The translations under genes and the position numbers were made by a program. This document shows positions 1 to 64,000 of a stretch of DNA of 64,000 nucleotides, piece after piece. Position 1 is the first letter of the stretch. Each line of letters opens with the position of its first letter. The stretch is taken from assembly GCA_020351775.1 (NCBI GenBank), contig CP070666.1:3418658-3482657 (forward strand), read 5' to 3'. The notes under the pieces are model-generated. The model had not been told where the DNA came from, did not search any database, and saw only the letters and a list, made by a program, of their open reading frames with translations. The DNA comes from Gemmatimonadota bacterium (GTDB taxonomy: Bacteria; Gemmatimonadota; Gemmatimonadetes; Gemmatimonadales; GWC2-71-9).

Positions 1-100
1 TCAGCCAAGCATACTAAGATCGGGCTCGAGAGCCAACTTTAGACCGCCGACAGCAGTGCCCATCTCAACCCTCGTCAACAGTCAGGGTTGTGGGACCGGA

Positions 101-535
101 CTACTCTTCGGGCGAGACACCCTCGTCGGGCTGTTCGTCTTGCTGTTCGGCCTCTGGGGCAGCGCGGGACCTGCGGATTCTCTGGACCAGGTCCGAGCCC
201 GCGGTCATGGCACTTTCCGCAATCTGATCGGCGACATCGAGGAGCGATACGGCCAGGGCTCGGACCGCTTGTTCCATGGACTCCGGCGGGACCGTCAGCG
301 ACCGCCGCGCCGGCACGGCCGCAGGCTCGAACACTTCGAGGATCTCCTGCAGCGCCTCATCGGCACGACGACGCACTTCGGGCGTGTTCTCACCGATCGT
401 ACGTGAGCGGCGCTTCCCTTCTTCATGCCACTCGATCTTCACTTTACCGTTGGAAACGTAACGGCGTCCCGTCCGAGGTTTCTCTCCGAAGGTCCGCGTG
501 TGCCGATTATCCCGGGTACGTTTTTTGGATGGCAT
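101..535 (-). CDS. hypothetical protein with a strongly basic N-terminus and an acidic C-terminal tail
   Basis: 144-aa ORF 83 nt downstream of the feoA-like gene on the same strand. The N-terminus (KKRTRDNRHTRTFGEKPRTGRRYVSNGKVKIEWHEEGKRRSRTIG) resembles a nucleic-acid-binding arm. No catalytic motif recognised. Confidence 0.4.
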   Translation of the reverse strand: MPSKKRTRDNRHTRTFGEKPRTGRRYVSNGKVKIEWHEEGKRRSRTIGENTPEVRRRADEALQEILEVFEPAAVPARRSLTVPPESMEQAVRALAVSLLDVADQIAESAMTAGSDLVQRIRRSRAAPEAEQQDEQPDEGVSPEE

Positions 536-617
536 ACTGACACTACGGGCGCACCACAGCCGGAGTTACAGGCCGCGCCCAGCAGTGCGGTTGAGGGCGA
601 TCCCTCGGCTCGGGCTC

Positions 618-1052
618 TCAGGCGAGTCGCTCGACCAGTATCTCGCGCGCGATGGCTGGATCGACCGCCAGCTCGGTCTCGCCCACCTGTACCACACAGG
701 CAGGAAGTTGTTGCACGAGCGTGATTTCGGCTTCCGGAACGAGTCCAAACACTGCTAGCGTGTTGTGGCGCGAGCCGTTGTCGCCACCCAGGCAGATCAC
801 CCTTGCCTGCTCGCCCCGCTTGAGATCTCTGAGCGGCACTATCCCCTCCGGAAGTCGGGGCTTCTGCGCCTCCTCACGGCCGAACAATCGATGCAACCAG
901 GAGACCTTGCGCTGGTGTTCGAGGAACTCGTACTGACAGGATGGACAGCGGACGAAGTTGCACGACCCGCCCAGGGGACAGCCGTGGGCGCACAGCGTGT
1001 CCAGCTTCTCAAACTCGAACCCGCAAAGAGGGCAGTTCAGGTATTCAGCCAT
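618..1052 (-). CDS. feoA: FeoA-domain protein with a Cys-rich zinc-ribbon-like N-terminal extension
   Basis: Start taken at MAEYLNCPLCGFEFEKLDTLCAHGCPLGGSCNFVRCPSCQYEF (9 Cys). The C-terminal half (VPLRDLKRGEQARVICLGGD...GLVPEAEITLVQQLPACVVQVGETELAVD) is a typical FeoA SH3-like domain. It overlaps the feoB stop by 16 nt. Confidence 0.75.
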   Translation of the reverse strand: MAEYLNCPLCGFEFEKLDTLCAHGCPLGGSCNFVRCPSCQYEFLEHQRKVSWLHRLFGREEAQKPRLPEGIVPLRDLKRGEQARVICLGGDNGSRHNTLAVFGLVPEAEITLVQQLPACVVQVGETELAVDPAIAREILVERLA

Positions 1053-2980
1053 TCGCCCAAGTGGTTGACAGCACCCCCGACGAGGAATGCAAACGGGAAG
1101 ATGAAACCGGCCATGCGCCAAGCCACACGCACGCCCTGCTCCTTGGCGATCATTAGGAAGTTAGCAAAACACGGCATGAACAGTGTAATCGTCACCATCG
1201 CCACCAGTATCTGATGGGGGCTGAGCACCGGGTCAGCGCCAATTGCAGCATCCAGGATATAGACCGCGCCAAAATCCCGCCTCATGAACCCAACCAGAAA
1301 CGCGTTGGTGATCTCCGCGGGGAGTCCGAGCCACCCAGTCACCAAGGGCTCGCCAACCCGCGCGATCACCGTCAGGAATCCCAGCCGCTCCAACAAGAAC
1401 AGGATGGCTGTCCCAATCACAAAGATCGGGATCACCTCCTTGAGATACCAGTTCAGCCGTGCATACGTCTTGGCAACCACGTTCTTCACGTGCGGTCTGC
1501 GCATCGGGGGGACTTCTAGGATGAATTCACTGGTTTGACCCGGGAACAGTCTCGAGGTCAGCCAGCCGACAGCGAATATGACCGCAACTAGGAGGCCTAT
1601 CCAGAAAATGGCTCCTGCAGGCGAGAGAGCTGCCATTAGGGCCAGCAAGACGCCCAACTGCGCTGAGCAGGGGATAGCCAAGGCCAGCAGCATCGTGGTG
1701 ATAATGCGCTCCTTCCGGGTTTCGAGGATTCTCGTCGTCATCGTGGCCATCGTGTCGCATCCCAGCCCCAGGATCATCGGCAAGACGGCCTTGCCGTTCA
1801 GTCCCATGATCCGAAACACACGGTTCACCATGATAGCCATACGCGAGAAGTAGCCCGAGTCCTCAAGTATGCTGAATACGAGGAAGAACGTGGTCACAAT
1901 CGGCAGTACGATGGCGAGGGCGTAGCTCAGGGCCATCGTGATCGTGCCGAATTCACCGACTAGCAGGTCGTGCAGGAATCGCCACACCTGTTGCCGTAGG
2001 CTGAGCGAGATATCCGCCGGCTCCTGGTAGGCCGGCACGATCACTTCTCTCTGGGCAGTGACGATGCCAAGTTCGTGCACCGGCGAAAGCGGCACGCTGA
2101 CCCCCAGCGGGATCGACTCGGTCTCGTGAGTGTGGGGGAAAGGCAAAACCGCGTCCACAGCCTGAATCGCGATCGGCGCCACTTGTTGCCGGAACACTCC
2201 TGTTTCCAGCAGATCCACTAGTGTGCCGGCGCCGAACAGGCCCACGATCCAGAACACCGCCAGCAACGCGACCGCCAGAAACCCCACTCCCTTTACTGGA
2301 TGCATCGCCCAAAACCCCAGCCGCACTTTGAGCGAGGGGCTCTCGGGCTGACTCATCGAATAGGTCTCGGCCAGGATGTCGTTCACCTGGCCCAAGCGAG
2401 CGCGGTTACCCACATACTCGTTTACCGGCTCCGCCGCCAACCAAGAGCCGCTTGGTGGCTGCGCCCGGGGGAGCGCCTCGATCAGCTGCCGCGTCCCCTG
2501 GTTTCGAGGAGCCACGGTCATCACTACCGGTACGCCCAATATTTCACTCAACCGCGCGCAGTCTATTTGCCCGCCACGCTCCTCCAGTTCGTCTGCCATG
2601 TTAAGCACCAAAACAGTGGGACGCTTCAAGTCGGCGAGCTGCAGGGTCAGTAGCAGGGCGCGGCGCAGATTTCTGGCGTCGGCCACCTGAATGATGGTCG
2701 CGTCATCGTGCTTGGCGAGTAGCTCGCGGGTCACTCGTGCGTCATCACTCCGCTGGGACAGATCGTTTATCCCAGGGGTGTCAATAACAGCCACCTCGTG
2801 TCCATCGAAGCTGGCCCGTGCCTCTACTATCTCGACAGTGGTGCCCGGGAAATTCGAGACGGTGACGTACCGATCGGTGAGGTTCTTGAACAGGACGCTC
2901 TTACCCACGTTGGGGTTACCCACCAAGACAGTGACCTTCCCCGGGTTCGCGGTGTCGTCAGCACGTTGCGCGCGGTTCAT
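1037..2980 (-). CDS. feoB: ferrous iron transport protein B
   Basis: 647 aa. N-terminal G-domain (GNPNVGKSVLFN, DTPG, NMAD) followed by a polytopic gate/nucleoside-recognition membrane domain. Confidence 0.95.
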   Translation of the reverse strand: MNRAQRADDTANPGKVTVLVGNPNVGKSVLFKNLTDRYVTVSNFPGTTVEIVEARASFDGHEVAVIDTPGINDLSQRSDDARVTRELLAKHDDATIIQVADARNLRRALLLTLQLADLKRPTVLVLNMADELEERGGQIDCARLSEILGVPVVMTVAPRNQGTRQLIEALPRAQPPSGSWLAAEPVNEYVGNRARLGQVNDILAETYSMSQPESPSLKVRLGFWAMHPVKGVGFLAVALLAVFWIVGLFGAGTLVDLLETGVFRQQVAPIAIQAVDAVLPFPHTHETESIPLGVSVPLSPVHELGIVTAQREVIVPAYQEPADISLSLRQQVWRFLHDLLVGEFGTITMALSYALAIVLPIVTTFFLVFSILEDSGYFSRMAIMVNRVFRIMGLNGKAVLPMILGLGCDTMATMTTRILETRKERIITTMLLALAIPCSAQLGVLLALMAALSPAGAIFWIGLLVAVIFAVGWLTSRLFPGQTSEFILEVPPMRRPHVKNVVAKTYARLNWYLKEVIPIFVIGTAILFLLERLGFLTVIARVGEPLVTGWLGLPAEITNAFLVGFMRRDFGAVYILDAAIGADPVLSPHQILVAMVTITLFMPCFANFLMIAKEQGVRVAWRMAGFIFPFAFLVGGAVNHLGEWLNT

Positions 2981-3264
2981 CTCGGTCCGACTCTGGTATT
3001 TGAGTGCAGCTGAAAGACCCTACTTAGAATACGTGGCTCAACACACGCCGCCCCAGGGCGGCGCCCAACCCCGCGTTCTTGACGAGGGCTTCAAGATAAC
3101 CCGTGCCACGGCAATCGGGGCACTATGCTCCAGCCACGGAAGGGCACTGACTGGCAGCTGGCCGAGTCGGCCGGTCCGACTTGAGTAACTTTGACTCGAC
3201 TCGACCGCGCCGGCTGCGGCTGGAGCCCGAGAGGCTGTTCCGGTCTACTCGAAGGGAGGTACCC

Positions 3265-3543
3265 GTGAAAGCACTTGCCGAGATACAGGTCGTTCCCATC
3301 GGTGTAGGTGTATCAGTGCGTAAGGAGGTCAAGCGAGCCCATGAGCTGCTCGTCGAATCCGGGCTCGAGGTTCAGCTACACTCCTATGGTACCAACGTGG
3401 AGGGCGAACTGGGCCAGATCTTCCGAGCCGTGGAGACTATCCACGAAACGTTACACCGGGAGGGAACCGCCCGCATAATGACGTCCATCAAGGTCGGCAC
3501 CAGGACCGACAAGGCACCCAGCCTGGCCGGCAAGTTGTTCTGA
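3265..3543 (+). CDS. MTH1187/YkoF-family (DUF77) thiamine-binding-like small protein
   Basis: GTG start 5 nt after a GGGAGG Shine-Dalgarno. Sequence VKALAEIQVVPIGVGVSVRKEV...HSYGTNVEGEL...MTSIKVGTRTDK fits the MTH1187 fold family. Confidence 0.75.
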   Translation: MKALAEIQVVPIGVGVSVRKEVKRAHELLVESGLEVQLHSYGTNVEGELGQIFRAVETIHETLHREGTARIMTSIKVGTRTDKAPSLAGKLF

Positions 3544-3620
3544 AAGAGCAGTCCGGCTTGACCCGGATCGGACGCAGTCAGAACTTAGTAGTGGGCCAAA
3601 TCCCTCAACCGAGCCGGCAG

Positions 3621-4334
3621 ATGCTTCTCAACTCGCGCCGTTTGTTGCTTGGCTTGGCATGGCTCGCAGCAGCCGTACCAGTGCCGGGTCAGGACCGTAG
3701 CGCCACCCACGAGGGCCGGCGTCAGGCAATGGTGGATCTGATCGAGCACCGCGGCGTCACGGACTCGGCAACTTTGGCGGCCATGAGAGCTGTCCCACGC
3801 CACGAGTTTGTGCCAGCAGATCAAGCCGACCGGGCATACGCAGACCATCCCCTCCCGATCGGCTACGGGCAGACAATCTCACAGCCCTACATAGTCGCGT
3901 ACATGACCGAGATCCTGGAGCCGGCACCCAGGATGAAAGTGCTGGAGATAGGCACCGGCTCCGGATACCAGGCGGCAGTTCTGGCAGAAATCGGATGTGA
4001 CGTCTACACGGTAGAGATATTCGGAGCATTGGCCCGCAGCGCACGGGAGAGACTGGACCGGCTTGGTCTTCATGTAACGTCGCGTCACGGCGACGGCCAC
4101 TTCGGCTGGTCGGAGGCAGCCCCGTTTGATGCCGTGATCGTGACGGCAGCGGCTGGATACATTCCACCCGCGCTGGTACAACAACTCAAGCCGGGGGGGA
4201 GACTGGTGATTCCCGTCGGGAGCGTGTACGGCGTTCAGAATCTCATCTTGGTAGAAAAGGACCTCGACGGCGCAACAACGACTCGCAACCTGCTGCCGGT
4301 GCGTTTCGTTCCCATGCTGAGCGGACTTCGCTGA
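3621..4334 (+). CDS. pcm: protein-L-isoaspartate O-methyltransferase with an N-terminal signal-like segment
   Basis: Motifs PRHEFVP, GYGQTISQPYIVA and the SAM motif LEIGTGSGYQAAVLAE. The reading frame is open from a TTG at 3558, so the start is uncertain. Confidence 0.9.
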   Translation: MLLNSRRLLLGLAWLAAAVPVPGQDRSATHEGRRQAMVDLIEHRGVTDSATLAAMRAVPRHEFVPADQADRAYADHPLPIGYGQTISQPYIVAYMTEILEPAPRMKVLEIGTGSGYQAAVLAEIGCDVYTVEIFGALARSARERLDRLGLHVTSRHGDGHFGWSEAAPFDAVIVTAAAGYIPPALVQQLKPGGRLVIPVGSVYGVQNLILVEKDLDGATTTRNLLPVRFVPMLSGLR

Positions 4335-4339
4335 TCTCA

Positions 4340-6745
4340 GTGCGGCAAATCGCCCGACCGCTAGCCGTCGCCTTCATCTCGGCCGGGTCCCTGGCATTTG
4401 AGCTCCTCTTGGTCAGGCTCTTCGCGATCGAGCATTTTTATCACTTTGCCTACATGGCGGTGGGCGTTGCCATGCTGGGCTTTGGCGTCACGGGCACGGT
4501 CGTCGCGCTGGCAGGGCAGGTAAGCCACACAGTCACGCTGCGCCTGTTTCTATGGTCCAGCGGCGCGGCGGCTGCAGCTTTCGTCCTGGTCCCTTTCGCG
4601 GTCCAGGCAACCTCGGTCGATCCCACTCAGTTGGCATGGGATCTCAATCAGTGGCTCAAGCTCGCAGCGGTGTACCTCCTGCTGGCACTGCCGTTCAGCC
4701 TTAGCGCCGTGACGATCCTCACGGGACTTACGCTCGCTGCCGCCAGGCCCGGCTATATCTACGGCGCCAGCTTTCTCGGGTCCGGCGTCGGTGCAGTTGC
4801 TTGTGTCGTGTCCCTCTGGTTCCTCTCCCCTGTGAGGGCTTTGGCCCTCCCCGCGCTGCTGGCCTCCTTTGGCTTTGCGGTCGCCGCGCTGACGGTCGAA
4901 CGAGCGCATCGCGCCCGCATGATGGCACTCGCCATGATGGGCGCTGCATTGCTCACGCTCGCCGTGTCGCCCTGGCGGCTGACCATCTCGCCCTACAAGG
5001 GACTGCCCCAGGTCGAGGCCTACCCTGACGCACAGCGCGTGGCAGAACAGAGCAGTCCACTGGGATGGACGGTCGCAGTCGCCGCTCCAGCCTTTCGCTT
5101 TGCGCCGGGGCTCTCCCTGGGATTCAACGGAGCGTTTCCGCAGCAGACTGCCTTGTTCGTTGACGGTGCAATAGCCGGTGCCGTTCCCGAGGTGGGCAGC
5201 GATGCGGAGACTTCTGCGGTCCTCGATTGGCTGCCCACGTCGCTGCCCTATTCACTCGGCCCTGCTGAGCGAGTGCTGATTGTCGGCTCGGCGGGTGGAC
5301 TGGAGGTTTATAACGCACTCGCCCACGGTGCGACGCACACAACGGCAGTTGAGTTGAACCCCGATCTGGTAGCACTGTCACGCACCGGCCGGCTGATGAG
5401 TGCCGAGCGGGATGGACGACTGGTCTGGGTGATAGGTGATGCTCGCGGCTACGTGGCAAGGACGCGCCAGTCTTTCGACGTCATCGTGCTCCCTCCGGCG
5501 GGAAGCCTCGGGAGCGCAACGGCGGGAGTGTACGGATTGGCCGAGGATTTCCTGCATACGATCGAGGCGTACGGCGAGTACCTGAACCGGCTCACCGAGG
5601 ATGGCACTCTGGCGATCACACGTTGGACCAGCCTACCTCCGCGGTCCTCCATCCGTGTCATACTGACCGCTGCTGAGGCACTGCGGAGACTGAAGCCCGA
5701 GAGTGTGGCCACCGGACTGGTAGTAGCTCGCAGTTGGGGTACCGCCACAGTCCTCGTCAGGCCAGCTGGCTTCACTGAGAGTGAGATCGAGAGCCTACGC
5801 GCTTGGGCGGCCAAGCGCCTGTTCGATCTCGACTGGTATCCTGGTCTGAGCGAACCTGCGATTCGGTACAACTACCTTGAGGAGCCTACGCTGTTCCTGG
5901 CGGTGGATGCTGCTGTTCGAGGACCAAACAGCTCGAGACGATTCTCCGCGGATTATGCGTTTGACGTGGCTCCGGTAAGCGATGCACAACCGTACCCCCA
6001 CCGGTTCCTGCGTATCAGCTCGCTGGTGTCGCTGCTGAGCAGCGATCGCGGCAGTTGGCTTCCCTTCGCGGAGTGGGGTCAGATCGCGCTTGTTGCTACA
6101 CTGGTTCAAAGCGTGCTGTTGGCAGGCTTGCTGATGCTAGTGCCGGCCGCCTTCATCCGCGACGTGAGGAGCGGAACCGGTTGGCTGCTGCTGGTCACCT
6201 ACTTCGGAACCATTGGGATGGCTTATCTAGCTGCCGAGATCGCGGCAATTCAGCAGCTGAGCCTGCTTCTAGGTCACCCAGTCTACGCTGTCGCCATCGT
6301 CCTGACGGGGTTCTTGGCTTCGTCCGGCGTGGGCAGCATCTGCTCCGATCGCTGGGCTCAGTCGACCACTTGGAAGGTCTGCACCGGTCTGACGGTGCTG
6401 CTTGTGGTGCTGGCTTTCACTCTACTGTCCGTTGTACACATGCTGCAGCCGATTCACCTGGCACTGCGCGCGGCCGCTGGGGTGATACTGATCGTCCCAC
6501 TGGCGTTTCTCATGGGTGCCCCGTTCCCCATGGGAATCCGCTCACTTACCGGGCGCCAGAGGAGTGGCGTGGCATGGGCCTGGGCGGCAAACGGGTTCAT
6601 GTCCGTTGTGACCGCTCCTCTAGCAGCATTGATGGCACTCGAGCTGGGATCGCCCGCCCTACTGCTGCTCGCTGCAACAGCCTATGCGGTGGCAGCTGTA
6701 ATCGGCCGCGCGGGGCAGTTGAGGTATCTTGCCACACCGCGCTAG
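4340..6745 (+). CDS. polytopic membrane protein with a central spermidine synthase-like (SAM-MTase fold) domain
   Basis: 801 aa. Multiple TM helices lie at both ends. The central region (VLIVGSAGGLEVYNAL...VELNPDLV...VIGDARGYV...FDVIVLPP) is spermidine-synthase-like. Confidence 0.75.
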   Translation: MRQIARPLAVAFISAGSLAFELLLVRLFAIEHFYHFAYMAVGVAMLGFGVTGTVVALAGQVSHTVTLRLFLWSSGAAAAAFVLVPFAVQATSVDPTQLAWDLNQWLKLAAVYLLLALPFSLSAVTILTGLTLAAARPGYIYGASFLGSGVGAVACVVSLWFLSPVRALALPALLASFGFAVAALTVERAHRARMMALAMMGAALLTLAVSPWRLTISPYKGLPQVEAYPDAQRVAEQSSPLGWTVAVAAPAFRFAPGLSLGFNGAFPQQTALFVDGAIAGAVPEVGSDAETSAVLDWLPTSLPYSLGPAERVLIVGSAGGLEVYNALAHGATHTTAVELNPDLVALSRTGRLMSAERDGRLVWVIGDARGYVARTRQSFDVIVLPPAGSLGSATAGVYGLAEDFLHTIEAYGEYLNRLTEDGTLAITRWTSLPPRSSIRVILTAAEALRRLKPESVATGLVVARSWGTATVLVRPAGFTESEIESLRAWAAKRLFDLDWYPGLSEPAIRYNYLEEPTLFLAVDAAVRGPNSSRRFSADYAFDVAPVSDAQPYPHRFLRISSLVSLLSSDRGSWLPFAEWGQIALVATLVQSVLLAGLLMLVPAAFIRDVRSGTGWLLLVTYFGTIGMAYLAAEIAAIQQLSLLLGHPVYAVAIVLTGFLASSGVGSICSDRWAQSTTWKVCTGLTVLLVVLAFTLLSVVHMLQPIHLALRAAAGVILIVPLAFLMGAPFPMGIRSLTGRQRSGVAWAWAANGFMSVVTAPLAALMALELGSPALLLLAATAYAVAAVIGRAGQLRYLATPR

Positions 6746-6925
6746 TAGCAATCGGCCCCGCAGCCCAAGCCGAGCGCTGTGGGATTGGCGGCCGGAACCA
6801 GCGGTGTCGTCACTGTCTCAGCGCAGCCTTGCCAGCGCGTCCGATCCTCGCGAGTATCAGTGAGATTGTCGACCAAACTTTGTGTACGAGATCGGCATGC
6901 GGGCTGGACATTCACCGGACTTTCG

Positions 6926-8680
6926 ATGACACGACGAGACATTCTCATGACATTCGTTCAAGTCGGACGGGGTGCGACGCTTCCGGCGGCACTCGCCGTC
7001 GTGCTGTGTGCGGGCTGTGAGCCGGGGCCGGCAGACCTAGTACTGCGGCACGGCAAGGTCGTGACAGTCGACTCCACCAACCCTGTAGCTGAGGCGGTAG
7101 CGGTGACGCAGGACAGGATCGTCGCTGTCGGTTCTGACGAGGAGATCGCAGGGTACATCGATTCAAACACTGAAGTAATCGACCTTGGGGGCAAACTTGC
7201 CATTCCAGGTTTCATCGAGGGACACGGACACTACATGTCGTTGGGACGGGCCCAAATGGAGCTCGATCTCACTGCGGCTAGCAGCTGGGACGAGATCGTG
7301 ACCATGGTTGCTCGGGCGGCCGCTGCCTCCGCACCGGGAGAGTGGATTCTGGGACGGGGTTGGCATCAGGAAAAGTGGGACACAACGCTGCATCCGAGTG
7401 TCGAGGGGTTGCCACTGCACGACGAGCTGAGTCGCGTCTCGCCGGACAATCCCGTCTACCTGACTCACGCCAGTGGACACGCGTCTTTCGCCAACGCGAA
7501 GGCCATGGAGTTGGCAGGGATCGCGGCTCACACGCCAAACCCACCTGGCGGACAGATCGTGCATGACGAGCAGGGTAATCCAACCGGTGCCTTGCGCGAG
7601 AGGGCCCAAGATCTCGTAAGCGGTCTGATTGCGGAGGCAGACGCGAGCCGGACGCCAGAGGAGAGAGAGAGATACAACCAAGAGGTGGTACGGCTGGCGG
7701 GGCTGGAAGCACTTTCCAACGGTGTCACCAGCTTCCATGACGCGGGTGCCTCGTTTGAGACAATTGAGATGTTCAGGCAGCTGGCCGATGAAGGCAGCCT
7801 ACCCGTGCGGCTCTATGTCATGGTCCGATACCAGACCAACGAGGAGCTGGAGGAGCGTCTTCCAGATTACCGAATGGTCAACTACGGCAACGGGTTCCTC
7901 ACTGTACGATCGATCAAGCGACAGATCGATGGTGCATTGGGAGCGCACGGTGCGTGGCTGCTCGAGCCCTATGAGGACCTACCGTCGAGTTATGGGCTCG
8001 TGCTCGAGCCAGTCGAGGACATCGCTCGAACGGCTGAGATCGCGATAGAGCACGGTTTCCAGCTCGACACGCATGCGATTGGAGACCGGGCAAACCGTGA
8101 GGTCTTGGACCTCTATAAGGCGATCTTCGAGGCCAATCCGGACAAGACCGACCTCCGTTGGCGGATTGAGCATGCGCAGCATTTGCACCCGAAGGACGTG
8201 TCCCGCTTCGCAGAGCTGCAGATTGTGGCGGCGATGCAGGGCGTCCACTGCACATCGGATGCGCCTTGGGTCTTCAAGCGGCTCGGTGCACAACGAGCTG
8301 CAGAAGGTGCCTACGTGTGGCAGGATCTCATCAGGTCTGGAGCCGTTATCACAAACGGTACGGACACACCGGTTGAGGACATCGACCCGGTAGCGGGCTT
8401 CTACGCTTCGGTGTCACGCAGGATGAGCGACGGTGAGGTCTTCTTCCCCGACCAGCGGATGAGTCGACAGGAGGCCCTGGAGTCGTACACGATCAACAAT
8501 GCTTACGCCGCATTCGAGGAGGACATCAAGGGATCGCTGACCCCCGGGAAGTTGGCAGACATAGTGGTGCTCTCCCATGACATCATGACAATGCCGGAGG
8601 ACGAGATTTCAAGAACAACAGTCGTGTATACCATCGTGGGCGGCCGTGTCGCATACAGCAGTCCGCCCGCGGGCAATTAG
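6926..8680 (+). CDS. amidohydrolase-family (amidohydrolase 3) secreted protein or lipoprotein
   Basis: Start at MTRRDILMTF...LCAGC (Tat/lipobox-like). Contains metal-binding GFIEGHGHY and the later HAIGD and EHAQ motifs. Confidence 0.85.
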   Translation: MTRRDILMTFVQVGRGATLPAALAVVLCAGCEPGPADLVLRHGKVVTVDSTNPVAEAVAVTQDRIVAVGSDEEIAGYIDSNTEVIDLGGKLAIPGFIEGHGHYMSLGRAQMELDLTAASSWDEIVTMVARAAAASAPGEWILGRGWHQEKWDTTLHPSVEGLPLHDELSRVSPDNPVYLTHASGHASFANAKAMELAGIAAHTPNPPGGQIVHDEQGNPTGALRERAQDLVSGLIAEADASRTPEERERYNQEVVRLAGLEALSNGVTSFHDAGASFETIEMFRQLADEGSLPVRLYVMVRYQTNEELEERLPDYRMVNYGNGFLTVRSIKRQIDGALGAHGAWLLEPYEDLPSSYGLVLEPVEDIARTAEIAIEHGFQLDTHAIGDRANREVLDLYKAIFEANPDKTDLRWRIEHAQHLHPKDVSRFAELQIVAAMQGVHCTSDAPWVFKRLGAQRAAEGAYVWQDLIRSGAVITNGTDTPVEDIDPVAGFYASVSRRMSDGEVFFPDQRMSRQEALESYTINNAYAAFEEDIKGSLTPGKLADIVVLSHDIMTMPEDEISRTTVVYTIVGGRVAYSSPPAGN

Positions 8681-8697
8681 CAGCCAGGAGATGCTGT

Positions 8698-8994
8698 ATG
8701 ACTCCGGGAAACATAGACACACTCATAACCGTGATCGGGGTGATAGCATTCCTGAGCCTCGGGCTCGGTGGTCTCAAGATCATTGTCGGTGCTTGGGTCA
8801 AGCGCAAGGAACTCGCTGCGGGAGGCGACGCAGACAAGTTCCTAGAAGCAATTGAGGCTGTGCGATCGGAACAGGACGAGCTACGCAATCAACTGAACGG
8901 CGAAATAGCCGATCTCCAGGAGCGGGTGGATTTCGCGGAAAGACTGCTCACCAAGGGTCAATACGATCCCAGACACGGTGAAATGGAACACTAG
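8698..8994 (+). CDS. small membrane protein with a coiled-coil tail (hypothetical)
   Basis: 98 aa. One clear TM helix (LITVIGVIAFLSLGLGGLKIIVGAW) followed by a charged helical region. Confidence 0.5.
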   Translation: MTPGNIDTLITVIGVIAFLSLGLGGLKIIVGAWVKRKELAAGGDADKFLEAIEAVRSEQDELRNQLNGEIADLQERVDFAERLLTKGQYDPRHGEMEH

Positions 8995-9051
8995 TCGAGT
9001 CGTTTTGCACCGTGGCTTGCGGAGACAGGAAGACCCCCAGCCAAACCTGCG

Positions 9052-10050
9052 ATGACTCACGAATCCCACCTATCACTGAGCGACTACGATATCGCTGCGG
9101 CGCAGCGTGCAGTCACGCAGATCGCCATCCCGACCCCGGTGGTACGTTCGGCCCCGTTGACGAAATCGCTGGGCCGAACCGTGGTGCTGAAGCTCGAGAA
9201 CCTGCAAGTCACTGGCTCCTTCAAAGTGCGGGGCGCGGCCAACCGCCTGCTGCACCTGACCGAAGCTGAGCGTCGCACGGGGATCGTAACCTGTTCGAGC
9301 GGCAACCACGGGCGGGCGGTGTCGTACGTGGCGGAGCTGCTCGGCATACCGGCGACCGTGTGCGTTCCCAAATGGGTGGACCCGGTCAAACTTGCGGCAA
9401 TAAGACAGCACGGAGCAGAGGCTGTATTACACGGGATGACGTACGACGACGCCGAGCAGCGGTCGCTCGAGATAGCATGGGAACGAAACGTCAACTACAT
9501 CCATCCGTTTGACGATCCTCGCATCATTGCAGGCCAGGGGACCATCGGTCGCGAGCTACTCGAGCAGTTCCCCCCTATCGACTGCGTCGTGGTTCCACTT
9601 TCGGGGGGAGGGTTGATTGCCGGAATCGCTATAGCCCTCAAGTCCCACAATCCCGAGATAGCGGTCATCGGGGTATCGGCTCTCAATGCGTCCGTGATGG
9701 TGCAGAGCCTGCGAGCCGGGAAACCGATCACGGTCCCCGAGCAAGAGACGATCGCAAATGCGCTCGCGGGCGGCATCGACCTCAACAACAAACACACATT
9801 CCGGTTGGTGCGAGACCTGGTGGACGAGCACATTCTGGTGTCGGAAGACGAGATTCGTTCAGCGATGGTCTTTGCCGCGGAGGAGCACAAGCTCGTGGTT
9901 GAAGGTGGGGGTGCTGTCGGCATAGCGGCACTGCTGGGCCGCCATTGTAGTCAGCTGGGCGAGAACGTTGCACTGGTCATAAGTGGTGGGAATGTCGGAC
10001 TCGACACGCTGGTAAGACTCCGGACCAGCACGCAGAACGCAACTCCATGA
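9052..10050 (+). CDS. PLP-dependent threonine/serine dehydratase
   Basis: PLP-lysine motif SFKVRGA, the CSSGNHG motif, and a glycine-rich phosphate loop PLSGGGLIAG. Confidence 0.85.
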   Translation: MTHESHLSLSDYDIAAAQRAVTQIAIPTPVVRSAPLTKSLGRTVVLKLENLQVTGSFKVRGAANRLLHLTEAERRTGIVTCSSGNHGRAVSYVAELLGIPATVCVPKWVDPVKLAAIRQHGAEAVLHGMTYDDAEQRSLEIAWERNVNYIHPFDDPRIIAGQGTIGRELLEQFPPIDCVVVPLSGGGLIAGIAIALKSHNPEIAVIGVSALNASVMVQSLRAGKPITVPEQETIANALAGGIDLNNKHTFRLVRDLVDEHILVSEDEIRSAMVFAAEEHKLVVEGGGAVGIAALLGRHCSQLGENVALVISGGNVGLDTLVRLRTSTQNATP

Positions 10051-10376
10051 AACAGATTCCTATTCCCGAGCGGATCCACCGCGGTGCGCGAGAGATTGTG
10101 ATCACTTGGGATAAGAATCACACCGGCACCTACCCCGCGCGCGAACTGCGGCTCAGCTGCCAATGCGCTGCCTGCGTTGACGAGTTGACGCGTCTACCTC
10201 TGCTCGACGCCGACACGATCCGCGCAGATATCAGTCCCGTCGCGATGTCGCTCGTCGGAAATTACGCGATCAAGATTGAATGGAGTGACGGGCATGACAC
10301 GGGCATCTATGCGTTCGACTTGCTGCTCGCGTTGTGTCCGTGTCCCAAGTGCGCCGAGAGCCATGATCATGAGTGA
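10047..10376 (+). CDS. DUF971 (gamma-butyrobetaine hydroxylase N-terminal-like) protein
   Basis: ATGA overlap with the upstream dehydratase. Motifs ITWDKNHTGTYPARELRLSCQCAAC and IKIEWSDGHDTGIY are typical of DUF971. Confidence 0.75.
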   Translation: MKQIPIPERIHRGAREIVITWDKNHTGTYPARELRLSCQCAACVDELTRLPLLDADTIRADISPVAMSLVGNYAIKIEWSDGHDTGIYAFDLLLALCPCPKCAESHDHE

Positions 10377-10444
10377 ACGCGGCACACTGGCCGACCCTGT
10401 CATCATGGAGCGGCGCATCAAACACCTCCGAGGAGGCGACGAAC

Positions 10445-11110
10445 GTGAGCCTTACCGACGAACTGTTTGAGACGGCTAAGCCCATCTGGGACGCGCAACT
10501 GCAGCACCCGTTCGTCACGGGCCTCGCCAACGGCTCGCTCGAGATCGAGCGGTTCAGCCGGTGGGTGTTGCAGGACTATCTATACCTCAAGGAATTCGCC
10601 CGCGTCTTTGCATGGGCGGCTGCGAAGAGCGATAGTCTCGCCGCGATGAGCTGGTATGCCAAGGTCCTGGACCTGACGCTCAATACGGAGATGGCGCTGC
10701 ACCGGGCATACGCGGAGCGCTTCGGCATTTCTGCGGCTCGACTGGAGGAAGAGACGATGTGGCCGACGACGCGGGCTTACACCGATTTCCTGGTGCGCAC
10801 CGCTGCGGACGGTGACATGCCCGATCTGTTGGCGACGCTGCTACCATGTGCTTGGGGCTATGTCTACGTGGCGCGTCGGCTGGCACAGGGTGCCGCACCG
10901 CCGGATGAACGCTATGCGGAGTGGATCGATCAATACGCGTCAGACGAGTTCGCCGATGCAGCCGATTGGCTCAAGGCAGAACTCAATCGGACAGCAGCAG
11001 TTGTCACGCCTACGAAGAAGCAACGGCTCACCGAACTCTTCCTGACGTCGAGCCGCTACGAGTGGCAGTTCTGGGAGATGTGTTGGACTGGGGAAGAGTG
11101 GGGGGTATAA
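10445..11110 (+). CDS. tenA: TenA-family aminopyrimidine aminohydrolase (thiaminase II)
   Basis: GTG start 8 nt after GAGGAGG. Motifs LQHPFVTGLANGSLEIERFSRWVLQDYLYLKEF and the C-terminal YEWQFWEM. The frame is open from 10373. Confidence 0.8.
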   Translation: MSLTDELFETAKPIWDAQLQHPFVTGLANGSLEIERFSRWVLQDYLYLKEFARVFAWAAAKSDSLAAMSWYAKVLDLTLNTEMALHRAYAERFGISAARLEEETMWPTTRAYTDFLVRTAADGDMPDLLATLLPCAWGYVYVARRLAQGAAPPDERYAEWIDQYASDEFADAADWLKAELNRTAAVVTPTKKQRLTELFLTSSRYEWQFWEMCWTGEEWGV

Positions 11111-11353
11111 ATGTCTGTGCCGGAGGTGCACCCCACCGCACTCGCCGACCGATTCACTATCGAGCGCGTGGTGGGTCGCGGGGGTATGGCCACCGTCTAC
11201 CTGGCACGAGATGTCAAGCACAATCGGCGGGTCGCACTGAAGGTTCTGTGCCCTGAACTGGCCGCGTCACTCGGCATAGATCGCTTTCTCGGGGAAATCA
11301 ACGGCCGGGGCGCCCCGGTTTCAGCAGCCGGGGCGCCACCTGATGTGCATTAA
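11111..11353 (+). pseudogene. N-terminal stub of a Ser/Thr protein kinase (subdomains I-III only)
   Basis: RFTIERVVGRGGMATVYLARDVKHNRRVALKVL...RFLGEI, after which the sequence diverges into a GC palindrome and stops. No HRD or DFG motifs. Confidence 0.7.
11309..11337. terminator. GC-rich hairpin between convergent genes (candidate bidirectional terminator)
   Basis: The arms ggcgccccgg (11309-11318) and ccggggcgcc (11328-11337) are perfect reverse complements with a 9-nt loop. It lies 13 nt past the S9 peptidase stop. The minus-strand side is followed by a modest T-rich run. Confidence 0.45.
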
Positions 11354-14172
11354 GGAACCTGACTCGGTGGTGTCTCAGCCTTCTTGCTCCGGTTTTTCTT
11401 TGCCTTCTCCTGATCGAGGAACGACACACCCTGCTTGACCCAGTCGGGTGCCGGCTCCCCTTTGAGGTAGTGCCCGAACCACTCCACTATTCTATTGTGG
11501 TAATCGATCTGATTGGCTTTTTGACTGTTGCCGTGGTTCTCTCCCTCATAAACCAGCATCACGAAATCCTTGCCGGCCCGGCGCGCCGCGTTGTAGTACT
11601 CCACACCCTGATTGAAATCGACGGCACCGTCCTCGGTCCCATGCGCCAGCAGCAGCGGCGTATTGAGCTGCTCGACATGGAACACCGGTGAGTTTGCGAT
11701 GTAGGCCTCTACATCCTCCCAGAACGGCACCTCCATCCGTCCCTGGCTGATCTCGAAGATCCGGGCGTCAGTGCTGCCGGTATTCCAGTACACCGACAGG
11801 TACATGCTCACCAAATTCGTCAGCGGTGCACCTGCCGCAGCGGCAGCAAACATGTTGGTCTGAGTGACGGTGAACGCGGTCTGATAACCTCCCCACGAAT
11901 GGCCGGTCAGCCCTACGCGGTCTGGATCCACCATCCCCGTCTCAAGCACCTTCTGCACCGCCGGTTCGATCGCCGCTACGGCCGACAAACCGGGATTGCG
12001 ATCACGGTACACGATGTCCGGCTGCAGCACGAAGTATCCTTGAGATGTGAACACAGCGGTGTTGTACGCACTGCGATCAGAGGGCACGTAATAAGTGTGC
12101 ACTGTAGGCGACCTGATCTCATAGATATAGACGATCATCGGGTACTGCCGTGCCGGCTGGTAATCCGCCGGATAAAACAGCGCGCCCTGCAAGCGCTTGC
12201 CCCATTCGGTCTCGTATTCAATCAGCGCGGAACGGCCCCAGGCAAAGTCACTCTGAAATGGATTCGTCTGGGTGACCTGCCTTGAGTCCGACAAATCCGG
12301 ACCTGCGCAGAAGTAGTCGGGTGAGTCATCAAAGTCCTGAACCATGTACGCATACACCTCGGCGTCCTTGGCTTTGACCAGCCGGCTCACGTTGGCATCC
12401 AGTGCCACGAGCTGCTCGGTCTCCCTGCCCCTGCGTAATCGCGCATAGCCGTACTGTTTGCTCCACTCACCATAAGTGCTGAAGTACAGCGGTTGCGCCA
12501 TGTCAATGAATTCTTCGTCGGGATCGAGCCGGGTTCGGCGGTATCGGATCTGGTCCTCTGCACCGTTCGTGAGTCGCGTCGCCCCGGCGCCACGCGGATC
12601 GACCTGCCATACATCGTACTTGTCGTAGATCAGTATGTAGCGATCGTCCTCCGTCCAACCGGCAAACCGGAACGGTGGCTTCTGCTCCACCGTGTGATCG
12701 TCTTCGATATCGACAAACGACGTCGGGACATCTTCCGTGATGTTCGTGTGGCGTCCAGTACGAAAGTGATACGTCCAATAGTGATCATCCATCAGATAAA
12801 GCAGGTAGTTGCCGCCAGAACTGGGTCCGAAGTTGTACTGCACTCGCTTCTTCATCTCGGAGGCCGCCCCGGTTGATGCGTCTATCACGTAGAGGTCCCG
12901 GTAGACGGGTCCGAACATCCGCTCATTCTCATAGGGCGTCTGATCAGTGCCAACCGCGAGCTGATCGCCCTCGACTAGCGTAACATCTTCCGTCAGCTCG
13001 GTGCCGAGTTGCACGAAGCGATCTTCCCTCACGTGCCACGCAGCCAAGAAGTTCTTCTCGCGGTCACGGTTCGCGTTCACCTTCTGCTGCGGATAGAGGT
13101 CCACGTCCGCCGCGTGCCAGATCTGGACCGTGCTGGGCTTCTCGTCGTCGGCTTCGGCCTGCGGTTTCGCTGCCGTCGAATCGTAGGCTGACTCAGTGGA
13201 GTCAGCAGCTGTGTCAGGCCTAAGCTCGCGATCCTTGATTCCGAAGAACACTGTTTCACCATCGTCCGACCAGCGCAGCCTGCGGAAGCTCACTATCCGC
13301 ATGTCGCTCGGGAAGCCCGCAGCCGAATCGGGGTCGAAGATGTGTTTTCGGCCATCGCGGCCGGCCAGCCCGGCCCAGGCCAGAATCACGTGGGTCGAGT
13401 CCTCGTACCTGTCGTCACCCCGAACCTGTAACACAGCAAGCTCGTCATCCTCTGGTTTCCAGGTGAGCCCCGTGTACCGCGCAGTACGGGAGTCGAGTGT
13501 CCGGAGCACGCCAGTGGTGGGATCGAAAACCTGCACGCCGTTGCCGGCCTCGCCCGCGGCATCCACCAACATCGCGAGCAATGTGCCCTCTTCCTGCCAG
13601 GCGAACTCAGAGACGTTCCCAAAGTTGATATCCAGTCCGCTGCTCAGCGTCCGGACCACGACGTCCACACCCTTGGCCTTGCGATCGTTCGCACCCTCCG
13701 GCGCATATCGGCGCATCGCCAGATACGCGCCGTCATCCGAGAACGTGAACGCGGCCACATCGGCGATGACGACGCTGTCGCCAGTCACGAGATTGCGCAG
13801 CCCGAGTTTGTTGCGCACCGGCTCCTTCTGCTCCTCAAGCTTCTCGCGCTCCTCCTCGCTCACCCCGATCGAGTAGGCCAACCAGCGGCTGTCCTCCGAG
13901 AACGCCGCGTTGGCTCCGTACGGGACAACGATCAACTCATCGCCATCCAACCGGCGCACCCTCAGCTCAGTCTCCTCGTTGACCCGGCTTATGGGATACG
14001 CCATCCAATTACCGTCAGCGGAGAAGCGAGCCATCCCAAGTCGCTCCCATTGACCGTAGTCATCGGATGTGATCGGTCGCTTCCCGTCCGTTGATTGTGC
14101 TTGCAGTGAGAAGTTGAAGGCAGCGATTGCCACCATATAGACAAGAGCCCTTGCGATGGGGCGCAGATACAT
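11350..14172 (-). CDS. S9-family serine peptidase (prolyl oligopeptidase/dipeptidyl peptidase type) with an N-terminal beta-propeller
   Basis: 940 aa with a signal peptide. Long propeller region, nucleophile elbow GHSWGGYQ, and a C-terminal hydrolase region with GTEDGAVD and H. Confidence 0.9.
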   Translation of the reverse strand: MYLRPIARALVYMVAIAAFNFSLQAQSTDGKRPITSDDYGQWERLGMARFSADGNWMAYPISRVNEETELRVRRLDGDELIVVPYGANAAFSEDSRWLAYSIGVSEEEREKLEEQKEPVRNKLGLRNLVTGDSVVIADVAAFTFSDDGAYLAMRRYAPEGANDRKAKGVDVVVRTLSSGLDINFGNVSEFAWQEEGTLLAMLVDAAGEAGNGVQVFDPTTGVLRTLDSRTARYTGLTWKPEDDELAVLQVRGDDRYEDSTHVILAWAGLAGRDGRKHIFDPDSAAGFPSDMRIVSFRRLRWSDDGETVFFGIKDRELRPDTAADSTESAYDSTAAKPQAEADDEKPSTVQIWHAADVDLYPQQKVNANRDREKNFLAAWHVREDRFVQLGTELTEDVTLVEGDQLAVGTDQTPYENERMFGPVYRDLYVIDASTGAASEMKKRVQYNFGPSSGGNYLLYLMDDHYWTYHFRTGRHTNITEDVPTSFVDIEDDHTVEQKPPFRFAGWTEDDRYILIYDKYDVWQVDPRGAGATRLTNGAEDQIRYRRTRLDPDEEFIDMAQPLYFSTYGEWSKQYGYARLRRGRETEQLVALDANVSRLVKAKDAEVYAYMVQDFDDSPDYFCAGPDLSDSRQVTQTNPFQSDFAWGRSALIEYETEWGKRLQGALFYPADYQPARQYPMIVYIYEIRSPTVHTYYVPSDRSAYNTAVFTSQGYFVLQPDIVYRDRNPGLSAVAAIEPAVQKVLETGMVDPDRVGLTGHSWGGYQTAFTVTQTNMFAAAAAGAPLTNLVSMYLSVYWNTGSTDARIFEISQGRMEVPFWEDVEAYIANSPVFHVEQLNTPLLLAHGTEDGAVDFNQGVEYYNAARRAGKDFVMLVYEGENHGNSQKANQIDYHNRIVEWFGHYLKGEPAPDWVKQGVSFLDQEKAKKNRSKKAETPPSQVP

Positions 14173-14263
14173 CGTGAACCTCCAGCGATAGTTACGGTGA
14201 TGATCGCCGGAAGTTAGGGCAGGTCATGGTCGGGTGCAAACAGTCAGCGCGCTCAACCCGGCA

Positions 14264-14926
14264 TCACGGCTGCTCCTTGTAACCTCCTGCATAGGTCATC
14301 ACACACACAATGCCGTATCCCGAGTGCGGCCCGCACGCGACCCCGACCACCCGGAGCTCGGGATTCAGAATGTTCGCTCGGTGACTGCGTTCGGGGACAC
14401 CGTCGTCGACCAGCAGCTGTGTGACGACGTCCCGGGCCGTGTCATAGCCGTACGCGACGTTCTCAGCGATTGCCGCCTCCCAGTCACCATATCTGTCTAC
14501 CCGGTCCCACGGCTGGCTGCCATCTGAGCCCAGGTGGCCCGTTCGGCCTGTCCGCCCTTGGTCCGCAACGAGATCCCGCGCTCCTAGGGACATGCCTCTG
14601 GATACACCGACCGGCGGCAGTGGCACTGTTGCCTCAAGTAGGTGCACGGCCTCGTCGACGGCCGCGATTCCCTCTTCAGTCTCGCGCACTGAACTATCGG
14701 TCAACTGGTACAGCAAGCCGTCGAATCGCGGCTTGAGGTCCCGCAGGAATCTCGCATACCCGGCGGGATCGGATCGCACCCGGTTGTGCTCGCGTACGAT
14801 CCCCCGCTCCAACTCCGACAGGTACTCGAGTGAGTCGGCCTGTGCGAACCCAACGGCCGGGAGCAGGACCAGGGCCGGGATCAGAAGCAGGAAGGCAAAT
14901 AGCGCCAGTCGCTCAGCGCCAATCAC
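14264..14926 (-). CDS. CAP/SCP/PR-1-like secreted protein
   Basis: Signal peptide. Motifs EHNRVRSDP and GENVAYGY...HRANILNPELRVVGVAC are characteristic of bacterial SCP domains. Confidence 0.8.
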   Translation of the reverse strand: MIGAERLALFAFLLLIPALVLLPAVGFAQADSLEYLSELERGIVREHNRVRSDPAGYARFLRDLKPRFDGLLYQLTDSSVRETEEGIAAVDEAVHLLEATVPLPPVGVSRGMSLGARDLVADQGRTGRTGHLGSDGSQPWDRVDRYGDWEAAIAENVAYGYDTARDVVTQLLVDDGVPERSHRANILNPELRVVGVACGPHSGYGIVCVMTYAGGYKEQP

Positions 14927-15192
14927 TGCACTTCAGACTCCACCGACTTCCAGTTCCACCACTTGAGCAGTTCGGGATCGTGGGCCGCGTGGCTCGCGAA
15001 GTAAACCGCGCAGCGAAACACGTAGAGAACACAGCGGTCTACCTGTGTTCCTCGCAGGATGCAGAGTTTGTCATACATCGACTCGGGATCCTGACCCGCG
15101 AGGTCCGGGACGCGCTCGAAGCCCAGGTCCCTCAAGTCCAACGCTATGCTCGGGCCGACCCCAGGGATCGACTCAAGATCGTGTCGTTGCAT
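14923..15192 (-). CDS. helix-hairpin-helix domain protein (Cdd1 / pathogenicity-locus-like)
   Basis: 89 aa. LESIPGVGPSIALDLRDLGF is an HhH motif. Overlaps the downstream CAP gene by 4 nt. Confidence 0.55.
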   Translation of the reverse strand: MQRHDLESIPGVGPSIALDLRDLGFERVPDLAGQDPESMYDKLCILRGTQVDRCVLYVFRCAVYFASHAAHDPELLKWWNWKSVESEVQ

Positions 15193-15220
15193 GGTCCCCC
15201 CAAATGGAAACGCGTGAAAC

Positions 15221-15811
15221 CTACCGCGATGAGACGTGCGGGAAAAACCGCGGGACGCGCTCGCAGTATTGTACGTATTCGTCTCCGAATCGGTTCCGCA
15301 GTTCCTTCTCCTCCAGCAGCACCACCAAGTAGAGCGCGGCTGCGCTGATCACGACCAGCAGGTACATGGCGAGGTAGTTGGTGAACAACGCCACCGCCGA
15401 CACGCCGAACATGAAGCTCACGTAGCGTGGGTGTCTGATTCGCGCGTAGATGCCCTGGTGCAGCAGCCGTCCGCCGGCACTGCTGGGCTGCAGTTCTGGG
15501 ACTCCCGCGAGAATCCGAAACTTGAGGTGCTTGCGGCACTGCAGCTGGATCACGATCGCCACGGCGTATAGCACACCTGCCAGCACGATCAGGGGCATAC
15601 TGGTCCCGAACTCCGTCACCAGGATCCGGTCTTTGAGCAGGTAGGCGCCGACGCCCAGGAGTATGGAGATGAGCGTCAGTAGCGAATAGGCCAGCTTCAG
15701 TCCCAGCCTGCGCCAGAAATCCACGAAGGGGTGAATGATCAACCAGTAGGGGACCGCGTAGCTCACACCCACCAACATCACGATGGCCACAACGTAGCGT
15801 GCCGTGTTCAT
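15221..15811 (-). CDS. isoprenylcysteine carboxyl methyltransferase (ICMT)/phospholipid methyltransferase family membrane protein
   Basis: Multi-TM protein. C-terminal signature GIYARIRHPRY...LLEEKELRNRFGDEYVQYCERVPRF. Confidence 0.8.
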   Translation of the reverse strand: MNTARYVVAIVMLVGVSYAVPYWLIIHPFVDFWRRLGLKLAYSLLTLISILLGVGAYLLKDRILVTEFGTSMPLIVLAGVLYAVAIVIQLQCRKHLKFRILAGVPELQPSSAGGRLLHQGIYARIRHPRYVSFMFGVSAVALFTNYLAMYLLVVISAAALYLVVLLEEKELRNRFGDEYVQYCERVPRFFPHVSSR

Positions 15812-16008
15812 GGTAAGCAGTCACATTAGGGTGTAGGATAAATGGAATTAGGGAAAGCTAAACTCGAACAGAGTATGTGTCAATTTGAGTTGCGGCCAGG
15901 GCCGACCCGCACAGGAGTCGAACTGCTGCACAAGATGTCTGGGTTGCCCCTGGTTAGTTTACGCAGATGTCTGGTCGACTTGGCAGCCGCCTTTTCCCCG
16001 AGGAAGCA

Positions 16009-18174
16009 ATGAGCACACGTAGCCGTTATCTCCTGGGCCTAGGGCCCATCCTGCTGCTCTCATCCGCCTGCGCGCCGTCCGGTGGCGCTCCAGTTCCCGA
16101 GCCGGTAGCGCCGGTCGCCGCACCACCAGACACTGTGGTGGTCGAGGTCACTCCTGCAGATGCGATCCTAGAACCGGGGCGGTTCGATACCGGCAAGATG
16201 TGGACATTCGAGAATCCGCCACTCGAATACTTCGCCGAGCAATACGATTTTCGACCGAGCGCGGAGTGGTTGGACCACGTGCGGCTGTCCTCCCTGCGGC
16301 TGCCGAACTGCACAGCCTCCTTCGTGTCGTCCGACGGTCTCGTCTTGACCAACCATCACTGCGCCCGGGAGGCGGCGACTGCCGCATCGCGTGACGGGGA
16401 GGATCTGCTCGAGTCCGGATTCTATGCCCCAACCCTGGCGGAGGAGCGGCGAGTTCCGGATTTGTATGTGGATCAGCTGGTGGAGCTGCGCGATGTTACG
16501 GATCTGGTTGAGGCCGCCGTGACGGCGATGATGGCCGAGGACGCCGAGATGCAGGCACGTGAGGCCAGACAGGAGTCGGTCGCCGACAGTACCAGCCAGG
16601 CCCTTGGTCTCGACTGCGAGGTTCAATCACTCTATAACGGCGGCAAGTACTCACTGTACTGCTACAGGCGCTACGATGACGTTCGCCTGGTGTTCATTCC
16701 AGAATTGGATATCGGTTATTTTGGCGGCGACCCCGACAACTTCACCTATCCGCGCTACGTGCTGGATGCCTCGTTCCTCCGCGTGTACGATGAAAGTGGC
16801 GAACCCTACAAGCCGGACAACCACTATGGCTGGAGCCGAAGCGGGGCGCGGGAAGGCGACGCAGTCTTCGTCGTCGGCAATCCGGGTTCGACGGAACGCC
16901 TCAATACGGTAGCGCAGCTGGAGTACAGCCGGGATTATGTCGAGCCCTTCTGGATCCGGCTGTATCAGAGCAGAGCTGATGCGCTGGCGCAATTCATGGA
17001 TCACCATCCCGACCAGCGGCCCGAGTACATCAACGATTACTTCAGCCACATGAACTCTCTCAAGCTATTCAAGGGGAGATACAAGGCGCTCCAAGACCCC
17101 GAGATCATGGGCCGCAAACGCGGATTCGAGCGGCAGTTCCGCGACGCCGTTAAGGCGGACCCGGACTTGCACGGACTGTACGGCAGCCTGTGGGATGAGG
17201 TCGCTCAGATCAGAGCTCAGATGTCGGCCCTGGCCCCGACACGCAACGGCCTCTGGTTCAGCGGCTCATTATGGTCTCAGACTCTCGGCACTGCCGCGGA
17301 CATGCTGCTGTACGCGTTCAGGGTGATGAATGGGATCGACGACGAAGTGACCGAGGATCTGCTTTCGGATCTCGAAGAACGAACCTTCAACACCGATCTT
17401 GACCGACACTTCCTCGAACTCCAGTTGCAGGACGCAGCCGAGTGGCTGGGCGACGACGACCCATTTGTGCGCGCCGCTCTTGCGGGGACGACGCCGAGTG
17501 AAGCAGCCCGGATGCTCGTCAACCAGGCAGTCGCGGTCACCGATCTGGAGCAGAGGAAGGCCCTACTCGGCAACCCGACTGCGATCTTGAACAGCCCAGA
17601 CCCAGCAGTCAGGCTCATGCGAGAGGCGCTCCCGCGATTCATCGATGCTGAACTGGCATTTCAGGAGTTGTCCACCACGGAGGAAGCCAAGGTGGCCAAG
17701 CTAGCGCGCGCCCTGTTCGAGGTTCAAGGAACCGCACTGGCCCCCGATGCCACTTTCACGCTCCGCATTGCCGACGGCGTGGTATCCTCGTACGACTACA
17801 ACGGGACCAAGGCACCGGCATTCACCACATTCTACGGACTGTACGACCGTCACTACTCGCACGCCGGCTCAGACGACTGGGCGCTTCCGGAACGTTGGCT
17901 CAATCCGCCCGCAGAGTTCGATCTCAGCACGCCGCTCAACATGGTTCATACCAACGACACTGTGGGCGGCAACTCCGGCAGCCCGCTGATCAGCATCGCC
18001 GGTGACGTCGTGGGTCTGCTGTTCGACGGCAACATAGAAAGCCTGTCAGGCGACTTCATCTACACCGATGAGGGGGCGCGTTCGGTTTCGGTCAAGGCTG
18101 AGGCGATCATCGAGGCTTTGCGCCATGTCTACGGTGCACAACGCATCGTCGACGAGTTACTCCGGGAGAATTAG
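16009..18174 (+). CDS. S46-family dipeptidyl-peptidase (DPP7/DPP11-like) lipoprotein
   Basis: ATG preceded by GAGGAAG. Lipobox LLSSAC. Catalytic His region NCTASFVSSDGLVLTNHHCA and catalytic Ser GGNSGSPL. The frame is open from 15967. Confidence 0.9.
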   Translation: MSTRSRYLLGLGPILLLSSACAPSGGAPVPEPVAPVAAPPDTVVVEVTPADAILEPGRFDTGKMWTFENPPLEYFAEQYDFRPSAEWLDHVRLSSLRLPNCTASFVSSDGLVLTNHHCAREAATAASRDGEDLLESGFYAPTLAEERRVPDLYVDQLVELRDVTDLVEAAVTAMMAEDAEMQAREARQESVADSTSQALGLDCEVQSLYNGGKYSLYCYRRYDDVRLVFIPELDIGYFGGDPDNFTYPRYVLDASFLRVYDESGEPYKPDNHYGWSRSGAREGDAVFVVGNPGSTERLNTVAQLEYSRDYVEPFWIRLYQSRADALAQFMDHHPDQRPEYINDYFSHMNSLKLFKGRYKALQDPEIMGRKRGFERQFRDAVKADPDLHGLYGSLWDEVAQIRAQMSALAPTRNGLWFSGSLWSQTLGTAADMLLYAFRVMNGIDDEVTEDLLSDLEERTFNTDLDRHFLELQLQDAAEWLGDDDPFVRAALAGTTPSEAARMLVNQAVAVTDLEQRKALLGNPTAILNSPDPAVRLMREALPRFIDAELAFQELSTTEEAKVAKLARALFEVQGTALAPDATFTLRIADGVVSSYDYNGTKAPAFTTFYGLYDRHYSHAGSDDWALPERWLNPPAEFDLSTPLNMVHTNDTVGGNSGSPLISIAGDVVGLLFDGNIESLSGDFIYTDEGARSVSVKAEAIIEALRHVYGAQRIVDELLREN

Positions 18175-18366
18175 CGAACCCCTCGGAGCACCTTGCCGAG
18201 TGACTCCGAATACACGGCTGCAGCGGCCGCATTCGAGTGGACTGGGTCCGATGGGCGCGCTGAGGCCAAGCGGGTACTAGCGAGGCGGTTGAGCTGATTA
18301 AGTTGCATTCCGGCGCGGAGCCGACCACGAGCAGCGAGGGCAGAGTGATTTGAGAGGATATCACCA

Positions 18367-18765
<399 letters not shown>

Positions 18766-18920
18766 TCCAGGCTCTACTAACCGGCGTCGACGGGCTACCT
18801 TACTGGGGTCTTCCCCTGGGAGGCAAAACGTCGGAAGAACACCATCAAACCCCGGCAACCTACTCGGCTGACGAAGCGAGAAGCATCAAGGAGGCGTTTG
18901 CCCAGGCCGAAACCCCCCTC

Positions 18921-19061
18921 ATGTGCCCCCGGTGCAACGCGGAGCTCCGTGTGAGCCCACCGGTACTGCGACAAGGCAGCACGCTGCAGGAGGTGTCCTG
19001 TCCATCCTGCAATCGGTGCGTGATCGCGCGCGGCCTCCCCGAGCGGCCAGCCACTTTCTGA
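18921..19061 (+). CDS. small zinc-ribbon protein (46 aa from the first ATG; untracked ORF)
   Basis: MCPRCNAELRVSPPVLRQGSTLQEVSCPSCNRCVIARGLPERPATF has two CxxC pairs. GC3-rich codon usage extends upstream to about 18858 with no canonical start there. No obvious SD before the ATG. Confidence 0.35.
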   Translation: MCPRCNAELRVSPPVLRQGSTLQEVSCPSCNRCVIARGLPERPATF

Positions 19062-19110
19062 CAGGCGCGGCGATACCCGCTATGGCCCTGAGCCGGAGCG
19101 TATTGACCAA

Positions 19111-20682
19111 GTGAACCAAACTGTAAGCCCAGAATTCCTCGCCCTTCAGGAAGCACTTGCGGGCCGCTACTCGATCGAGCGCGAACTCGGTAGAGGAGGT
19201 ATGGGGATCGTGCTGCTGGCGCGCGACGTTGCCCTCGATCGCTTGGTGGCGATCAAGCTGCTGCCACCGGCGCTTGCAGCGGACTCGGCGCTCAGGGAGC
19301 GCTTCATCCGAGAAGCGCGCACGGCGGCCGGCTTGTCCCACCCCAACATCGTTCCGATCCACATCGTGGAGGAACATGGTGATCTGGTGTTCTTCGTGAT
19401 GGGTTTCGTCGATGGAGAAACGCTGCGTGAGCGTGTGGAGCGGAGCGGTCCACTCACACCCCGCGCCACGATGCGATTGGTCCAAGAGGTTGCCTGGGCA
19501 CTGGCCCACGCTCATCAGCGCGGTATCGTGCATCGCGACATCAAGCCCGACAACATCCTAGTCGAGCGTGCCTCCGACCGGGCGATGGTCACCGATTTTG
19601 GCATCGCCTGGGCGACTGCGGGTGAAGGTCCTGGCGCCGAGGGTGAAGTGGTTGGCACTGCCAGGTACATGAGTCCAGAACAGGCTTGCGGCGAGCCCGT
19701 CGATGCCCGTAGTGACCTCTATTCGTTGGGAGCGACTGCCTTCTACGCGCTCACCGGGCAAGCACCATTCACGGCCGCCAGCGTCCCGGCGCTGCTGGCA
19801 AAGCACGTCAACGAACGTCCGCCCGAAGTAAGTGCTCTCCGACCAGAGGTGCCCTCGAAGCTGGCGACACTGGTGAACCGCTGTCTGGAGAAGAACCCCG
19901 AAGATCGATTCCCATCGGGCGATGAGTTGGCGAAAGCAGTGAGTGACGCTCGCGGGCGAGAACTACGAGCGCCACCCCTGGTTCGCAGTTTCTTGCGCAA
20001 TGCCGAGGTGAGCACGGCCGTCATCCTGGCCGTCGCGATCGCTGGAGGATCAGTGGAAGTGGGCGGAGGTGGCGCGTCGATCAACCTCCTACCGTACATA
20101 CTGTTGTTCCAACTCGGCTACGCGGCGCGCCGCCTGCTACGGAACGGATACACATTTGATGACATTAGATCAGCCCTCCTGGCAGAGGCCCGCGCACAGG
20201 ACGAAGAGGCCGAGGCCGTTCAGTCAAAGAAGTGGATCCGCCGGATCTCGGGAGCATGGCACCGTATCTGGGCGAGCGGTTTCGGGCGCTTCTTCTTCAA
20301 GGTGTCCGGAATCGGACTCAAGGAACCCGAACGCTTGGTGCTACCCTCATCGGATGCTACGGAGCTGGTTCTGGGAAGGGCCGCAACCGAGATATACGGT
20401 GGGCTGCCGTCGGACGTGCGGCACCGGCTGGGCGACGTGACGGGCGTCATTAGCCGCCTCGAAGAGGACGCGGAGGAATTGCGGCGACGCGGTGACACGG
20501 GCGAACGGCTGACCGAAGCGGTGGCTGCACTCGAGAACGTACGCCTGGGGCTGCTACGCCTCAGGGCGGGAGTCGGATCGGTGGACGACCTCACCGAACA
20601 CATAGAGCGTGCGCAAGAGATCGGCGAGCGCATCGATGCCGAGCTGGCGGGAAGGAGTGAGGTTCGGGAGGCGCTGGAATGA
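19111..20682 (+). CDS. Ser/Thr protein kinase with a membrane-associated helical C-terminal region
   Basis: GTG start. Motifs GRGGMGIV, VAIKLL, HRDIKPDNIL, DFGIA and SPEQ. After ~270 aa there is a hydrophobic segment and a charged coiled region. Confidence 0.9.
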   Translation: MNQTVSPEFLALQEALAGRYSIERELGRGGMGIVLLARDVALDRLVAIKLLPPALAADSALRERFIREARTAAGLSHPNIVPIHIVEEHGDLVFFVMGFVDGETLRERVERSGPLTPRATMRLVQEVAWALAHAHQRGIVHRDIKPDNILVERASDRAMVTDFGIAWATAGEGPGAEGEVVGTARYMSPEQACGEPVDARSDLYSLGATAFYALTGQAPFTAASVPALLAKHVNERPPEVSALRPEVPSKLATLVNRCLEKNPEDRFPSGDELAKAVSDARGRELRAPPLVRSFLRNAEVSTAVILAVAIAGGSVEVGGGGASINLLPYILLFQLGYAARRLLRNGYTFDDIRSALLAEARAQDEEAEAVQSKKWIRRISGAWHRIWASGFGRFFFKVSGIGLKEPERLVLPSSDATELVLGRAATEIYGGLPSDVRHRLGDVTGVISRLEEDAEELRRRGDTGERLTEAVAALENVRLGLLRLRAGVGSVDDLTEHIERAQEIGERIDAELAGRSEVREALE

Positions 20683-20786
20683 GAGTCGGGAGACCGAGAA
20701 AGCCGGGCGGCTGGGCAACCTAGACACTGACCGCAGCGATCGCCGGCCGGTCGCGGCCGCCGGCTCACCAGCACCATGGAGGTCAC

Positions 20787-23531
20787 ATGTCTGATCGAGC
20801 CATTCGGCTGTTGGGTCATGCTTCGATGCTCTTTGCAGTACCAGTGACTCCGCTGCTTGCCCAACCAGATATACCCACCCCCGAATCGGTGTTGGGATTC
20901 CCTGTCGGCGCCGACTTCAGACTGGCAAGCTATGACGAGTCGATCGACTATTTCCGCCAAATGGACGCTGCCTCCGATCGTCTGCAGCTGATCGAAATCG
21001 GCCGGACTTCTGAGGGGCGGGAATGGTATGTGGCACTCATATCCAGCGCCGCGAACCTGTCCGACCTCGAGCGCTACCGCCTAATCGCACAGCGCCTGGC
21101 ACACCCGACTGGACTGACCGATGACGAGGCCCGGCAGCTAGCCCGCAGTGGAAAGGCGATCGTTCACATCGATGGGGGCCTGCACGCGTCCGAGGTAGCA
21201 TGTGCCCAACACACCATTCAGTTGGCGTACGATCTGCTCGTCCGGGCCAATGAGCCCAAGATTCAGGCGATCCTCGACAACGTGATCTTCCTGCTGTGGC
21301 CATCAATAAACCCCGATGGCCAGAACATGGTGGTCGACTGGTACCGATCAAACCTCGGCACACCGTACGAGGTGGCGCCCATGCCGTGGCTGTATCAGAA
21401 GTACATTGGCCACGACAACAACCGTGACGCGTACATGCTCAACATGATCGAGTCACGGGTGGTGGCCCGGTTCTGGAGACACTGGGAACCTCACATAATC
21501 CACGTACACCACCAGAGCTCCCCCTTCCCAACCCGCATCTGGCTGCCGCCGTTCGCCGAACCGATTGCCCCGCAGGCACCGCCGTTGATGTCTCGTGAAG
21601 TGAACATGATCGGCATGGCGATGGCGCAGGACCTGGAGTCTGCCGGCAAGGTTGGCGCAACCCACATGACCCCGTTCGATGCCTGGTATCCCGGTTACAT
21701 CGACTACCTACCCATGTTCCAGAACATCGCGGCCTACTGGACCGAGACGGCGTTGTACCGCTACGCCACTCCGCGCTTCTACAGGATCAGCGACTTCCCG
21801 GCGAGCGCACGGCACCTGCGACCGCAGACTCTCTACTCGAGTCCATGGGAAGGCGGCTGGTGGCGCCTGGGAGATGCGGTGGACTACATGGTCACTGCCT
21901 CGATGTCAGTACTCGACTACGCTGCCAAGTATCGCGAAGATCTGTTATACAACCGCTACCAGGCGGGCCGCAACACGATTCGCAAATACGAACAGCAGCC
22001 TCCGCATGCATACTTCATCGAGCCCGAGCAGCGCGACCCCGTATCAGCCATAGAGCTGCTACGCAGGCTTGCGTTCAACGGTGTGCGCGTCAGCCGACTG
22101 ACACAGCCGGTCTCGCATGAGGCAATGACATATGCCGAGGGAACCTGGGTCATTCCCATGAATCAGGAGTTTGCCGAACTGGTGCGGCAAGTGTTCGATG
22201 CGCAGGTATACCCAGATCTACGGCAGTATCCTGAAGGACCGCCACAGCAGCCTTACGATGCGGCCGGGTGGACATTGCCCTATCAGATGGATGTTAGGGT
22301 ACACGCAGCACCGTCCCCGCTGACGGAAGAAGTGCTGGCTGCAATGGACCCGGCACGCGCGACACCCGTCGACTGGAGAACGGCCGACGAGGTCTTCGGT
22401 GGCACCTCATTCGACAGCCCACCCGGACTCGGGTTCGATAGCGACTCGGTCGCGACCGCCATCATCCCAGCGCCAGGGAGGATTTCGGGTTCGGGATCGT
22501 CTCTAGCGCTGGATCCGGCACAGAACAACACGTTTCGTGCAATCAACCGGGCGTGGCAAGCGGGCGGCACAGTGCGGTTTGAACCCGGAACGCCGGGCAA
22601 GGAGGGCCTTCCGGGAACGAGCGGCCGCTACGTCATTGCTGGTGTGTCCGGGTCGACTCTCGGTCAGTGGGTCGATGATCTGGCACTGCAGGCCGAACGA
22701 ACGGACCGGTCGAGCGGTCCGGCGGTGCGATCGCGCATTGCTCTGTACAGACCGTGGCGTCCCAGCATGGACCAGGGCTGGTCCAGATGGGTGCTGGAGC
22801 AGTACGGTTTCCAGTTCAGCCGCGTAACGAACGCCGAGATCCGGGCCGGCGACCTGAGTGAGCGATACGACGTCGTCCTGCTGCCCGCAGAACGTCCCCA
22901 GACCCTGCTCGACGGCTTCTCCAAGGGATCCGTGCCACCGCGATATGAAGGTGGCATCGGGGCGGTGGGAGTCAGAGCGCTAGACGAGTTCGTGCGTGGT
23001 GGGGGCACTCTAGTCTGCCTCAACCAGAGCAGCGAGTTCGCGATCGAGCAGCTGCACCTTCCGGTGCAGAACGCGGTGGCCGGCTTGGACAGAACCGAGT
23101 ATTTCCTCAGTGGATCGATACTCGAGGTCACGACCGATCCATCGCATCCGGTCATGGCGGGCATGTCAGCAAGGGCCAAGGTGTTCGTGGGTTGGAGCCC
23201 CGTGTTCACGATACTGGAAGGTTTCCAGGGTGCTGCCTTGGCCAAGTACCAGGAGAACGGATCACCGTTGCTCTCCGGCTACCTGCTTGGCGAACGACAC
23301 CTCCAGGGCTACGCTGCGGCGCTGGACGTTCACCATGGGGACGGACACGTGATTCTGATCGGCTTTAGGCCACAATGGCGCGGTCAGTCCTTCGGTAGCT
23401 TCAAAGTGCTGTTCAATGCATTGCTGTATGGTGGGGAGTTGGCTCGCAGGGTCCACGGTACCCCGGAGTTCTGGAGTGCGCCGGAGAAAGAGGAAGAAGG
23501 TGCCGGCGGGCTCGGCAGAGCAGCGCGTTGA
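20787..23531 (+). CDS. M14-family zinc carboxypeptidase-like secreted protein with a large C-terminal extension
   Basis: 914 aa with a signal peptide. HxxE zinc motif in IHIDGGLHASE, plus GHDNNRD. The long C-terminal domain is of unclear function. Confidence 0.85.
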   Translation: MSDRAIRLLGHASMLFAVPVTPLLAQPDIPTPESVLGFPVGADFRLASYDESIDYFRQMDAASDRLQLIEIGRTSEGREWYVALISSAANLSDLERYRLIAQRLAHPTGLTDDEARQLARSGKAIVHIDGGLHASEVACAQHTIQLAYDLLVRANEPKIQAILDNVIFLLWPSINPDGQNMVVDWYRSNLGTPYEVAPMPWLYQKYIGHDNNRDAYMLNMIESRVVARFWRHWEPHIIHVHHQSSPFPTRIWLPPFAEPIAPQAPPLMSREVNMIGMAMAQDLESAGKVGATHMTPFDAWYPGYIDYLPMFQNIAAYWTETALYRYATPRFYRISDFPASARHLRPQTLYSSPWEGGWWRLGDAVDYMVTASMSVLDYAAKYREDLLYNRYQAGRNTIRKYEQQPPHAYFIEPEQRDPVSAIELLRRLAFNGVRVSRLTQPVSHEAMTYAEGTWVIPMNQEFAELVRQVFDAQVYPDLRQYPEGPPQQPYDAAGWTLPYQMDVRVHAAPSPLTEEVLAAMDPARATPVDWRTADEVFGGTSFDSPPGLGFDSDSVATAIIPAPGRISGSGSSLALDPAQNNTFRAINRAWQAGGTVRFEPGTPGKEGLPGTSGRYVIAGVSGSTLGQWVDDLALQAERTDRSSGPAVRSRIALYRPWRPSMDQGWSRWVLEQYGFQFSRVTNAEIRAGDLSERYDVVLLPAERPQTLLDGFSKGSVPPRYEGGIGAVGVRALDEFVRGGGTLVCLNQSSEFAIEQLHLPVQNAVAGLDRTEYFLSGSILEVTTDPSHPVMAGMSARAKVFVGWSPVFTILEGFQGAALAKYQENGSPLLSGYLLGERHLQGYAAALDVHHGDGHVILIGFRPQWRGQSFGSFKVLFNALLYGGELARRVHGTPEFWSAPEKEEEGAGGLGRAAR

Positions 23532-23567
23532 GTTGCTCTGAACGGCACACATCCCGATGGTATTGAA

Positions 23568-24380
23568 ATGAGAGATATGATCCGATCCAACAGTGACGAA
23601 CAGATGCCCCGCGTGGCCCTCTTCGTGACGTGTATGGTCGACACGTTGTATCCCGAAGTGGGTCTAGCTGCGGTCGACTTGCTCGAGCGTCACGGTGCCG
23701 AGGTAGTCTTCCCCGAGGAACAGACCTGTTGTGGTCAGCCCGCGTTCAATGCCGGCTACCGCGTCGAGGCCCGCAGAATGGCGGTTCATTTCCTCGATGT
23801 GTTTGCGCCGCTCGTGGAGAGCGGCGACGTAGATGCAATAGTGGCACCGAGCGGCAGCTGTGTCGCGATGGTCAAGCGCTTCTATGATGTGCTGTTCGAA
23901 GGGCCGAACTGCATCAACGACCAGCCACGTGTCGCCCGCACACGTGAGGTGACATACGAGCTGACACAGTACCTCGTAGATGTACTCGGTGTCGACGACA
24001 CTGCGGCGCAGTACAACGGCACACTCACGTATCACCCGTGCTGTCACTTGCTACGCGAGCTAGGGATCGACAAGCAGCCGCGCCGTCTGCTCAACGCCAT
24101 AACGGGCGCCGATCTCGTAGAACTGCCCGCCGCAACCGAGTGCTGTGGCTTCGGCGGACTGTTTGCGCTCAAGAACGCGGAGATCAGCACCGCCATGGGC
24201 CAGCGCAAGCTCGACAACATCGACCAAACCGGCGCGCACATCGTTGCGGTGAATGATGTCAGTTGCATGACACACATCAACGGGTTGCTCAAACGCGCCG
24301 GGCACCCCTGCCGGGCCGCGCACGTCGCGCAGCTGTTGCGCCCCGCGGAGGCGGGTGAGCCGGGGGCGCGGAGGACATGA
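23568..24380 (+). CDS. lutA: lactate utilization protein A (Fe-S oxidoreductase, CCG-domain)
   Basis: VALFVTCMVD...EQTCCGQP and a second CCG-type repeat ATECCGFGG. Confidence 0.85.
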   Translation: MRDMIRSNSDEQMPRVALFVTCMVDTLYPEVGLAAVDLLERHGAEVVFPEEQTCCGQPAFNAGYRVEARRMAVHFLDVFAPLVESGDVDAIVAPSGSCVAMVKRFYDVLFEGPNCINDQPRVARTREVTYELTQYLVDVLGVDDTAAQYNGTLTYHPCCHLLRELGIDKQPRRLLNAITGADLVELPAATECCGFGGLFALKNAEISTAMGQRKLDNIDQTGAHIVAVNDVSCMTHINGLLKRAGHPCRAAHVAQLLRPAEAGEPGARRT

Positions 24381-24486
24381 ACGTGCAACGCGCGTACACG
24401 GCTTCCCGCCATTCCGGCGTCGCGGTATCCCGTAGCCCTTCCAGGGGAGACCTATCCGCTCCCTGCTCCCTGCTTCCCATCAGCCG

Positions 24487-25926
24487 ATGACCGTCGACCC
24501 GTCGGCTAACTTCCGGACCAGGGTCGAGCAGGCCCTTGGCGATGACAACCTGCGCACGGCGTTGGACCGGGCGACCTCCCGCTTGAGGGGGAAGCGCACC
24601 ACAGCAGTGGCGGCGATCGATCTCGAGCGGCTACGCGATGAGGCCCGGGCGATCAGAGAACACTCGATCCGGCGACTGCCCGAGATGCTGGAGCAGCTGG
24701 AGCGCAACTTGATCGCCAACGGGTGCCAGGTGCACTGGGCCGAGACTGGAACCGAGGCGACGGATATCATCAACGCAATCGCGCGCCAGCACGGAGTACG
24801 TCGGGCAGTCAAATCGAAGTCGATGACCACCGAGGAGATCCGTCTGAACGAAGCGTTGGGACAGGAGGGTGTCGCAGTCGTCGAGACCGACTTGGGGGAG
24901 TACATCATCCAACTCGCCGACGAGCCGCCGAGCCACATCACGGCGCCGGTCCTTCACAAGCGTGCCGAGGACATCGCTGAGTTGTTCCAGCGCGAGCTGG
25001 GAATGCACCCTACGACGGACCCGACAGAGATCTGCGCCGCTGCGCGCCGGCAGTTGCGCGGCGAGTTTCTCGCTGCTGAGCTGGGTATAAGTGGCTGCAA
25101 CTTCGCCATTGCCGAGACCGGAACCATCTGCATAGTCACCAATGAGGGTAACGGCCGGATGGTCACGAGCATGGCACCGGTCTATGTGGCCCTGCTGGGA
25201 ATCGAAAAGATAGTGCCACGTGTCGAGGACGCGATTCTGTTGTGGCAGGCTGTGGCGCGCAGTGCTACCGGGCAAGAGACGACTGTGTACTTCTCCATGA
25301 GCAGCGGACCCCGAGGTCCCGGACAGGTCGACGGCCCCAGAGAGATGCATGTCGTATTGCTCGACAACGGGCGGACCCGGATATTGGAGCGGGGATACGC
25401 GGACGCGCTTCTGTGCGTGCGCTGTGGGGCCTGCCTCAATTCTTGCCCGATATACCGTGAGATCGGCGGTCACGCCTACGGTGAAACGGCCTACAGTGGG
25501 CCGATCGGAGCCGTGGTCACACCGCTGCTCGCCGACAACCCTGCCACGTTCAGGGAGCTGCCGTATGCCAGTTCGCTGTGTGGCGTCTGTCGTGAAGTCT
25601 GCCCCGTCAAGATCGATCTACCGCGGTTGTTGCTCGACCTGCGGCACAACCTGACTCAGCTTAAAGCGTCGCCGAGATACGAGCGAACTGCCGTGCGAGC
25701 CTTCGCTCGTGCCGCTGAGAGACCGCGAACCTACCAGCGCCTGTCACGAATCGTACGGTGGTTCATGCGGCTGCTGCCCCAGAATCAGGATGGAGATGTA
25801 TCGAAATTACCGCCCCCGTTAAGCGCCTGGACACGGAGTCGAGTGTTCCCCAAGCCCGCGACACCAGGCTTTCGTGAACTATGGCGCGCGCGAGGTACGC
25901 AAGATACCACCTCGGGGGATGGATGA
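24487..25926 (+). CDS. lutB: lactate utilization protein B (4Fe-4S ferredoxin-type)
   Basis: LUD domain plus CVRCGACLNSCPIY and CGVCREVCPV clusters. Confidence 0.9.
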   Translation: MTVDPSANFRTRVEQALGDDNLRTALDRATSRLRGKRTTAVAAIDLERLRDEARAIREHSIRRLPEMLEQLERNLIANGCQVHWAETGTEATDIINAIARQHGVRRAVKSKSMTTEEIRLNEALGQEGVAVVETDLGEYIIQLADEPPSHITAPVLHKRAEDIAELFQRELGMHPTTDPTEICAAARRQLRGEFLAAELGISGCNFAIAETGTICIVTNEGNGRMVTSMAPVYVALLGIEKIVPRVEDAILLWQAVARSATGQETTVYFSMSSGPRGPGQVDGPREMHVVLLDNGRTRILERGYADALLCVRCGACLNSCPIYREIGGHAYGETAYSGPIGAVVTPLLADNPATFRELPYASSLCGVCREVCPVKIDLPRLLLDLRHNLTQLKASPRYERTAVRAFARAAERPRTYQRLSRIVRWFMRLLPQNQDGDVSKLPPPLSAWTRSRVFPKPATPGFRELWRARGTQDTTSGDG

Positions 25927-26660
25927 GCGCACGACCGGCCATGGCGCGGGACCGCATACTCGAGCGGCTCCGAAGTCTGCTGAGAGAGAAACGGCCGCCG
26001 TTTCGTGATCCCATCGCTCACGACCTGCCGGCCCCACCAATGACAGTGTACCCACCGTCCGGACGGCGGTCTCTGGTGGAGACTTTCGGAGCTAAGCTCA
26101 CCGAGCTCTCCGGGAGTTGCGAACTGGTCCGCAGCGAGACTGACGTCGCCGAGCGGATTGCCCAGAAGATATGCGAGTGGGTGCCCACCGGAGGGCCGGA
26201 GCGAACCGAGGTATTGAGTTGGGCACCTGGTGAGCTGCACGTGGCGAGGCTGGAGCAGACACTGGCAGAACTGGACGTCTCGCTGTTCGTTCCGGACGAT
26301 ATGAACGATCAACGGGTCAGAGACCACGCGGCTTCGCTTGCAGTGGGTATCACGGGCGTTGAGGCAGCCTTTGCAAACACCGGATCCATTGCCTTGCTTC
26401 CGGCACCTGGCAGGAGTCGGGCTGCTAGTCTGTTGCCGCTGCACCACCTGGTGCTGATTCCATTGAGCAGGTTGTATCCAACGTTCGAGGACTGGCTATT
26501 GAAGCTCAGGAAAAGGGGACGTCTTGAGGCAATGGTCCGCCGCAGCGGCCAGATCGCATTCATCACAGGTCCGAGCAAATCGGCTGACATCGAGCTCAAC
26601 CTCACACTCGGCGTTCATGGCCCCAAGGTGGTGCATGCGGTAGTATTCGACGACGAGTGA
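25923..26660 (+). CDS. lutC: lactate utilization protein C (LUD domain)
   Basis: ATGA overlap with the lutB stop. GITGVEAAFANTGSI...LPLHHLVLI is typical of the LutC/YkgG family. The frame is open from 25881. Confidence 0.8.
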   Translation: MSARPAMARDRILERLRSLLREKRPPFRDPIAHDLPAPPMTVYPPSGRRSLVETFGAKLTELSGSCELVRSETDVAERIAQKICEWVPTGGPERTEVLSWAPGELHVARLEQTLAELDVSLFVPDDMNDQRVRDHAASLAVGITGVEAAFANTGSIALLPAPGRSRAASLLPLHHLVLIPLSRLYPTFEDWLLKLRKRGRLEAMVRRSGQIAFITGPSKSADIELNLTLGVHGPKVVHAVVFDDE

Positions 26661-26907
26661 AGCCAACTATCACTACCAAGATCCCGTCCAAGTTGCTGCA
26701 CTCCGTGTTATTCGATTCCCGTGCTGAGTCAGTACGACCTGAGAGACCGGATATTGAAGTAGACAGCTCGTAGCCCGAATTGGCACTCCACCTCCAATAC
26801 CGACCAGGAGCTAGACAGGTAAGACCTTGCTTTTTCGGGCTATGGCGGTAGCATGGCCCACAGCCAACTCCCTTACTTCAACATGCCATGATGGGGCGAA
26901 CCGCGAA

Positions 26908-28620
26908 ATGAGCCTCACAGTCCAAGCCCTCGTTGCGGTTGCCCCCATCCTACTCGCGGCCGTTCTGTTGGTCGGTCTGCGCATCCCCGCCAAGTGGGCC
27001 ATGCCGGCGGTATACGCGACGGCGGTGGTCCTGGCATGGGCCGTGTGGCGGGTCGATGCCCGCCACATCGGTGCGTCGACCGTGCAGGGGCTGTTCATAA
27101 CGTTCGACATACTGGCGATCATCTTCGGGGCAATTCTGTTGCTGAAGACGCTGGAGCACTCCGGAGGGGTGGCAGCCATTCGCCGGAGCTTTCACGGCAT
27201 CAGCGACGACCGCCGGGTGCAAGTCGTGATAATCGCCTGGCTGTTCGGGTCGTTTATCGAAGGTGCTGCGGGATTCGGCACGCCAGCGGCGGTGGCAGCT
27301 CCACTGATGGTGGCACTGGGCTTTCCTGTCACCGCTGCGGTGATGATCGGCATGATGATTCAGAGCACCGCGGTCACGTTCGGCGCCGTGGGCACACCGA
27401 TTCTCATCGGCGTCTGGGACGGCTTGGCGAGTCCGGAGCTGACAGCACGATTGACCGCGGCTGGGGTGTCGTACGACCACTATGTCCGCACCATTGCAGC
27501 CTACGCCGTATGCCTGCACGGACTGACCGGTACCCTGATGCCAACGTTGATGGTAATGATGCTGACCCGATTCTTCGGCCGACGGAAATCGTGGACCGAA
27601 GGACTGACGATTCTGCCATTCGCGATCTTCGGCGGCCTGGCGTTCACCGTGCCCTATACTCTCACAGGGGTGCTACTCGGTCCAGAGTTCCCAACGCTCT
27701 TGGGCGCAGCGGTCGGGCTGGCGGTGGTGACGTACGCAGCCCGCCGCGGCTTCCTGGTACCCCCCGACACATGGGACTTTCCCCAGCCGGACAGCTGGCC
27801 CGCCGATTGGCGACCCGGAACGGCCTCGGTCAACGAGACAGCCACGGCGCCATCGATCCAGCCGGCGTTAGCCTGGGCACCGTACGGGATAGTAGCGGTC
27901 CTGCTCGTTCTAACCCGGCTACCACAGCTGCCGCTGGGCGACTGGGCGCGAGCGCTCGAGATAAGCTGGCCGTGGATACTTGCGACCGATATCGGTGCAA
28001 GCACGACTCCGCTCTACCTCCCTGCCACCATGCTGATCATCGCCGTCGCCGCTACCTGGTTGCTGCATCGCATGAGCGGGCGTCAGATCGTCGCGGCCAT
28101 CGGAGACTCGAGCCGGGTTCTGCTGGGCGCGGGGTTCGTGCTGCTGTTCACCGTACCTATGGTGCGCGTCTACATAAACTCGGGCGTGAACTCGTTTGCC
28201 CTAGCCGGCGCCGACACCCTTCCCTCCATGCCCATTGCCATGGCGACCTGGGTGGCGGAGAATGTGGGCAGGATCTGGCCCCTGGTGGCGCCGTCCATTG
28301 GCGCCCTCGGCGCTTTCATAGCCGGCAGCAACACCGTCAGCAATCTGATGTTCAGCCTGTTCCAACACGGTGTCGCCGTGGAGTTGGCCATCAGCGGGGC
28401 CATGGTCGTGGCGCTGCAGGCAGTAGGGGCAGCCGCCGGTAACATGATCGCGATTCACAACGTCGTGGCGGCGTCGGCCACAGTCGGCCTCTTGGGCCAA
28501 GAGGGTTCGACTCTGCGCAAGACTATTCTACCCACTCTGTACTACTTGGCAGTGGTGGGCTGCCTCGGCCTGCTGGCCATCTACGTGATCGGGTTGCCCG
28601 ACCTGTTGGCAAACGGCTAG
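26908..28620 (+). CDS. lctP: L-lactate permease (LctP family)
   Basis: Polytopic protein. FITFDILAIIFGAILLLKTLEHSGG, FIEGAAGFGTPAAV and AAGNMIAIHNVVAA are LctP hallmarks. The frame is open from 26827. Confidence 0.9.
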   Translation: MSLTVQALVAVAPILLAAVLLVGLRIPAKWAMPAVYATAVVLAWAVWRVDARHIGASTVQGLFITFDILAIIFGAILLLKTLEHSGGVAAIRRSFHGISDDRRVQVVIIAWLFGSFIEGAAGFGTPAAVAAPLMVALGFPVTAAVMIGMMIQSTAVTFGAVGTPILIGVWDGLASPELTARLTAAGVSYDHYVRTIAAYAVCLHGLTGTLMPTLMVMMLTRFFGRRKSWTEGLTILPFAIFGGLAFTVPYTLTGVLLGPEFPTLLGAAVGLAVVTYAARRGFLVPPDTWDFPQPDSWPADWRPGTASVNETATAPSIQPALAWAPYGIVAVLLVLTRLPQLPLGDWARALEISWPWILATDIGASTTPLYLPATMLIIAVAATWLLHRMSGRQIVAAIGDSSRVLLGAGFVLLFTVPMVRVYINSGVNSFALAGADTLPSMPIAMATWVAENVGRIWPLVAPSIGALGAFIAGSNTVSNLMFSLFQHGVAVELAISGAMVVALQAVGAAAGNMIAIHNVVAASATVGLLGQEGSTLRKTILPTLYYLAVVGCLGLLAIYVIGLPDLLANG

Positions 28621-28984
28621 CAGCCCACGGAGCCCTGCTGGCACCCTTTGTGTCACACCGGATGTGAAGGGATCCTCGCAGAGACGAACTTTGTGTTCCA
28701 AAGTACTTTATAACCAGGAGGCACGGCACGACCTCTCGACTTGACGGCGGCAGGGTGGTGGAGATGGGGAGTACTGGCACAACCTCGTCACCCACCGTGA
28801 GCGAGGAGTACTCCGGTGGATCGCGATCTGTGGCTTTGCGGGCGGTGTCCTCGTCACCCTGCTCGTGCTGGGCTTCGCCCTTTCGACCATCTTGCGGGAG
28901 TGAGCCGGCAGCAGCCGTCGCGCGTAGGGAAGGCAGCGACAGCGCACACAACGAGCGGATACCGATTATTTTTGGATCCCACCT

Positions 28985-29066
28985 GCGACCGTGGCGGAAT
29001 TGGCAGACGCGCAGGATTTAGGATCCTGTGGGGAAACCCGTGGGGGTTCGAGTCCCCCCGGTCGCA
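28985..29066 (+). tRNA. tRNA-Leu, anticodon TAG, long variable arm
   Basis: Acceptor stem gcgaccg/cggtcgc. Anticodon stem cagga/tcctg with loop ttTAGga. Variable arm tggggaaacccgt. T-arm ggggg-ttcgagt-ccccc. No encoded CCA. Confidence 0.9.
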
Positions 29067-29243
29067 TAGCACCCCACGATTCGTCCCACTTGAGCGGACC
29101 TCGGGCCTGGGCCCAGCGTGCCTCCTCAGACCGGTGGTTCCCTGGTGGACTCTTCATCCCATATGTTTCTAACAGGATCCGGCCACGGCGCGGTAATCGC
29201 GCGCCTCCGTTAGATTTATCAGCTATTTCGCAAGTAGGTATTC

Positions 29244-30497
29244 ATGGCTGGAATCGTCGTTACCAAGAGTGGTGAGGAACCTGGCGTCAAGACGCTCAAG
29301 GTCGAAGTCCCCGTAGAGCGCGTCGCGAGCGCGGAAGCCAAGGCTGCGTCGTACTACGCCAAACGCGTCAAGCTGCCGGGGTTCCGCAAAGGTAAGATCC
29401 CGCTCGCCGTGATAAAGAAGAAGTATCCCGACGCCATCAGAGAGAACGTTATCCGAGATCTGGTGGAGGAGAGCTGGAAGACTGCACTCGATCAGGAGAA
29501 CCTGGAGCCGATAGCCGAGCCACAGGTCAAGGACCTCAAGATGGAGCCGGGCGCCCCGATCACCTTCCAACTCGCTGTCGCCGTCAAGCCCGAGCTGGAG
29601 TTGACCCGGATAGGAGGGTTCAGGCTCACCCGCAGCATCGCCAAGGTCACGGATGCGATGGTCGAGATACAGCTAGACGACATGCGACGGCAGCGGGCTC
29701 CATGGGCACCGGTCGAGGACGAGAATCCCGTCCCCGGGAACCTCGTCTCCATCACGATCACCCCGCTGGAGGATGGTGCGGCTCAGGAAAGCAAACAGTA
29801 TCAGGTGGTGCTCGGCGAAGGACAGGCTTTACTGGAAATCGAAGAACAAGTGATCCGAATGCGTCCCGGGGAGACCGCCGATGCCCGGGTGCGGTTGCCC
29901 GACGACTTCCCTGACGAGGCTAAGCGGGGAACGCAGCGCAGGATCCGGGTGGACCTCCATGAGATCAAGCGCCAGCTGCTCCCCGACCTGAATGACGAGT
30001 TCGCCCGTGAGGTGGGGGACTTCGATTCGGTCGAGGCGTTGCGCGCCGCAGTGCAGGCGGACCTGGAAGCAGAGGCTCGGAGAGAGGGTGACATGGGCGT
30101 CCGGCAGCAGCTCATCGAGGAGATCCAATCCGCCAATGGTGTCGAGGCGCCGCGTCCGATGGTGCAGCGGGTCATGAGTGCTTTCGCCGATGCATATCAA
30201 GTCCCGGACGACAAACTGGAGCAGTTCGCCTCCGAGTTTGCCCCGGTCGCCGAACGGCAGGTGAAACGCGATCTGATAGTCGACCACGTGGCCGAGAGAG
30301 AAGGCCTCAAGGCGACCGAGGAGGATATCGACGAACGCATCGCCGAAATCGCGAAGCAGAACAAGACCGACCCGGCCAAGGTCTATGCCTCACTCCAGAA
30401 GTCCAAGCGGCTGAACGAGCTGGAGCGGAGCATAACGGACGAAAAGGTGTTCAAGTATTTGATGGAACAGTCGACCATAACAGACAAAACCACCTAA
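29244..30497 (+). CDS. tig: trigger factor
   Basis: N-terminal ribosome-binding signature GFRKGKIP. PPIase-like middle and helical C-terminal domains. Conserved tig-clpP-clpX order. Confidence 0.95.
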   Translation: MAGIVVTKSGEEPGVKTLKVEVPVERVASAEAKAASYYAKRVKLPGFRKGKIPLAVIKKKYPDAIRENVIRDLVEESWKTALDQENLEPIAEPQVKDLKMEPGAPITFQLAVAVKPELELTRIGGFRLTRSIAKVTDAMVEIQLDDMRRQRAPWAPVEDENPVPGNLVSITITPLEDGAAQESKQYQVVLGEGQALLEIEEQVIRMRPGETADARVRLPDDFPDEAKRGTQRRIRVDLHEIKRQLLPDLNDEFAREVGDFDSVEALRAAVQADLEAEARREGDMGVRQQLIEEIQSANGVEAPRPMVQRVMSAFADAYQVPDDKLEQFASEFAPVAERQVKRDLIVDHVAEREGLKATEEDIDERIAEIAKQNKTDPAKVYASLQKSKRLNELERSITDEKVFKYLMEQSTITDKTT

Positions 30498-30509
30498 CTA
30501 CCGAGTACG

Positions 30510-31124
30510 ATGCCGACAATTTATCCACCCTATGTTATCGAACGGTCTACCCGTGGCGAGCGCAGCTACGACATCTTCTCCCGTTTGCTCATGGATAGGA
30601 TCGTGTTCCTGGGCACGCCGATCGACGATGACGTATCTAACATAGTCATCGCCCAGCTTCTCTTCTTGGAAGCCGACAATCCCGAGCGAGACATCTATCT
30701 GTACATCAACTCGCCCGGGGGCGTGATTTCGAGCGCGCTCGCGATATACGATACCATGCAGCATATCCAGGCGCCGGTGAACACGATCTGCATGGGGATG
30801 GCTGCCTCTGCCGGTTCCTTCCTGCTGGCAGCCGGGGCCGCCAACAAGCGTGCTGCGCTTCCCAACGCCCGGATCATGATGCACCAACCCTCAGGCGGCG
30901 CACAAGGAACCGCCGCGGATATCGAGATCGTGGCCAAGGAGATCCTGTACGCGCGGCAGAAGCTGAACGAACTGTACGCAGAACACACCGGGCAGTCGGT
31001 CGAAACGATCGAACGTGATATGGACCGCGACACTTTCATGTCGGCCCACGAGGCCAAGGATTACGGCATCATCGACAAGGTGATTCAGCACCGGTCCGAG
31101 CTGGAAGGGAAGAAAACGTCTTGA
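30510..31124 (+). CDS. clpP: ATP-dependent Clp protease proteolytic subunit
   Basis: [14 protein letters not shown], catalytic [11 protein letters not shown] and MMHQP. Confidence 0.97.
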
Positions 31125-31172
31125 CGACCGGACCTGGCAGACGCATACTTTGCCCGGACGAGACCTGATCTA

Positions 31173-32423
31173 ATGCCTCAGGATAAACACCTCCGTTGCT
31201 CCTTTTGCGGCAAGTCCAAGGATGCCGTCCGGAAGTTCATTTCCGGACCGTCGGTGTACATCTGTAACGAGTGCATAGCCCTCTGCAACGAGATCCTTGC
31301 CGAGGACGAAGAACGGGAGGTTGCGGAGGCCATCACCCAGGTTCCGACACCGGCCGAAATCAAGGAGGTGTTAGATCAGTACGTAATCGGGCAGGAACAA
31401 GCCAAGAAGACCCTTTCCGTAGCGGTGTATAGCCACTACAAGCGAATCAACTCACAATCGGTGCGCACGAGCGACGTGGAGTTGGAGAAGTCCAATATCT
31501 TGTTGCTGGGTCCCACCGGTGTGGGCAAGACACTTCTCGCCGAGACTTTGGCGCGGATACTCGACGTTCCCTTCACGATCGCCGATGCAACTACTCTGAC
31601 TGAAGCGGGTTACGTAGGTGAGGACGTAGAGAACATCCTGGTTCGGTTGCTCCAAGCTGGTGATTTCAACGTCAGCGAGTGCGAGCATGGGATCGTCTAC
31701 ATCGACGAGCTCGACAAGATAGCCCGCAAGAGCGAAAACCCCAGCATCACGCGCGACGTCTCCGGTGAGGGTGTGCAGCAGGCGCTGTTGAAGATACTGG
31801 AGGGGACGGTGGCATCGGTGCCGCCTCAGGGTGGCCGCAAGCATCCGCAGCAGGAGTACATCCAAATAGATACACGGAATATTCTGTTCATCTGCGGCGG
31901 CGCCTTCGATGCGCTGGACAAAATCATCGAGACTCGCACCGGCCGCAAACGCATCGGGTTTAGCAAGGAAGAGCTCGAGGCCGGCAAGGCAGAGCTGCTC
32001 GAACGAAATCCGTATCACGACGTCGAGCCGGACGACCTGCTCCGTTACGGCCTGATCCCGGAGCTGGTAGGCCGACTTCCGGTGATGGTGTCGCTCGAAT
32101 CGCTCGATGAAGAGGCTCTCATTCGGATCCTGCTGGAGCCGAAGAACGCGCTCACGAAGCAATACAAGAAGCTATTCGAGTTGGAGCAGGTAGGCCTGAC
32201 ATTCGATCCCGAGGCCCTGAAGGCCGTGGCAGAGCGGACTATCAAGCGGGGTACCGGAGCGCGCGGGCTACGCGCTATCTTGGAAGAGACTATGACGGAC
32301 ATCATGTTCGAGCTCCCCAGCCGGGATGACGTCCGCGAGGTAGTAATCACCAAGGAATGTGTGACCGAAAGCCGATCCCCACTATTGGTAACGGAGCGCA
32401 CGCGGAAGAAGAAAGAGGCCTGA
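31173..32423 (+). CDS. clpX: ATP-dependent Clp protease ATP-binding subunit ClpX
   Basis: N-terminal zinc-binding CSFCGK...CNEC. Walker A GPTGVGKT and Walker [10 protein letters not shown]. Confidence 0.97.
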
Positions 32424-33022
32424 ACTCCGTCTCCTTTGTCGGCAGCTTTCCGTCTGCCGATTTCGCAGTCCAACCTGCCTTGCCGGAAATAGCCTTCCTT
32501 GGCAGGTCCAATGTCGGTAAATCGTCACTGCTTAACCGTTTGATCAATCGGCGTTCTCTGGCCCAGACCAGCAAGACGCCGGGCAAGACGCGGTGGTGTA
32601 ACGTGTACTCCGCGAGTGGCCGATTCTACCTAGTCGATCTGCCCGGCTACGGATTTGCACGGATCTCCAAGGCGGAACGCTCCGGTTTCTCGCGCCTGAT
32701 CAACGACTATCTTTCATCCAGAGAGAACCTCGCGGGAGTGGTCTGGTTACTCGATATCCGCCGGGAGCCATCCGCCGAAGACCTGAATGTCGCGAACCTT
32801 TTGGCAACGCGAGGGGTTCCAGTGCTAGTGGCGGTAACCAAGGCGGACAAGGTGAGCCGCGGACGCCGGCCGCAGCGGATCAAAGAGATCCTCGCCTCTA
32901 CCGGAGTGGCTGAGGATCAGTGCGTAGTCACAAGCGCGCGAACGCGAGAGGGGACCGCCGATTTGCAGGAATCTGTGCTCGCACTCGTGCGGCAGGCCGG
33001 CCCAGGGCAGCGTGACAGTTAG
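32357..33022 (+). CDS. engB: ribosome biogenesis GTP-binding protein YsxC/EngB
   Basis: G1 [18 protein letters not shown] and TKADK. The tracked ATG overlaps clpX by 67 nt, so the true start may be an internal non-ATG codon. Confidence 0.85.
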
Positions 33023-33031
33023 GGCAACAAC

Positions 33032-33691
33032 ATGGGGACAAGAGTCGCACATCGTGTCATAGCGTACATGCTAGCGGTGGTGACCGCCGTTGCGACGGTG
33101 CCACCGGGACCCCTTTGTGCCCAGGATACCCTGGCAGCCCCAACCGCCGGCGACCTGCCACCCGCGGGTTACGGGACCCTGGGTCAAGAGGACATCAGCA
33201 TCACACTGATAGGTAGTGACTTCACCGTCGGCCTAATCCCGCTGGACGAGGGGGTGATTCGCCTGCTCCGCCCGGACACATACAACTCGATGCGTCGCCT
33301 GAGACAGTCGAAAGACGATGAGATTGACCGCGTGGCTCGTGATTACGGCATCAGGGAGCCAGCGATCTTCTTCGTGTCATTCTTCGGCAAGGGACCGCAG
33401 GCTCGCTTCAATCCCGAGGCCCTCACGATCACGGGGCAGAACCGCTCCTTCAGACCGGTCGCGATCCTGGCAAACTCGCGGGCCTTTAGTGACAGACAAC
33501 TCAATCAACGCGAGACTGCGACCGCCATCTACATCTACGAAGATGGAATCAGATTAGCCGATCCGTTCACCCTCTCCTATGAGGGAGATAGCTCCAACCA
33601 GTGGGAGGTCATACTCCGCACCCTCGAGCGCGAGAGGGCCGCAGCAGAGGCACGCGCGGCCGCTCTGAAGAAGCCCCGGATTCCAGCTTGA
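33032..33691 (+). CDS. hypothetical secreted protein
   Basis: 219 aa. N-terminal hydrophobic signal-like segment. No recognised domain. Ala/Arg-rich C-terminal helix. Confidence 0.5.
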   Translation: MGTRVAHRVIAYMLAVVTAVATVPPGPLCAQDTLAAPTAGDLPPAGYGTLGQEDISITLIGSDFTVGLIPLDEGVIRLLRPDTYNSMRRLRQSKDDEIDRVARDYGIREPAIFFVSFFGKGPQARFNPEALTITGQNRSFRPVAILANSRAFSDRQLNQRETATAIYIYEDGIRLADPFTLSYEGDSSNQWEVILRTLERERAAAEARAAALKKPRIPA

Positions 33692-33755
33692 AGGCGCTCT
33701 TCCGTCACAGGCGACAAGCCCAACGCACCGCCCGAGTTGGAGAGTGGTGACCAGC

Positions 33756-36197
33756 TCAATTGTCGCGGACAGCGTTGCCACGCTTGCTTCTACTCAGCAC
33801 CGCTTGCAGGCGGGCCGACAGAGCCCTGGCCCGGAATGGCTTCGACAGGAAGTCGTCCGCACCCATTTCGAAGACCCGCACCTCGTTGTCTTCGTCACCT
33901 TGAGCCGTGAGAACGACGACTGGAATACCAACCGTGGCGGGGCGCGACCGCAGGTGCGACAGCACTCCGTAGCCGTCTAGTCCCGGGAGGTTGAGGTCGA
34001 GCACGATGATGTCGGGCGCGTGTCGGTCTATCTGATCCAGCGCCTCAACTCCATCCCGGGCTTCCGTGACAGCGTAGCCGTCGCGCTCCAACAGATCACG
34101 CATCACTCGTCGCAGCTGGTCTTCATCGTCCACCAACAGGACCTTGGCTTCCGCTACACCGGTGGCAGCCCCGTCGACGGGCTCGAGCAGCTCGAAGCTC
34201 CCATCCAGGGAGTGGCCCCGCTCGGGAGTCCGGCGCGGCGGCGTCTCGACCGCTGCGGCTGCCTCGCCGCCCTCGGCACCGCTGTCAGAGCCGGCCTTGG
34301 GACGCCCCGTTTCCGGCTTCTTCTCCCGCTGCCTGACGGACGCGTCATCCGCCTGGGGCACATCGACCACACGCAGCAGCTCGTCGATGGTCGAGTCGCC
34401 GCGCAGCACGTGCGCCAACCCGCTGTCCCACAAGGTCCGCATACCTCCGTCCCGGGCTGCGTCGGAGATCTTGTCTGCCGTAGCTCCGGCACTGACCAAC
34501 TTCTCCACCGCCGGAGTGATCCGCAGGATCTCGGCAATCGAGAACCGGCCCCGGTATCCGGTCATGGCACATTCGGGGCATCCGGTCGCCCGGTAGAGCG
34601 GTGAGCCGTCGGGAATCCAACGCTGCAACTTGCGCGGAATCGGCTCTACCCAGACTTCCTTGCAAGTTGGGCACAGCGTCCGCATGAGGCGCTGGGCCAC
34701 GACACCCCGGAGAGCCGAAGCGATTTTGAAGCTCTCGAGACCGATATCGACTAGTCGCGTGACCGCATTGGGCGCATCGTTGGTATGGAGAGTGGAGAGC
34801 ACCAAGTGGCCCGTCAGAGACGCCTGCACGGCGATTTGGGCCGTTTCCCTATCACGCACCTCACCGACCAGCACCACGTCTGGATCCTGTCGCAGGATGG
34901 ACCTCAGGGCCGATGCGAAATTGAGTCCCGCCTTCTCGTTGACCTGCACCTGCACGATCCCGGGGATACGGTACTCGACTGGGTCCTCCACGGTGACGAT
35001 GTTCACACCCTCGCTCTGCACGTAACGGATGGCGGAATAGAGAGTCGTGGTCTTGCCCGAGCCCGTGGGACCTGTCACTAGGACAATGCCGTCTCGATTG
35101 TCGAGCAGCTCGCGAACTTGGTCGGCCTCGCCCTCACTGAGGCCGAGCGAATCCAAGGAGAGCACGGTCTGCGACGTGTCGAGGACACGTACCACCACCT
35201 TCTCTCCGAGGGATGCGGGCAACGTCGATACGCGGAGGTCGACCGGCACACCATTTACGGCTACCCGGGCTCGACCGTCTTGCGGCCTGAGGCGATCGGC
35301 GATGTCCATGCCGGAGATGATCTTGATGCGCGAGATGACCGGTAGTCCGGCGGCACGCGGGATCTTCATGTGTTCCCGCAGCACTCCATCGATCCGGTAG
35401 CGAACGGCGATCCCGCCCTCTTCGGGCTCGATGTGGATGTCGCTCGCCCGCGCCAGTATGCCCTCCGAGAAGATCAAATCGACCAGTCGTACGACGGGCC
35501 GCTGCGAGGCCTCTTCTTCGGAGATCGAAAGTTCGTCAGTGAGGTCCTGGGCATCCTCCAGCTGCATAACCTCGTATTCGCTGCCCCCAAAACCCTCGAT
35601 CAACTGCTCGAGCACGTTCTCCGGCTGGTACATCTCGTCAATCTTCTGCTGGATCTTCGCTGGGCTGGCGAGCACGACCCGCACCTCACGGCCCGTGGCA
35701 AACGCCAGGGTCTTCTCGCAGTCCAAGTCAAACGGATTCGATGAGGCGATTTCCAGATAGGAATCGGTGATGCGGACCGGCAGAATGTGATACTGACGTG
35801 CCACTTGCTCCGGCACAGTGTCCAGCGCAGACCGCTCCACGAACGATACGTCCGCCAGCTTGAGCCTGAACCTACGGGAGAGTGCACTGAGAAGCTGCTC
35901 GTCGGTCACATCCTCGGACGCCACCACGGTTTCCCACAGTGAGCCCTCAGCTGCGTCACTGTTGCGGAGTTCTTCGAGTCGGCTGGCTCCAACCAGTTCC
36001 TCGACGGTCGCCGCGAGCCACTCATCTCTGAACTGCGTTACGATTCCTCCGTGGGCTGCGTTCCGTAAACCACTACAATGGTACAAGATAGGTACATGGT
36101 TACCGCTCCGCCAGACATACGAGGCATCCGCCGTAGCGCCCGCGCCTCCCCCTGGTCCAATCGCGGCGCCCTGGAACCATCGAGGTCCCTGCCTCAC
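33756..36197 (-). CDS. GspE/PilB-family type II secretion / type IV pilus ATPase fused to a C-terminal response-regulator receiver domain
   Basis: T2SSE_N-like N-terminus. Walker A GPTGSGKTTT, Asp box and Walker B, His box LSTLHTND, tetracysteine CPTC...CPEC. Then a ~75-aa low-complexity linker and a full REC domain (KVLLVDDE...DIIVLDLNLPGLDG...LTAQGD...KPF). The N-terminal ~50 codons have poor codon bias, so the start is uncertain. Confidence 0.85.
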   Translation of the reverse strand: MRQGPRWFQGAAIGPGGGAGATADASYVWRSGNHVPILYHCSGLRNAAHGGIVTQFRDEWLAATVEELVGASRLEELRNSDAAEGSLWETVVASEDVTDEQLLSALSRRFRLKLADVSFVERSALDTVPEQVARQYHILPVRITDSYLEIASSNPFDLDCEKTLAFATGREVRVVLASPAKIQQKIDEMYQPENVLEQLIEGFGGSEYEVMQLEDAQDLTDELSISEEEASQRPVVRLVDLIFSEGILARASDIHIEPEEGGIAVRYRIDGVLREHMKIPRAAGLPVISRIKIISGMDIADRLRPQDGRARVAVNGVPVDLRVSTLPASLGEKVVVRVLDTSQTVLSLDSLGLSEGEADQVRELLDNRDGIVLVTGPTGSGKTTTLYSAIRYVQSEGVNIVTVEDPVEYRIPGIVQVQVNEKAGLNFASALRSILRQDPDVVLVGEVRDRETAQIAVQASLTGHLVLSTLHTNDAPNAVTRLVDIGLESFKIASALRGVVAQRLMRTLCPTCKEVWVEPIPRKLQRWIPDGSPLYRATGCPECAMTGYRGRFSIAEILRITPAVEKLVSAGATADKISDAARDGGMRTLWDSGLAHVLRGDSTIDELLRVVDVPQADDASVRQREKKPETGRPKAGSDSGAEGGEAAAAVETPPRRTPERGHSLDGSFELLEPVDGAATGVAEAKVLLVDDEDQLRRVMRDLLERDGYAVTEARDGVEALDQIDRHAPDIIVLDLNLPGLDGYGVLSHLRSRPATVGIPVVVLTAQGDEDNEVRVFEMGADDFLSKPFRARALSARLQAVLSRSKRGNAVRDN

Positions 36198-36254
36198 CTG
36201 GCTGGGCGCCAGGCGCGCGGCCAGTTGCCCAGAGTATACCCCAGATCCGCCGCT

Positions 36255-36610
36255 TCACATCGAACAGAATTCCGCGGTCGGACACCAAGAGATCATGGCC
36301 GACAGAGTGCGCCATCCCCGGCCCGGTTCTGAGCCACGAGGAACATCGCGCAGTTCCTCGTAGTGGCCCAGGCCGACGCGATCACCGAAGCTCTCGGTGA
36401 TAATCCCGAAGCAGTCACTGTGACGACGGATATTGGCCGATAGAACAGCCGCCAGCGCCACTCGATCATGCGTTGCTTGCTGATCTCCGGAGCGTTCCAG
36501 TAAACTTCGAGTTGCAGTTGATCTGATATCATCAATCTCGGTGGATCGTCCAGTTCTCCAAGCTGCCCGAAGAAGAACAAGAAGCCATGAGCCCTGGCCC
36601 GGAAATCCAT
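36255..36610 (-). other. possible decayed ORF split over two reading frames in a lower-GC patch
   Basis: Frame B (from 36610) reads MDFR...LEVYWNAPEISKQRMIEWRW. Frame A (to 36255) reads ...DCFGIITESFGDRVGLGHYEEL...CSM with better GC3. No family recognised. Confidence 0.2.
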
Positions 36611-37276
36611 GAGACCACTGTCGTCCGTGACTGTAGCTCACCGCTCCACGGCGTGCCTCACGACCGTCAGTATCGAGTCACCGTTCCGATCCTGGGCGCG
36701 CTGAGCGCTGCTCTCGCCATGGTCACGGGTGGTTGCTCCGACCTGACCATGCCGGGCGACACCCTGCTGGGGACCGACGAGCTGCTGATCCTCGCGATGC
36801 AGGCCGAAGCGCCACAACCGTTATCCACCAGCTTCTGGGTCTACAATTCTCGACAGACGGTGCAACGCCTATCACACCCGGATGCCCAGCTGATTCCGTT
36901 TCTTGAGCTGACGTTCCCAGGTGGATGCTTGGCAAGTCTCAACGGCAACCCCTTAGCTGGCAACGATTCCGCACTGGTGACAGTAGATCCTTGGCACCGG
37001 CAGTACGGCTTCACGCTATCGCCACCGGGACTGTCGTTTAACGCAAGTAGTCCGCTGACGGCGAAGTTCTTCTTCGGGTTCTACGCCGATGCCAGCGTCG
37101 CGGACCAGTCAGGCAAGTACGTCAGTCAACGCGAGTATGCGGCGGCACTCGAGATCTGGCATGAGATCACGGTTGCGCAGTGGCAGACAGCGAAGGGCTC
37201 GGGACCGGCGGGCATCGATGCCGTCGCCGCGACGGTTGCCGCTACCGGAGATTACGTGCTCGCGGCCCCCCGATGA
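36587..37276 (+). CDS. hypothetical lipoprotein
   Basis: Lipobox-like LAMVTGGCS. 229 aa with no recognised domain. Its stop overlaps the trpE ATG (ATGA). Confidence 0.55.
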   Translation: MSPGPEIHETTVVRDCSSPLHGVPHDRQYRVTVPILGALSAALAMVTGGCSDLTMPGDTLLGTDELLILAMQAEAPQPLSTSFWVYNSRQTVQRLSHPDAQLIPFLELTFPGGCLASLNGNPLAGNDSALVTVDPWHRQYGFTLSPPGLSFNASSPLTAKFFFGFYADASVADQSGKYVSQREYAAALEIWHEITVAQWQTAKGSGPAGIDAVAATVAATGDYVLAAPR

Positions 37277-38766
37277 TCAGCCCCTCCACCTTCGACGGCT
37301 ACCGCACCCTGGCTCGGCACGGCGGCATAGTGCCTGTGGTTCGCGAGTTCGCCGCCGATACCCTCACTCCTGTGACAGCGTATGCTGCCGTGGCGCGACC
37401 ACCATTCGGTTTCTTGCTGGAGTCCCTGGTGGGGGGAGAGCGTTGGGCCCGGTACACCTTCCTCGGGACGGAGCCCAGTGAGGCCTGGCGCTACAGTCAT
37501 GGACTGGCCGACCGCTGGACGCCGGGCGCAGGTTGGGAACAGGCGGGACACTGCCCCAACCCCCTCGCGCACATCGCCGGCAGACTGAGGCCCCTGCGAG
37601 GCGTAGCGGTCCCGGGATTGCCGCGGTTTGCGGGTGGGGCAGTGGGTTACCTCGCGTACGATGTCGTGCGGGCGATAGAGTCGCTTCCCGGCGGGCCAGC
37701 CGACGACTTGGAACTGCCGGACGCCGCCTTCATGATTGCCGACACAGTGGTGATCATCGACAACGCATTTGGGCGGGCCATCGCGCTGGCCAACACGCAT
37801 CTAGCGCCCGGCGCTTCACACGCAGAGCTGCGCCAGGAATACGACCGAGCTCTGGGCCGGATCGAGAGCCTCCTGGAGAGGTTGCGCGGGCCACCTCGGC
37901 TGGAGCCGCTGAGCCTCGAAGAAGTCCGGGCGCTCCCATCTGAGAGTCAGTACTCGCGGGAGGCCTTCGAGCGTGGAGTGTCACAGATCAAGCAGCACAT
38001 TGCTGCAGGTGATGTATATCAGGCCGTATTGTCGAGGCGGCAGGATGTGACCGTGGATGCAGATCCCCTCACTGTCTACCGGTCGCTACGCGTCCTGAAT
38101 CCCGCCCCGTACCTCTACTTCCTGACACTAGACGATTTCACGATTGCGGGGAGCTCACCGGAGGTTCTCGTGCGTGTCGAAGACGGCGAGATCACGGTGA
38201 GGCCAATTGCTGGGACTCGGCCTCGTGGATCCGATCCGGACCAGGATGACCGTTTGGCGCTCGAGCTCTTGGCCGATGAGAAGGAACTCGCCGAGCATGC
38301 GATGTTGGTGGACTTGGGCAGGAACGATGTGGGGCGCGTGGCGGAGTACGGTTCGGTTCGTCTCACGGTGAACCGCACAATCGAGAGATACTCACACGTG
38401 CAACACATCGTCAGTGAGGTACGCGGACGCCTGCGTCCCAATCTCGACGCTGTGGACGCGCTGCAGGCCTGCTTCCCGGCCGGCACCGTCACGGGTGCCC
38501 CCAAGGTGCGTGCCATGCAGCTGTTGGATGGTATGGAGCCGACGCGGCGCGGTCCCTACGCGGGGGCGGTGTGTCACATCGGCTGGGGAGTCGTTAACCT
38601 CGACACGGCTATCACCATCCGGACGGCTCTGCTTCGCGGCACGAAGGCTTATGTGCAGGCGGGAGCGGGGATAGTGGCCGACAGCGATCCGGCGCGGGAG
38701 TTCGAAGAGACGGAGAACAAGGCGGGGGCAGTACTGCGGGCTCTCGCCCTGGCCGCTAGACGTTAG
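37273..38766 (+). CDS. trpE: anthranilate synthase component I
   Basis: LESL..GERWARY (Trp feedback region). Chorismate-binding C-terminal motifs GTRPRG, NPAPYLYF, GAVCHIGW and AGAGIVADS. Confidence 0.92.
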   Translation: MISPSTFDGYRTLARHGGIVPVVREFAADTLTPVTAYAAVARPPFGFLLESLVGGERWARYTFLGTEPSEAWRYSHGLADRWTPGAGWEQAGHCPNPLAHIAGRLRPLRGVAVPGLPRFAGGAVGYLAYDVVRAIESLPGGPADDLELPDAAFMIADTVVIIDNAFGRAIALANTHLAPGASHAELRQEYDRALGRIESLLERLRGPPRLEPLSLEEVRALPSESQYSREAFERGVSQIKQHIAAGDVYQAVLSRRQDVTVDADPLTVYRSLRVLNPAPYLYFLTLDDFTIAGSSPEVLVRVEDGEITVRPIAGTRPRGSDPDQDDRLALELLADEKELAEHAMLVDLGRNDVGRVAEYGSVRLTVNRTIERYSHVQHIVSEVRGRLRPNLDAVDALQACFPAGTVTGAPKVRAMQLLDGMEPTRRGPYAGAVCHIGWGVVNLDTAITIRTALLRGTKAYVQAGAGIVADSDPAREFEETENKAGAVLRALALAARR

Positions 38767-38866
38767 CGCCGTAACTGGGCGGCGCATATATTCTTGCCGC
38801 AGCGAATTACATCCCTGGTTCGCTGCCGCGTCACCCTGCTGGGCGAGTGACACCTAGCGCGATTCG

Positions 38867-40513
38867 ATGCTCTCGAAGGGATCGGACTTGAGGACCTTCA
38901 AGCTGCGCAGCACAACCGGCAATCAAGCAATCGACCTGACCCCAGGAGCGGTTGTGGTCGTCGGTCGCGCGGTGACCAGCGACCTCCCCATCTACGATCC
39001 GACGGTCTCACGCCACCACGCCGAGCTTGCGCTCACCGACGCCGGTGTACATGTGACTGATCTCGGCTCCAGTAACGGAACGTTTGTCAACGGGACGCCG
39101 ATCGACAAGGCGACCGCGGTCAACGGGGATGTGGTCACTTTCGGGCGGGTCGCGTTCAAGGTGGTCGAAGTGACGCCGCCGGCTCAGATGCCCGCCCCAG
39201 ACCTGGCGGCGGTTGCGCCCCCGCCCCCGGAAGCCACCATCGTTCGCCAAGTGGCGGTTCCTGAAGCCGGCGAGATCGAAGCCAAGGTCGTCGCTCGCGC
39301 TGGTAGCGGCTCTCAACTCAAACTCGAGGGCACGTCTGAGGAGGAGCGCCAAGCCAAGAAGCTCACACTCCTATTGGACATCTCACAGGCGCTGTCACGT
39401 CATCAGGACGTCGACAAGCTGCTCAAGAAGGTGGTCGACATCACGTTTCAGGTGATGGAAGTGGATCGGGTGTCGATCTTGATGGTGGAGGGCCAGGCCG
39501 AGGAACTCATCCCGCGGATTTCCAGAAGCCGGTTGGGCGGGGAGGGTGGCAGCCGACACGTGCCGCAGTCAATTGCCCGCCGTGCCGTCTCGGAGCGGCT
39601 GGCCATACTGACTGATAACGCGGCCGCCGATGACCGCTTCCGTGGCAAGTCGATACTGGTTCAGAGCGTGCGCAGCGCCATGTGCGCGCCCCTGTTGGGA
39701 AGTCGCGATAGCGGCGGCGAAGGCAGGGTGCTGGGCTTGATCTACGTTGACAGCCAGACGGCAACGGAGGCCTTCAGCGACGAAGACCTCGAATTCCTGA
39801 TTGCGTTCTCGGGTATTGCCGCAATCGCAATCGAGAACAGTCGGCTATTGGACCGGATCCAGCGTGAGGCCGTGGTGCTCTCCAATTTTCAGCGGTACTT
39901 CGCTCCCAACATCGCGCAGCAGATCGCGGGTCAAGAGGGGGCGGTTCAACTGGGAGGTACCAAGCGGCCGGTCGTGGTCTTCTTCAGCGACATTCGGGGA
40001 TTCACGCCCATGTCTGAGACGATGGGACCGGATGACATCGCGACTCTGCTGAACGAGTACTTCACCGAGATGGTGGAGATCGTGTTTGAGCATGGCGGCA
40101 CGCTCGACAAGTTCATGGGTGATGCGATCATGGCTTTATGGGGCGCGCCCATTTCACACGACGATGATGCGGACCGGGCCATGGCCGCGGCCATCGATAT
40201 GCAGAGTGTGTTGGCAAAGCTGAACGTGAAGTGGGCGGCGGAAGGTCGTCAGCGTGTGGAGATCGGGATCGGGATCGACTACTACGAGGTGTTCGCGGGC
40301 AACATCGGCAGCGATCGCCGTTTGGAGTACACCGTGATAGGAGATGCAGTGAACACTGCGTCTCGCCTCTGTTCGCAGGCGGGTCCCGGTGAGATCATTC
40401 TATCGCGCCGGTTCTATGAGGAGCTGACCAAGCGACCCGCTGTCGAAGAATTGGAAGCACTGGAACTCAAGGGCAAGGCAGAAAAGGTCCCAGTCTATCG
40501 AGTGAAGCGATAG
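38867..40513 (+). CDS. FHA - GAF - class III adenylate/guanylate cyclase
   Basis: FHA domain (VVVGRA...SRHHAEL...DLGSSNGTFVNG). GAF region. Cyclase catalytic domain (VVVFFSDIRGFTPMSE...DKFMGDAIMALWGAP...GDAVNTASRL). Confidence 0.88.
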   Translation: MLSKGSDLRTFKLRSTTGNQAIDLTPGAVVVVGRAVTSDLPIYDPTVSRHHAELALTDAGVHVTDLGSSNGTFVNGTPIDKATAVNGDVVTFGRVAFKVVEVTPPAQMPAPDLAAVAPPPPEATIVRQVAVPEAGEIEAKVVARAGSGSQLKLEGTSEEERQAKKLTLLLDISQALSRHQDVDKLLKKVVDITFQVMEVDRVSILMVEGQAEELIPRISRSRLGGEGGSRHVPQSIARRAVSERLAILTDNAAADDRFRGKSILVQSVRSAMCAPLLGSRDSGGEGRVLGLIYVDSQTATEAFSDEDLEFLIAFSGIAAIAIENSRLLDRIQREAVVLSNFQRYFAPNIAQQIAGQEGAVQLGGTKRPVVVFFSDIRGFTPMSETMGPDDIATLLNEYFTEMVEIVFEHGGTLDKFMGDAIMALWGAPISHDDDADRAMAAAIDMQSVLAKLNVKWAAEGRQRVEIGIGIDYYEVFAGNIGSDRRLEYTVIGDAVNTASRLCSQAGPGEIILSRRFYEELTKRPAVEELEALELKGKAEKVPVYRVKR

Positions 40514-41067
40514 GGCAGCCCTGCCGCATCCAGCAGAGATATCACCAGACGAATCGGCAATCCCATCACCCCGAAGAAGTCACCCTCAATGCGGCGCACC
40601 AACACCGCGCCGCGACCCTGGACAGCGTAGCTACCCGCCTTATCGAGCGGCTCGCCCGTCGCAACGTACTCCTTGATGAACTCCTCATCAAACGATCTGA
40701 ACCACACTTTGGTCACATCGCACAGTTCCCGCGTCTCGCCACCCCGTGCCAGCGCCACTGCGGTAACGACTCGGTGCTGCCGCCCAGACAACATCCCCAG
40801 CATCCGGGCAGCTTCAACGTCCGAGCTGGGTTTTCCCAAGATGATGCCGTCGATCACCACCAGGGTGTCCGCCGCCAGAACGGGCACACCTGAGTGACGC
40901 TGCGCTACTTTGACCGCCTTTGCCCGCGCCAGCCGCACTGCGAGCGCCTCGGGTAGCTCTCCCAGCTCGGGGCGTTCATCTATCTCGGCCGGATCGACTT
41001 CATACTCGATGCCCAGCATATCCAACAGCTGCTGGCGTCGAGGTGACGCGGAGGCGAGGACTATCAT
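40495..41067 (-). CDS. maf: Maf-like nucleoside triphosphate pyrophosphatase
   Basis: MIVLASASPRRQQLL...AADTLV...AGSYAVQG. Its 3' end overlaps the convergent cyclase gene by 19 nt. Confidence 0.9.
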   Translation of the reverse strand: MIVLASASPRRQQLLDMLGIEYEVDPAEIDERPELGELPEALAVRLARAKAVKVAQRHSGVPVLAADTLVVIDGIILGKPSSDVEAARMLGMLSGRQHRVVTAVALARGGETRELCDVTKVWFRSFDEEFIKEYVATGEPLDKAGSYAVQGRGAVLVRRIEGDFFGVMGLPIRLVISLLDAAGLPYRFTR

Positions 41068-41501
41068 CTGTCCAGAATCAACGTGACCGGACCATCATTG
41101 ACCGCATCAACCTGCATCACCGCTCCGAACTCGCCCGTTGCCACCGGAACGTCGCGCCTCTTGAGCGCGGTCACGAATCGTTCGTAGTTGACGGCAGCCT
41201 CCTCCGGTGGCGCTGCCCCGACGAACGAGGGCCTCCGCCCCTTGCGTGCATCGCCATACAGGGTGAACTGGGAGACCACGAGCACTGCACCATCAACGTC
41301 GCGCAAGTCCAGATTCATGCGGCCTTCCTCGTCCGAGAACACCCTAAGCCCCACGACCTTGTCAGCCATCCAGCTAATCACAGCATCATCGTCACCCGGT
41401 TCAAATCCGACGAACAGGAGGAAACCTCGCTGAATGGAACCCACAATCCGCCCGCTCACGGCTACCGAGGCCCGCGAGACGCGTTGCACCACTACCCTCA
41501 T
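41064..41501 (-). CDS. dtd: D-aminoacyl-tRNA deacylase
   Basis: MRVVVQRV...LLFVGFE...SQFTLYGD..KGRRPSF...NDGPVT. Confidence 0.93.
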   Translation of the reverse strand: MRVVVQRVSRASVAVSGRIVGSIQRGFLLFVGFEPGDDDAVISWMADKVVGLRVFSDEEGRMNLDLRDVDGAVLVVSQFTLYGDARKGRRPSFVGAAPPEEAAVNYERFVTALKRRDVPVATGEFGAVMQVDAVNDGPVTLILDR

Positions 41502-41535
41502 CTGCCTGACTCCCTCAGCTTACCCTCACGCGTCG

Positions 41536-42020
41536 TCATTCCACCGTCACGCATTTGGCAAGGTTGCGCGGCCGGTCCATGTCACAGCCACGTCGCACTG
41601 CTACGTTGTAGGCAAACAGTTGCAGTGGCAGCACGCTCAGCACGGAGGTCAGGGGATGCATTGCGTCCGGTATCTTGAACACATGGTCAGTCAAACGGGC
41701 CATCTGGTCATCACCCTCCGTCACCACGGCGAGGACCCGTCCGCCTCGTGCCTCAACTTGCTCGAGATTGGATAAGATCTTGGAATGGACCCCGTCCTGG
41801 CGCGCTACGAAGACGACAGGCATCATTTCGTCGACCTAGGCAAGGGGACCATGCTTCATCTCCGCAGCCGGATACCCTTCGGCATGGATGTGGTAGATCT
41901 CTTTCAGCTTGAGTGGGCAAGACCTGCCGAGTCGTAGCCCCGGTGCTTGAGACGCTGCAAGCCTTCGAGTACCACCGACACGGCTTCACGATATCCTACG
42001 TATCCGACCACGCCACACAA
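41536..42020 (-). pseudogene. glmS: glutamine-fructose-6-phosphate aminotransferase remnant (internal ~1.3 kb missing, frameshift, in-frame TAG)
   Basis: The TTG-Cys start ([34 protein letters not shown]) lies 9 nt after a GGAGA immediately downstream of the glmM stop. Near 41913 the homology jumps to another frame: [39 protein letters not shown]...RPRNLAKCVTVE (GlmS C-terminus). Confidence 0.8.
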
Positions 42021-42034
42021 GATGGCATGTCTCC

Positions 42035-43384
42035 TCAGCTACTCATATACTCCTTCGCGGCACTCACCAACGTGTCTGCAGCTTCGCTGGTCGGTGCCTC
42101 GGCGATCAACCGCACTATCGGCTCGGTTCCGGACGGTCGAACGTGGAGCCAGGAATCGCCCCAAGCAAGGCGGAGTCCATCTTGCCGATCGACTGTGGCA
42201 TCCGAGAATCGCTGCTGCAGCGACTGATAGATCCCCTCCATGGATCCCTGTCGCCCTACCTTCGCCTTCACTATCGCGTATCGTGGTGCTGCCCGCACCA
42301 ACTCGGCCACTGAACGTCCGGTCCGCGCCATCAGGCTCAGCACCAACCCGGCCGCAACCGGCGCATCGCGTCCCAGATGCAAGTCGGGTAGCATCACTCC
42401 CCCATTCCCTTCACCACCGATCACAGCACCGACTTGTTGCATCAATGCTGCGACGTTGGCCTCCCCTACCGGTGCACGCCGAACCACCGCACCGTAATCC
42501 CGCGCAGCGTCTTCGACCACCAGCGACGTGGATAGGTTGGTTACGACCACACCGGTACGTCGCGCTAGGACCTCGCGGACTGCAAACGCCAGCGTGTAAT
42601 CCTCGCCGATCGGTGTCCCGGTCTCATCCACGACAGCGAGCCGGTCTACATCTGGATCGACGGCGATCCCCACATCTGCCTCTGCGCGCCTCACCAACTC
42701 TCCAAGTCCCGACAGGTTCTCAGGCACCGGTTCAGGCAGCCGCGGAAACATGCCGTCAGGTTCCAAATCCATCCCCATCGTGCGACAAGCCAGCCGGTCG
42801 AGTAGCTGGGGCATGATATTCCCGCCGGCACCCCGCACGCAATCCAATGCCACGGTGAAGCGCCGTCGCCGGATTGCCGTAACGTCGATCAGATCCAACC
42901 CCATGACCGCGTCAAGATGACGTTCGACGGCAGCCTCGTCCTCCACCGCATCGCCAGGAAAGGCCGCAGTTTCAGGGGCAGGATTAGCCGCTAACTCGAA
43001 CAGCCGGCCGGCCGTCTTTCGGCTCAAGAAGAGACCATCCGGACCCACGAACTTCAAGGCATTCCACTCTACTGGATTGTGGCTTGCCGTGATCACGATC
43101 CCACCCGCCGCACCATGATGCTCGACTGCGAGTTGTGCGGTCGGGGTTGGTATCAGACCGCAGTCGATGACCGAGACACCGACCGACTGCAAGGCCGATC
43201 CCACGACGTCCGCGAACATCGGGCCTGATGCCCGGGCATCCCGGGCCAGAACAGCCGTCCGGCCACCCGATTCACGGATCAAGGCTCCGAACGCCGTGGC
43301 ATACCGCTCCGCGACTTCAGGCGTGAGGCTCGTGCCCACAATCCCCCGCACACCCGACACACTGACAATTAGGGCATCACTCAT
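42035..43384 (-). CDS. glmM: phosphoglucosamine mutase
   Basis: VSVSGVRG, active-site [14 protein letters not shown], and DPDVDR metal loop. The frame is open from 43399. Confidence 0.93.
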
Positions 43385-43416
43385 CTGGCAGCAGACCACA
43401 GTTGCAGGTGTATTGT

Positions 43417-44508
43417 CTAACCCGGTGCGACCTCAGTGGTGGCCACGCCGTCGGGTAGCGAGCGGCGGACTTTGCGAGGTGTGCGTATGGGTAAGTCTTC
43501 CCAATCCGGATAGGCTTGCAAGAAAGCGGCCACCGCATCGGGGTCAAACTGAGTGCCGCGGCAACGGTGCAGCTCGGCAATGGCCTCCTGCGCGTCGAGC
43601 GCGGGCCGGTAAGGCCGGGCCGAAGTCATGGCATCAAAGGAATCCGCCACCGTCACAACACGCGTGTGAATCGGGATGGCATCACCTTTGAGGCCATCGG
43701 GCAGACCTGCCCCGTCCAGTCTCTCATGGTGCGATCGAACCACCGACAGAATCTCCGGGAACCTCTTGAGCAACGGATCGAGGATCCGCGCCCCAATGAC
43801 GGTATGCTCCATCAGGTGTTCGTACTCGTGCGGTTCCAGCTTGCCTGGCTTCATGAGAACCGATTCGTGCACACCTATCTTGCCGACATCATGGAGCTCG
43901 GCTCCAAGCGCTGTCAATCTGATATCCCTCTCGTTCAGACTCAGCTGATCCGCAATCCCACTGGAGTACACCGCCACACGCGACGAATGCCCGCTGGTGT
44001 ACGCGTCCTTGGCCTCGAGCGCTTCGACTAATGTCTGAACACCTTCCAGGTATAGCTCTTCGATCATCTGCGCCTGCTGCTGCACCTTCTCCGCCAGGTG
44101 CTCCTGATAGTCGCGGTTCTCCAAGATCAGCCTTCGCTTGTCCAGGGCCTGATCGGCACGCGCACTGACTTCTTCGATCTGGAATGGTTTGAGGATGTAA
44201 TCCAAAGCCCCCAGCTTGAGACATGCCACCGCGACATCGACCTCAGTCACTGCGGTAACCATCACGACCGCGATGTCGGGCCACTTCTCCCGGATACGAC
44301 GCAGCAGCGTGAAGCCGTCCATCTCTGGCATGCGGATGTCTGAAACCACCAGGGGAACGCCGCCCCCTTGATCCAGCACCTCGAGCGCTACTCTACCAGA
44401 CGGGGCAACCAGAACCTCGTAACCGGACGATTCCAGCACGCGGCGCAGAGCGTCGCGTAGCTGTGGGTCGTCGTCGACCACGAGACACTTGAGCGGTTCT
44501 TGCAACAC
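43417..44508 (-). CDS. response regulator with HD-GYP phosphodiesterase output domain
   Basis: REC domain (CLVVDDD...SDIRMPEMDG...KP) followed by HSSRV...LHDVGK...HHERLDGAGLPDGL (HD-GYP). Confidence 0.88.
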   Translation of the reverse strand: MLQEPLKCLVVDDDPQLRDALRRVLESSGYEVLVAPSGRVALEVLDQGGGVPLVVSDIRMPEMDGFTLLRRIREKWPDIAVVMVTAVTEVDVAVACLKLGALDYILKPFQIEEVSARADQALDKRRLILENRDYQEHLAEKVQQQAQMIEELYLEGVQTLVEALEAKDAYTSGHSSRVAVYSSGIADQLSLNERDIRLTALGAELHDVGKIGVHESVLMKPGKLEPHEYEHLMEHTVIGARILDPLLKRFPEILSVVRSHHERLDGAGLPDGLKGDAIPIHTRVVTVADSFDAMTSARPYRPALDAQEAIAELHRCRGTQFDPDAVAAFLQAYPDWEDLPIRTPRKVRRSLPDGVATTEVAPG

Positions 44509-44607
44509 GAGTGCTAACGTACTCTGACGGGGTCGTTAAGACAATCGCTTGCCCGAGACGCCGCGCGTAAGTTACGTTCCCGCACGAGATTCTTGCGCTG
44601 GAATGCC

Positions 44608-45780
44608 ATGACACGCGTACTTCCAGAAGACCTGGACCACGGTTTTGCCACCCGTGCGGTACATGCCGGCCAGCGGCCGGATGAGGCTACCGGGGCAATC
44701 ATGACGCCGGTATACCAAACGTCGACTTACGTGCAGACGGGACTGGGGGAACACAAGGGGTTCGAATACGCCCGCACCCGCAATCCGACCCGGGACGCTC
44801 TCGAACGGAACCTGGCTGCGTTGGAGGGCGCTTCACATGGGTTCGCGTTCGCATCGGGTCTGGCAGCCACGGACGCCGTCCTGAAGCTGTTGCAGGCTGG
44901 TGACCACGTCATCTGCGGGGAGAACGTCTACGGTGGCACCCATCGTATCATGACCCAGGTATTCGAGCTCATGGGCCTGAAATTCACATTCGCGGATACT
45001 CGCAAGGTGGAGAATATCGAGGCCGCTATCACAACCACGACACGGATGATCCTGGTTGAGACGCCGACCAACCCCATGATGCACCTGACGGACCTGGCTG
45101 CCGTGGCCGCTCTGGCGCGGCACCATGATCTGGTGCTCGTGGTCGACAACACCTTTGCGACCCCATGTTTTCAGAGGCCGATCGAACTGGGCGCCGAGGT
45201 TGTGATTCACTCCACAACCAAATACATAAACGGGCACAGCGACATGGTGGGTGGGGCTGTGCTCACGACGCGTGACGATCTCGCCCAACGTCTGCAGTTC
45301 ATTCAGAACTCGACCGGCGCCGTGCCCGGCCCGTTGGACTGTTGGCTCACGCTGCGCGGTATAAAGACACTACCGATCAGGATGCGCCAGCACGACGCGG
45401 CCGGGCGGGCCCTGGCAGCTTGGCTGTCAGAGCACCGCGCGGTTCGACAGGTATACTACCCTGGCCTACCCAGCCACGAGCAGCACGATCTGGCTTGCCG
45501 ACAGATGGCGGGATTCGGCGGCATGATCTCCATTGAGCTGGGGTCGCTGGCGAGGGCCCGCGCTGTAGTGCAGGGCACGAGGATCTTCGCGCTAGCCGAA
45601 TCGTTGGGAGGGGTGGAGAGCCTGATCGGCCACCCGGCATCCATGACACATGACTCGGTACCGCGGGAAATGAGAGAGGCAATGGGCTTGACCGATGGCC
45701 TGGTCAGACTCTCGGTAGGGATCGAGGATATCGAAGACCTGATAGATGATCTTGAGCAGGCTCTGGCGGCGTCCGGATAG
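44608..45780 (+). CDS. Cys/Met-metabolism PLP enzyme (cystathionine gamma-synthase/gamma-lyase family)
   Basis: TRAVHAG, YARTRNPT, and PLP-lysine region STTKYINGHSD. The exact specificity cannot be read from sequence alone. Confidence 0.85.
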   Translation: MTRVLPEDLDHGFATRAVHAGQRPDEATGAIMTPVYQTSTYVQTGLGEHKGFEYARTRNPTRDALERNLAALEGASHGFAFASGLAATDAVLKLLQAGDHVICGENVYGGTHRIMTQVFELMGLKFTFADTRKVENIEAAITTTTRMILVETPTNPMMHLTDLAAVAALARHHDLVLVVDNTFATPCFQRPIELGAEVVIHSTTKYINGHSDMVGGAVLTTRDDLAQRLQFIQNSTGAVPGPLDCWLTLRGIKTLPIRMRQHDAAGRALAAWLSEHRAVRQVYYPGLPSHEQHDLACRQMAGFGGMISIELGSLARARAVVQGTRIFALAESLGGVESLIGHPASMTHDSVPREMREAMGLTDGLVRLSVGIEDIEDLIDDLEQALAASG

Positions 45781-45877
45781 CTCGAGGTCTCAGTGTGAAA
45801 CCCCGTAGTCTGGCAAGCGTACGGATTAGCAGCGAGGTGGGTCCCCGTGCAGCAACCTCAGCGATTGGGAGGCAGCA

Positions 45878-46885
45878 ATGACTGAAGACACAGGCGTTCC
45901 GGCCGAGCGCTCGCGAGTCATCCTTACGAATATCTCGGCCACGTCCTGGGAACATCCGGCCGACAGGGCGGCACTGCAGACATTACGTGCCATTCCCGGT
46001 TTTGATGAGGTAGTCAAACGCATCTTCGGCTTCTTCGGAGAAAGAGGCATTCGCCTCCTGTTTCAGGCGAACGCGGTGCGAGTCGGCCCTCGGCAGTTCT
46101 CCACGCTGCACGGGCTCATGACCGAGGTCACGACGACCATGGACTGGCCCGAACAGCCGGAGTTGTACGTGACGCAGACCCCGTTCGTCAATGCGGGAGC
46201 GGTCGGGATGGACCATCCGTTCATCACTCTGAACTCTGGGGCAGTCAACTTGCTCGACGAGGACGAACTGCGCGTGTTGCTGGGCCACGAGCTGGGCCAC
46301 GTAATGAGCGGACACTCGCTCTATCGGACGGTCCTCTTCATTCTCCTGCTGTTCGGCTTCAACAACCTGCCCTTCTTGGCAGGTGTGGCACTACTGCCGA
46401 TACAGCTGGCCCTCCTGGAATGGTCACGCAAGGCAGAACTATCATCAGACCGGGCCGGTCTGTTGGCCACGCAAGATCCGGTCTCCTCGATGCGGGTCTT
46501 CCTCAAGCTGGCCGGCGGCGGCGCTGCAGCGGACACGGACCTGGACGCGTTCATGGAACAGGCACGCGAGTACGACACCCTGGGCGGCCCAATGGACAAG
46601 GTGTACAAGATCCTCAACACTTTGAGCCTCACGCACCCATTCAACACACTGCGAGCTGCGGAGCTTCAGAAGTGGATCTCCGACGGCGCCTACGACAGGA
46701 TCGTGCAGGGTGAGTACACACACCGCGGTGAGGAGGAACAGAGGCGCTCGGTAATCGAGGATGTTGGTGAGGCAGCAACTCACTACGCCAGGAGTGCCAA
46801 GGAAACCGTGGGTGACGTGGCAGATGCGGTGAAGCGCGCCGCTCAGGCCTTTTCCGACGCATTCAGGGATCGCGACAAGACGTGA
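45878..46885 (+). CDS. M48-family zinc metallopeptidase (HtpX-like)
   Basis: HELGHVMSGH zinc motif, two TM helices after it, and a downstream E...D...THP region. Confidence 0.85.
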   Translation: MTEDTGVPAERSRVILTNISATSWEHPADRAALQTLRAIPGFDEVVKRIFGFFGERGIRLLFQANAVRVGPRQFSTLHGLMTEVTTTMDWPEQPELYVTQTPFVNAGAVGMDHPFITLNSGAVNLLDEDELRVLLGHELGHVMSGHSLYRTVLFILLLFGFNNLPFLAGVALLPIQLALLEWSRKAELSSDRAGLLATQDPVSSMRVFLKLAGGGAAADTDLDAFMEQAREYDTLGGPMDKVYKILNTLSLTHPFNTLRAAELQKWISDGAYDRIVQGEYTHRGEEEQRRSVIEDVGEAATHYARSAKETVGDVADAVKRAAQAFSDAFRDRDKT

Positions 46886-48159
46886 GGTTAATGGTCATCG
46901 GGGGAGGAGGCCGGGAACACACTCTGTGCTGGGCTCTCTCCCCCTCAGCCACGGTCTTCTGTGCGCCGGGTAATCCGGGCACTGAGGAGATCGGCACCAA
47001 TCTGCCGCTCGATCCCGGTGACCATGAGGCCGTCATCTCCGCAGTTGCAGAGCACCACATCGATTTGGTGGTGATCGGCCCCGAGGCACCGCTCGCTCAG
47101 GGTCTAGTGGACCGTTTGGCCGCGAGTGGCCATTGCGCGTTTGGCCCCACCGCCGCCGCTGCTCGCCTCGAATCGTCCAAGGCTTTCGCCAAGCAGGTCA
47201 TGGTATCGGCTGGAGTAGCGACAGCGGCCAGCGAGACGTTCACCGAACCAAACAAGGCTCTCGATTACATCGCCTCGCACCCCGAGCCGCTGGTAGTCAA
47301 GGCCTCCGGCCTTGCCGCTGGCAAGGGCGCAATCGTGTGCCGCACGCGCGCCGAGGCGAGCACCGCTGCGCGTGAGATGCTGGGCGGCAAGTTCGGCAGT
47401 GCCGGTGAGCTGGTACTGGTCGAGGAGTTCTTGGAGGGTGAGGAGCTCTCGGTACTGGCGTTGACGGACGGCGAACGAGCCATGCTGCTCCCTCCATCCC
47501 AGGACCACAAACGCATCGGCGAGGGAGACACGGGGCCGAACACCGGCGGAATGGGTGCCTACGCTCCAGTATCGATCGCTGGGCCCGATCTGCTGGGTCG
47601 CGTGCTCAATGACGTGATCAGGCCGGTTCTCCGTAACATGGCAACCGATGGCACTCCGTATCGCGGCGTGCTCTATGCGGGCCTCATGATTGACTCGGAT
47701 GGTGATCCGCGGGTGTTGGAATTCAACTGCAGATTCGGCGACCCCGAGGCTCAGGTAGTGCTCCCGCTTCTGGAGACCGACTTGACGGACCACATCTGGC
47801 GTATCGCGGCAGACGAAGACTGGAAACCGGAGGATCTCAGCACCGCGCAGAGCGGCGCAGCAGTCACGACGGTGTTGGCGTCACCGGGATACCCGGAGGC
47901 ACCCGTCAAAGGGGCAGCCATCGGCATTCCTGAGGAGCTACCAGCCCGTACGCTCCTGTTTCACGCCGGAACGGCGCGGGATGACCAAGGCGTGCTGCGG
48001 ACTGCTGGCGGCAGGGTTCTTTGCGCCACCGGCCTCGGCACTAGTGTCACGGAAGCTTTGGCCCGGAGCCGCGAGCTGGCCGATGCGGTCCAGTTTGAGG
48101 GCAAGGTCTTTCGCAGAGACATAGCCTGGCGCGAGGTTGCGCGTGCCGGAGCTGCCTGA
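46882..48159 (+). CDS. purD: phosphoribosylamine-glycine ligase
   Basis: MVIGGGGREH, ATP-grasp motifs, GPNTGGMGAY and EFNCRFGDPE. GTGA overlap with the upstream gene. Confidence 0.95.
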   Translation: MRLMVIGGGGREHTLCWALSPSATVFCAPGNPGTEEIGTNLPLDPGDHEAVISAVAEHHIDLVVIGPEAPLAQGLVDRLAASGHCAFGPTAAAARLESSKAFAKQVMVSAGVATAASETFTEPNKALDYIASHPEPLVVKASGLAAGKGAIVCRTRAEASTAAREMLGGKFGSAGELVLVEEFLEGEELSVLALTDGERAMLLPPSQDHKRIGEGDTGPNTGGMGAYAPVSIAGPDLLGRVLNDVIRPVLRNMATDGTPYRGVLYAGLMIDSDGDPRVLEFNCRFGDPEAQVVLPLLETDLTDHIWRIAADEDWKPEDLSTAQSGAAVTTVLASPGYPEAPVKGAAIGIPEELPARTLLFHAGTARDDQGVLRTAGGRVLCATGLGTSVTEALARSRELADAVQFEGKVFRRDIAWREVARAGAA

Positions 48160-48979
48160 GGTAGAAACCATCGTCCGCGACCTTGCTCCGCAGCTGGAAG
48201 GCCGCAAGTTCCACAACCCCCGCCTCCTCAAGTCGGATGTACTTCGCAAGGTCAGCCGGGAGCGACTGCTGGATTCTCTCCGGGGTAGACGCATCCTATC
48301 AGTGCGGCGGCGTGCCAAGCACGTCGTGTTCCTGCTGGACGGCGGTCTCCGCTTGGTTATCCAGCCCCGCATGACCGGCGTTTTCACCATCTGCCGTCAG
48401 AGACTGACCCAGCAGGAGCGCCGGTATGCAGTACTGCTCGTGAGCATAGGAGACGGCGCTACCTTCGTGTATCGTGATGTTCGTCGGCTCGGCACGATCT
48501 GGCTGTTGAACGAGCGACAGTGGCAGACCTATACTGCTGGCATCGGCCCAGAGCCTCTGGATGACGGTTTTGATCTGGATCAGTTCGTCGCACAGATCGG
48601 CGGCAGCCGTCAGGCTATCAAGAAAGTACTGATGGATCAGAGGCGCCTGGCCGGTGTTGGGAACATCTATGCCAATGAAGCGCTGTTTCGAGCCCGAGTA
48701 GATCCTTCTCGAGCCACGCAGCGCTTGAGCCGCTCTGAGGCGGGCCGCATCCACCGGGAGGTACGCGCAGTCTTAAGCGCGGCGATTGCCGCCAGCGGCA
48801 CGACCGTGCGCGACTACAGGACGGGGACCGGCCAGAGTGGCTCGTTCCAGTTCCAGCTCCGGGCCTACGGCCGTGGTGGTGAGCCCTGTCCGCGGTGCAG
48901 AACCAGGCTGGTCACCACGCACGCCATCGACGGCCGGGCAACGACTTTCTGTTGGCGCTGCCAACGCGGGCGCCAATAG
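48143..48979 (+). CDS. mutM: formamidopyrimidine-DNA glycosylase
   Basis: The GTG start gives (M)PELPEVE with the catalytic N-terminal Pro. H2TH region and C-terminal zinc finger CPRCRT...FCWRCQ. Overlaps the purD end by 17 nt. Confidence 0.92.
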   Translation: MPELPEVETIVRDLAPQLEGRKFHNPRLLKSDVLRKVSRERLLDSLRGRRILSVRRRAKHVVFLLDGGLRLVIQPRMTGVFTICRQRLTQQERRYAVLLVSIGDGATFVYRDVRRLGTIWLLNERQWQTYTAGIGPEPLDDGFDLDQFVAQIGGSRQAIKKVLMDQRRLAGVGNIYANEALFRARVDPSRATQRLSRSEAGRIHREVRAVLSAAIAASGTTVRDYRTGTGQSGSFQFQLRAYGRGGEPCPRCRTRLVTTHAIDGRATTFCWRCQRGRQ

Positions 48980-49013
48980 TCTTCATTCGTCCCTAGCTGA
49001 GGAGTTGCAGTTT

Positions 49014-50111
49014 TTGTCGACACTGGCCCTTCGCCTCACGGATCTCGGCCGCCTACGGCGCAAGGTCCACGCGCTGGCGGAGAACCGTCCGGCCGTTTAC
49101 CGCATGCTCAACCCGACCGGCAGGTCCGTATACGTAGGGAAAGCCAAGCAGCTGCGCAACCGACTGCTATCTTACTTCCGGGCCCGGTACCCGGAGGACA
49201 AGGCCGCGCGAATTCTCAACGCGACGGCCGACATCGAGTGGGATTACGTCCCCTCCGAATTCGCCGCATTGCTGCAGGAACTGACACAGATCCGGCGATA
49301 TCGGCCCATCTTCAACGTCCGCATGAACCGGAACCGGCGTGTCGGATTCATCAAGATCTCGGCCGGAGGCGCGCCCAAGATTTATGTCGGTAGCACACCC
49401 GGAACCCCGGGCACCCGACACTATGGCCCTTTCACCAGCATCGGACGGCTCAAGCAGGGGATCCGCACGCTGAACGACCTACTCGGCCTGCGGGATTGCT
49501 CGATGGCAATGCCGATGGTGTTCAAGGAACAGGGAGACCTGTTTGGCTGTGCCAGTCGCGCAGCATGCATGCGTCACGATCTGGGGAGCTGTACTGCTCC
49601 ATGCGGTGGGTTCGTCAGCGAAAGAGATTACCAGGCACGCTTGCGGACTGCCGTGTCGTTTCTCGAGGCCAGCGACATCACACCGCTAAATCTGGTGGTG
49701 GAGCAAATGACCGCGGCGAGCGAGTGCAGCGAGTTTGAACACGCTGCACGGTGGCGCAGCAAGTTCGACCGGCTCGAGTGGCTCCTGTCGGCTGCGGTGA
49801 GGGCACGCGCCGCAGTGACTGCACTCAGTTTCGTCTACACCGATCCCGGCGTAAGGGGTGATGATCGGGCCTACATAATCCGTGACGCTTCCGTGCGCGC
49901 CGCAGCGCCCGCGCCACGATCACCGATCGAACGGGAGGCCTTTCAAGCGCTGGTGGCTCAACACGCCGGTCCCGAACTGCAGGGTCCCGCGCTTCCCGCG
50001 GACTCGATCGACGAAATGCTCCTGTTGCTCACGTGGTTCCGCCGTCATCCGACCGCACTCAACCGTACGGTACCGCTGGCCCAGTGGCTCGAGCACGACC
50101 AAGCAGGCTAG
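49014..50111 (+). CDS. Cho-like excinuclease (UvrC N-terminal-half homologue: GIY-YIG plus UVR domain)
   Basis: TTG start 9 nt after GAGGAG. GIY-YIG core AVYRMLN...VYVGKAKQLRNRLLSYF...E. Cys cluster and UVR-like helix pair. No RNase H/HhH C-terminal half. Confidence 0.7.
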   Translation: MSTLALRLTDLGRLRRKVHALAENRPAVYRMLNPTGRSVYVGKAKQLRNRLLSYFRARYPEDKAARILNATADIEWDYVPSEFAALLQELTQIRRYRPIFNVRMNRNRRVGFIKISAGGAPKIYVGSTPGTPGTRHYGPFTSIGRLKQGIRTLNDLLGLRDCSMAMPMVFKEQGDLFGCASRAACMRHDLGSCTAPCGGFVSERDYQARLRTAVSFLEASDITPLNLVVEQMTAASECSEFEHAARWRSKFDRLEWLLSAAVRARAAVTALSFVYTDPGVRGDDRAYIIRDASVRAAAPAPRSPIEREAFQALVAQHAGPELQGPALPADSIDEMLLLLTWFRRHPTALNRTVPLAQWLEHDQAG

Positions 50112-50194
50112 TCTGTCAGTTGCCTCGGTTGCCGGGGCGGTTAGTATATCCCCGTAACGAGTCTGAGAAGATCTTTATCTAGGGTCCGATCACT

Positions 50195-51169
50195 GTGTTG
50201 CTAGCAATCGCGCAGTTGCTGCTTGGCCTGGCCCTGCTGCTCGGCGGGGGACACTATCTGGTGCGGGGTGCAACGAGAATTGCCCTGCTTGCTCGAGTGT
50301 CAACTGCTATAGTCGGTCTGACTGTGGTTGCTATGGGTACGAGCCTCCCGGAGCTGGCGGTCAGCGTGGGAGCGGCTGCGCGGGGCAGTACGGACCTGGC
50401 CTACGGAAACATCATCGGGTCAACCATCTTCAACGTCGGCATGATACTCGGCGTTGCGGCTCTGGTAGCTCCCATGGTTGTCCAGCGTCAAACGCTCCGC
50501 CTTGAGTACCCTTTCATGTTCGTAGTTGCCTGTATGGTGCTTCTCCTGTGCCGCGATTCGATGATTGACCGGCTGGAAGGTGCATTTCTTGTTGCTGCCC
50601 TCGCCTTGTTCACAGTCTACGTTGTTCACTTGGCCCAGCGAGAAATCGATGCGGATGAGGCTGTGGCGTTGGAACGCGAGGTCCAAAAGGCCGCCCACAT
50701 CAAGAATGGCATCGGCCGCGCTTGGGGCATCAACGCGCTCCTGGCCACACTGGGCATCGCGGCCTTGATCGGGGGGGCGGATCAGGTGGTTGCTGGTGCG
50801 GTGAAGATCGCGGTCTTCTGGGGTGTCGATGAGCGGATGATCGGGCTCACAGTCGTCGCGATGGGTACGAGTCTTCCGGAACTGGCTACCAGCGCAGTGG
50901 CCGCCAAGGAGGGGGAGCACGAAATCGCGTTGGCCAACGTGATCGGCTCCAATCTCTTCAATCTGCTGGGAGTATTGGGTGCCACGGCGGCCATCTTCCC
51001 CGTCCCAATCAACGAGGCAGCCAAGAATATCGACAACTGGGTGATGCTGGGATTCTGCGCGGCGATGTTCCCTCTGATGTGGTTCGGACGTCGGGTAGGT
51101 CGCTGGGAAGGCCTGGTATTGCTCGCCGGGTTCGCCGTGTACCTGGGATATCTGTTGCTAACCCGCTGA
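50195..51169 (+). CDS. Ca2+/Na+ antiporter (CaCA/YrbG family)
   Basis: Two alpha-repeat signatures (GTSLPELAVSV... and GTSLPELATSA...GSNLFN) in a 10-TM protein. Confidence 0.85.
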   Translation: MLLAIAQLLLGLALLLGGGHYLVRGATRIALLARVSTAIVGLTVVAMGTSLPELAVSVGAAARGSTDLAYGNIIGSTIFNVGMILGVAALVAPMVVQRQTLRLEYPFMFVVACMVLLLCRDSMIDRLEGAFLVAALALFTVYVVHLAQREIDADEAVALEREVQKAAHIKNGIGRAWGINALLATLGIAALIGGADQVVAGAVKIAVFWGVDERMIGLTVVAMGTSLPELATSAVAAKEGEHEIALANVIGSNLFNLLGVLGATAAIFPVPINEAAKNIDNWVMLGFCAAMFPLMWFGRRVGRWEGLVLLAGFAVYLGYLLLTR

Positions 51170-51595
51170 CTCGAGTGAGACGAGGCGGGCCCGGGGAGGA
51201 AGCCCCGGCTCCAGTTCCAGAATGCCAACCGTGGGTAACTCATCGCCTTGCACCGACCCGGCGAAGCCAGGATTCGTGACCGCTACGATCTCGTCAACCA
51301 ATTCGAGCAGCGGTCGATCTGTATGTCCGTACACTATGATCTCCGCATCGGGATAGACTGCGTGCAGCCGCGTCAGGGTGGGCAAGCCAAGTTGATCGAC
51401 GGCCAATCGCCCTCCGGTGGCTCCTCGAAGCCCGGCTTCGTCGGTGATACCCATCTCGGTGCTGAGCAGCCGCCACCCATGGCTGCTTACTATGAGCCGG
51501 ACGGGTATGTCATGCTCGACCAGGACCTGCAGCAGACGCACTGCGTAAGGCGCACCAGATGCACCAGTAACCGCGGGAACCCAGAGTGCCGTCAC
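51158..51595 (-). pseudogene. chimeric ORF: UbiX-type flavin prenyltransferase N-terminus joined in frame to a YfcE/MJ0936-type metallophosphoesterase C-terminus
   Basis: GTG start after AGGAGAGG. ALWVPAVTGASGAPYAVRLLQVLVEHDIPVRLIVSS is the UbiX N-terminus (~60 aa). After ~51380-51420 the sequence reads LHAVYPDAEIIVYGHTDRPLLELVDEIVAVTNPGF...VGILELE (phosphoesterase C-terminus with degenerate GHTH and NPGS motifs). Confidence 0.65.
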
Positions 51596-51806
51596 TGACC
51601 TCTCCTGTTGGGAGTGGGTGATTTGATGGGATGCCGCGGTGGACCGGGCGGCGGTGGACCCTTCTGGCGGTCGGGCGCGGGGCGGGGGACCGGTCGCTTC
51701 ACCCGAGGTGCCGGGCGGTCCTGGCGTCTCACTTTCCGGGGGCCGCCACCTGCCGACCCGGCTCCGCATCGATCCGTGCAGTCCCACGCCCGCCTCGCCG
51801 CTTCCC

Positions 51807-52938
51807 TCACCACGTTCGATCTCCCAGTGCCGCGAGAAACAAGACGACGGATATGATCCCGTTCATCGTGAAGAACGCTGCATCGAGCCTGCTCAGATCG
51901 TGGGGGCGTACGAGGCTGTGCTCCCAAGCCAGCAGGACCGCAGCAACCGCTACGCCGGCATAATACGCCGTGCCATGGCTCGCCCCTACACCAAACACCA
52001 CGAGGCCCAGCAGCGTCACCGCATGCAGCACTTTTCCGATTAGAATACTACGCGACGGACCCAGCAGCGCGACTGCACTGTGCAAGCCATGTTCCCGATC
52101 AAACCGCTCGTCCTGGAGTGCATAGAAGATATCGAACCCACCAACCCAGGTCAGGACGGCAGTGACGGCTTTGGTCATGGTGACCGGCTTGCGCCGCAGA
52201 AATCCAGCGAACACGTATTCGTCGATGCTGGGTGGCAGCCGGGCGGAGGCCGAATACATCGACGCAGGATCTCCGCCTAGCACCATGACAACAGGCATTC
52301 TATCACCGCGCGCTGCCATGGCACGCCAGTGAGCGGCACCGACTTTGTGCCTTTGCCAATGCATCGCCAGCAACTTTCGCGTGCACCTGAACACGGTACG
52401 TGCCCACGTTGCGGACCCCCGACTGCGGATCGCGAGTCACCACCTGAGGCAGAGTCAAATAGGGACCGCCGTCTCCTGGCCAACACGTATTGATGGGCAG
52501 GCTCATCAGATCGATGTCAGCTCCCTGTTTGATCACCCCCTGACATGGTGCGCCGCGCGACACCGAACGCGGCGGGTACTTCGCGATCTCAGCGATTCTG
52601 GGCAGCAGTTCCAGCTTCTCGCGCTGGCCCTCCGGGACCCTCAACTTGATCAGAGCTTCAATTCGTGCACCGACATCGTCGAGTCGCTCCACGCCAAGTG
52701 CAAGAGACATTCGGTTGACGGACCCGAAGGCATTGATCACCACCGGGATGTCACTCGTGACTCCGCTGTCCAGAACGGGGCGCTCGCACAGTAGCGGCGG
52801 TCCGCCGCCGGCGATCTTCACGCACCGGTCGGCTATCTCGGTGATTTCGTGCACCACCGACACCGGGTGGCTGATTCGAAGCAGCCGGTCCCGGCGGGCT
52901 ACTTCGGTAATGAAACCATGAAGATTATCTATGGTCAC
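51807..52938 (-). pseudogene. UbiD-family decarboxylase N-terminal half (1-nt frameshift) fused to the C-terminal third of a UbiA-family prenyltransferase
   Basis: GTG start after GGAGAGG. UbiD motifs GPPLLCE, NAFGS, PINTCWPGDGGPYLTLPQVVTRDP and NVGTYRVQV. The frame switches near 52378 to KLLAMHWQRHKVGAAHW...MPVVMVLGGDP...DEYVFAGFLR. After ~52160 it reads LTWVGGFDIFYALQDERFDREHGLHS plus terminal TM helices (UbiA). Confidence 0.7.
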
Positions 52939-53671
52939 CGACCTCTCCCCAATACAGTGATGCGACACCGGACGTCAATCGTTCGACACCTACATGGGTA
53001 AAGCCACCCTCCTGCATCAACGCGGCGAACCCCTCGTTGTCCGGAAACCGCTCCACAGAATCTGGCAGGTAGCTGTAAGCCGTCATATGTTTGGACACCG
53101 TACGACCTATCACTGGAAGGATGGTGCGAAAGTAGAAGTAGAAAAGGTAGAGCGGCCGCAGCGGCCAGGTCAGGGGTATCGAGAACTCCAGCACAACGAG
53201 GCGGCCTCCGGGTTTGAGTACTCGCGCCATCTCCGTTAGACCGGCATTCACGTCCGCTAGGTTTCTTATTCCAAAAGCGACCGTACAACCATCGAAGGAT
53301 CCGTTAGCGAACGGGAGACTCAGTGCGTCAGCAGCCACTGGATAGACACTTGAGGCCTTTCGCCGACCGTGTTGCAGCATCGGCACGACGAAATCCGCAC
53401 CCACGACGCTACCGCCAAAGCCGGGACGCCTGGCCAATTCCGCTGCCAGATCGAGTGTTCCGGCACAAAGATCCAAGTACGCTCCCTGCGGCGCTGCCTC
53501 CCAACCCAACTTGCGGACGGCGCTGCGGCGCCACAGCCAGTCCATGTTGAGGCTGAGAGCGTGGTTGAGCAGGTCGTAGCGCGGTGCAATGGCTGTGAAC
53601 ATCTCCCGCACGTACGATCGCTTCCCATGGTCCGATGGGGGGCCCCTCAGGGGCGAACCAGCCCTAGGCAT
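52925..53671 (-). CDS. ubiE: demethylmenaquinone/ubiquinone C-methyltransferase
   Basis: VREMFTAIAPRYDLLNHALSL..D..WR, SAM motif LDLCAGT, FGIRN, and VLEFS. Appears full length. Confidence 0.9.
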   Translation of the reverse strand: MPRAGSPLRGPPSDHGKRSYVREMFTAIAPRYDLLNHALSLNMDWLWRRSAVRKLGWEAAPQGAYLDLCAGTLDLAAELARRPGFGGSVVGADFVVPMLQHGRRKASSVYPVAADALSLPFANGSFDGCTVAFGIRNLADVNAGLTEMARVLKPGGRLVVLEFSIPLTWPLRPLYLFYFYFRTILPVIGRTVSKHMTAYSYLPDSVERFPDNEGFAALMQEGGFTHVGVERLTSGVASLYWGEVGDHR

Positions 53672-53764
53672 AGGCGCGAAACCTACTGGCGTTCTTGAAC
53701 TTGCCGCAAGAACGATGCAAGTTGAAACTCCCTACACGTCAGCGGCGTAGGGGCTCCTACCGCC

Positions 53765-54373
53765 ATGGCTCACCCCCTCGATCTCTCGACTGCCACCGAC
53801 CAAGAGGTGGTGAAGCAGGCCCGCAAGGGTCACGAGGGGGCATACCGGGAACTGATACGACGCTACCAAAGACCGGTATTCTCTCTGATCTATCGAATGG
53901 TGCGCGATCGCGAACTCTCCGAGGACCTGGCTCAAGAAACGTTCGTCAAGGTGCTTAACGCCATCGACCGCTATCGCCCGGAATTCAAGTTCTCCTCGTG
54001 GGTGTTCAAGATCGCCAACAACGCAGCCATCGATCACCTGCGCAAGAAGGAACTGGATACGCTCTCACTCGAAGGCGGACCAGACGCGGTCACAGCGGAG
54101 CGTATCGAAGCGACAGCACTGCAAATCGGCGATTCGGGTGAATCACCACTCGACGAACTAGAAGCACGCGAGCTCGGGACAGCGATCGAGCGTGCCATAG
54201 GTCAACTGAGACCGGAATATCAAACCTGTATCATTCTGCGACACGTCGAGGGGAGGCCCTACGATGAGATCGCCGACATCCTGGGACTCCCACTCGGCAC
54301 GGTCAAGACCTACATCCACCGTGCCCGGGCAGAACTGAGGGACATACTAGAACCGCTGCGTGAGACGATGTGA
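53765..54373 (+). CDS. ECF-type RNA polymerase sigma factor (sigma-70 family, regions 2 and 4)
   Basis: YRELIRRYQRPVFSLIYRMV...DLAQETF (region 2), FSSWVFKIANNAAIDHLR, and region 4 GRPYDEIADILGLPLGTVKTYIHRAR. Confidence 0.9.
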   Translation: MAHPLDLSTATDQEVVKQARKGHEGAYRELIRRYQRPVFSLIYRMVRDRELSEDLAQETFVKVLNAIDRYRPEFKFSSWVFKIANNAAIDHLRKKELDTLSLEGGPDAVTAERIEATALQIGDSGESPLDELEARELGTAIERAIGQLRPEYQTCIILRHVEGRPYDEIADILGLPLGTVKTYIHRARAELRDILEPLRETM

Positions 54374-54452
54374 GGAAGAACGCAACTGAACCGTAATCGG
54401 ACTGTAATGCAACCATGAAACTCTGTTTCGCAGCCGCCGTATAGTCTGACAA

Positions 54453-54980
54453 ATGCGAGACCGAACTGACAAGAATAGTGCAGCGGTCGACGACGACTCG
54501 GTTCTAGACCGGGCGCTTGCATCGCTAGGACGTTTTTCACCGACGCCTGGATTCGAAGATCGTGTAATGGCACGAGTCGGCACTCCTGCGCCTATGTGGA
54601 TTCAGAGACTCAAGTGCCGGGGACGCTTTCTGGCCGAGACCGGTCGCTTGTGGTGGCTGCTGGGCGGAGTCGCCGGCACTCTTGCCCTTTCACTGTCCGG
54701 GTTCGTCACCCTAGTCGTGCTGAACGGGGCGGGCGTCCGGGAATCTTTGAACAGCCTCTTAACCGCAGTGGGGCTGCCAGCTTGGCGGGCCCTGTTGGGG
54801 GTTACGGTGCAAGTTACGCAGGACGCCTGTTCCCTGATCAACTCCGTCGCCTTGCCAGGCGCCATCTGGGCAGCCATCGCAGTCGGCGGCTCTCTCACGT
54901 TGCTGTTCAATACCTGGATGATCTGCCGACTCACGCAGCCTGCCAAGGCCAGAACGGTGAAGTTGAATGCACCGCACTAA
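54453..54980 (+). CDS. multi-TM membrane protein, candidate anti-sigma factor (no zf-HC2 motif)
   Basis: 175 aa immediately downstream of the ECF sigma gene. Cytoplasmic N-terminus followed by 3-4 hydrophobic segments. Confidence 0.45.
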   Translation: MRDRTDKNSAAVDDDSVLDRALASLGRFSPTPGFEDRVMARVGTPAPMWIQRLKCRGRFLAETGRLWWLLGGVAGTLALSLSGFVTLVVLNGAGVRESLNSLLTAVGLPAWRALLGVTVQVTQDACSLINSVALPGAIWAAIAVGGSLTLLFNTWMICRLTQPAKARTVKLNAPH

Positions 54981-56352
54981 GATCGCGCAGGCAGTGATCG
55001 GAATCATCGTGGGATCGATGCTGCCACTCGCGGCGGTGGCGGCGCAGTCGAATCTCCGACAGACAGATCACGTTGTTGCACACACTTCGGTCCTGTTGCA
55101 GGGCGAGGCATCACTTGAGCTACAGCTTATCAGCGGTGCGACGATACGAGTGACATTTTCCAGGGGTTCCGTCACCGTGGACCAATCCGGGCCGGCTGCG
55201 AGTAGGCGCGAGGTTGTAGCGCAATACCAAGTGGGCGGGCAACTCGAGACCGCCTGGCGTAAACTGGTCGACAAAGCAAGTAGCGCCGACCCCGCGGAGA
55301 TGTTGGCGGCGCTGCAGAACTGGCGAGTGGAGGGATTGAGCAGTGCAGAGTCGGGGGCATTGCAGAAAGCCACCGCACCATTCACGGAGTTGACGCCGGC
55401 CCCCGTGCCGCCTCCCGTGGCAGAGGCAAGCCCGACGGCAAGGCGCGCCTTCGGAGCGGCCCGGCCGGAGAGCGACCTCGCGTCGGTGGCCCGCGCCCTC
55501 GAAGGGCTCGAGGGTCTGGCGGCGCTCCGAGCGCTCGAGACTTTGAAGGCCTTCGAGATGCCGGAAGTAGCAGAGGACCTCTTACAGACCGATCGGTTGG
55601 AGCAACTGAGTGCCCTGGAGGCACTTCAGAGCCTGGAGCAGCTCAAGCTCGATCAGCCGCGTCCGGCCGCCACCCTGGGATTCGGCACCATCGCGCTGCG
55701 AGTAGGCAGTGACATGCTCGCTCTGATCGCCTGTTTCATTTCCTTGGGAGCTCTCGGTTTCGGCTTGGCCTTCTTTGCACCCCGCCCGCTCGAGGTGGTA
55801 GCGGACACCGTCCACCAATCATTCTGGCGTTCGTTCGTCATCGGCCTCTTGGCACAGCCTCTCGTCGTGCCGGCCTTTGGGATGCTGCTCTTGGGACTGG
55901 CGCTCACGGTCATCGGAATCGTACTGATCCCCTTCGCAATCGTCGGCTTCTTGGTGGCAGCTGTACTGGGAATCCTCGGGGGTTACATCGCTGTAGCCCG
56001 ATCAGTCGGAGAAGCCTACCTGCGGCGGCGGATGTCTCTGGGTCATGCGGTGGGAGGGTGGCTGGCGTACCGATATGTGGTCTACGGACTGGCAGGCCTC
56101 ATGGCCGTATGGGTGCCGGCAGCGCTGTTGGGATGGGTACCGCTAGCGGGTACCGTCGCAACCACTAGCGCAATCATCATCACGTGGATGCTAGCCACAG
56201 CTGGATTCGGTGCTGCGATTCTCTCACGAGCCGGGATCCGCGGGACTTTCGGTCGGCGTTTCGACCACGCCCTTACGGACGAACACCTGTACCACACGCC
56301 GCGGGCGACACCTGTCGTGCGAACCCGTCACCGAGGCAGCCGCACTCGATGA
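54967..56352 (+). CDS. hypothetical membrane protein with an extracytoplasmic domain, Leu/Glu-periodic linker and polytopic C-terminus
   Basis: 461 aa with a signal-anchor. The ALEGLEGLAALRALETLKAFE...LEQLSALEALQSLEQLKL segment precedes ~6 TM helices. Overlaps the upstream gene by 14 nt. Confidence 0.55.
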   Translation: MHRTKIAQAVIGIIVGSMLPLAAVAAQSNLRQTDHVVAHTSVLLQGEASLELQLISGATIRVTFSRGSVTVDQSGPAASRREVVAQYQVGGQLETAWRKLVDKASSADPAEMLAALQNWRVEGLSSAESGALQKATAPFTELTPAPVPPPVAEASPTARRAFGAARPESDLASVARALEGLEGLAALRALETLKAFEMPEVAEDLLQTDRLEQLSALEALQSLEQLKLDQPRPAATLGFGTIALRVGSDMLALIACFISLGALGFGLAFFAPRPLEVVADTVHQSFWRSFVIGLLAQPLVVPAFGMLLLGLALTVIGIVLIPFAIVGFLVAAVLGILGGYIAVARSVGEAYLRRRMSLGHAVGGWLAYRYVVYGLAGLMAVWVPAALLGWVPLAGTVATTSAIIITWMLATAGFGAAILSRAGIRGTFGRRFDHALTDEHLYHTPRATPVVRTRHRGSRTR

Positions 56353-57221
56353 CCAATCGAGCCACCACCCGCTGGTTGCTGTGCGTTTTGTCCGTAGCGG
56401 TGGCCGTGCCGCCGGCTCCGACACTCGCGCAATCGTACCGCACTGTCTCTGCCACACGTGTGGCAATGGGAGAGGAGTATCTCCGCGTCGGCGTCACGTT
56501 CGCCGCCGGGGTGCTGCGGGTGATGCCAGGTGACGGACGGACCTTGTACCAAGGCGAGATAGTATTCGACGACCAGAAGTTCCGCCCCGTAACTGATTAC
56601 GATGCCCGGACGCAGTCACTCCGCTTCGGGATCGAAAGACGCGACGGAGTGACCAAGGTCGGTAAGATCGAGCGTCCGCAGAGACTGGACCTATCACTTG
56701 CCCCGAACGTTCCCACCGATTTGACGACATCGTTGGGTGCTGCAGAGGCCGAACTCGAACTGGGCGGGCTTTCACTCAAGTCGCTAGACATCAACTCCGG
56801 CGCCGCAGCCGCACACGTTCACTTCAGCAGCCCAAACCGCATCGCCTGCAGCACGCTGCACTTGAAGACCGGGGCGGCGGAGTTCCGGGCCGAGCGGCTG
56901 GGCAACGCCCGGTGTGAGCGTGTGGTCTTTGTCGGAGGTGTAGGGGACGTCACGCTCGACTTCACCGGGCAATGGGCAGACCGGCGGGCAATTTGCGAAG
57001 CTGATATCAAGCTGGGACTCGGTCAGCTCACGCTCAGACTGCCAAAGACAGTCGGGGTCGCCATCGAAATCGACCGGTTTCTGGCTACCTTCGAGCGCGC
57101 TGGCTTGACGAAGGTGGGCTCAAGCTACGTGTCGTACGGTTACGATTTGGCCAGCACCAAGCTACACATCACTCTGAAAGCCGTTCTGGGAGATATCGAT
57201 ATCGAATGGGTCGAGCGATAG
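56349..57221 (+). CDS. secreted beta-rich protein, LiaF-C/toastrack (DUF4097/DUF2154)-like
   Basis: ATGA overlap with the upstream gene. Signal peptide (LLCVLSVAVAVPPAPTLAQS). Repeated G/D-containing beta-strand pattern ending in GDIDIEWVER. The family call is tentative. Confidence 0.5.
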   Translation: MTNRATTRWLLCVLSVAVAVPPAPTLAQSYRTVSATRVAMGEEYLRVGVTFAAGVLRVMPGDGRTLYQGEIVFDDQKFRPVTDYDARTQSLRFGIERRDGVTKVGKIERPQRLDLSLAPNVPTDLTTSLGAAEAELELGGLSLKSLDINSGAAAAHVHFSSPNRIACSTLHLKTGAAEFRAERLGNARCERVVFVGGVGDVTLDFTGQWADRRAICEADIKLGLGQLTLRLPKTVGVAIEIDRFLATFERAGLTKVGSSYVSYGYDLASTKLHITLKAVLGDIDIEWVER

Positions 57222-57235
57222 GCACCCGCTCGCCA

Positions 57236-58336
57236 TCAGCCTGTCAATATCGGCAGAGCAACAGATTCACCGCCTGCATGGTCGACCAGCCGGCGTGAGA
57301 ACTCACTAAGCGCTTGCGCCGCTGGTGATTCGGGTTCTGCGACTACAACTGGTCTTCCCTCGTCGGCCATCTCTGCCATCCCCTCCTGCAGCGGAATGCG
57401 ACCAAGTAGCGGAACCTCCAGATCGTGAGCCAACCGCTGGCCACCTCCGGACAGGAATATGTCGCTCTTTTCACCGCAGTGAGGACACGTGAAGTAACTC
57501 ATGTTCTCGACGACACCCAGCACTGGGACGCCGACGCGCTCGAACATGCGCGCCCCCCTCAACGCATCTCCAACCGCCATCTCCTGCGGGGTAGTCACGA
57601 TGACGGCACCCTTCACGCGGACGGACTGAGTCAACGAGAGCTGGGCGTCGCCGGTCCCAGGAGGCAGGTCCACGATGAAGTAGTCGAGCCTGCCCCACTC
57701 AACATCCTGAAGAAACTGCGTTATCACCTTCACCACTATCGGGCCGCGCCAGATCGCCGGGGCATCCCGCTCGATCAAAAAACCAAGCGACATGAGCTTT
57801 ACGCCATGGCTTTCCAGCGGCGCTATCCTACCGGCCACGACCGGAGGCTGCGCGCTGACGCCGAAAATCTTCGGGATGTTCGGGCCGTATATGTCCGCAT
57901 CCATCACTCCCACCTGCCTGCCCATGCGAGCCAGTTCGGCGGCGAGATTGGCTGCTATGGTGGATTTGCCAACACCGCCCTTCCCACTGGACACCGCCAG
58001 AATCGTCCCCAGGTTGGGGAATGCCATGGGCTGCTGGGCGTGAGGTGCTTGTGCGCTGTGTGCGGCAGTGCCTGCTGTAGCGGTCGGTGAAGCAGTGGGC
58101 TCTACGACTTCGATATCGACCTCGGTCACTCCCGCGACGGCGCGAACGGCGCGGCGAACCTCGCGCACGAGTGCGGCGGGATCATCCCGCCCGAGTGCAA
58201 AGCTGAGCGATACCCGCCCGTCCGTATCGATATCCAGCGACTGCACCATCCCCGCGGAAATGACGTCATTGTCGACCCGCGGGTTCCGGACGTTAGTCAG
58301 TGCTCCCGCAACGAGTGCTTGTAGGTTCTCAGACAT
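57236..58336 (-). CDS. apbC: Mrp/ApbC-family iron-sulfur cluster carrier ATPase
   Basis: N-terminal DUF59-like region. Deviant Walker A SGKGGVGKST, DLPPGTGD, and CPHC motif. Confidence 0.92.
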   Translation of the reverse strand: MSENLQALVAGALTNVRNPRVDNDVISAGMVQSLDIDTDGRVSLSFALGRDDPAALVREVRRAVRAVAGVTEVDIEVVEPTASPTATAGTAAHSAQAPHAQQPMAFPNLGTILAVSSGKGGVGKSTIAANLAAELARMGRQVGVMDADIYGPNIPKIFGVSAQPPVVAGRIAPLESHGVKLMSLGFLIERDAPAIWRGPIVVKVITQFLQDVEWGRLDYFIVDLPPGTGDAQLSLTQSVRVKGAVIVTTPQEMAVGDALRGARMFERVGVPVLGVVENMSYFTCPHCGEKSDIFLSGGGQRLAHDLEVPLLGRIPLQEGMAEMADEGRPVVVAEPESPAAQALSEFSRRLVDHAGGESVALPILTG

Positions 58337-58369
58337 AGGATCGTATCATAGAGTGATGAGGTGGCCCAA

Positions 58370-59428
58370 TCAACTCCGCCCTGCGCACAATCGGCGCGCA
58401 GCAGCCAGCACCAGCGATTGCACTTCCGCCATGTCGCCAGCAAGTGAAGCTCCTGCTGCCTTCCGGTGTCCGCCGCCGCCAAAGCGCTCTGCGAGACTGG
58501 CGGAGTCGACAGAGCCCATGGAGCGGAAGGAAACCTTGACTCTCCCGTTCGCCAACGGGCGAAACAGCAGTGCCAGCCTCACATCACGCAAGGAGCGAGG
58601 ATATTCCACCACTCCCTCCAAATCGTCAGGCTGCAGACCGTGCCTCTCTAGTGCTCCAGGAGGCACGGTCACCCAAGCCAATCCGTACTGCGGCTCGACC
58701 ACGAGAGTGTCCAGCACTTCGGCAATCAGCCGAATCCGTCCCTCGGACTCACTGGCATACACATGACGGTAGGCTTCTTCGGGATCAAGGCCGTGAGCCA
58801 GCAGGTGGGCGGCCACCTGCAACGCACGCGGAGTCGTATTGCTGAAGCGGAAGCCCCCGGTGTCCGTCATGATCGCCACGTATAGCGCGCGAGCAGCCTC
58901 CTGTGTGATGGTCCAGCCGGCGGTCTGAGCAAGATCGTATATCAGCTCCCCTGTCGCACACGCTGCCGGATCCACCAGCCGTGGACCGCCGGGAAGCACT
59001 CCCTCACTAGCGTGATGGTCGATGCAGGCAACAGGGGCAGTAACCTGTTCTATGATCCTCCCGAGGTGACCCAACCGACCCAGATCAGATATATCGGTGA
59101 CGATAATCGCGTCGGCTCGCTGCAGGTGCTTGACTGCCTCAGCCGACTTGTCCGCCCGCTCAGCTCCCTTCAGCAGGAAGCGGTAACGTTCGGGGAATGG
59201 AGTCGGGTTGGTAATTGCAGCTCGCACAGACCGATCCATGAGGAGATGCCACAGCGCTACTACTGACCCACATCCGTCACCATCGGCGTTCACGTGTGTG
59301 GTGAGCGCCACGCGCATGCCTGGTCTGAGCATCTCGACCAGCGACTCGGCGGCATGGCGCCGGAATGCGGGAACCCGCACCCCGCGTCCCGGGGCGGCGC
59401 TCTGTCTTCGTGGAGCCATGGACCGCAA
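58370..59428 (-). CDS. nrnA: DHH/DHHA1 phosphoesterase (NrnA-like oligoribonuclease/pAp phosphatase)
   Basis: HVNADGDGCGS, DHH (CIDHHAS), and DHHA1 GGGGHRKAAG. Confidence 0.85.
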   Translation of the reverse strand: MRSMAPRRQSAAPGRGVRVPAFRRHAAESLVEMLRPGMRVALTTHVNADGDGCGSVVALWHLLMDRSVRAAITNPTPFPERYRFLLKGAERADKSAEAVKHLQRADAIIVTDISDLGRLGHLGRIIEQVTAPVACIDHHASEGVLPGGPRLVDPAACATGELIYDLAQTAGWTITQEAARALYVAIMTDTGGFRFSNTTPRALQVAAHLLAHGLDPEEAYRHVYASESEGRIRLIAEVLDTLVVEPQYGLAWVTVPPGALERHGLQPDDLEGVVEYPRSLRDVRLALLFRPLANGRVKVSFRSMGSVDSASLAERFGGGGHRKAAGASLAGDMAEVQSLVLAAARRLCAGRS

Positions 59429-59469
59429 CTTAACCTGGCGGCGAGAGATCGCGAAACTCGACCAGGCTG

Positions 59470-60873
59470 CTAGGTGTCCGCCCGTGTGTCTGAGAAATAC
59501 TCCTTGCTCAGCTTGGCAACCGTCCCACCCAAGAACGCCAGGCCAATCAGATTCGGGAACGCCATGAACCCGTTCAACAGCGTGCCCATGGCCCAGGCGA
59601 GCGGTACCGAGACGATGGCGCCAACCATTATAAGCGCGACGAACACGACCCTATACGGCATGATCATCCCCGATCCGAACAGGAACTCGAAGCACTTCTC
59701 CCCGTAGTAGCACCAAGCGATCAACGTCGAGAAGCCAAACAGGAAGCTGGACAGCGCAACGATGATCGACGCAAATGGGATCGTAGTGCTCATGGCTGCT
59801 GCGGTGAGATCGCCGCTGGCATCCTGGAATCCCGCCTCGGTCCACAGCCCCGACGACAGGATGACAAACGCCGTCATCGAGCAAACGAGAATGGTATCCA
59901 CGAACACCTCGAACACACCCACGGTACCCTGTTCACTTGGATGCTTGACGTCTGCAATGCCGTGTGCGATCGGTGCCGAGCCCAAGCCGGCTTCGTTTGA
60001 GAGGACACCGCGGCTCACTCCGGCGGCAATGGCCTGCGCGACTGCAGCACCTATGAAGCCACCCACCGCGGCCGATGGCGTGAATGCGTGTTCGAAGATC
60101 ATCGCGAACACCCGCGGTACGTCCTGCGCATTGATCAGCATGTATGTGAGCGCTGCGCCGATGTACACCACGATCATCGTCGGCACCAGCTTCTCCGCCG
60201 TCGCCGCAATGCGCCTGATGCCGCCCAGCAAGACCAATCCGACAGCAACGGTGATCAGCGCACCCGGCACCCATAGCGGCACCTCTATGCCGGCGCTCGA
60301 GCGCACAGCTTCCACGAATGTGCGGGCTATGGTGTTGGATTGTGCCATATTGCCCGTGCCGAACAGCGCCGTTGCCGCACCGAAGAACGCAAACATGATA
60401 GCCAGAATGCTACCCAATCGTCTGAAGGGCACACCGTTCGATATGTAGTACATCGGGCCGCTCGCTAGCTCACCGCTCTCCCGTGTCACGCGGAAGTGCA
60501 CGCCCAACACCGCCTCAGAGTACTTGGTGGCCATCCCGACCGTCGCGGTGACCCACATCCAGAAGATCGCACCGGGGCCGCCTACCAGAATCGCGGTGGC
60601 CACTCCTCCGATGTTACCATTGCCCACTGTGGCCGCCAGCGCCGTGGACAGTGCCTGGAATGGTGTGATGGTACCTTCTGTACCCTTGCTCTTGGCAAAC
60701 GCCCCCCCCAACACAGTCTTCACGGCGTACGGGAAGCGGAGGAACTGTACGAATCCGCTCCTCACGGTTAGCCATCCGCCGACAACGATCAGCACGATCG
60801 GCATTGCGAATGGCTGCCACACGAAATCGTTGACCGCCAGGATCTTGTCGGGGAGGTTGCCAAAGAAGTCCAT
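59470..60873 (-). CDS. alanine/glycine:cation symporter (AGCS family)
   Basis: 467 aa, ~11 TM. Motifs ITPFQALSTALAATVGNGNIGGVATAI..GGPGAIFWMW and SNEAGLGSAPIAH. Confidence 0.9.
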   Translation of the reverse strand: MDFFGNLPDKILAVNDFVWQPFAMPIVLIVVGGWLTVRSGFVQFLRFPYAVKTVLGGAFAKSKGTEGTITPFQALSTALAATVGNGNIGGVATAILVGGPGAIFWMWVTATVGMATKYSEAVLGVHFRVTRESGELASGPMYYISNGVPFRRLGSILAIMFAFFGAATALFGTGNMAQSNTIARTFVEAVRSSAGIEVPLWVPGALITVAVGLVLLGGIRRIAATAEKLVPTMIVVYIGAALTYMLINAQDVPRVFAMIFEHAFTPSAAVGGFIGAAVAQAIAAGVSRGVLSNEAGLGSAPIAHGIADVKHPSEQGTVGVFEVFVDTILVCSMTAFVILSSGLWTEAGFQDASGDLTAAAMSTTIPFASIIVALSSFLFGFSTLIAWCYYGEKCFEFLFGSGMIMPYRVVFVALIMVGAIVSVPLAWAMGTLLNGFMAFPNLIGLAFLGGTVAKLSKEYFSDTRADT

Positions 60874-61076
60874 GCAGATCTCCTTATGTCCTTATGATCG
60901 ATGTGTCAGCCACCCGTGGCGGCCACCATCACCTTAGTCCATGATTCTGTGGTGAACGGGAAAGCTCGGGGCAACTCGATTTGGGATTGCTCAAGTCTGC
61001 GTCGAGGTGATCCCCCTGCCGGTAACCACGGTCCAGACACTCCCATGTCGCGACCGGGGCAGGGCAGCACAGCACA

Positions 61077-61104
61077 AGACTAGGTGCAAACCACGCAGTG
61101 TCAA
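61077..61104 (-). promoter_or_regulatory. candidate sigma-70-type promoter for the AGCS symporter
   Basis: The minus strand reads TTGACA (61104-61099), a 16-nt spacer, then TAGTCT (61082-61077). This would leave a ~195-nt leader before the ATG at 60873. Confidence 0.3.
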
Positions 61105-61163
61105 GCAGGGATACTGTGAGCGGGCTGCGATGCGTTGCACACATCTGCGTGCCATGACCTCAC

Positions 61164-62684
<1,521 letters not shown>

Positions 62685-62743
62685 CTAGTCTGGTGTTCCA
62701 TAGCAGAAGGTAGCTGGGTTGCCACCACGCGGTCAAGGCGACA

Positions 62744-63268
62744 TCACTTCTCCTCCTCAGCAGATACGAATCCGTTGCCCTGGGCAGCTCCACTCGTGTC
62801 CTGTGCCGAATGTGGAGCGTCATCAGCGGCGCTGGGTTCGGCCTCAGCCTGGGTTACCGTCCCGTTGTTTCGTGCGGCCTCGTGCTCGGGCTGTTGCGCT
62901 TGCTCGCTTTCCTTCCGGCCATCCTCCTCCGGCCGATCCCGTTTTACCTGATCGGAGGTGTCGAGCCGCTGGAGTTCTTCGACGACGACGCGTCCCGCAT
63001 CAGCCACGCCTCGCACCACGTTGGAAGCCGCGTCCAATACCTGGGCAGTACCCTTTATTGCCGCACCACCGATACGGCTGGCTCGCAGCGTGCCCTCGAC
63101 GTTGTCTGCCAAACGCTCCAACGGACTTCTGTCACGGGTGCTGCGATTGTACTTCGACTCTAGGAATTCGATGTAGTCCAACAGTTGTCGCGCTGTGTCG
63201 TCCGGCAGACCGTCCAGCCGCTGAGTTATCGTCGCCTTGATCTTCTCGTCCATGTCAGGAAGTCTCAC
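62744..63268 (-). CDS. hypothetical protein with a DUF2281-like N-terminal helix and a long acidic disordered tail
   Basis: LPDDTARQLLDYIEFLESKY at the N-terminus. The C-terminal ~70 aa are E/D/Q/A-rich. 4-nt overlap with the upstream gene. Confidence 0.5.
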   Translation of the reverse strand: MRLPDMDEKIKATITQRLDGLPDDTARQLLDYIEFLESKYNRSTRDRSPLERLADNVEGTLRASRIGGAAIKGTAQVLDAASNVVRGVADAGRVVVEELQRLDTSDQVKRDRPEEDGRKESEQAQQPEHEAARNNGTVTQAEAEPSAADDAPHSAQDTSGAAQGNGFVSAEEEK

Positions 63269-63993
63269 TGCTGACGGACAGCAATGTCCACCAGCTCAAG
63301 TATCGGGTTGCCAAGGTAGCGAGATCGAGCAACTCGCACGCGCCCAATGACAACAACCTGTGTCAGCGGGCTAAGGCGCTCCACCTCAGGTAGCTGCTCC
63401 TGGGAGAGAACCACGTACACGAAGCCAGCCTCAGGTAGAGGACCTCGAGCCAGCATATAGCTGCGGCCCTGCGGTATCTCAATGCGCAACTCGTCCGCCT
63501 GCTGTGTAGCGAGGTATTGCAGTGTCCACTGCAACAGCTTGCCTTCATACTCCGCCGGTCGGCCCCGTACTTCGGCTCCCGTCACCCCTTCCAACACACC
63601 GTCCGCCGGCGGCTTGAGATCGGATTCGCGCACCCAGCCCTCGGTTTGGATTCGCACCCATTCGCCCGATCGTGCCAGCACCTTCACCGGAGTCTCGCCC
63701 TGCAGAGTGGCAGTTTCGCTGCCACGTGGCACATTGAGCAGGGGAGCCTGGTGAGCCAACACAGCACGGTCGAGCGTGACAGTCGAGTCACCTACGGTAC
63801 GCTCCGGTCGAGCACCAGCGTCGGAGGATTGAGATCGAGCCGGCTCGAGTGAGGCTGCCCACATGAACCCTTCTCGCCGCACTCTGATCCACGAGCCACT
63901 GCGGCTCAACTCGTCCAAGTAAGTACCCTCTGCGAGTCGCGCCAGTATGGTGCCATTCGGCGCATCCCGGAGATTCTCCCCCCCGTCTGCCAT
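63265..63993 (-). CDS. SH3b-repeat protein, probably 5'-partial at the window edge
   Basis: Two SH3-like segments (GTYLDELSRSGSWIRVRREGFMW and ETPVKVLARSGEWVRIQTEGWVRESDL). No stop lies upstream of the tracked ATG before the window ends, and there is no signal peptide. Confidence 0.55.
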   Translation of the reverse strand: MADGGENLRDAPNGTILARLAEGTYLDELSRSGSWIRVRREGFMWAASLEPARSQSSDAGARPERTVGDSTVTLDRAVLAHQAPLLNVPRGSETATLQGETPVKVLARSGEWVRIQTEGWVRESDLKPPADGVLEGVTGAEVRGRPAEYEGKLLQWTLQYLATQQADELRIEIPQGRSYMLARGPLPEAGFVYVVLSQEQLPEVERLSPLTQVVVIGRVRVARSRYLGNPILELVDIAVRQQ

Positions 63994-64000
63994 GACGCGG

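Follow-up and report, generated by a model that had tools for sequence, protein, structure and literature searches.

Probable deletion-type pseudogenes within otherwise intact operons of a Gemmatimonadota bacterium

Why do fragments of genes for amino-sugar and menaquinone synthesis lie among intact and tightly coupled neighbours in a bacterial chromosome? The question is raised by a window of 64,000 nt, the whole stretch of DNA analyzed here, from a metagenome-assembled genome (MAG) of a Gemmatimonadota bacterium (locus tags JSW71_; source contig of 5,510,074 bp in the NCBI record). An earlier sequence-only reading had described four remnants, namely a Ser/Thr kinase stub, glmS, ubiD::ubiA, and ubiX::phosphoesterase. 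All four were found where it had placed them, with partial Pfam domains and full-length syntenic orthologues.

Gene remnants and their surroundings

Each of the four remnants showed homology to only part of a full-length family, as seen from partial Pfam profiles and tblastn breakpoints (Table 1). Full-length orthologues occupy the same syntenic place in the relatives L002, L003, and L082 (CP070792.1) for glmS and the ubi operon, and in L095 for the kinase. Compared with these syntenic relatives, the missing DNA amounts to approximately 1.31 kb in the kinase, 1.35 kb in glmS, 1.26 kb at the ubiD::ubiA junction, and 0.65 kb in ubiX::phosphoesterase. Synteny with L002, L003, and L082 is kept over 40.5-64 kb, and all other genes there are full length. 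In the window as a whole, approximately 50 other genes are full length by domain or orthologue coverage, and the lesions are limited to 6 of about 58 genes, with three lesions clustered in one operon. The ATGA, GTGA, and TAAATG couplings of the neighbouring genes, previously described as perfect, are indeed intact.

Table 1. Features of the four remnants, their intact neighbours, and one small ORF (positions counted from the first nucleotide of the window).
Feature	Position	Strand	Description
Ser/Thr kinase stub	11111..11353	+	80 codons vs 516 in relative L095
GC-rich perfect hairpin in kinase stub tail	11305..11339	.	just 3' of S9 peptidase stop on minus strand
Small zinc-ribbon ORF, two CxxC pairs	18828..19058	+	conserved
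glmS 3' fragment	41536..41915	-	residues ~486-610, end of second SIS domain
glmS 5' fragment	41916..42020	-	residues 1-36 (LCGVVGY...GYDSAGLA); tblastn with L003 GlmS, residues 2-36
glmM, intact	42035..43399	-	directly upstream of glmS remnant, as in relatives
Metallophos_2 phosphoesterase 3' part	51158..51409	-	residues ~88-162, in frame with ubiX part
ubiX (MqnM-like) 5' part	51410..51595	-	residues 1-62; GTG start at 51595
Spacer, non-coding, ~210 nt	51596..51806	-	between ubiA stop and ubiX start
ubiA (MqnP-like) 3' part	51807..52160	-	residues ~183-299; 75% identity to L082 UbiA 176-297
ubiD middle part	52161..52379	-	residues ~188-260, shifted frame; 78% identity to L082 UbiD 188-263
ubiD (MqnL-like) 5' part	52380..52938	-	residues 1-187; tblastn vs L002 and L082 UbiD
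ubiE/menG methyltransferase, intact	52925..53671	-	first gene of eroded operon

The kinase stub matches positions 2-49 of 263 in the Pfam Pkinase profile. Its homology is restricted to 11111-11299, where the GxGxxG loop and the lysine of VALK lie; only subdomains I-II are retained, the catalytic loop is gone, and the last 17 codons show no resemblance to kinases. The orthologous position was identified in L083, L095, and L098, with 75-78% identity across stub residues 1-64. The gene order in L095 is tenA, the 516-aa kinase, and a convergent S9 peptidase, and in L105 the kinase is wholly absent. In the window, the stop codon of the stub overlaps that of the convergent S9 peptidase (TTAA, 11350-11353), and the hairpin in the stub tail has a fold of approximately -27 to -30 kcal/mol and a terminator-like match on the minus strand. 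This hairpin is probably the S9 peptidase terminator, now abutting the kinase breakpoint.

The glmS remnant measures 485 nt, compared with approximately 1.83 kb in relatives (GlmS of about 610 aa in L002 and L003). It shares with L002 and L003 its position and orientation in the conserved maf-dtd-glmS-glmM neighbourhood, a TTG start (here at 42020) preceded by a ribosome-binding site (here GGAG), the Cys motif at the N terminus, and the ...NLAK(S/C)VTVE sequence at the C terminus. Unlike in these relatives, however, approximately 449 codons (residues ~37-485) are gone and the two fragments lie in different frames, the frame of the 5' fragment ending 4 codons past the junction. The 3' fragment matches Pfam SIS positions 55-129 of 131 (41536-41826, minus strand) and is 67% identical to L003 GlmS 486-606 in a tblastn alignment in which a stop is visible. 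An in-frame TAG codon is located at 41836-41838 in this fragment, where relatives have Leu (PIALIDE). The adjacent glmM retains all four PGM_PMM domains, with 59-62% full-length identity to L001, L002, and L003.

The other two remnants belong to the operon headed by ubiE/menG, which is intact (Pfam Ubie_methyltran 5-231 of 233; 71% full-length identity to L082). UbiA, UbiD, and UbiX homologues that co-occur with Mqn genes have been predicted to be MqnP, MqnL, and MqnM (PMC4746308). Gemmatimonadota lineages are reported to make menaquinone by either the Men or the Mqn pathway, with the futalosine route preferred in Gemmatimonadales (PMC9426454). Here the UbiA-, UbiD-, and UbiX-like genes cluster with UbiE/MenG. 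On the basis of taxonomy and these two reports, the operon ubiE-ubiD-ubiA-ubiX-phosphoesterase is predicted to encode the late futalosine route to menaquinone (MqnL/MqnP/MqnM plus MenG). The order ubiE-ubiD-ubiA-ubiX and the gene families match the intact operons of L002, L082, and L166, but of these four genes the window retains only ubiE whole, the rest being remnants. The Metallophos_2 phosphoesterase of the operon lies outside the published Mqn scheme. The full-length UbiD, UbiA, UbiX, and phosphoesterase proteins have 493, 307, 193, and 158 aa, respectively, in L002/L003, and 498, 299, 195, and 162 aa in L082.

The ubiD gene begins with GTG at 52938, with a 14-nt overlap with the ubiE stop, and Pfam matched UbiD_N plus UbiD 3-67 of 206 at 52303-52968 (minus strand). 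The frame then shifts at 52378-52384, which reads GTG CAC GCG AAA G TTG, a net change of -2 nt compared with relatives (or, put another way, +1 nt and the loss of one codon). The ORF 51807-52394 (minus strand) continues with Pfam UbiD 68-141 of 206 and then UbiA 144-248 of 250, the middle of ubiD being joined in frame to the 3' part of ubiA (..KAVT/AVLTWVGG..). The ubiA remnant lacks the first Asp-rich motif and the N-terminal 182 residues, and its segment 51807-52298 is labelled by NCBI as a 163-aa "UbiA family prenyltransferase" (UCG85324.1; P0121).

The ubiX part is 64% identical to L082 UbiX 5-62, and residues 63-195 are absent; Pfam reported Flavoprotein 5-46 of 162 followed by a Metallophos_2 tail at 51158-51787 (minus strand). 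Four filler codons (RLAV, 51398-51409) separate it from the phosphoesterase part, which lacks residues 1-87 and is 63% identical to the L082 and L002 phosphoesterases. The metal-binding motif, GHTH in all homologues seen, reads GHTD in the window (GAT at 51317-51319). NCBI names the fused ORF "hypothetical protein JSW71_15495" (P0122), and a gene call in the Logan contig L081 begins at the same ubiX start codon. The ubiA-ubiX spacing is 127 nt in L002, a 4-nt overlap in L082, and similar in length to the window in L163, and the spacer is probably a lineage feature rather than a lesion.

Probable gene decay and the fate of the lost steps

Taken together, these results are best explained, with a probability of roughly 0.75, by the four remnants being genuine chromosomal pseudogenes that arose by ordinary gene decay, the lost functions presumably being bypassed or redundant. 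On this view, illegitimate recombination would have caused four separate deletions, each of 0.65-1.35 kb, that took the kinase body, the central part of glmS, and the boundaries between ubiD and ubiA and between ubiX and the phosphoesterase gene. The dead remnants would then have gained the frameshift, the nonsense codon, and the catalytic-motif change, with selection still acting on the surrounding genes. The remnant DNA totals 2,328 nt (3.6% of the window), and two of the three point lesions, the frameshift and the TAG stop, fall within it; we estimate the chance of at least two of three doing so at approximately 0.004. Identity to orthologues is 63-78% for the remnants and 71-91% for the intact neighbours. 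Since the remnants are about as similar to their orthologues as the neighbours are, the deletions appear to be of fairly recent date, and these values give no evidence of prolonged neutral decay.

Deletional bias is known from decaying bacterial genes, for example in Mycobacterium leprae, Rickettsia, and Salmonella Typhi. The window likewise contains internal deletions of 0.6-1.4 kb with native ends in their syntenic place, secondary frameshift and nonsense lesions, and intact neighbours. Its decay is not of the genome-wide type seen in those organisms, however, as about 6 of 58 genes are affected on a contig of 5.5 Mb and no IS elements were found in the window. The size of the source contig makes genome-wide reduction unlikely, and the approximately 50 intact genes and the preserved couplings show no pattern of genome-wide reductive evolution, pseudogene density here referring to the window.

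The lost steps may be dispensable, being bypassed or duplicated elsewhere in the 5.5-Mb genome; candidates would be a second glmS, amino-sugar salvage, and the classical Men pathway. The kinase might be an accessory paralogue, missing in other lineages too. The intact glmM and ubiE/menG beside the dead genes fit such bypass or redundancy. In addition, a different ubiX::phosphoesterase deletion is present in another lineage (L163, P0123, P0125), which, together with the absence of the kinase in L105, indicates repeated loss of these genes.

As one of two explanations, the sequence-only reading had proposed recent reductive decay toward metabolic dependency. Real decay agrees with our results, but dependency is not established, given the 5.51-Mb contig, the number of intact genes, and the intact glmM and ubiE/menG. 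It is unlikely, though still the strongest of the competing explanations, that the deletions are real and the functions truly lost, so that the bacterium relies, or is coming to rely, on neighbours to supply amino sugars and either menaquinone or its precursors. The syntenic glmS is dead, as are all the MqnL/P/M-type genes visible, and among the best 120 proteins listed the 5.51-Mb contig contributed no second UbiA or GlmS of near-identical sequence, a comparison that divergent paralogues would escape. Quinone dependence has been described in other uncultured bacteria (PMC5738691), and ubiX and the phosphoesterase are eroded in a second Gemmatimonadota lineage too. Against dependency, the remainder of the window is intact and tightly coupled, the intact glmM and ubiE/menG suggest that both pathways are still fed from another entry point, and some orders of Gemmatimonadota commonly have the Men pathway (PMC9426454).

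More speculatively, large-genome sediment Gemmatimonadota might repeatedly and independently erode the late menaquinone operon of MqnL/P/M and phosphoesterase genes (here also the syntenic glmS) and keep the downstream partners menG and glmM. If so, the repeated erosion would represent either a switch from Mqn to Men in progress or cross-feeding on community quinones and amino sugars, and in the latter case the dependence would exist in a free-living bacterium without genome reduction.

Assembly error and functional fusion as alternatives

A further explanation, which we regard as rather improbable, is that the genes are intact in the organism and that the gaps were introduced by the assembler or scaffolder, or by a minority deletion haplotype taken as consensus. 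With four deletions in 42 kb, the density of lesions is high. The sequence comes from a MAG, and sister records of the same accession series are scaffolds broken by gaps of 100 N (in one record, such a gap falls within glmS), so the assembly quality of the project is not beyond doubt. As in metagenome misassemblies, the genes are shorter than their orthologues. However, the window contains no Ns, no repeats of at least 7 nt that could mislead a graph assembler flank the junctions, the lesions are confined to few genes, and the nonsense, frameshift, and motif changes fall at the same loci as the deletions. The combination of frameshift, TAG stop, and GHTH-to-GHTD change fits decay better than assembler error.

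The independent check was L081, a 990-nt Logan contig (run SRR14739665) built from reads by another assembler; the run may share its sample with the MAG, so that the assembler differs but the library may be the same. L081 agrees with the window at 982 of its 990 positions, and a 6-nt TATTAT insertion and 2 SNPs identify it as a slightly different haplotype. In L081, both the frameshift in ubiD and the junction of ubiD with ubiA are the same as in the window in every base, and the junction is also found in P0001. As the same lesions occur on a distinct haplotype, they predate the divergence of the two strains and are not tied to one assembler. The AAA-adjacent 1-nt frameshift had been taken as a pointer to assembly or consensus error; the frameshift itself is real, but its exact recurrence speaks against that reading. 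This is the only locus with such a test, and for the glmS, kinase, and ubiX::phosphoesterase junctions (three of the four) no near-identical sequence was found beyond the source's own annotation. Thus, of the two explanations offered earlier, real decay fits better than assembly deletions where the two can be compared, that is, at L081 and the point lesions.

It is very improbable that the short ORFs encode working proteins, whether as members of shorter families or as new fusions (a UbiD-UbiA or UbiX-phosphoesterase chimera, or a mini-GlmS). Essential features are lost: the kinase has no catalytic loop, UbiA lacks its first Asp-rich motif, little of the UbiX fold remains, and phosphoesterase motifs I-IV are absent. 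Both inter-gene junctions are in frame and both fused ORFs are annotated as proteins by NCBI, but two in-frame junctions out of two are expected by chance at 1/9, and ubiD is frameshifted upstream of the fusion point. A full-length UbiX-phosphoesterase fusion does occur in nature (P0124, L166), but homologues of similar length over either fused ORF were limited to the source entry and the strain variant P0001. Apart from P0001 and P0121, matches to the 195-aa ubiD::ubiA ORF were UbiA proteins of 290-320 aa that spanned about 60% of it, and those to the ubiX::phosphoesterase ORF covered about 33% of the query. The whole glmS remnant was covered by a single unrelated mini-GlmS (P0254), an in-frame ORF with the same right-hand boundary, but the window copy has its two fragments in different frames and an internal stop. 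The search for complete shorter-family members, which the earlier reading had named as its refuting case, thus yielded, apart from the source entry, P0001, and P0254, no homologues of similar length spanning whole ORFs.

Since the two junctions are in frame, annotation pipelines call the fused ORFs proteins, and public records label some stubs as normal proteins. The main use of our results is as an annotation warning about pseudogenes that are probably real but ordinary.

The suggested start-less fragments

Two start-less coding fragments had also been suggested. That at 28745, a 52-codon open frame without a family match in a gap that holds tRNA-Leu (28984-29067), found no support as a gene fragment. 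The one at 18858 proved to be part of a real, conserved small ORF without an ATG, GTG, or TTG start, but its lesion is a start-codon problem and not a deletion. Its 64 homologues, mostly of 67-83 aa, have ATG where the window has ACG at 18828, 4 nt past a GGAGG, and the alignment places their Met at the window Thr 11 codons ahead of TYS. The sequence is consistent with either loss of the start codon or rare ACG initiation.

Gene remnants and their counterparts in relatives

The kinase stub, glmS, ubiD::ubiA and ubiX::phosphoesterase were present as remnants, as the sequence-only reading had claimed, since they matched only partial Pfam profiles and relatives carried full-length genes. The ATGA, GTGA and TAAATG couplings of the neighboring genes likewise matched its description.

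Positions of the gene remnants and their parts in the window, with the length of the corresponding protein in relatives
Feature	Position	Strand	Match or content	Protein length in relatives
Kinase stub	11111-11353	+	Pkinase 2-49/263 (Pfam)	
glmS remnant	41536-41826	-	SIS 55-129/131 (Pfam)	GlmS ~610 aa
glmS 5' fragment	42020 to 41916	-	TTG start 42020, GGAG upstream; residues 1-36	
glmS 3' fragment	from ~41915	-	residues ~486-610, frame differs from 5' fragment	
ubiD 5' ORF	52303-52968	-	UbiD_N and UbiD 3-67/206 (Pfam)	UbiD 493-498 aa
ubiD 5' part	52938 down to frameshift	-	GTG start 52938, overlapping ubiE stop; residues 1-187	
ubiD middle part	to ~52161	-	residues 188-260, shifted frame	
ubiD::ubiA single ORF	51807-52394	-	UbiD 68-141, then UbiA 144-248/250 (Pfam)	UbiA 299-307 aa
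ubiX::phosphoesterase ORF	51158-51787	-	Flavoprotein 5-46/162 (Pfam)	UbiX 193-195 aa
ubiX 5' part	51595-51410	-	GTG start 51595; residues 1-62	
Phosphoesterase 3' part	after 4 filler codons beyond 51410	-	residues ~88-162, in frame with ubiX	Metallophos_2 phosphoesterase 158-162 aa

Relatives were obtained by a PurD scan of GTDB species representatives, which yielded Gemmatimonadota MAGs (L001-L003, L005, L018) at 50-60% identity, too distant for inference of microhomology at the DNA level and usable for synteny. They share the gene order of the window at 40.5-54.4 kb, as seen by tblastn: maf-dtd-glmS-glmM-RR/HD-metC-M48-purD-fpg-uvrC-like, followed further on by phosphoesterase-ubiX-ubiA-ubiD-ubiE-sigma. 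The closer genome CP070792.1 (L082, 3.17 Mb) is syntenic with 43.4-64 kb at 71-91% protein identity, and all its genes in this stretch are full length. At window positions 54453-57221(+), three genes (encoding proteins of 175 aa and 461 aa and a 290-aa toast-rack protein) lie between an ECF sigma factor and an Mrp/ParA-like gene; this block is missing at the corresponding site of CP070792.1, and is probably an anti-sigma/stress module gained or lost there.

For the kinase, metagenomes were scanned with TenA, which is encoded next to the stub, and L083 (TenA 89% identical), L095, and L098 were recovered. Each of them carries the same kinase after tenA, with 75-78% identity over stub residues 1-64. 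In L095 the whole 516-aa kinase abuts a convergent S9 peptidase, which is 85% identical. In the contig Ga0111155_1242 (L105, 5205-5290), tenA abuts the convergent S9 peptidase with neither a kinase nor a remnant between them, so the kinase at this site is variably present among lineages.

Measured by its breakpoints against relatives, glmS has lost about 449 codons, and a TAG codon (41836-41838) occupies a site where relatives have Leu. The syntenic glmS is dead, and the adjoining glmM survives. In ubiD, a frameshift at 52378-52384 (GTG CAC GCG AAA G TTG) leaves 16 nt vs. 18 in relatives, and the middle part then runs in frame into UbiA at residue ~183 (KAVT joined to AVLTWVGG), with a loss of ~1.26 kb. 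The ubiX::phosphoesterase deletion removed ~0.65 kb, and in the phosphoesterase remnant GHTD replaces the invariant GHTH motif. Kinase homology ends at 11299, with ~1.3 kb lost; the last 17 codons of the stub contain a strong GC hairpin (11305-11339) and terminate on the S9 stop. The GC-rich ubiA-ubiX spacer (51596-51806, minus strand) is ~210 nt long, compared with a 4-nt overlap in CP070792.1 and 127 nt in L002, and a spacer of comparable length is found in L163, a contig from another Gemmatimonadota lineage. The in-frame character of two junctions was considered as a signal and set aside, as two of two would arise by chance with a probability of 1/9.

Elsewhere in the window (61% G+C, no Ns, proteins nearest to Gemmatimonadota), the other ~50 genes are full length, as judged by Pfam and orthologue coverage. 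The lesions are limited to 6 genes at 3 loci, about 10% of the genes in the window, and the start codon of one small ORF. A GC3-based gene caller was a weak discriminator with the GC content at 61% and overlooked some genuine genes; Pfam and orthologue coverage were used in its place.

Assembly error or genuine deletion

Deletion pseudogenes of an ordinary and fairly recent kind are the best reading of the remnants, which reflect neither a systematic assembly fault nor genome-wide reduction. Systematic assembly or consensus deletion had been proposed from the sequence, with the ubiD frameshift taken as a hint of it. Decisive here was P0001, a protein of 152 aa found by searching for homologues of the 195-aa ORF (51807-52394, minus strand). 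It is encoded on L081, a Logan contig of 990 nt assembled from run SRR14739665. The contig DNA agrees with the window over 51491-52474 at 982 of 990 positions, and it is identical across the frameshift in ubiD and across the ubiD::ubiA junction. Its differences are a TATTAT (tandem TAT-TAT) insertion and two substitutions at ~52061-52122, in the dead ubiA part. Both lesions were therefore recovered from reads by a second assembler, on a second haplotype. The differences, all within 60 nt, are consistent with strain-level variation building up on the deletion allele.

Moreover, the frameshift and the nonsense codon fall in remnant DNA, which makes up 3.6% of the window, as does the catalytic motif change, and three lesions struck consecutive genes of one operon. 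This clustering is weak evidence by itself, as 3 or more of 6 randomly placed lesions would land in one 1.9-kb stretch with a probability of ~0.1. No direct repeats of at least 7 nt flank any junction, so nothing at the junctions would mislead a graph assembler. The GCCGTC hexamer on either side of the ubiD::ubiA junction was rejected as a crossover site because both copies are still present. Taken together, the contig L081, the co-located point lesions and the lack of flanking repeats argue against a systematic artefact.

Searches found no independent sequence across the glmS, kinase, and ubiX::phosphoesterase junctions; the glmS remnant had no match above 77% identity, which leaves its junction without independent support. 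For these three, real deletions are likely by analogy and in view of the point lesions. In CP070722.1 (L164), a 'complete' sister MAG from the accession series of the source, an apparently partial glmS was rejected as a parallel deletion, because the gene is cut by a 100-N gap at ~5900-6000. The 100-N gaps of this record indicate that the chromosome-level records of the series are gapped scaffolds, so that a 'partial' protein in them does not stand for a deletion. Nothing was found in the literature under SRR14739665, CP070792, GCA_020346845, UCG85324, or JSW71 (the locus-tag prefix of the source MAG).

Shorter families, fusions and small fragments

Another explanation is that the short ORFs are complete members of shorter families. 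A natural UbiX-phosphoesterase fusion does exist: P0124, encoded on a JGI contig (L166, 5334-6302), is a full-length fused ORF of 322 aa within an intact operon with ubiE-ubiD-ubiA. However, the window ORF lacks most of both domains, and neither of the fused ORFs in the window is spanned by homologues of comparable length. In relatives, ubiX and the Metallophos_2 phosphoesterase gene are overlapping neighbors (CP070792.1, 10897-11959). The fusion hints that the phosphoesterase may function with UbiX/MqnM; speculatively, it might make DMAP from DMAPP for prenyl-FMN. For GlmS, one short protein was found, P0254, a lone case, whereas the window glmS is out of frame and carries a stop.

P0254 is an in-frame, 179-aa mini-GlmS from an unrelated genome (L165, a 6404-nt Logan contig of SRR30153473, 4892-5431). 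It consists of residues 1-53 joined to ALKLKEI and onward through the C-terminus, and its contig occurs in 2 samples. The right-hand boundary at ALKLKEI coincides with the glmS junction of the window, which may be coincidence or may mark a fragile site.

The sequence-only reading had also listed possible start-less coding fragments at 18858 and 28745. The first is indeed coding and lacks a standard start: its frame is open at 18597-19058(+), with the first ATG, GTG, or TTG only at 18921. Its 66-residue translation has 64 homologues, mostly 67-83 aa with two CxxC pairs, and an ACG at 18828, 4 nt past GGAGG, aligns with their Met (e.g., P0363). Because the homologues are small and their Met aligns with this ACG, it is not a deletion remnant. 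The stretch 18828-19058(+) codes for a conserved zinc-ribbon protein of ~76 aa upstream of an intact kinase (19111-20682). It is a genuine small gene of full length, and its ACG could reflect loss of the start codon, an error in the base, or initiation at a rare codon. The fragment at 28745 is a 52-codon open frame in the gap that contains tRNA-Leu, with no start and no Pfam or family match, unremarkable at this GC content, and is not supported as a coding fragment. Genome-wide reduction, as distinct from local gene decay, fits poorly with ~50 full-length neighbors and a 5.5-Mb genome.

Pathway consequences and repeated loss

In the window, ubiE/menG is intact and the next four operon genes are eroded. 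The futalosine and Men routes both require the MenG methyltransferase. The operon ubiE-ubiD-ubiA-ubiX corresponds to the predicted late steps of the futalosine route, MenG, MqnL, MqnP, and MqnM (PMC4746308). Gemmatimonadota make menaquinone; Gemmatimonadales reportedly favor the futalosine route, and the order SG8-23 the classical Men route (PMC9426454). The steps lost in the dead genes may be bypassed or replaced elsewhere in the genome, and we infer that intact ubiE/menG and glmM beside dead genes fit such replacement of specific steps; true auxotrophy is possible. A dead enzyme with an intact partner poses a question for the full genome, namely whether the pathway is replaced or the organism is auxotrophic.

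Public annotation shows two of the remnants as proteins. UCG85324.1 (P0121), 'MAG: UbiA family prenyltransferase [Gemmatimonadota bacterium]', which falls in the 90% cluster of P0001, is identical at every residue to 51807-52298(-) of the ubiD::ubiA remnant and is encoded on a contig of 5,510,074 bp. The ubiX::phosphoesterase ORF is 'hypothetical protein JSW71_15495' of that contig, with its Flavoprotein domain match retained, which makes the source an NCBI MAG of 5.5 Mb. Therefore, domain- or KO-based reconstruction of this MAG would falsely credit steps of the quinone pathway, and the dead syntenic glmS could be overlooked. Where the original reads are out of reach, run-level assemblies offer an independent check on gene stubs in MAGs.

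A different in-frame ubiX::phosphoesterase deletion was found in a second Gemmatimonadota lineage (proteins P0123 and P0125), where L163 (ENA ERZ27315205 k141_8981, 292-918) joins UbiX residues 1-~113 to the phosphoesterase from ~48 to its end. This deletion and the kinase-free L105 amount to repeated loss, which supports dispensability. Six residues (DRAADV) right at the junction distinguish P0123 from P0125, suggesting that the deletions arose independently or that one was followed by a further loss.

Follow-up and report, generated by a model that had tools for sequence, protein, structure and literature searches.

A probable glmS pseudogene between glmM and dtd in a Gemmatimonadota genome and the recurrent loss of glmS among its relatives

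The glmM-dtd interval and its glmS relic

The window, i.e. the whole 64-kb stretch of DNA analyzed here, carries a locus in which glmM, a relic of glmS, dtd and maf follow each other, all on the minus strand (Table 1). The relic occupies 485 nt of the glmM-dtd interval (41536-42020), and all genes that flank it are full length. An initial annotation of this DNA had placed a 485-nt glmS remnant between these two genes, and every one of its coordinates holds. The longest ORF of glmM begins at a GTG codon at 43399. The GlmM protein matches NCBI protein UCG85315.1 with 100% identity and reaches 480.8 bits on the model TIGR03990 ('Arch_GlmM'), versus a cutoff of 439. The stop codon of glmM (TGA, 42035-42037) is separated from the start of glmS by 14 nt. 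An Rfam scan of the whole window at the gathering threshold found a single tRNA and no glmS ribozyme/riboswitch (RF00234). The lack of any such match and the 14-nt gap between glmM and glmS exclude a glmS ribozyme as an explanation for this interval.

Table 1. Features of the glmM-glmS-dtd-maf locus and other deletion relics of the window
Feature	Position	Strand	Description
glmM (phosphoglucosamine mutase)	42035..43384	-	Intact, 449 aa from ATG; all four PGM_PMM domains
glmS start region	42018..42034	-	GGAGA 42030-42034, spacer, TTG 42018-42020, then TGT (Cys1)
glmS 5' relic	41916..42020	-	Codons 1-35 (Cys1 and start of the Ntn glutaminase domain); NCBIfam NF001484 positions 1-36/601, E = 1.6e-13
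glmS deletion junction	41913..41916	-	1,342 nt gone versus the glmS of L082; frame shift; microhomology of at most 1 nt
glmS 3' relic	41536..41913	-	Codons ~484-608 and original stop (41536-41538); NF001484 positions 478-601/601, E = 2.1e-49
In-frame TAG in glmS 3' relic	41836..41838	-	Replaces a conserved Leu (GPIAL-ID motif); at least 97% of 69 intact Gemmatimonadota GlmS have Leu in column 509
dtd (D-aminoacyl-tRNA deacylase)	41064..41501	-	Intact, 145 aa; Pfam Tyr_Deacylase 1-144/144, E = 7.6e-57; TIGR00256
maf	40495..41067	-	Intact, 190 aa; Pfam Maf, E = 1.6e-59; closes the conserved glmM-glmS-dtd-maf run
UbiD-family 'menaquinone biosynthesis decarboxylase' relic	52303-52968		Model positions 2-173/433
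UbiA/MqnP-like prenyltransferase relic	51816-52181		Residues 190-311
UbiX relic	51410-51595		Residues 1-62; fused in frame to the Metallophos_2 piece
Metallophos_2 protein relic	51173-51397		Last 75 residues; in-frame fusion with the UbiX relic
DUF5686 gene relic	36339-36709		~125 N-terminal residues (~16-139); frame shift

The relic consists of two pieces that are read in different frames. As proposed initially, a GGAGA motif and a TTG-TGT start precede the amidotransferase N-terminus. This TTG is not a degenerate start: the intact glmS genes of three close relatives (L082, L083 and L085, described below) carry an identical layout of GGAGA, spacer, TTG and TGT. Therefore, TTG is the normal start codon of glmS in this clade rather than a sign of damage. 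The frame of the 5' piece continues past the homology for three residues (HSS) up to a TGA at 41904-41906, resulting in an ORF of 38 aa. Beyond Cys1, a complete Ntn glutaminase domain is absent, since there is no Pfam GATase match and the profile is covered at positions 1-36 only.

The jump in another frame near 41913 to the C-terminal isomerase segment, also pointed out initially, is borne out by the 3' piece. Its reading frame (41913-41539) ends with RPRNLAKCVTVE-stop (...NLAKCVTVE). This piece corresponds to the last SIS subdomain (Pfam SIS 25-129/131, E = 3e-20) followed by the C-terminal NLAK-VTVE tail. Hence, instead of two SIS domains, the relic shows one partial SIS match, which is broken by the TAG codon that had already been noticed at the position of a conserved Leu. 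Likewise, instead of a single ORF of about 600 codons, it shows two pieces interrupted by the stops at 41904-41906 and 41836-41838.

When seven intact Gemmatimonadota GlmS were compared by tblastn with the 64-kb window, two HSPs only were obtained (residues 1-35 and 484-604), so that the alignments and both profile matches agree with the proposed GlmS origin of the two segments. Identity with intact GlmS is 57-66% for residues 1-35 of the 5' piece. It reaches 53-70% over residues 484-604 of the 3' piece for six of the seven queries, and the seventh one (L034) aligned over residues 462-607. Compared with the closest intact orthologue (that of L082, 1,827 nt), the relic lacks the segment from codon 36 to codon ~482/483. 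The missing 1,342 nt amount to 447 codons plus 1 nt, hence the frame shift at the junction. This value is close to the ~440 absent codons estimated beforehand. The relic thus retains 160 of 608 codons, in two frames and with an internal stop. On the glmS models, its N-terminal and C-terminal pieces obtain whole-protein scores of 49.9 and 168.5 bits respectively, versus cutoffs of 381 (TIGR01135) and 418 (NF001484). Split or trans-encoded GlmS, recoding and read-through are excluded, the other 448 codons being absent from the window. Judged by these matches and lesions, the relic is unmistakably derived from GlmS and cannot encode the enzyme.

The retained codons have also decayed. Conservation was assessed on 69 intact Gemmatimonadota GlmS, in which columns conserved in at least 97% of the sequences were considered as near-invariant; 87 of these columns fall within the retained codons. 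The relic is changed at 14 of them (stop included), for instance by E25K, Y26H, S490Y, Y491H, L509*, P521R and S604C, the last one in the catalytic C-terminal tail. By comparison, intact genes treated by leave-one-out are changed on average at 0.57 near-invariant columns and at most at four. Furthermore, 19 residues of the relic are absent from all intact genes, whereas an intact gene has 1.5 such residues on average and at most 9. The dN/dS values, which are rough since dS between species (0.6-2.0) is near saturation, are in agreement with this. Over the retained codons, dN/dS is 0.10 between the window and L082, i.e. three times higher than between the intact genes of L082 and L085 (0.03), and it is 0.03-0.065 for intact glmS among relatives. 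The relic thus combines syntenic homology, disabling lesions (deletion, frame shift and TAG at Leu509) and relaxed constraint, as expected for a pseudogene.

For glmM, dN/dS is 0.10-0.13, the same in lineages that lack glmS and in those that carry it, and the gene is intact in all lineages lacking glmS. This shows that glmM is under continued purifying selection. Therefore, glucosamine-6-phosphate (GlcN-6-P) is still required by these bacteria and still available to them.

Ancestral arrangement and glmS relics in related lineages

The locus was compared in GTDB representatives, JGI metagenomes and contigs of relatives. A full glmS is found directly 3' of glmM in 79 of the 82 Gemmatimonadota loci that include enough downstream DNA, and dtd is usually the next gene. 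The matches listed from a metagenome scan with GlmM, which served as a baseline, were relatives of at most 68% identity; the close relatives were obtained by a protein search and by contig look-ups. The closest relatives are fully syntenic with the window and share a response regulator-HD gene, glmM, glmS, dtd, maf, an FHA-GAF-cyclase gene, a gene for a chorismate-binding enzyme and more. The order glmM-glmS-dtd-maf is common to L081-L086 and to the sister group L167-L171. Among them, an intact glmS of 608 aa is carried by L082 (ENA), L083 (JGI 3300027917) and L085 (JGI 3300057030). The sister group also carries an intact gene, called as 630 aa in L167, L168, L170 and L171; the contig of L169 ends within glmS. 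The ancestor would therefore have possessed an operon-like run of glmM, glmS (608 codons), dtd and maf. Elsewhere in the phylum, dtd lies 13 nt after glmM in L132, with neither glmS nor any relic between them, and no glmS was found within 6 kb of glmM in L122. Therefore, glmS can be located elsewhere in Gemmatimonadota.

Besides these intact genes, the comparison with close relatives revealed differing relics of glmS in three lineages. L081 (NCBI GCA_975963035.1) keeps nucleotides ~1-122 and resumes at codon 565, with 1,569 nt lost. Its relic is an in-frame ORF of 85 aa, the catalytic CGIIG motif of which is altered by Gly3Val. L084 (JGI 3300027901) keeps nucleotides 1-43 and resumes near codon 522, with 1,519 nt lost; it is frame-shifted and has a TAG of its own. 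L086 (JGI 3300041078) keeps nucleotides ~1-72 and resumes at codon 597, with 1,713 nt lost. This relic is in frame (37 aa), with a TCGA microhomology at the junction. L086 was counted with L009 (a GTDB representative contig, GenBank JBDGXD010000503) as one lineage, since they are 99.97% identical and may be one data set. Radical changes in the retained parts include Gly3Val, Gly6Arg and Tyr7Ser, in addition to the TAG in L084.

All four relics are located at the same locus and all their breakpoints differ. Each of them keeps sequence that is lost in another one; therefore, none descends from another and they result from four separate deletion events. All four still possess both tips of the gene, with 14-41 codons left at the extreme 5' end and 13-125 codons at the extreme 3' end. 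L081 and L084 are close lineages (GlmM 95.5% identical, dS ~0.07-0.12). About 5% of the relic bases that they share differ, mostly in a non-synonymous way, and their flanking genes differ by 2-4% overall and by 5-8% at third codon positions. This suggests that the shared relic bases are under neutral drift. Since these close lineages carry different deletions and mostly non-synonymous differences, this small sample also suggests that their common ancestor no longer had a working glmS and that the remains were then trimmed separately in each of them.

The number of losses was examined on a neighbor-joining tree of the flanking proteins, three to seven of which were concatenated to give up to 2,870 columns. 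Its topology is (L086,(L085,(window,(L082/L083,(L081,L084))))). The whole clade and the position of L086 outside the remainder both obtain a bootstrap of 100%. The intact L082 is the sister of the collapsed L081/L084 with a bootstrap of 96-98% for five or seven genes and of 83-84% when two or three genes were used. In none of 500 bootstrap replicates were the collapsed lineages joined in one clade. Support was weak in the tree obtained from GlmM alone. Deletions of 1.3-1.7 kb are irreversible and intact lineages lie between the collapsed ones; therefore, glmS was lost independently at least three times, i.e. in L086, in the lineage of the window and in that of L081/L084.

The window carries kilobase-scale relics at three other loci (Table 1), for which L167 and L086 served as references of the intact arrangement. 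Hence, this genome does lose dispensable genes by deletion. In L081, the UbiE-UbiD-UbiA-UbiX run is lost or scrambled. The truncation of the DUF5686 gene is common to the window, L081 and L082.

Origin of the relic and supply of glucosamine-6-phosphate

Taken together, the lesions and the decay of the retained codons make it very probable that glmS of the window is a genuine, non-functional pseudogene of a gene that is recurrently lost in this clade. On the branch that leads to this genome, glmS would no longer have been needed. A single internal deletion of ~1,342 nt would have removed the first SIS domain together with the larger part of the glutaminase domain. It would also have shifted the frame, and the leftovers would afterwards have drifted, acquiring a TAG in place of a conserved Leu and replacements of many invariant residues. 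Since the flanking genes glmM and dtd would remain needed, only internal deletions would have survived. At least two other related lineages lost this gene in events of their own. Therefore, the GlcN-6-P supply of the group does not depend on the glmS gene linked to glmM.

Two other origins of the relic have to be considered. The initial annotation had envisaged that the assembly had lost ~1.3 kb from a full glmS. The source is indeed a MAG on one contig of 5,510,074 bp, and no second assembly in which the junction could be seen again was obtained when GlmM (from either of two starts), Dtd and P0001 were looked up as exact proteins in the contig index. However, a stretch dropped during assembly or consensus building would have left the retained codons pristine, whereas the TAG and 13 further near-invariant changes place the relic outside the range of the 69 intact genes. 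Moreover, the flanking genes are full length and three other lineages, from other samples or records, are collapsed with different junctions. The decay of the retained codons (nonsense codon and substitution load) and the differing relics in other assemblies therefore make an assembly deletion very unlikely. Alternatively, the leftovers could be retained for a purpose, either as small proteins (38 aa, and 96 aa from an ATG at 41826) or as a spacer with signals for the expression of dtd and maf. In favor of such a role, both extreme ends of glmS are kept in the four relics, two of which are in-frame fusions. Yet survivorship alone predicts that both ends of a deletable gene would be kept between two needed genes, and the two in-frame relics among four do not depart much from the one in three expected by chance. 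Furthermore, the retained parts vary between lineages and contain stops or radical changes, the relic divergence of L081/L084 is comparable to that of flanking third positions and suggests neutral drift, and L132 does without any relic. A retained function thus seems highly improbable, and decay of a dispensable gene is the reading that we prefer.

How these bacteria obtain GlcN-6-P is a separate question, for which the initial annotation had proposed another glmS copy or imported amino sugars and for which the candidate replacements can be ranked. A divergent second GlcN-6-P synthase encoded elsewhere in the chromosome comes first, as a tentative candidate. Uptake of GlcNAc or GlcN with a salvage of the NagA type follows, as a somewhat more doubtful one, and an ammonia-dependent enzyme of the NagB/GlmD type working in the synthetic direction might also be involved but appears unlikely. 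No second glmS was found in the 64-kb window by tblastn with seven intact Gemmatimonadota GlmS. The ~45 ORFs of the window include no nagA, nagB, nagK/sugar kinase, GlcNAc transporter, glmU or mur gene according to Pfam and NCBIfam. Similarly, the relatives show no second glmS, nagA, nagB, nagK/sugar kinase or GlcNAc transporter in their 10-kb flanks. In a collection of 5.8 billion proteins, which includes GlmM of the window genome and of L081 and whose listed entries are cluster representatives, no GlmS of the window, L081 or L086 type with at least 72% identity was found among the 120 matches listed, which is a weak negative. Among these 120 matches, those at least 80% identical to GlmS of L082 belong to the L082/83, L085 and L167 lineages only. 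Hence, a recently relocated orthologous copy is unlikely, which leaves room for a divergent one.

Such a divergent glmS, either a paralogue or a horizontally acquired gene, would make the copy linked to glmM redundant and subject to differential loss. Differential loss after duplication would account both for the repeated losses and for the strong constraint on the linked copy in the lineages that have kept it. It would also fit with L132 and L122, which lack glmS beside glmM and indicate that the gene can be located elsewhere in the phylum. Moreover, as is generally known, several bacteria with large genomes possess two glmS genes. The absence of a second glmS from the window and of a closely similar GlmS from the matches listed speaks against this scenario, which we regard as possible without favoring it.

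The clade may instead scavenge amino sugars, importing GlcNAc or GlcN from chitin, peptidoglycan or necromass and converting them into GlcN-6-P by a kinase or PTS and NagA, so that GlmS would be dispensable and its loss of the Black-Queen type. As a variant, it may run a NagB/GlmD-type deaminase synthetically with ammonium. The scavenging scenario fits with the parallel recurrence of the loss within one clade and with the constraint on glmM, as expected if the pathway is fed downstream of GlmS. The clade is also losing genes for late steps of menaquinone biosynthesis, which suggests a drift to external supplies. Precedents exist, as is generally known, in E. coli glmS mutants and Tannerella forsythia. 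However, the genes expected for scavenging are absent from the window and from the flanking 10 kb in the relatives, and an obligate amino-sugar auxotrophy would be unusual with a 5.5-Mb genome. This scenario is thus only a tentative one. In a broader form, it is conceivable that a large-genome environmental clade of Gemmatimonadota is GlmS-independent and repeatedly discards glmS and menaquinone late-step genes. It would then either depend on its neighbors for amino sugars (and perhaps quinones) or use a non-canonical route, such as an anabolic enzyme of the NagB/GlmD type or an unrecognized one. Since the clade is shedding several functions, a dependency of the Black-Queen type is worth testing.

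Comparison with known systems and significance

UDP-GlcNAc feeds into peptidoglycan and into outer-membrane glycolipids, and the committed step of its synthesis is catalyzed by GlmS, an antibiotic target. To our knowledge, the enzyme is regarded as essential, and as nearly universal, among bacteria with a cell wall. In the literature searched, we found no account of glmS loss in Gemmatimonadota, most matches being to generalized linear models ('GLMs'). Seen in a single MAG only, such a pseudogene would pass for a curiosity or an artefact. At least three losses in a clade of genus or family level, in which the gene is constrained in sister lineages, point to a real property of the clade, namely a GlcN-6-P supply independent of GlmS.

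The consequences depend on the source of this supply. If there is a second synthase, the case is an ordinary one. If salvage or another enzyme is involved, these free-living sediment or soil bacteria would have an amino-sugar dependency, with a bearing on metabolic reconstructions and on cultivation media for a poorly cultured phylum. If the clade is truly GlmS-independent, it would show that an enzyme of cell-wall precursor synthesis usually considered essential can undergo a Black-Queen-type loss in free-living bacteria. Moreover, the relics are a warning for automated pathway calls, in which 'glmS present' is scored from partial matches.

The relic resembles bacterial GlmS (TIGR01135/NF001484, with GATase_6/7 and two SIS domains) by its syntenic position, its Cys1 motif CG(I/V)(I/V)GY and its RPRNLAK-VTVE tail. 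It differs from it by its reduction to 160 of 608 codons, its two frames and its internal stop. By its kilobase internal deletion, frame shift, nonsense codon and relaxed constraint, with neighbors decaying alike, it can be compared with the deletion-type unitary pseudogenes that are generally known from Mycobacterium leprae and recent symbionts. In contrast with these organisms, the genome is large (5.5 Mb) and belongs to an uncultured environmental member of the Gemmatimonadota with no known host restriction.

Organisms that live without GlmS offer another comparison. E. coli glmS mutants can be rescued either by GlcN or GlcNAc, on which they grow, or by overexpression of nagB. Tannerella forsythia has no glmS, lives on scavenged amino sugars and is auxotrophic for MurNAc. 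As in these cases, a functional GlmS is missing from the usual locus of the window genome and the downstream steps of cell-wall precursor synthesis are still needed; here, glmM is intact and constrained. However, T. forsythia also lacks glmM, glmU, murA and murB, whereas the window genome keeps glmM, and no salvage gene was found in its 64-kb window. Duplicate glmS genes are known in rhizobia (nodM/glmS), Streptomyces and Burkholderia. A redundancy of this kind would explain the repeated decay of one copy, although, unlike in these genomes, the 64-kb window carries no second one. Hence, the object itself is ordinary, being a deletion-type unitary pseudogene; what is new is the recurrent and independent loss of glmS within one clade that keeps glmM.

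Relics of the menaquinone late-step cluster and of the DUF5686 gene

Genes from a cluster for the late steps of menaquinone synthesis (51158-52968, minus strand) are present in the window as deletion relics (see table). The corresponding genes are all full length both in L167, a syntenic relative with intact glmS, and in L086, a related lineage with its own glmS relic. The UbiX remnant is joined in frame to the C-terminal 75 residues of the Metallophos_2 protein, within an ORF spanning 51158-51787. The UbiE-UbiD-UbiA-UbiX cluster has been lost in parallel in L081, a related lineage that also lacks glmS: the expected site is a 1.1 kb stretch without called genes (683-1789), where the only remains are scrambled pieces of UbiE (in two frames, 32-47% identity) and one UbiX fragment.

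Truncation also affects the DUF5686 gene, whose product is some 680 aa long in both L167 and L086. L081 and the glmS-bearing syntenic relative L082 keep only the N-terminal ~70-110 residues. Since N-terminal remnants are found in these two lineages as well as in the window, the truncation probably occurred before the three lineages split.

Relics and other features of the window
Feature	Position	Strand	State or content
DUF5686 gene relic	36339-36709	minus	residues ~16-139 left; frame shift at 36449
UbiD-family decarboxylase relic	52303-52968	minus	TIGR03701 positions 2-173 of 433 kept, rest gone
UbiA/MqnP-like prenyltransferase relic	51816-52181	minus	residues 190-311 of 313 kept, rest gone
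UbiX relic	51410-51595	minus	residues 1-62
Metallophos_2 protein relic	51173-51397	minus	last 75 residues
UbiE/MenG gene	52925-53671		neighbour of the relics; appears intact
Lactate-utilisation cluster	23568-28620	+	LutA-like (CCG-domain), LutB-like and LutC-like LUD proteins, then L-lactate permease
tRNA	28985-29066	+	Rfam; immediately upstream of trigger factor-clpP-clpX

The tRNA is the only Rfam match in the whole window. Two plus-strand ORFs have no significant Pfam match: one of 801 aa (4340-6745), with a faint NCBIfam match far below cutoff, and one of 461 aa (54967-56352), with no NCBIfam match.

glmS fusions and gene calls in related lineages

The glmS relics of L081 (11365-11622) and L086 (~11190-11303) are in-frame head-to-tail fusions, and the resulting short ORFs (85 and 37 aa, respectively) are probably without meaning. 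The 85-aa fusion is listed as a protein by gene callers. On the L086 contig, which comes from JGI, several gene calls are short: GlmM (394 aa, 10001-11185), Dtd (115 aa, 11453-11800), PurD (375 aa, 5071-6198) and a chorismate-binding enzyme (363 aa, 14071-15162). The GlmM reading frame is intact at full length (tblastn residues 1-449), as is that of Dtd (145-aa ORF from 11363); the shortness of these two calls results from the start chosen by the gene caller and not from decay.

glmM-glmS linkage and GlmM family

In L132, one of two more distant Gemmatimonadota, dtd directly follows glmM after a 13-nt gap (~7425-7440), with no glmS relic at all between them. In the other, L122, neither glmS nor dtd lies within 6 kb of glmM (6688-12688). 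These arrangements indicate that glmM-glmS linkage is not constant in the phylum. At a further glmM locus, L135 (1900-3073), an insertion separates the two genes and the first ~27 codons of glmS occur twice, in different frames; the cause is a duplication at this site or else an error in the assembly.

The GlmM of the window (42035-43384) scores 207.5 bits, under cutoff, against the classical bacterial family TIGR01455, but 480.8 bits, over cutoff, against the 'archaeal-type' family TIGR03990, and is a member of the latter and not of the former.

Follow-up and report, generated by a model that had tools for sequence, protein, structure and literature searches.

Does the locus downstream of menG in this Gemmatimonadota genome still encode late steps of menaquinone synthesis, or are the UbiD-like and UbiA-like proteins annotated there the debris of genes that have ceased to function? 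The window (that is, the whole 64-kb stretch of DNA analysed here, taken from a 5.51-Mb contig) carries the locus on its minus strand, as an intact menG followed by remnants of UbiD-like, UbiA-like, UbiX-like and YfcE-like genes. We consider it highly probable (roughly 90%) that this is a locally confined block of pseudogenes, left by an ancestral operon that decayed through four lesions, the cause of which we infer in part. The original prediction had placed the damage at 51807–52938, and lesions do lie inside that interval; its extent was underestimated, however, as an adjoining UbiX/phosphoesterase chimera, which carries the damage down to 51158, and a conserved small ORF had both been missed. 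The features of the locus, in the order of transcription, are as follows.

52925..53671, minus strand: menG/ubiE, intact and heading the operon, encoding demethylmenaquinone methyltransferase (Pfam Ubie_methyltran 5–231 of 233; GenBank UCG85326.1)
52374..52968, minus strand: mqnL remnant part A, codons 1 to ~198, original frame (Pfam UbiD_N 2–77 of 78, UbiD 3–67 of 206)
52367..52380, minus strand: mqnL frameshift site, a net change of −2 nt against three relatives with the gene intact (MAFFT with L001, L002 and L003; identical in Logan contig L052)
52161..52373, minus strand: mqnL remnant part B, codons ~199–274, shifted frame (Pfam UbiD 68–141 of 206)
52155..52169, minus strand: deletion junction 1, breakpoint between 52161 and 52160, with two GCCGTC hexamers (ends of blastn blocks against L001; three-way comparison)
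51807..52160, minus strand: mqnP-like (UbiA-family prenyltransferase) remnant, last ~116 codons (Pfam UbiA 144–248 of 250)
51592..51812, minus strand: conserved small ORF, ~73 codons, Arg/Pro/Gly-rich, C terminus ending in PPRHPIKSPTPNRRGQ before the stop (motif kept in relatives)
51398..51595, minus strand: remnant of an mqnM-like gene for a UbiX flavin prenyltransferase, retaining codons 1 to ~67 (Pfam Flavoprotein 5–46 of 162)
51394..51397, minus strand: deletion junction 2, placed at a possible 4-nt microhomology, GATC (comparison with relatives)
51158..51397, minus strand: YfcE-like metallophosphoesterase remnant, last 75 codons (Pfam Metallophos_2 105–152 of 154)

Lesions in the genes after menG

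The gene following menG was assigned as mqnL by position, given that it lies after menG and before a UbiA-like gene in the same order and with the same flanks as in the related loci L001, L002 and L003. One ORF (52968..52303, minus strand) carries UbiD_N and the beginning of the UbiD core, and an overlapping ORF in another frame (52394..51807, minus strand) resumes the core and then passes into UbiA without an intervening stop. Part A is 74% identical to amino acids 6–199 of the L001 UbiD, and part B is 75–78% identical to amino acids 199–274 of the L001 and L003 proteins (tblastn). The three-domain architecture is absent from any single frame: UbiD_N is complete, the core is broken at profile position 67/68 and ends at 141 of 206, the conserved EGPFGDHTGYY segment is missing and no UbiD_C domain was found when it was sought in the window fragments. 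With TIGR03701, the fragments score 169.3 bits (positions 2–173 of 433) and 83 bits (171–248), below the equivalog cut-off of 495.9 that the intact L003 orthologue exceeds (620.9 bits). The frame change had been predicted near 52378 and is indeed located there, in GCGAAAG/TTGCTGG (52380..52367), but it is not of a single nucleotide: 16 nt in the window correspond to 18 nt in L001, L002 and L003, a net −2 that is equivalent to +1. The GenBank version of part A (P0010, 211 aa, named ‘UbiD family decarboxylase’) starts at GTG 52938 and continues out of frame to 52303.

Domains and alignment agree with the earlier proposal that this frameshifted gene breaks off internally and continues as the C-terminal third of a gene for a UbiA-family prenyltransferase. 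Junction 1 connects ubiD codon ~274 to ubiA codon ~184. In blastn comparison, window 53800..52162 corresponds to L001 9866..11500 and window 52160..51835 to L001 12761..13086, block boundaries from which it follows that ~1260 bp are absent from the window; the loss (~1.26 kb, that is, UbiD amino acids 275–509 and UbiA amino acids 1–183) is close to the ~1.2 kb proposed originally. The mechanism proposed with it fared less well. A 6-bp direct repeat is present (GCCGTC, or GACGGC on the plus strand, at 52169..52164 and 52160..52155 with ACT between), and ~3% of 30-nt segments drawn at random from this sequence contain a repeat pair of this kind; here each copy represents native Ala-Val codons of its own gene (K-A-V-T in UbiD and A-V-L-T-W in UbiA), with the same residues in relatives. 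Since a microhomology-mediated deletion leaves one copy and two remain here, the hexamer pair does not fit the footprint of such an event; measured against relatives, microhomology at junction 1 amounts to 0–1 nt.

A protein of the UbiA superfamily is recognized by its approximately nine transmembrane helices and by an NxxxDxxxD and a YxxxDxxxD motif, both rich in Asp. The remnant has only profile positions 144–248 of 250 and the second motif (YALQDERFD), the first (NRIVDRHID in L003) having been deleted, and it lacks about six helices; what is left is 75% identical to amino acids 176–297 of the L003 UbiA (tblastn) and is annotated, from ATG 52298, as a ‘UbiA family prenyltransferase’ of 163 aa (GenBank UCG85324.1). 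The MqnP model NF041584 (cut-off 420) gives 111.4 bits for the remnant and 257.8 for the intact L003 orthologue, and because even the latter lies below this ‘exception’ cut-off, membership in MqnP proper rests on context. The same L003 protein passes TIGR01475 (ubiA_other; 277 versus 180.8 bits); its match to MqnP_SCO4491 (257.8 bits, cut-off 420) is strong but sub-threshold, and PRK12886 and PRK12888 score higher.

The ORF after the UbiA remnant is a second chimera, in which a UbiX N terminus with a +1 frameshift is joined through a second deletion to the C terminus of a YfcE-like phosphoesterase (GenBank UCG85323.1, ‘hypothetical protein JSW71_15495’, 145 aa). The UbiX portion matches amino acids 1–62 of the L001 UbiX (tblastn), contains a 1-nt insertion within GGAGGGCGATTGG (51415..51403) relative to 11 relatives, and scores 28.4 bits with PRK06029 (cut-off 188), which the intact L003 orthologue passes with 197.7. 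The phosphoesterase portion matches amino acids 88–162 of its L003 counterpart (tblastn), has lost four of the five metal-binding motifs and shows GHTD in place of the catalytic-motif GHTH (H114D, at a site invariant in 27 relatives); its score with the YfcE-type model TIGR00040 is 18.6 bits, under the cut-off of 56.25, whereas the intact orthologue passes the YfcE model. At junction 2, TGGCCGTCGATC (from UbiX) abuts GATCAACTTGGC (from the phosphoesterase), with a loss of ~0.65 kb (UbiX amino acids ~68–195 and phosphoesterase amino acids 1–87). The ubiX gene of L002 reads TCGATC here, and the phosphoesterase genes of L003 and L004 read GGAGATCAG and GGGGATCAG; GATC is a plausible 4-nt microhomology on the basis of these relatives’ sequences rather than the parental one.

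The small ORF between the chimeras appears intact. It overlaps both neighbours, with its GTG start at the UbiA stop and its stop at the UbiX start; its C-terminal motif is found directly upstream of ubiX or a yfcE-like gene in 16 related loci, and each of its invariant residues is encoded by 2–4 different codons; it matched no family in Pfam-like and NCBIfam searches. The spacer of ~210 bp that separates the UbiA remnant from UbiX is shared by many relatives and encodes this conserved ORF, and the idea that it was an insertion was rejected.

Mapped at the nucleotide level against 3–11 relatives, the four genes after menG are disrupted by four independent lesions, namely two frameshifts (ubiD, net −2 nt at ~52374; ubiX, +1 nt at ~51410) and two deletions (at 52161/52160 and at GATC 51397–51394). 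With the two frameshifts, the retained portions amount to 274 of 509 codons for UbiD, 116 of 299 for UbiA and about 60–67 of 195 for UbiX. Judged from the sequence, the frames of all four genes are disrupted or truncated relative to intact orthologues, as is characteristic of pseudogenes, and none of the predicted remnant products could work. We suggest that both deletions arose by illegitimate recombination, which would have been nearly blunt at junction 1 and would have proceeded across the GATC microhomology at junction 2; no IS elements or long repeats that could explain them were found nearby. As both deletions leave open frames by chance, the chimeric ORFs persist and are annotated as proteins.

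Assembly error and fusion protein as alternatives

Given that the MAG is a single 5.5-Mb contig, and hence probably built from long reads, and that the loci of other long-read MAGs (L031, L041, L046 and L048) contain scattered frameshifts typical of such data, the organism might possess intact genes, in which case mis-assembly or consensus error would have produced the deletions and indels. We regard this as very improbable. A k-mer assembly of run SRR14739665 (Logan contig L052) is 99.2% identical to the window over 52474..51491 and agrees with it to the base at the ubiD frameshift and at junction 1, while carrying a 6-bp insertion and two SNPs of its own; at least two haplotypes therefore carry these lesions, and neither the frameshift nor junction 1 is a genome-assembly artefact. 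The intact ubiD and ubiA that the original prediction would have expected from raw data in the case of an artefact were thus not seen. The independent assembly covers these two lesions, L052 ending at 51491, short of the ubiX insertion and junction 2; a search by predicted partial product for an adjoining contig returned none, and exact-product look-ups for the window MenG and P0010 found no contigs. Further points against an artefact are that the −2 indel lies outside any homopolymer, that the loss of 1.26 kb and of 0.65 kb where no repeats flank the deletions would be an unusual assembly error, and that surplus substitutions at invariant remnant sites would not be expected from assembly error.

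These substitutions also separate the remnants from their surroundings. Sites that are otherwise invariant have changed at 7 of 148 positions in the remnants (among them A59P, F62C, P245R and the GHTH-to-GHTD change) and 3 of 504 in the intact flanks (Fisher p=0.0018, on small counts), and at 0 of 52 positions in menG. Comparison with relatives indicates that the remnants drift, whereas menG and all the other neighbours remain under purifying selection. The excess divergence is modest (the UbiA remnant has diverged no more than the UbiA of L002), which points to a fairly recent inactivation. The intact menG expected upstream is confirmed by its Pfam match and by 223.8 bits with NCBIfam TIGR01934 (cut-off 158.35). 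The decay is local: the remaining genes of the window are full-length and mostly assignable to families, 8 of the ten nearest flanking ORFs match Pfam families, and the syntenic genes align to L015 and L019 as single near-full-length HSPs. When the window was scanned for Rfam families and tRNAs, the single match was tRNA-Leu at 28984–29067.

Least credible of all is that the locus encodes a functional novelty, that is, a natural UbiD–UbiA fusion (with a UbiX–phosphoesterase fusion beside it), possibly expressed through programmed frameshifting. Both junctions are in frame and leave long ORFs, and GenBank annotates these as proteins; two in-frame junctions would, however, occur by chance in one case out of nine, essential parts are gone, invariant residues are mutated and the NCBIfam scores fall far under the family cut-offs. 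No conserved UbiD–UbiA fusion, for which the original prediction had allowed, emerged beyond the same organism when 5.8 billion proteins were searched: of the 5386 matches, the best 120 were considered, and among these the junction was spanned outside the window only by the Logan copy (P0131), and the other matches were ordinary UbiA proteins of ~299 aa (~56–75% of the query). The junction-1 30-mer was likewise absent from JGI metagenome contigs.

The operon in related genomes

The pseudogene reading gains from the comparison of gene order, which had been recommended as a check. Genes of the SCO4490/SCO4491/SCO4492 type were named mqnL/mqnP/mqnM by Ravcheev & Thiele 2016 (PMC4746308). In L003 and L001, menG is followed by intact genes for UbiD (509 aa), UbiA (299 aa), UbiX (195 aa) and the phosphoesterase (162 aa), and the cluster has the neighbours that it has in the window, namely the genes for a Na/Ca exchanger, GIY-YIG and mutM. 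All four genes are present in 28 of 50 related loci, and the predicted ancestral order of the Gemmatimonadota operon is menG, mqnL, mqnP-like gene, small ORF, mqnM-like gene and yfcE-like phosphodiesterase gene.

In a clade comprising L008 (JAZDCY01), L012 (JADFNB01), L015 (DATFMZ01), L017 and L024 (CAYWNR01) and, as a separate case, in L019 (JBDHKN01), mqnL, mqnP and mqnM are absent and the small ORF and phosphoesterase gene come directly after menG; a tblastn search for remnants of the three genes in L008, L012, L015, L019 and L024 gave a best E value of 0.07. In related lineages, the same genes have been lost from this locus on at least two further occasions. In four syntenic loci of relatives, the ORFs near menG that have no counterpart in the window or L003 included no men genes, and some Gemmatimonadales have a divergent UbiD (37% identity) adjoining menG (L022 and L037). 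That these cases belong to one recurrent process, in which marine-sediment-type Gemmatimonadota dropped mqnL/P/M from the operon at least three times but retained menG and the small ORF and, in many cases, the phosphoesterase, is a tentative proposal that we think more likely wrong than right.

Menaquinone supply and comparison with known systems

As originally predicted, this locus cannot encode the late quinone steps. We suggest that the organism could already do without prenylation and decarboxylation of the futalosine type when the decay began. As menG is still constrained, demethylmenaquinone most likely now reaches MenG by another route, which we think more probable than that menaquinone synthesis has been lost altogether.

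The first of two consequences that fit the pseudogene reading, and one that we favour with only slight confidence, is that menaquinone is made by other means and the cluster had become redundant, for example, through an mqnL/P/M set that has diverged or moved to another chromosomal site, or through the classical Men pathway, in which MenA performs prenylation together with decarboxylation. MenG is common to both pathways and would therefore have been retained, and its unchanged invariant sites, its retention in relatives without mqnL/P/M at the locus, the divergent UbiD next to menG in L022 and L037, and a large genome without general decay in the rest of the window all agree with this. Men-pathway genes are, moreover, common in another Gemmatimonadota order: the Gemmatimonadales favour the futalosine pathway and the SG8-23 the classical one, with menA in 82% of SG8-23 genomes versus 8% of Gemmatimonadales (PMC9426454). 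Against it, no men gene or second copy was seen within the 64-kb window, the closest relatives (L001, L002 and L003) depend on the intact cluster, and the best 120 database matches contained no second MqnL (at least ~56% identity) or MqnP (at least ~65%) from the same contig, a search that is sensitive to close copies only and complements a reading of 64 kb of the 5.51-Mb chromosome.

The second consequence, unlikely in our view, is that menaquinone synthesis has been lost, and that the organism uses quinones or precursors from its neighbours or does without quinone respiration; decay of menG would then merely not have begun, or MenG would serve another methylation. Three consecutive pathway genes with four lesions and no replacement within 64 kb, the lack of a close paralogue from the same contig among those 120 matches, and the quinone auxotrophy documented in other bacteria (PMC5738691) would fit such a loss. 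However, menG, unlike the remnants, shows no sign of relaxed constraint, and a genome of 5.5 Mb in which the neighbouring genes are intact has no reductive appearance. All cultured members of the phylum have MK-8 or MK-9, and most of its genomes encode the quinone-dependent complexes I and II (PMC9426454).

If the proposed recurrent loss is real and the whole genomes of the lineages concerned contain no replacement, either a free-living bacterium with a 5.5-Mb genome would be auxotrophic for menaquinone or a precursor, or an unrecognized enzyme set would supply demethylmenaquinone to MenG. More immediately, as the remnants stand in GenBank as a decarboxylase, a prenyltransferase and a hypothetical protein, automated metabolic reconstructions would assign to this MAG late menaquinone steps of which the locus is incapable. 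An operon for respiratory quinones that is seen in the course of its decay, beside relatives that retain or have cleanly erased it, marks a lineage in which the menaquinone route has changed or been lost, and offers a dated example of operon removal by a blunt deletion, a putative microhomology deletion and small indels.

In itself, this is ordinary gene decay, and its likeness to known systems can be stated gene by gene. The full-length UbiD orthologue of relatives aligns end to end with Escherichia coli UbiD (PDB 5m1c/2idb; E=4e-122), whereas the window remnant ends before EGPFGDHTGYY and the C-terminal domain; the full-length UbiA orthologue aligns over its whole length with Aeropyrum pernix UbiA (PDB 4od4; E=2e-35), whereas the remnant starts past the first Asp-rich motif. 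Relatives’ orthologues resemble the futalosine-type mqnL/mqnP/mqnM, as the UbiD passes TIGR03701 (‘mena_SCO4490’), the UbiX passes PRK06029 and the genes form one operon with menG; the Gemmatimonadota operon differs in adding the small ORF and the YfcE-like phosphodiesterase, which are undescribed in PMC4746308, and the window differs in having only fragments with two frameshifts. Bacterial pseudogene formation by deletion and frameshift, as operons decay once selection is relaxed, offers a further parallel, with multiple independent inactivating lesions in functionally linked adjoining genes, surplus substitutions at conserved sites, a candidate short microhomology at one junction and clean removal of the same genes in related lineages. 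Host-restricted bacteria, in contrast, undergo genome-wide decay, whereas here a single operon is affected in an otherwise intact large genome.

The menG operon in relatives and its remnants in the window

A MenG protein scan restricted to one genome per species yielded 50 reference loci, nearly all from Gemmatimonadota; given that the best MenG match reached only 73% identity, the window's own species is absent from this set. In the three nearest relatives (L001, L002 and L003, the last on a complete chromosome), genes for an ECF sigma factor, MenG, a UbiD-like decarboxylase (509 aa), a UbiA-like prenyltransferase (299 aa), a UbiX-like flavin prenyltransferase (195 aa) and a YfcE-like phosphodiesterase (162 aa) are followed by convergent Na/Ca exchanger, GIY-YIG and mutM genes, and the window cluster has exactly these flanks. 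All four genes from ubiD to the phosphodiesterase are present in 28 of the 50 loci. The ubiD-, ubiA- and ubiX-like genes of this Gemmatimonadota operon are mqnL, mqnP and mqnM (names from Ravcheev and Thiele, PMC4746308) of the late futalosine pathway, which is reportedly favoured in Gemmatimonadales (PMC9426454). On NCBIfam models, the intact UbiD orthologue scores 620.9 bits on the TIGR03701 equivalog 'menaquinone biosynthesis decarboxylase' (cut-off 495.9), the intact UbiX and YfcE orthologues each exceed their own model's cut-off, and the intact UbiA orthologue exceeds that of a UbiA-like subfamily, with an MqnP score of 257.8 that lies below the cut-off of 420. A conserved gene separates mutM from the Na/Ca exchanger gene in the window and every relative examined; its ~370-aa product (window 48786-50111, plus strand; L003 15233-16339) has GIY-YIG (UvrC N-terminal-like) as its sole recognisable domain.

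Alignment with relatives reveals four lesions in the window. The ORF listing and Pfam domains bear out the UbiD frameshift and the fusion to a UbiA tail that made up the original prediction (lesions 1 and 2); lesions 3 and 4, in ubiX and the phosphodiesterase gene, had been missed.

Genes, remnants and lesions at the menG locus of the window
53671..52925, minus strand: menG (methyltransferase), intact; Pfam Ubie_methyltran 5-231/233; NCBIfam TIGR01934, 223.8 bits (cut-off 158.35)
52968..52303, minus strand: UbiD ORF, first frame; UbiD_N plus the initial third of the UbiD core (profile 3-67/206)
52394..51807, minus strand: UbiD/UbiA ORF in the other frame, overlapping the first ORF; UbiD core 68-141, then UbiA 144-248/250
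51595, minus strand: normal start of the ubiX-like gene, which is joined to phosphodiesterase residue 88
51158-51397, minus strand: phosphodiesterase remnant (YfcE-like metallophosphoesterase); intact counterpart L003 13685-14173
~52374/52373, minus strand: lesion 1, ubiD frameshift; 16 nt between the VQV and AMHWQ codons versus 18 nt in L001, L002 and L003
53800..52162 (L001 9866..11500) and 52160..51835 (L001 12761..13086), minus strand: segments flanking lesion 2, the first deletion (~1260 bp), by alignment to L001
51415..51403, minus strand: lesion 3, +1 nt in ubiX inside GGAGGGCGATTGG, relative to all 11 relatives compared
51397..51394 (GATC), minus strand: lesion 4, second deletion (~0.65 kb), a few codons past lesion 3, creating the ubiX-phosphodiesterase join

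Lesion 1 is a net change of -2 outside any homopolymer. Lesion 2 removed UbiD residues 275-509 and UbiA residues 1-183, and the ORF at 52394..51807 passes without a stop from UbiD into a UbiA segment matching the final 105 profile positions. The phosphodiesterase tail reads GHTD versus GHTH in 27 relatives.

Deletion junctions and authenticity of the lesions

The original prediction had correctly placed two GCCGTC hexamers at the first deletion point (AAA GCC GTC ACT / GCC GTC CTG) and read this 6-bp direct repeat as the footprint of a microhomology-mediated deletion. That reading fails: such an event is expected to leave a single copy, both copies are retained, and the relatives' bases at the breakpoints share at most 1 nt. 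The left hexamer encodes Ala-Val of the UbiD stretch K-A-V-T and the right one Ala-Val of the UbiA stretch A-V-L-T-W, residues that relatives have at both sites, and a hexamer pair of this type occurs in ~3% of random 30-nt windows of the sequence; the pair is a by-product of two coding sequences. It is the second deletion that, judged from its sequence, looks like a microhomology event, as the ubiX side ends in TCGATC (as in L002), the phosphodiesterase side starts with GATCA (as in L003 and L004) and one GATC remains. A search for an IS element or long repeat near the deletions found none.

The chimeric ORFs cannot be functional. The UbiD remnant ends ahead of the conserved segment EGPFGDHTGYY, which we take to carry the catalytic glutamate, and has none of the C-terminal domain; alignment of the intact orthologue to E. 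coli UbiD (5m1c; E=4e-122) extends along the entire orthologue. Relative to ApUbiA (4od4), the window lacks everything through the first Asp-rich motif, motif included. As for a conserved natural UbiD-UbiA fusion, no other protein spanning the first junction was found among the best 120 of 5386 matches when the chimeric ORF was compared with 5.8 billion proteins, the remaining matches being ordinary UbiA proteins of ~299 aa that cover ~56-75% of the query, and JGI metagenome contigs do not contain the junction 30-mer.

An assembly artefact, in which raw data would hold intact ubiD and ubiA, is very unlikely for lesions 1 and 2, given that an independent assembly of raw reads repeats both. The 163-aa chimera falls into one 90% cluster with a 152-aa product of the Logan assembly of run SRR14739665, and a 990-bp Logan contig (L052) is 99.2% identical to window 52474..51491, with the identical frameshift, first junction and spacer. 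Its differences are an inserted TATTAT (6 bp, adding two Tyr codons) and two SNPs, all in a 60-bp stretch of the UbiA remnant (contig positions 354-411, window 52121-52069), with none elsewhere in the ~2.2 kb compared; one SNP is synonymous and the other is GTG/GCG, with the ancestral Val in L052 versus Ala in the MAG at a site invariant in relatives. L052 thus represents a second haplotype of the pseudogene, and at least two haplotypes carry lesions 1 and 2. Another Logan contig (L051) matches 1338 bp of the sigma factor gene and menG at 100% identity; no independent sequence over lesions 3 and 4 was found. In five loci from MFD long-read MAGs (L031, L041, L046, L047 and L048), ubiD, ubiA and ubiX are split by scattered small indels with no large deletions, which looks like long-read consensus error, unlike the window's lesions.

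GenBank calls the remnants as ordinary proteins without a pseudogene label, namely a 'UbiD family decarboxylase' (211 aa; P0010) and a 'UbiA family prenyltransferase' (UCG85324.1, 163 aa), so that pathway predictions for this MAG would overcount late menaquinone steps; the third, UCG85323.1, is a 'hypothetical protein JSW71_15495' (145 aa).

Extent of decay and the supply of demethylmenaquinone

Decay was gauged from alignment columns that are constant across all relatives, by counting those in which the window alone differs. The remnants are substituted at 7 of 148 constant columns (UbiD M51V, A59P, F62C, I230M and P245R, UbiA V213A and phosphodiesterase H114D) and six intact flanking genes at 3 of 504 (Fisher's exact p = 0.0018). 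In identity to L003, the window remnants of UbiD, UbiX and the phosphodiesterase lie several points below their L002 counterparts, which is not so for UbiA; this modest divergence indicates that inactivation is fairly recent. Decay is locally confined: elsewhere in the 64-kb window, the ORFs read full-length and most are family-recognisable (feoB, lutABC, tig, clpP, clpX, trpE, purD, guaB and others), 8 of the 10 flanking ORFs closest to the cluster match families in a Pfam scan, and syntenic genes align with L015 and L019 as single near-full-length segments. Window 40513-42035 holds no convincing long ORF in a six-frame list and has no Rfam match; an L019 ORF matches 41513-41067 (63% identity over 149 aa), indicating one or more shorter genes on the minus strand.

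The window locus does not encode the late futalosine steps. As to why they became dispensable, we infer that demethylmenaquinone most likely still reaches MenG by another route (probability roughly 0.55), because menG remains constrained (0 of 52 invariant columns substituted). This route could be the classical Men pathway or a divergent second gene set. The classical pathway is used in another Gemmatimonadota order, SG8-23, where menA occurs in 82% of genomes versus 8% of Gemmatimonadales (PMC9426454). Among the best 120 matches to each of MqnL and MqnP, no other protein came from the 5,510,074-bp MAG contig that carries the window, in a search to which copies below ~56-65% identity are invisible. 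A true loss of menaquinone synthesis is less probable, but possible. Overall, the locus represents real, ordinary operon decay, larger than first reported: the substance of the original prediction stands, apart from its microhomology footprint and its incomplete inventory, and the case carries a practical consequence for annotation and a modest evolutionary point.

A small ORF and gene loss at related menG loci

A small ORF (window 51592-51812, minus strand) recurs in L005, L008, L010, L012-L015, L017-L019, L022, L024, L026, L033, L034 and L049, always directly 5' of ubiX or, in loci without ubiX, of the yfcE-like gene, its stop overlapping the next start (ATGA/GTGA/TTGA). Its ~50-75 codons comprise a variable body rich in Arg, Pro, Lys and Gly and a conserved C-terminus, (R/K)HPx(K/R)(S/T)PTPNRRG(Q/R)-stop, in which invariant residues use 2-4 different codons, pointing to protein-level selection; it matches no NCBIfam family. 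In the window it appears intact, with both neighbours dead.

The YfcE-like gene lies directly 3' of ubiX in most related loci, its start overlapping the ubiX end; it decayed in the window along with the quinone genes and is kept in lineages without ubiX at the locus. We speculate that UbiX and the phosphoesterase may be functionally linked, for example through supply of the prenyl monophosphate substrate.

A rough neighbour-joining tree built from MenG and sigma factor places the window as sister to the intact loci L001 and L003. Elsewhere, ubiX alone is missing from L016, L039 and L043 have the order menG-ubiA-ubiX, and L022, also of a different arrangement, shares with L037 a divergent UbiD (37% identity). 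In five loci that form a clade (L008, L012, L015, L017 and L024), menG is followed directly by the small ORF and the phosphodiesterase, an order reached independently by L019. No mqnL, mqnP or mqnM was found in the DNA fetched for these six (10 kb to either side for L008, L012, L015 and L019; shorter for L017 and L024, owing to contig ends), and the menG-phosphodiesterase interval, inspected in all but L017, showed no recognisable remnants. Taken together, the window, the five-locus clade and L019 imply that mqnL, mqnP and mqnM left the menG locus at least three times, and it is only in the window that the wreckage of the lost genes is still visible.
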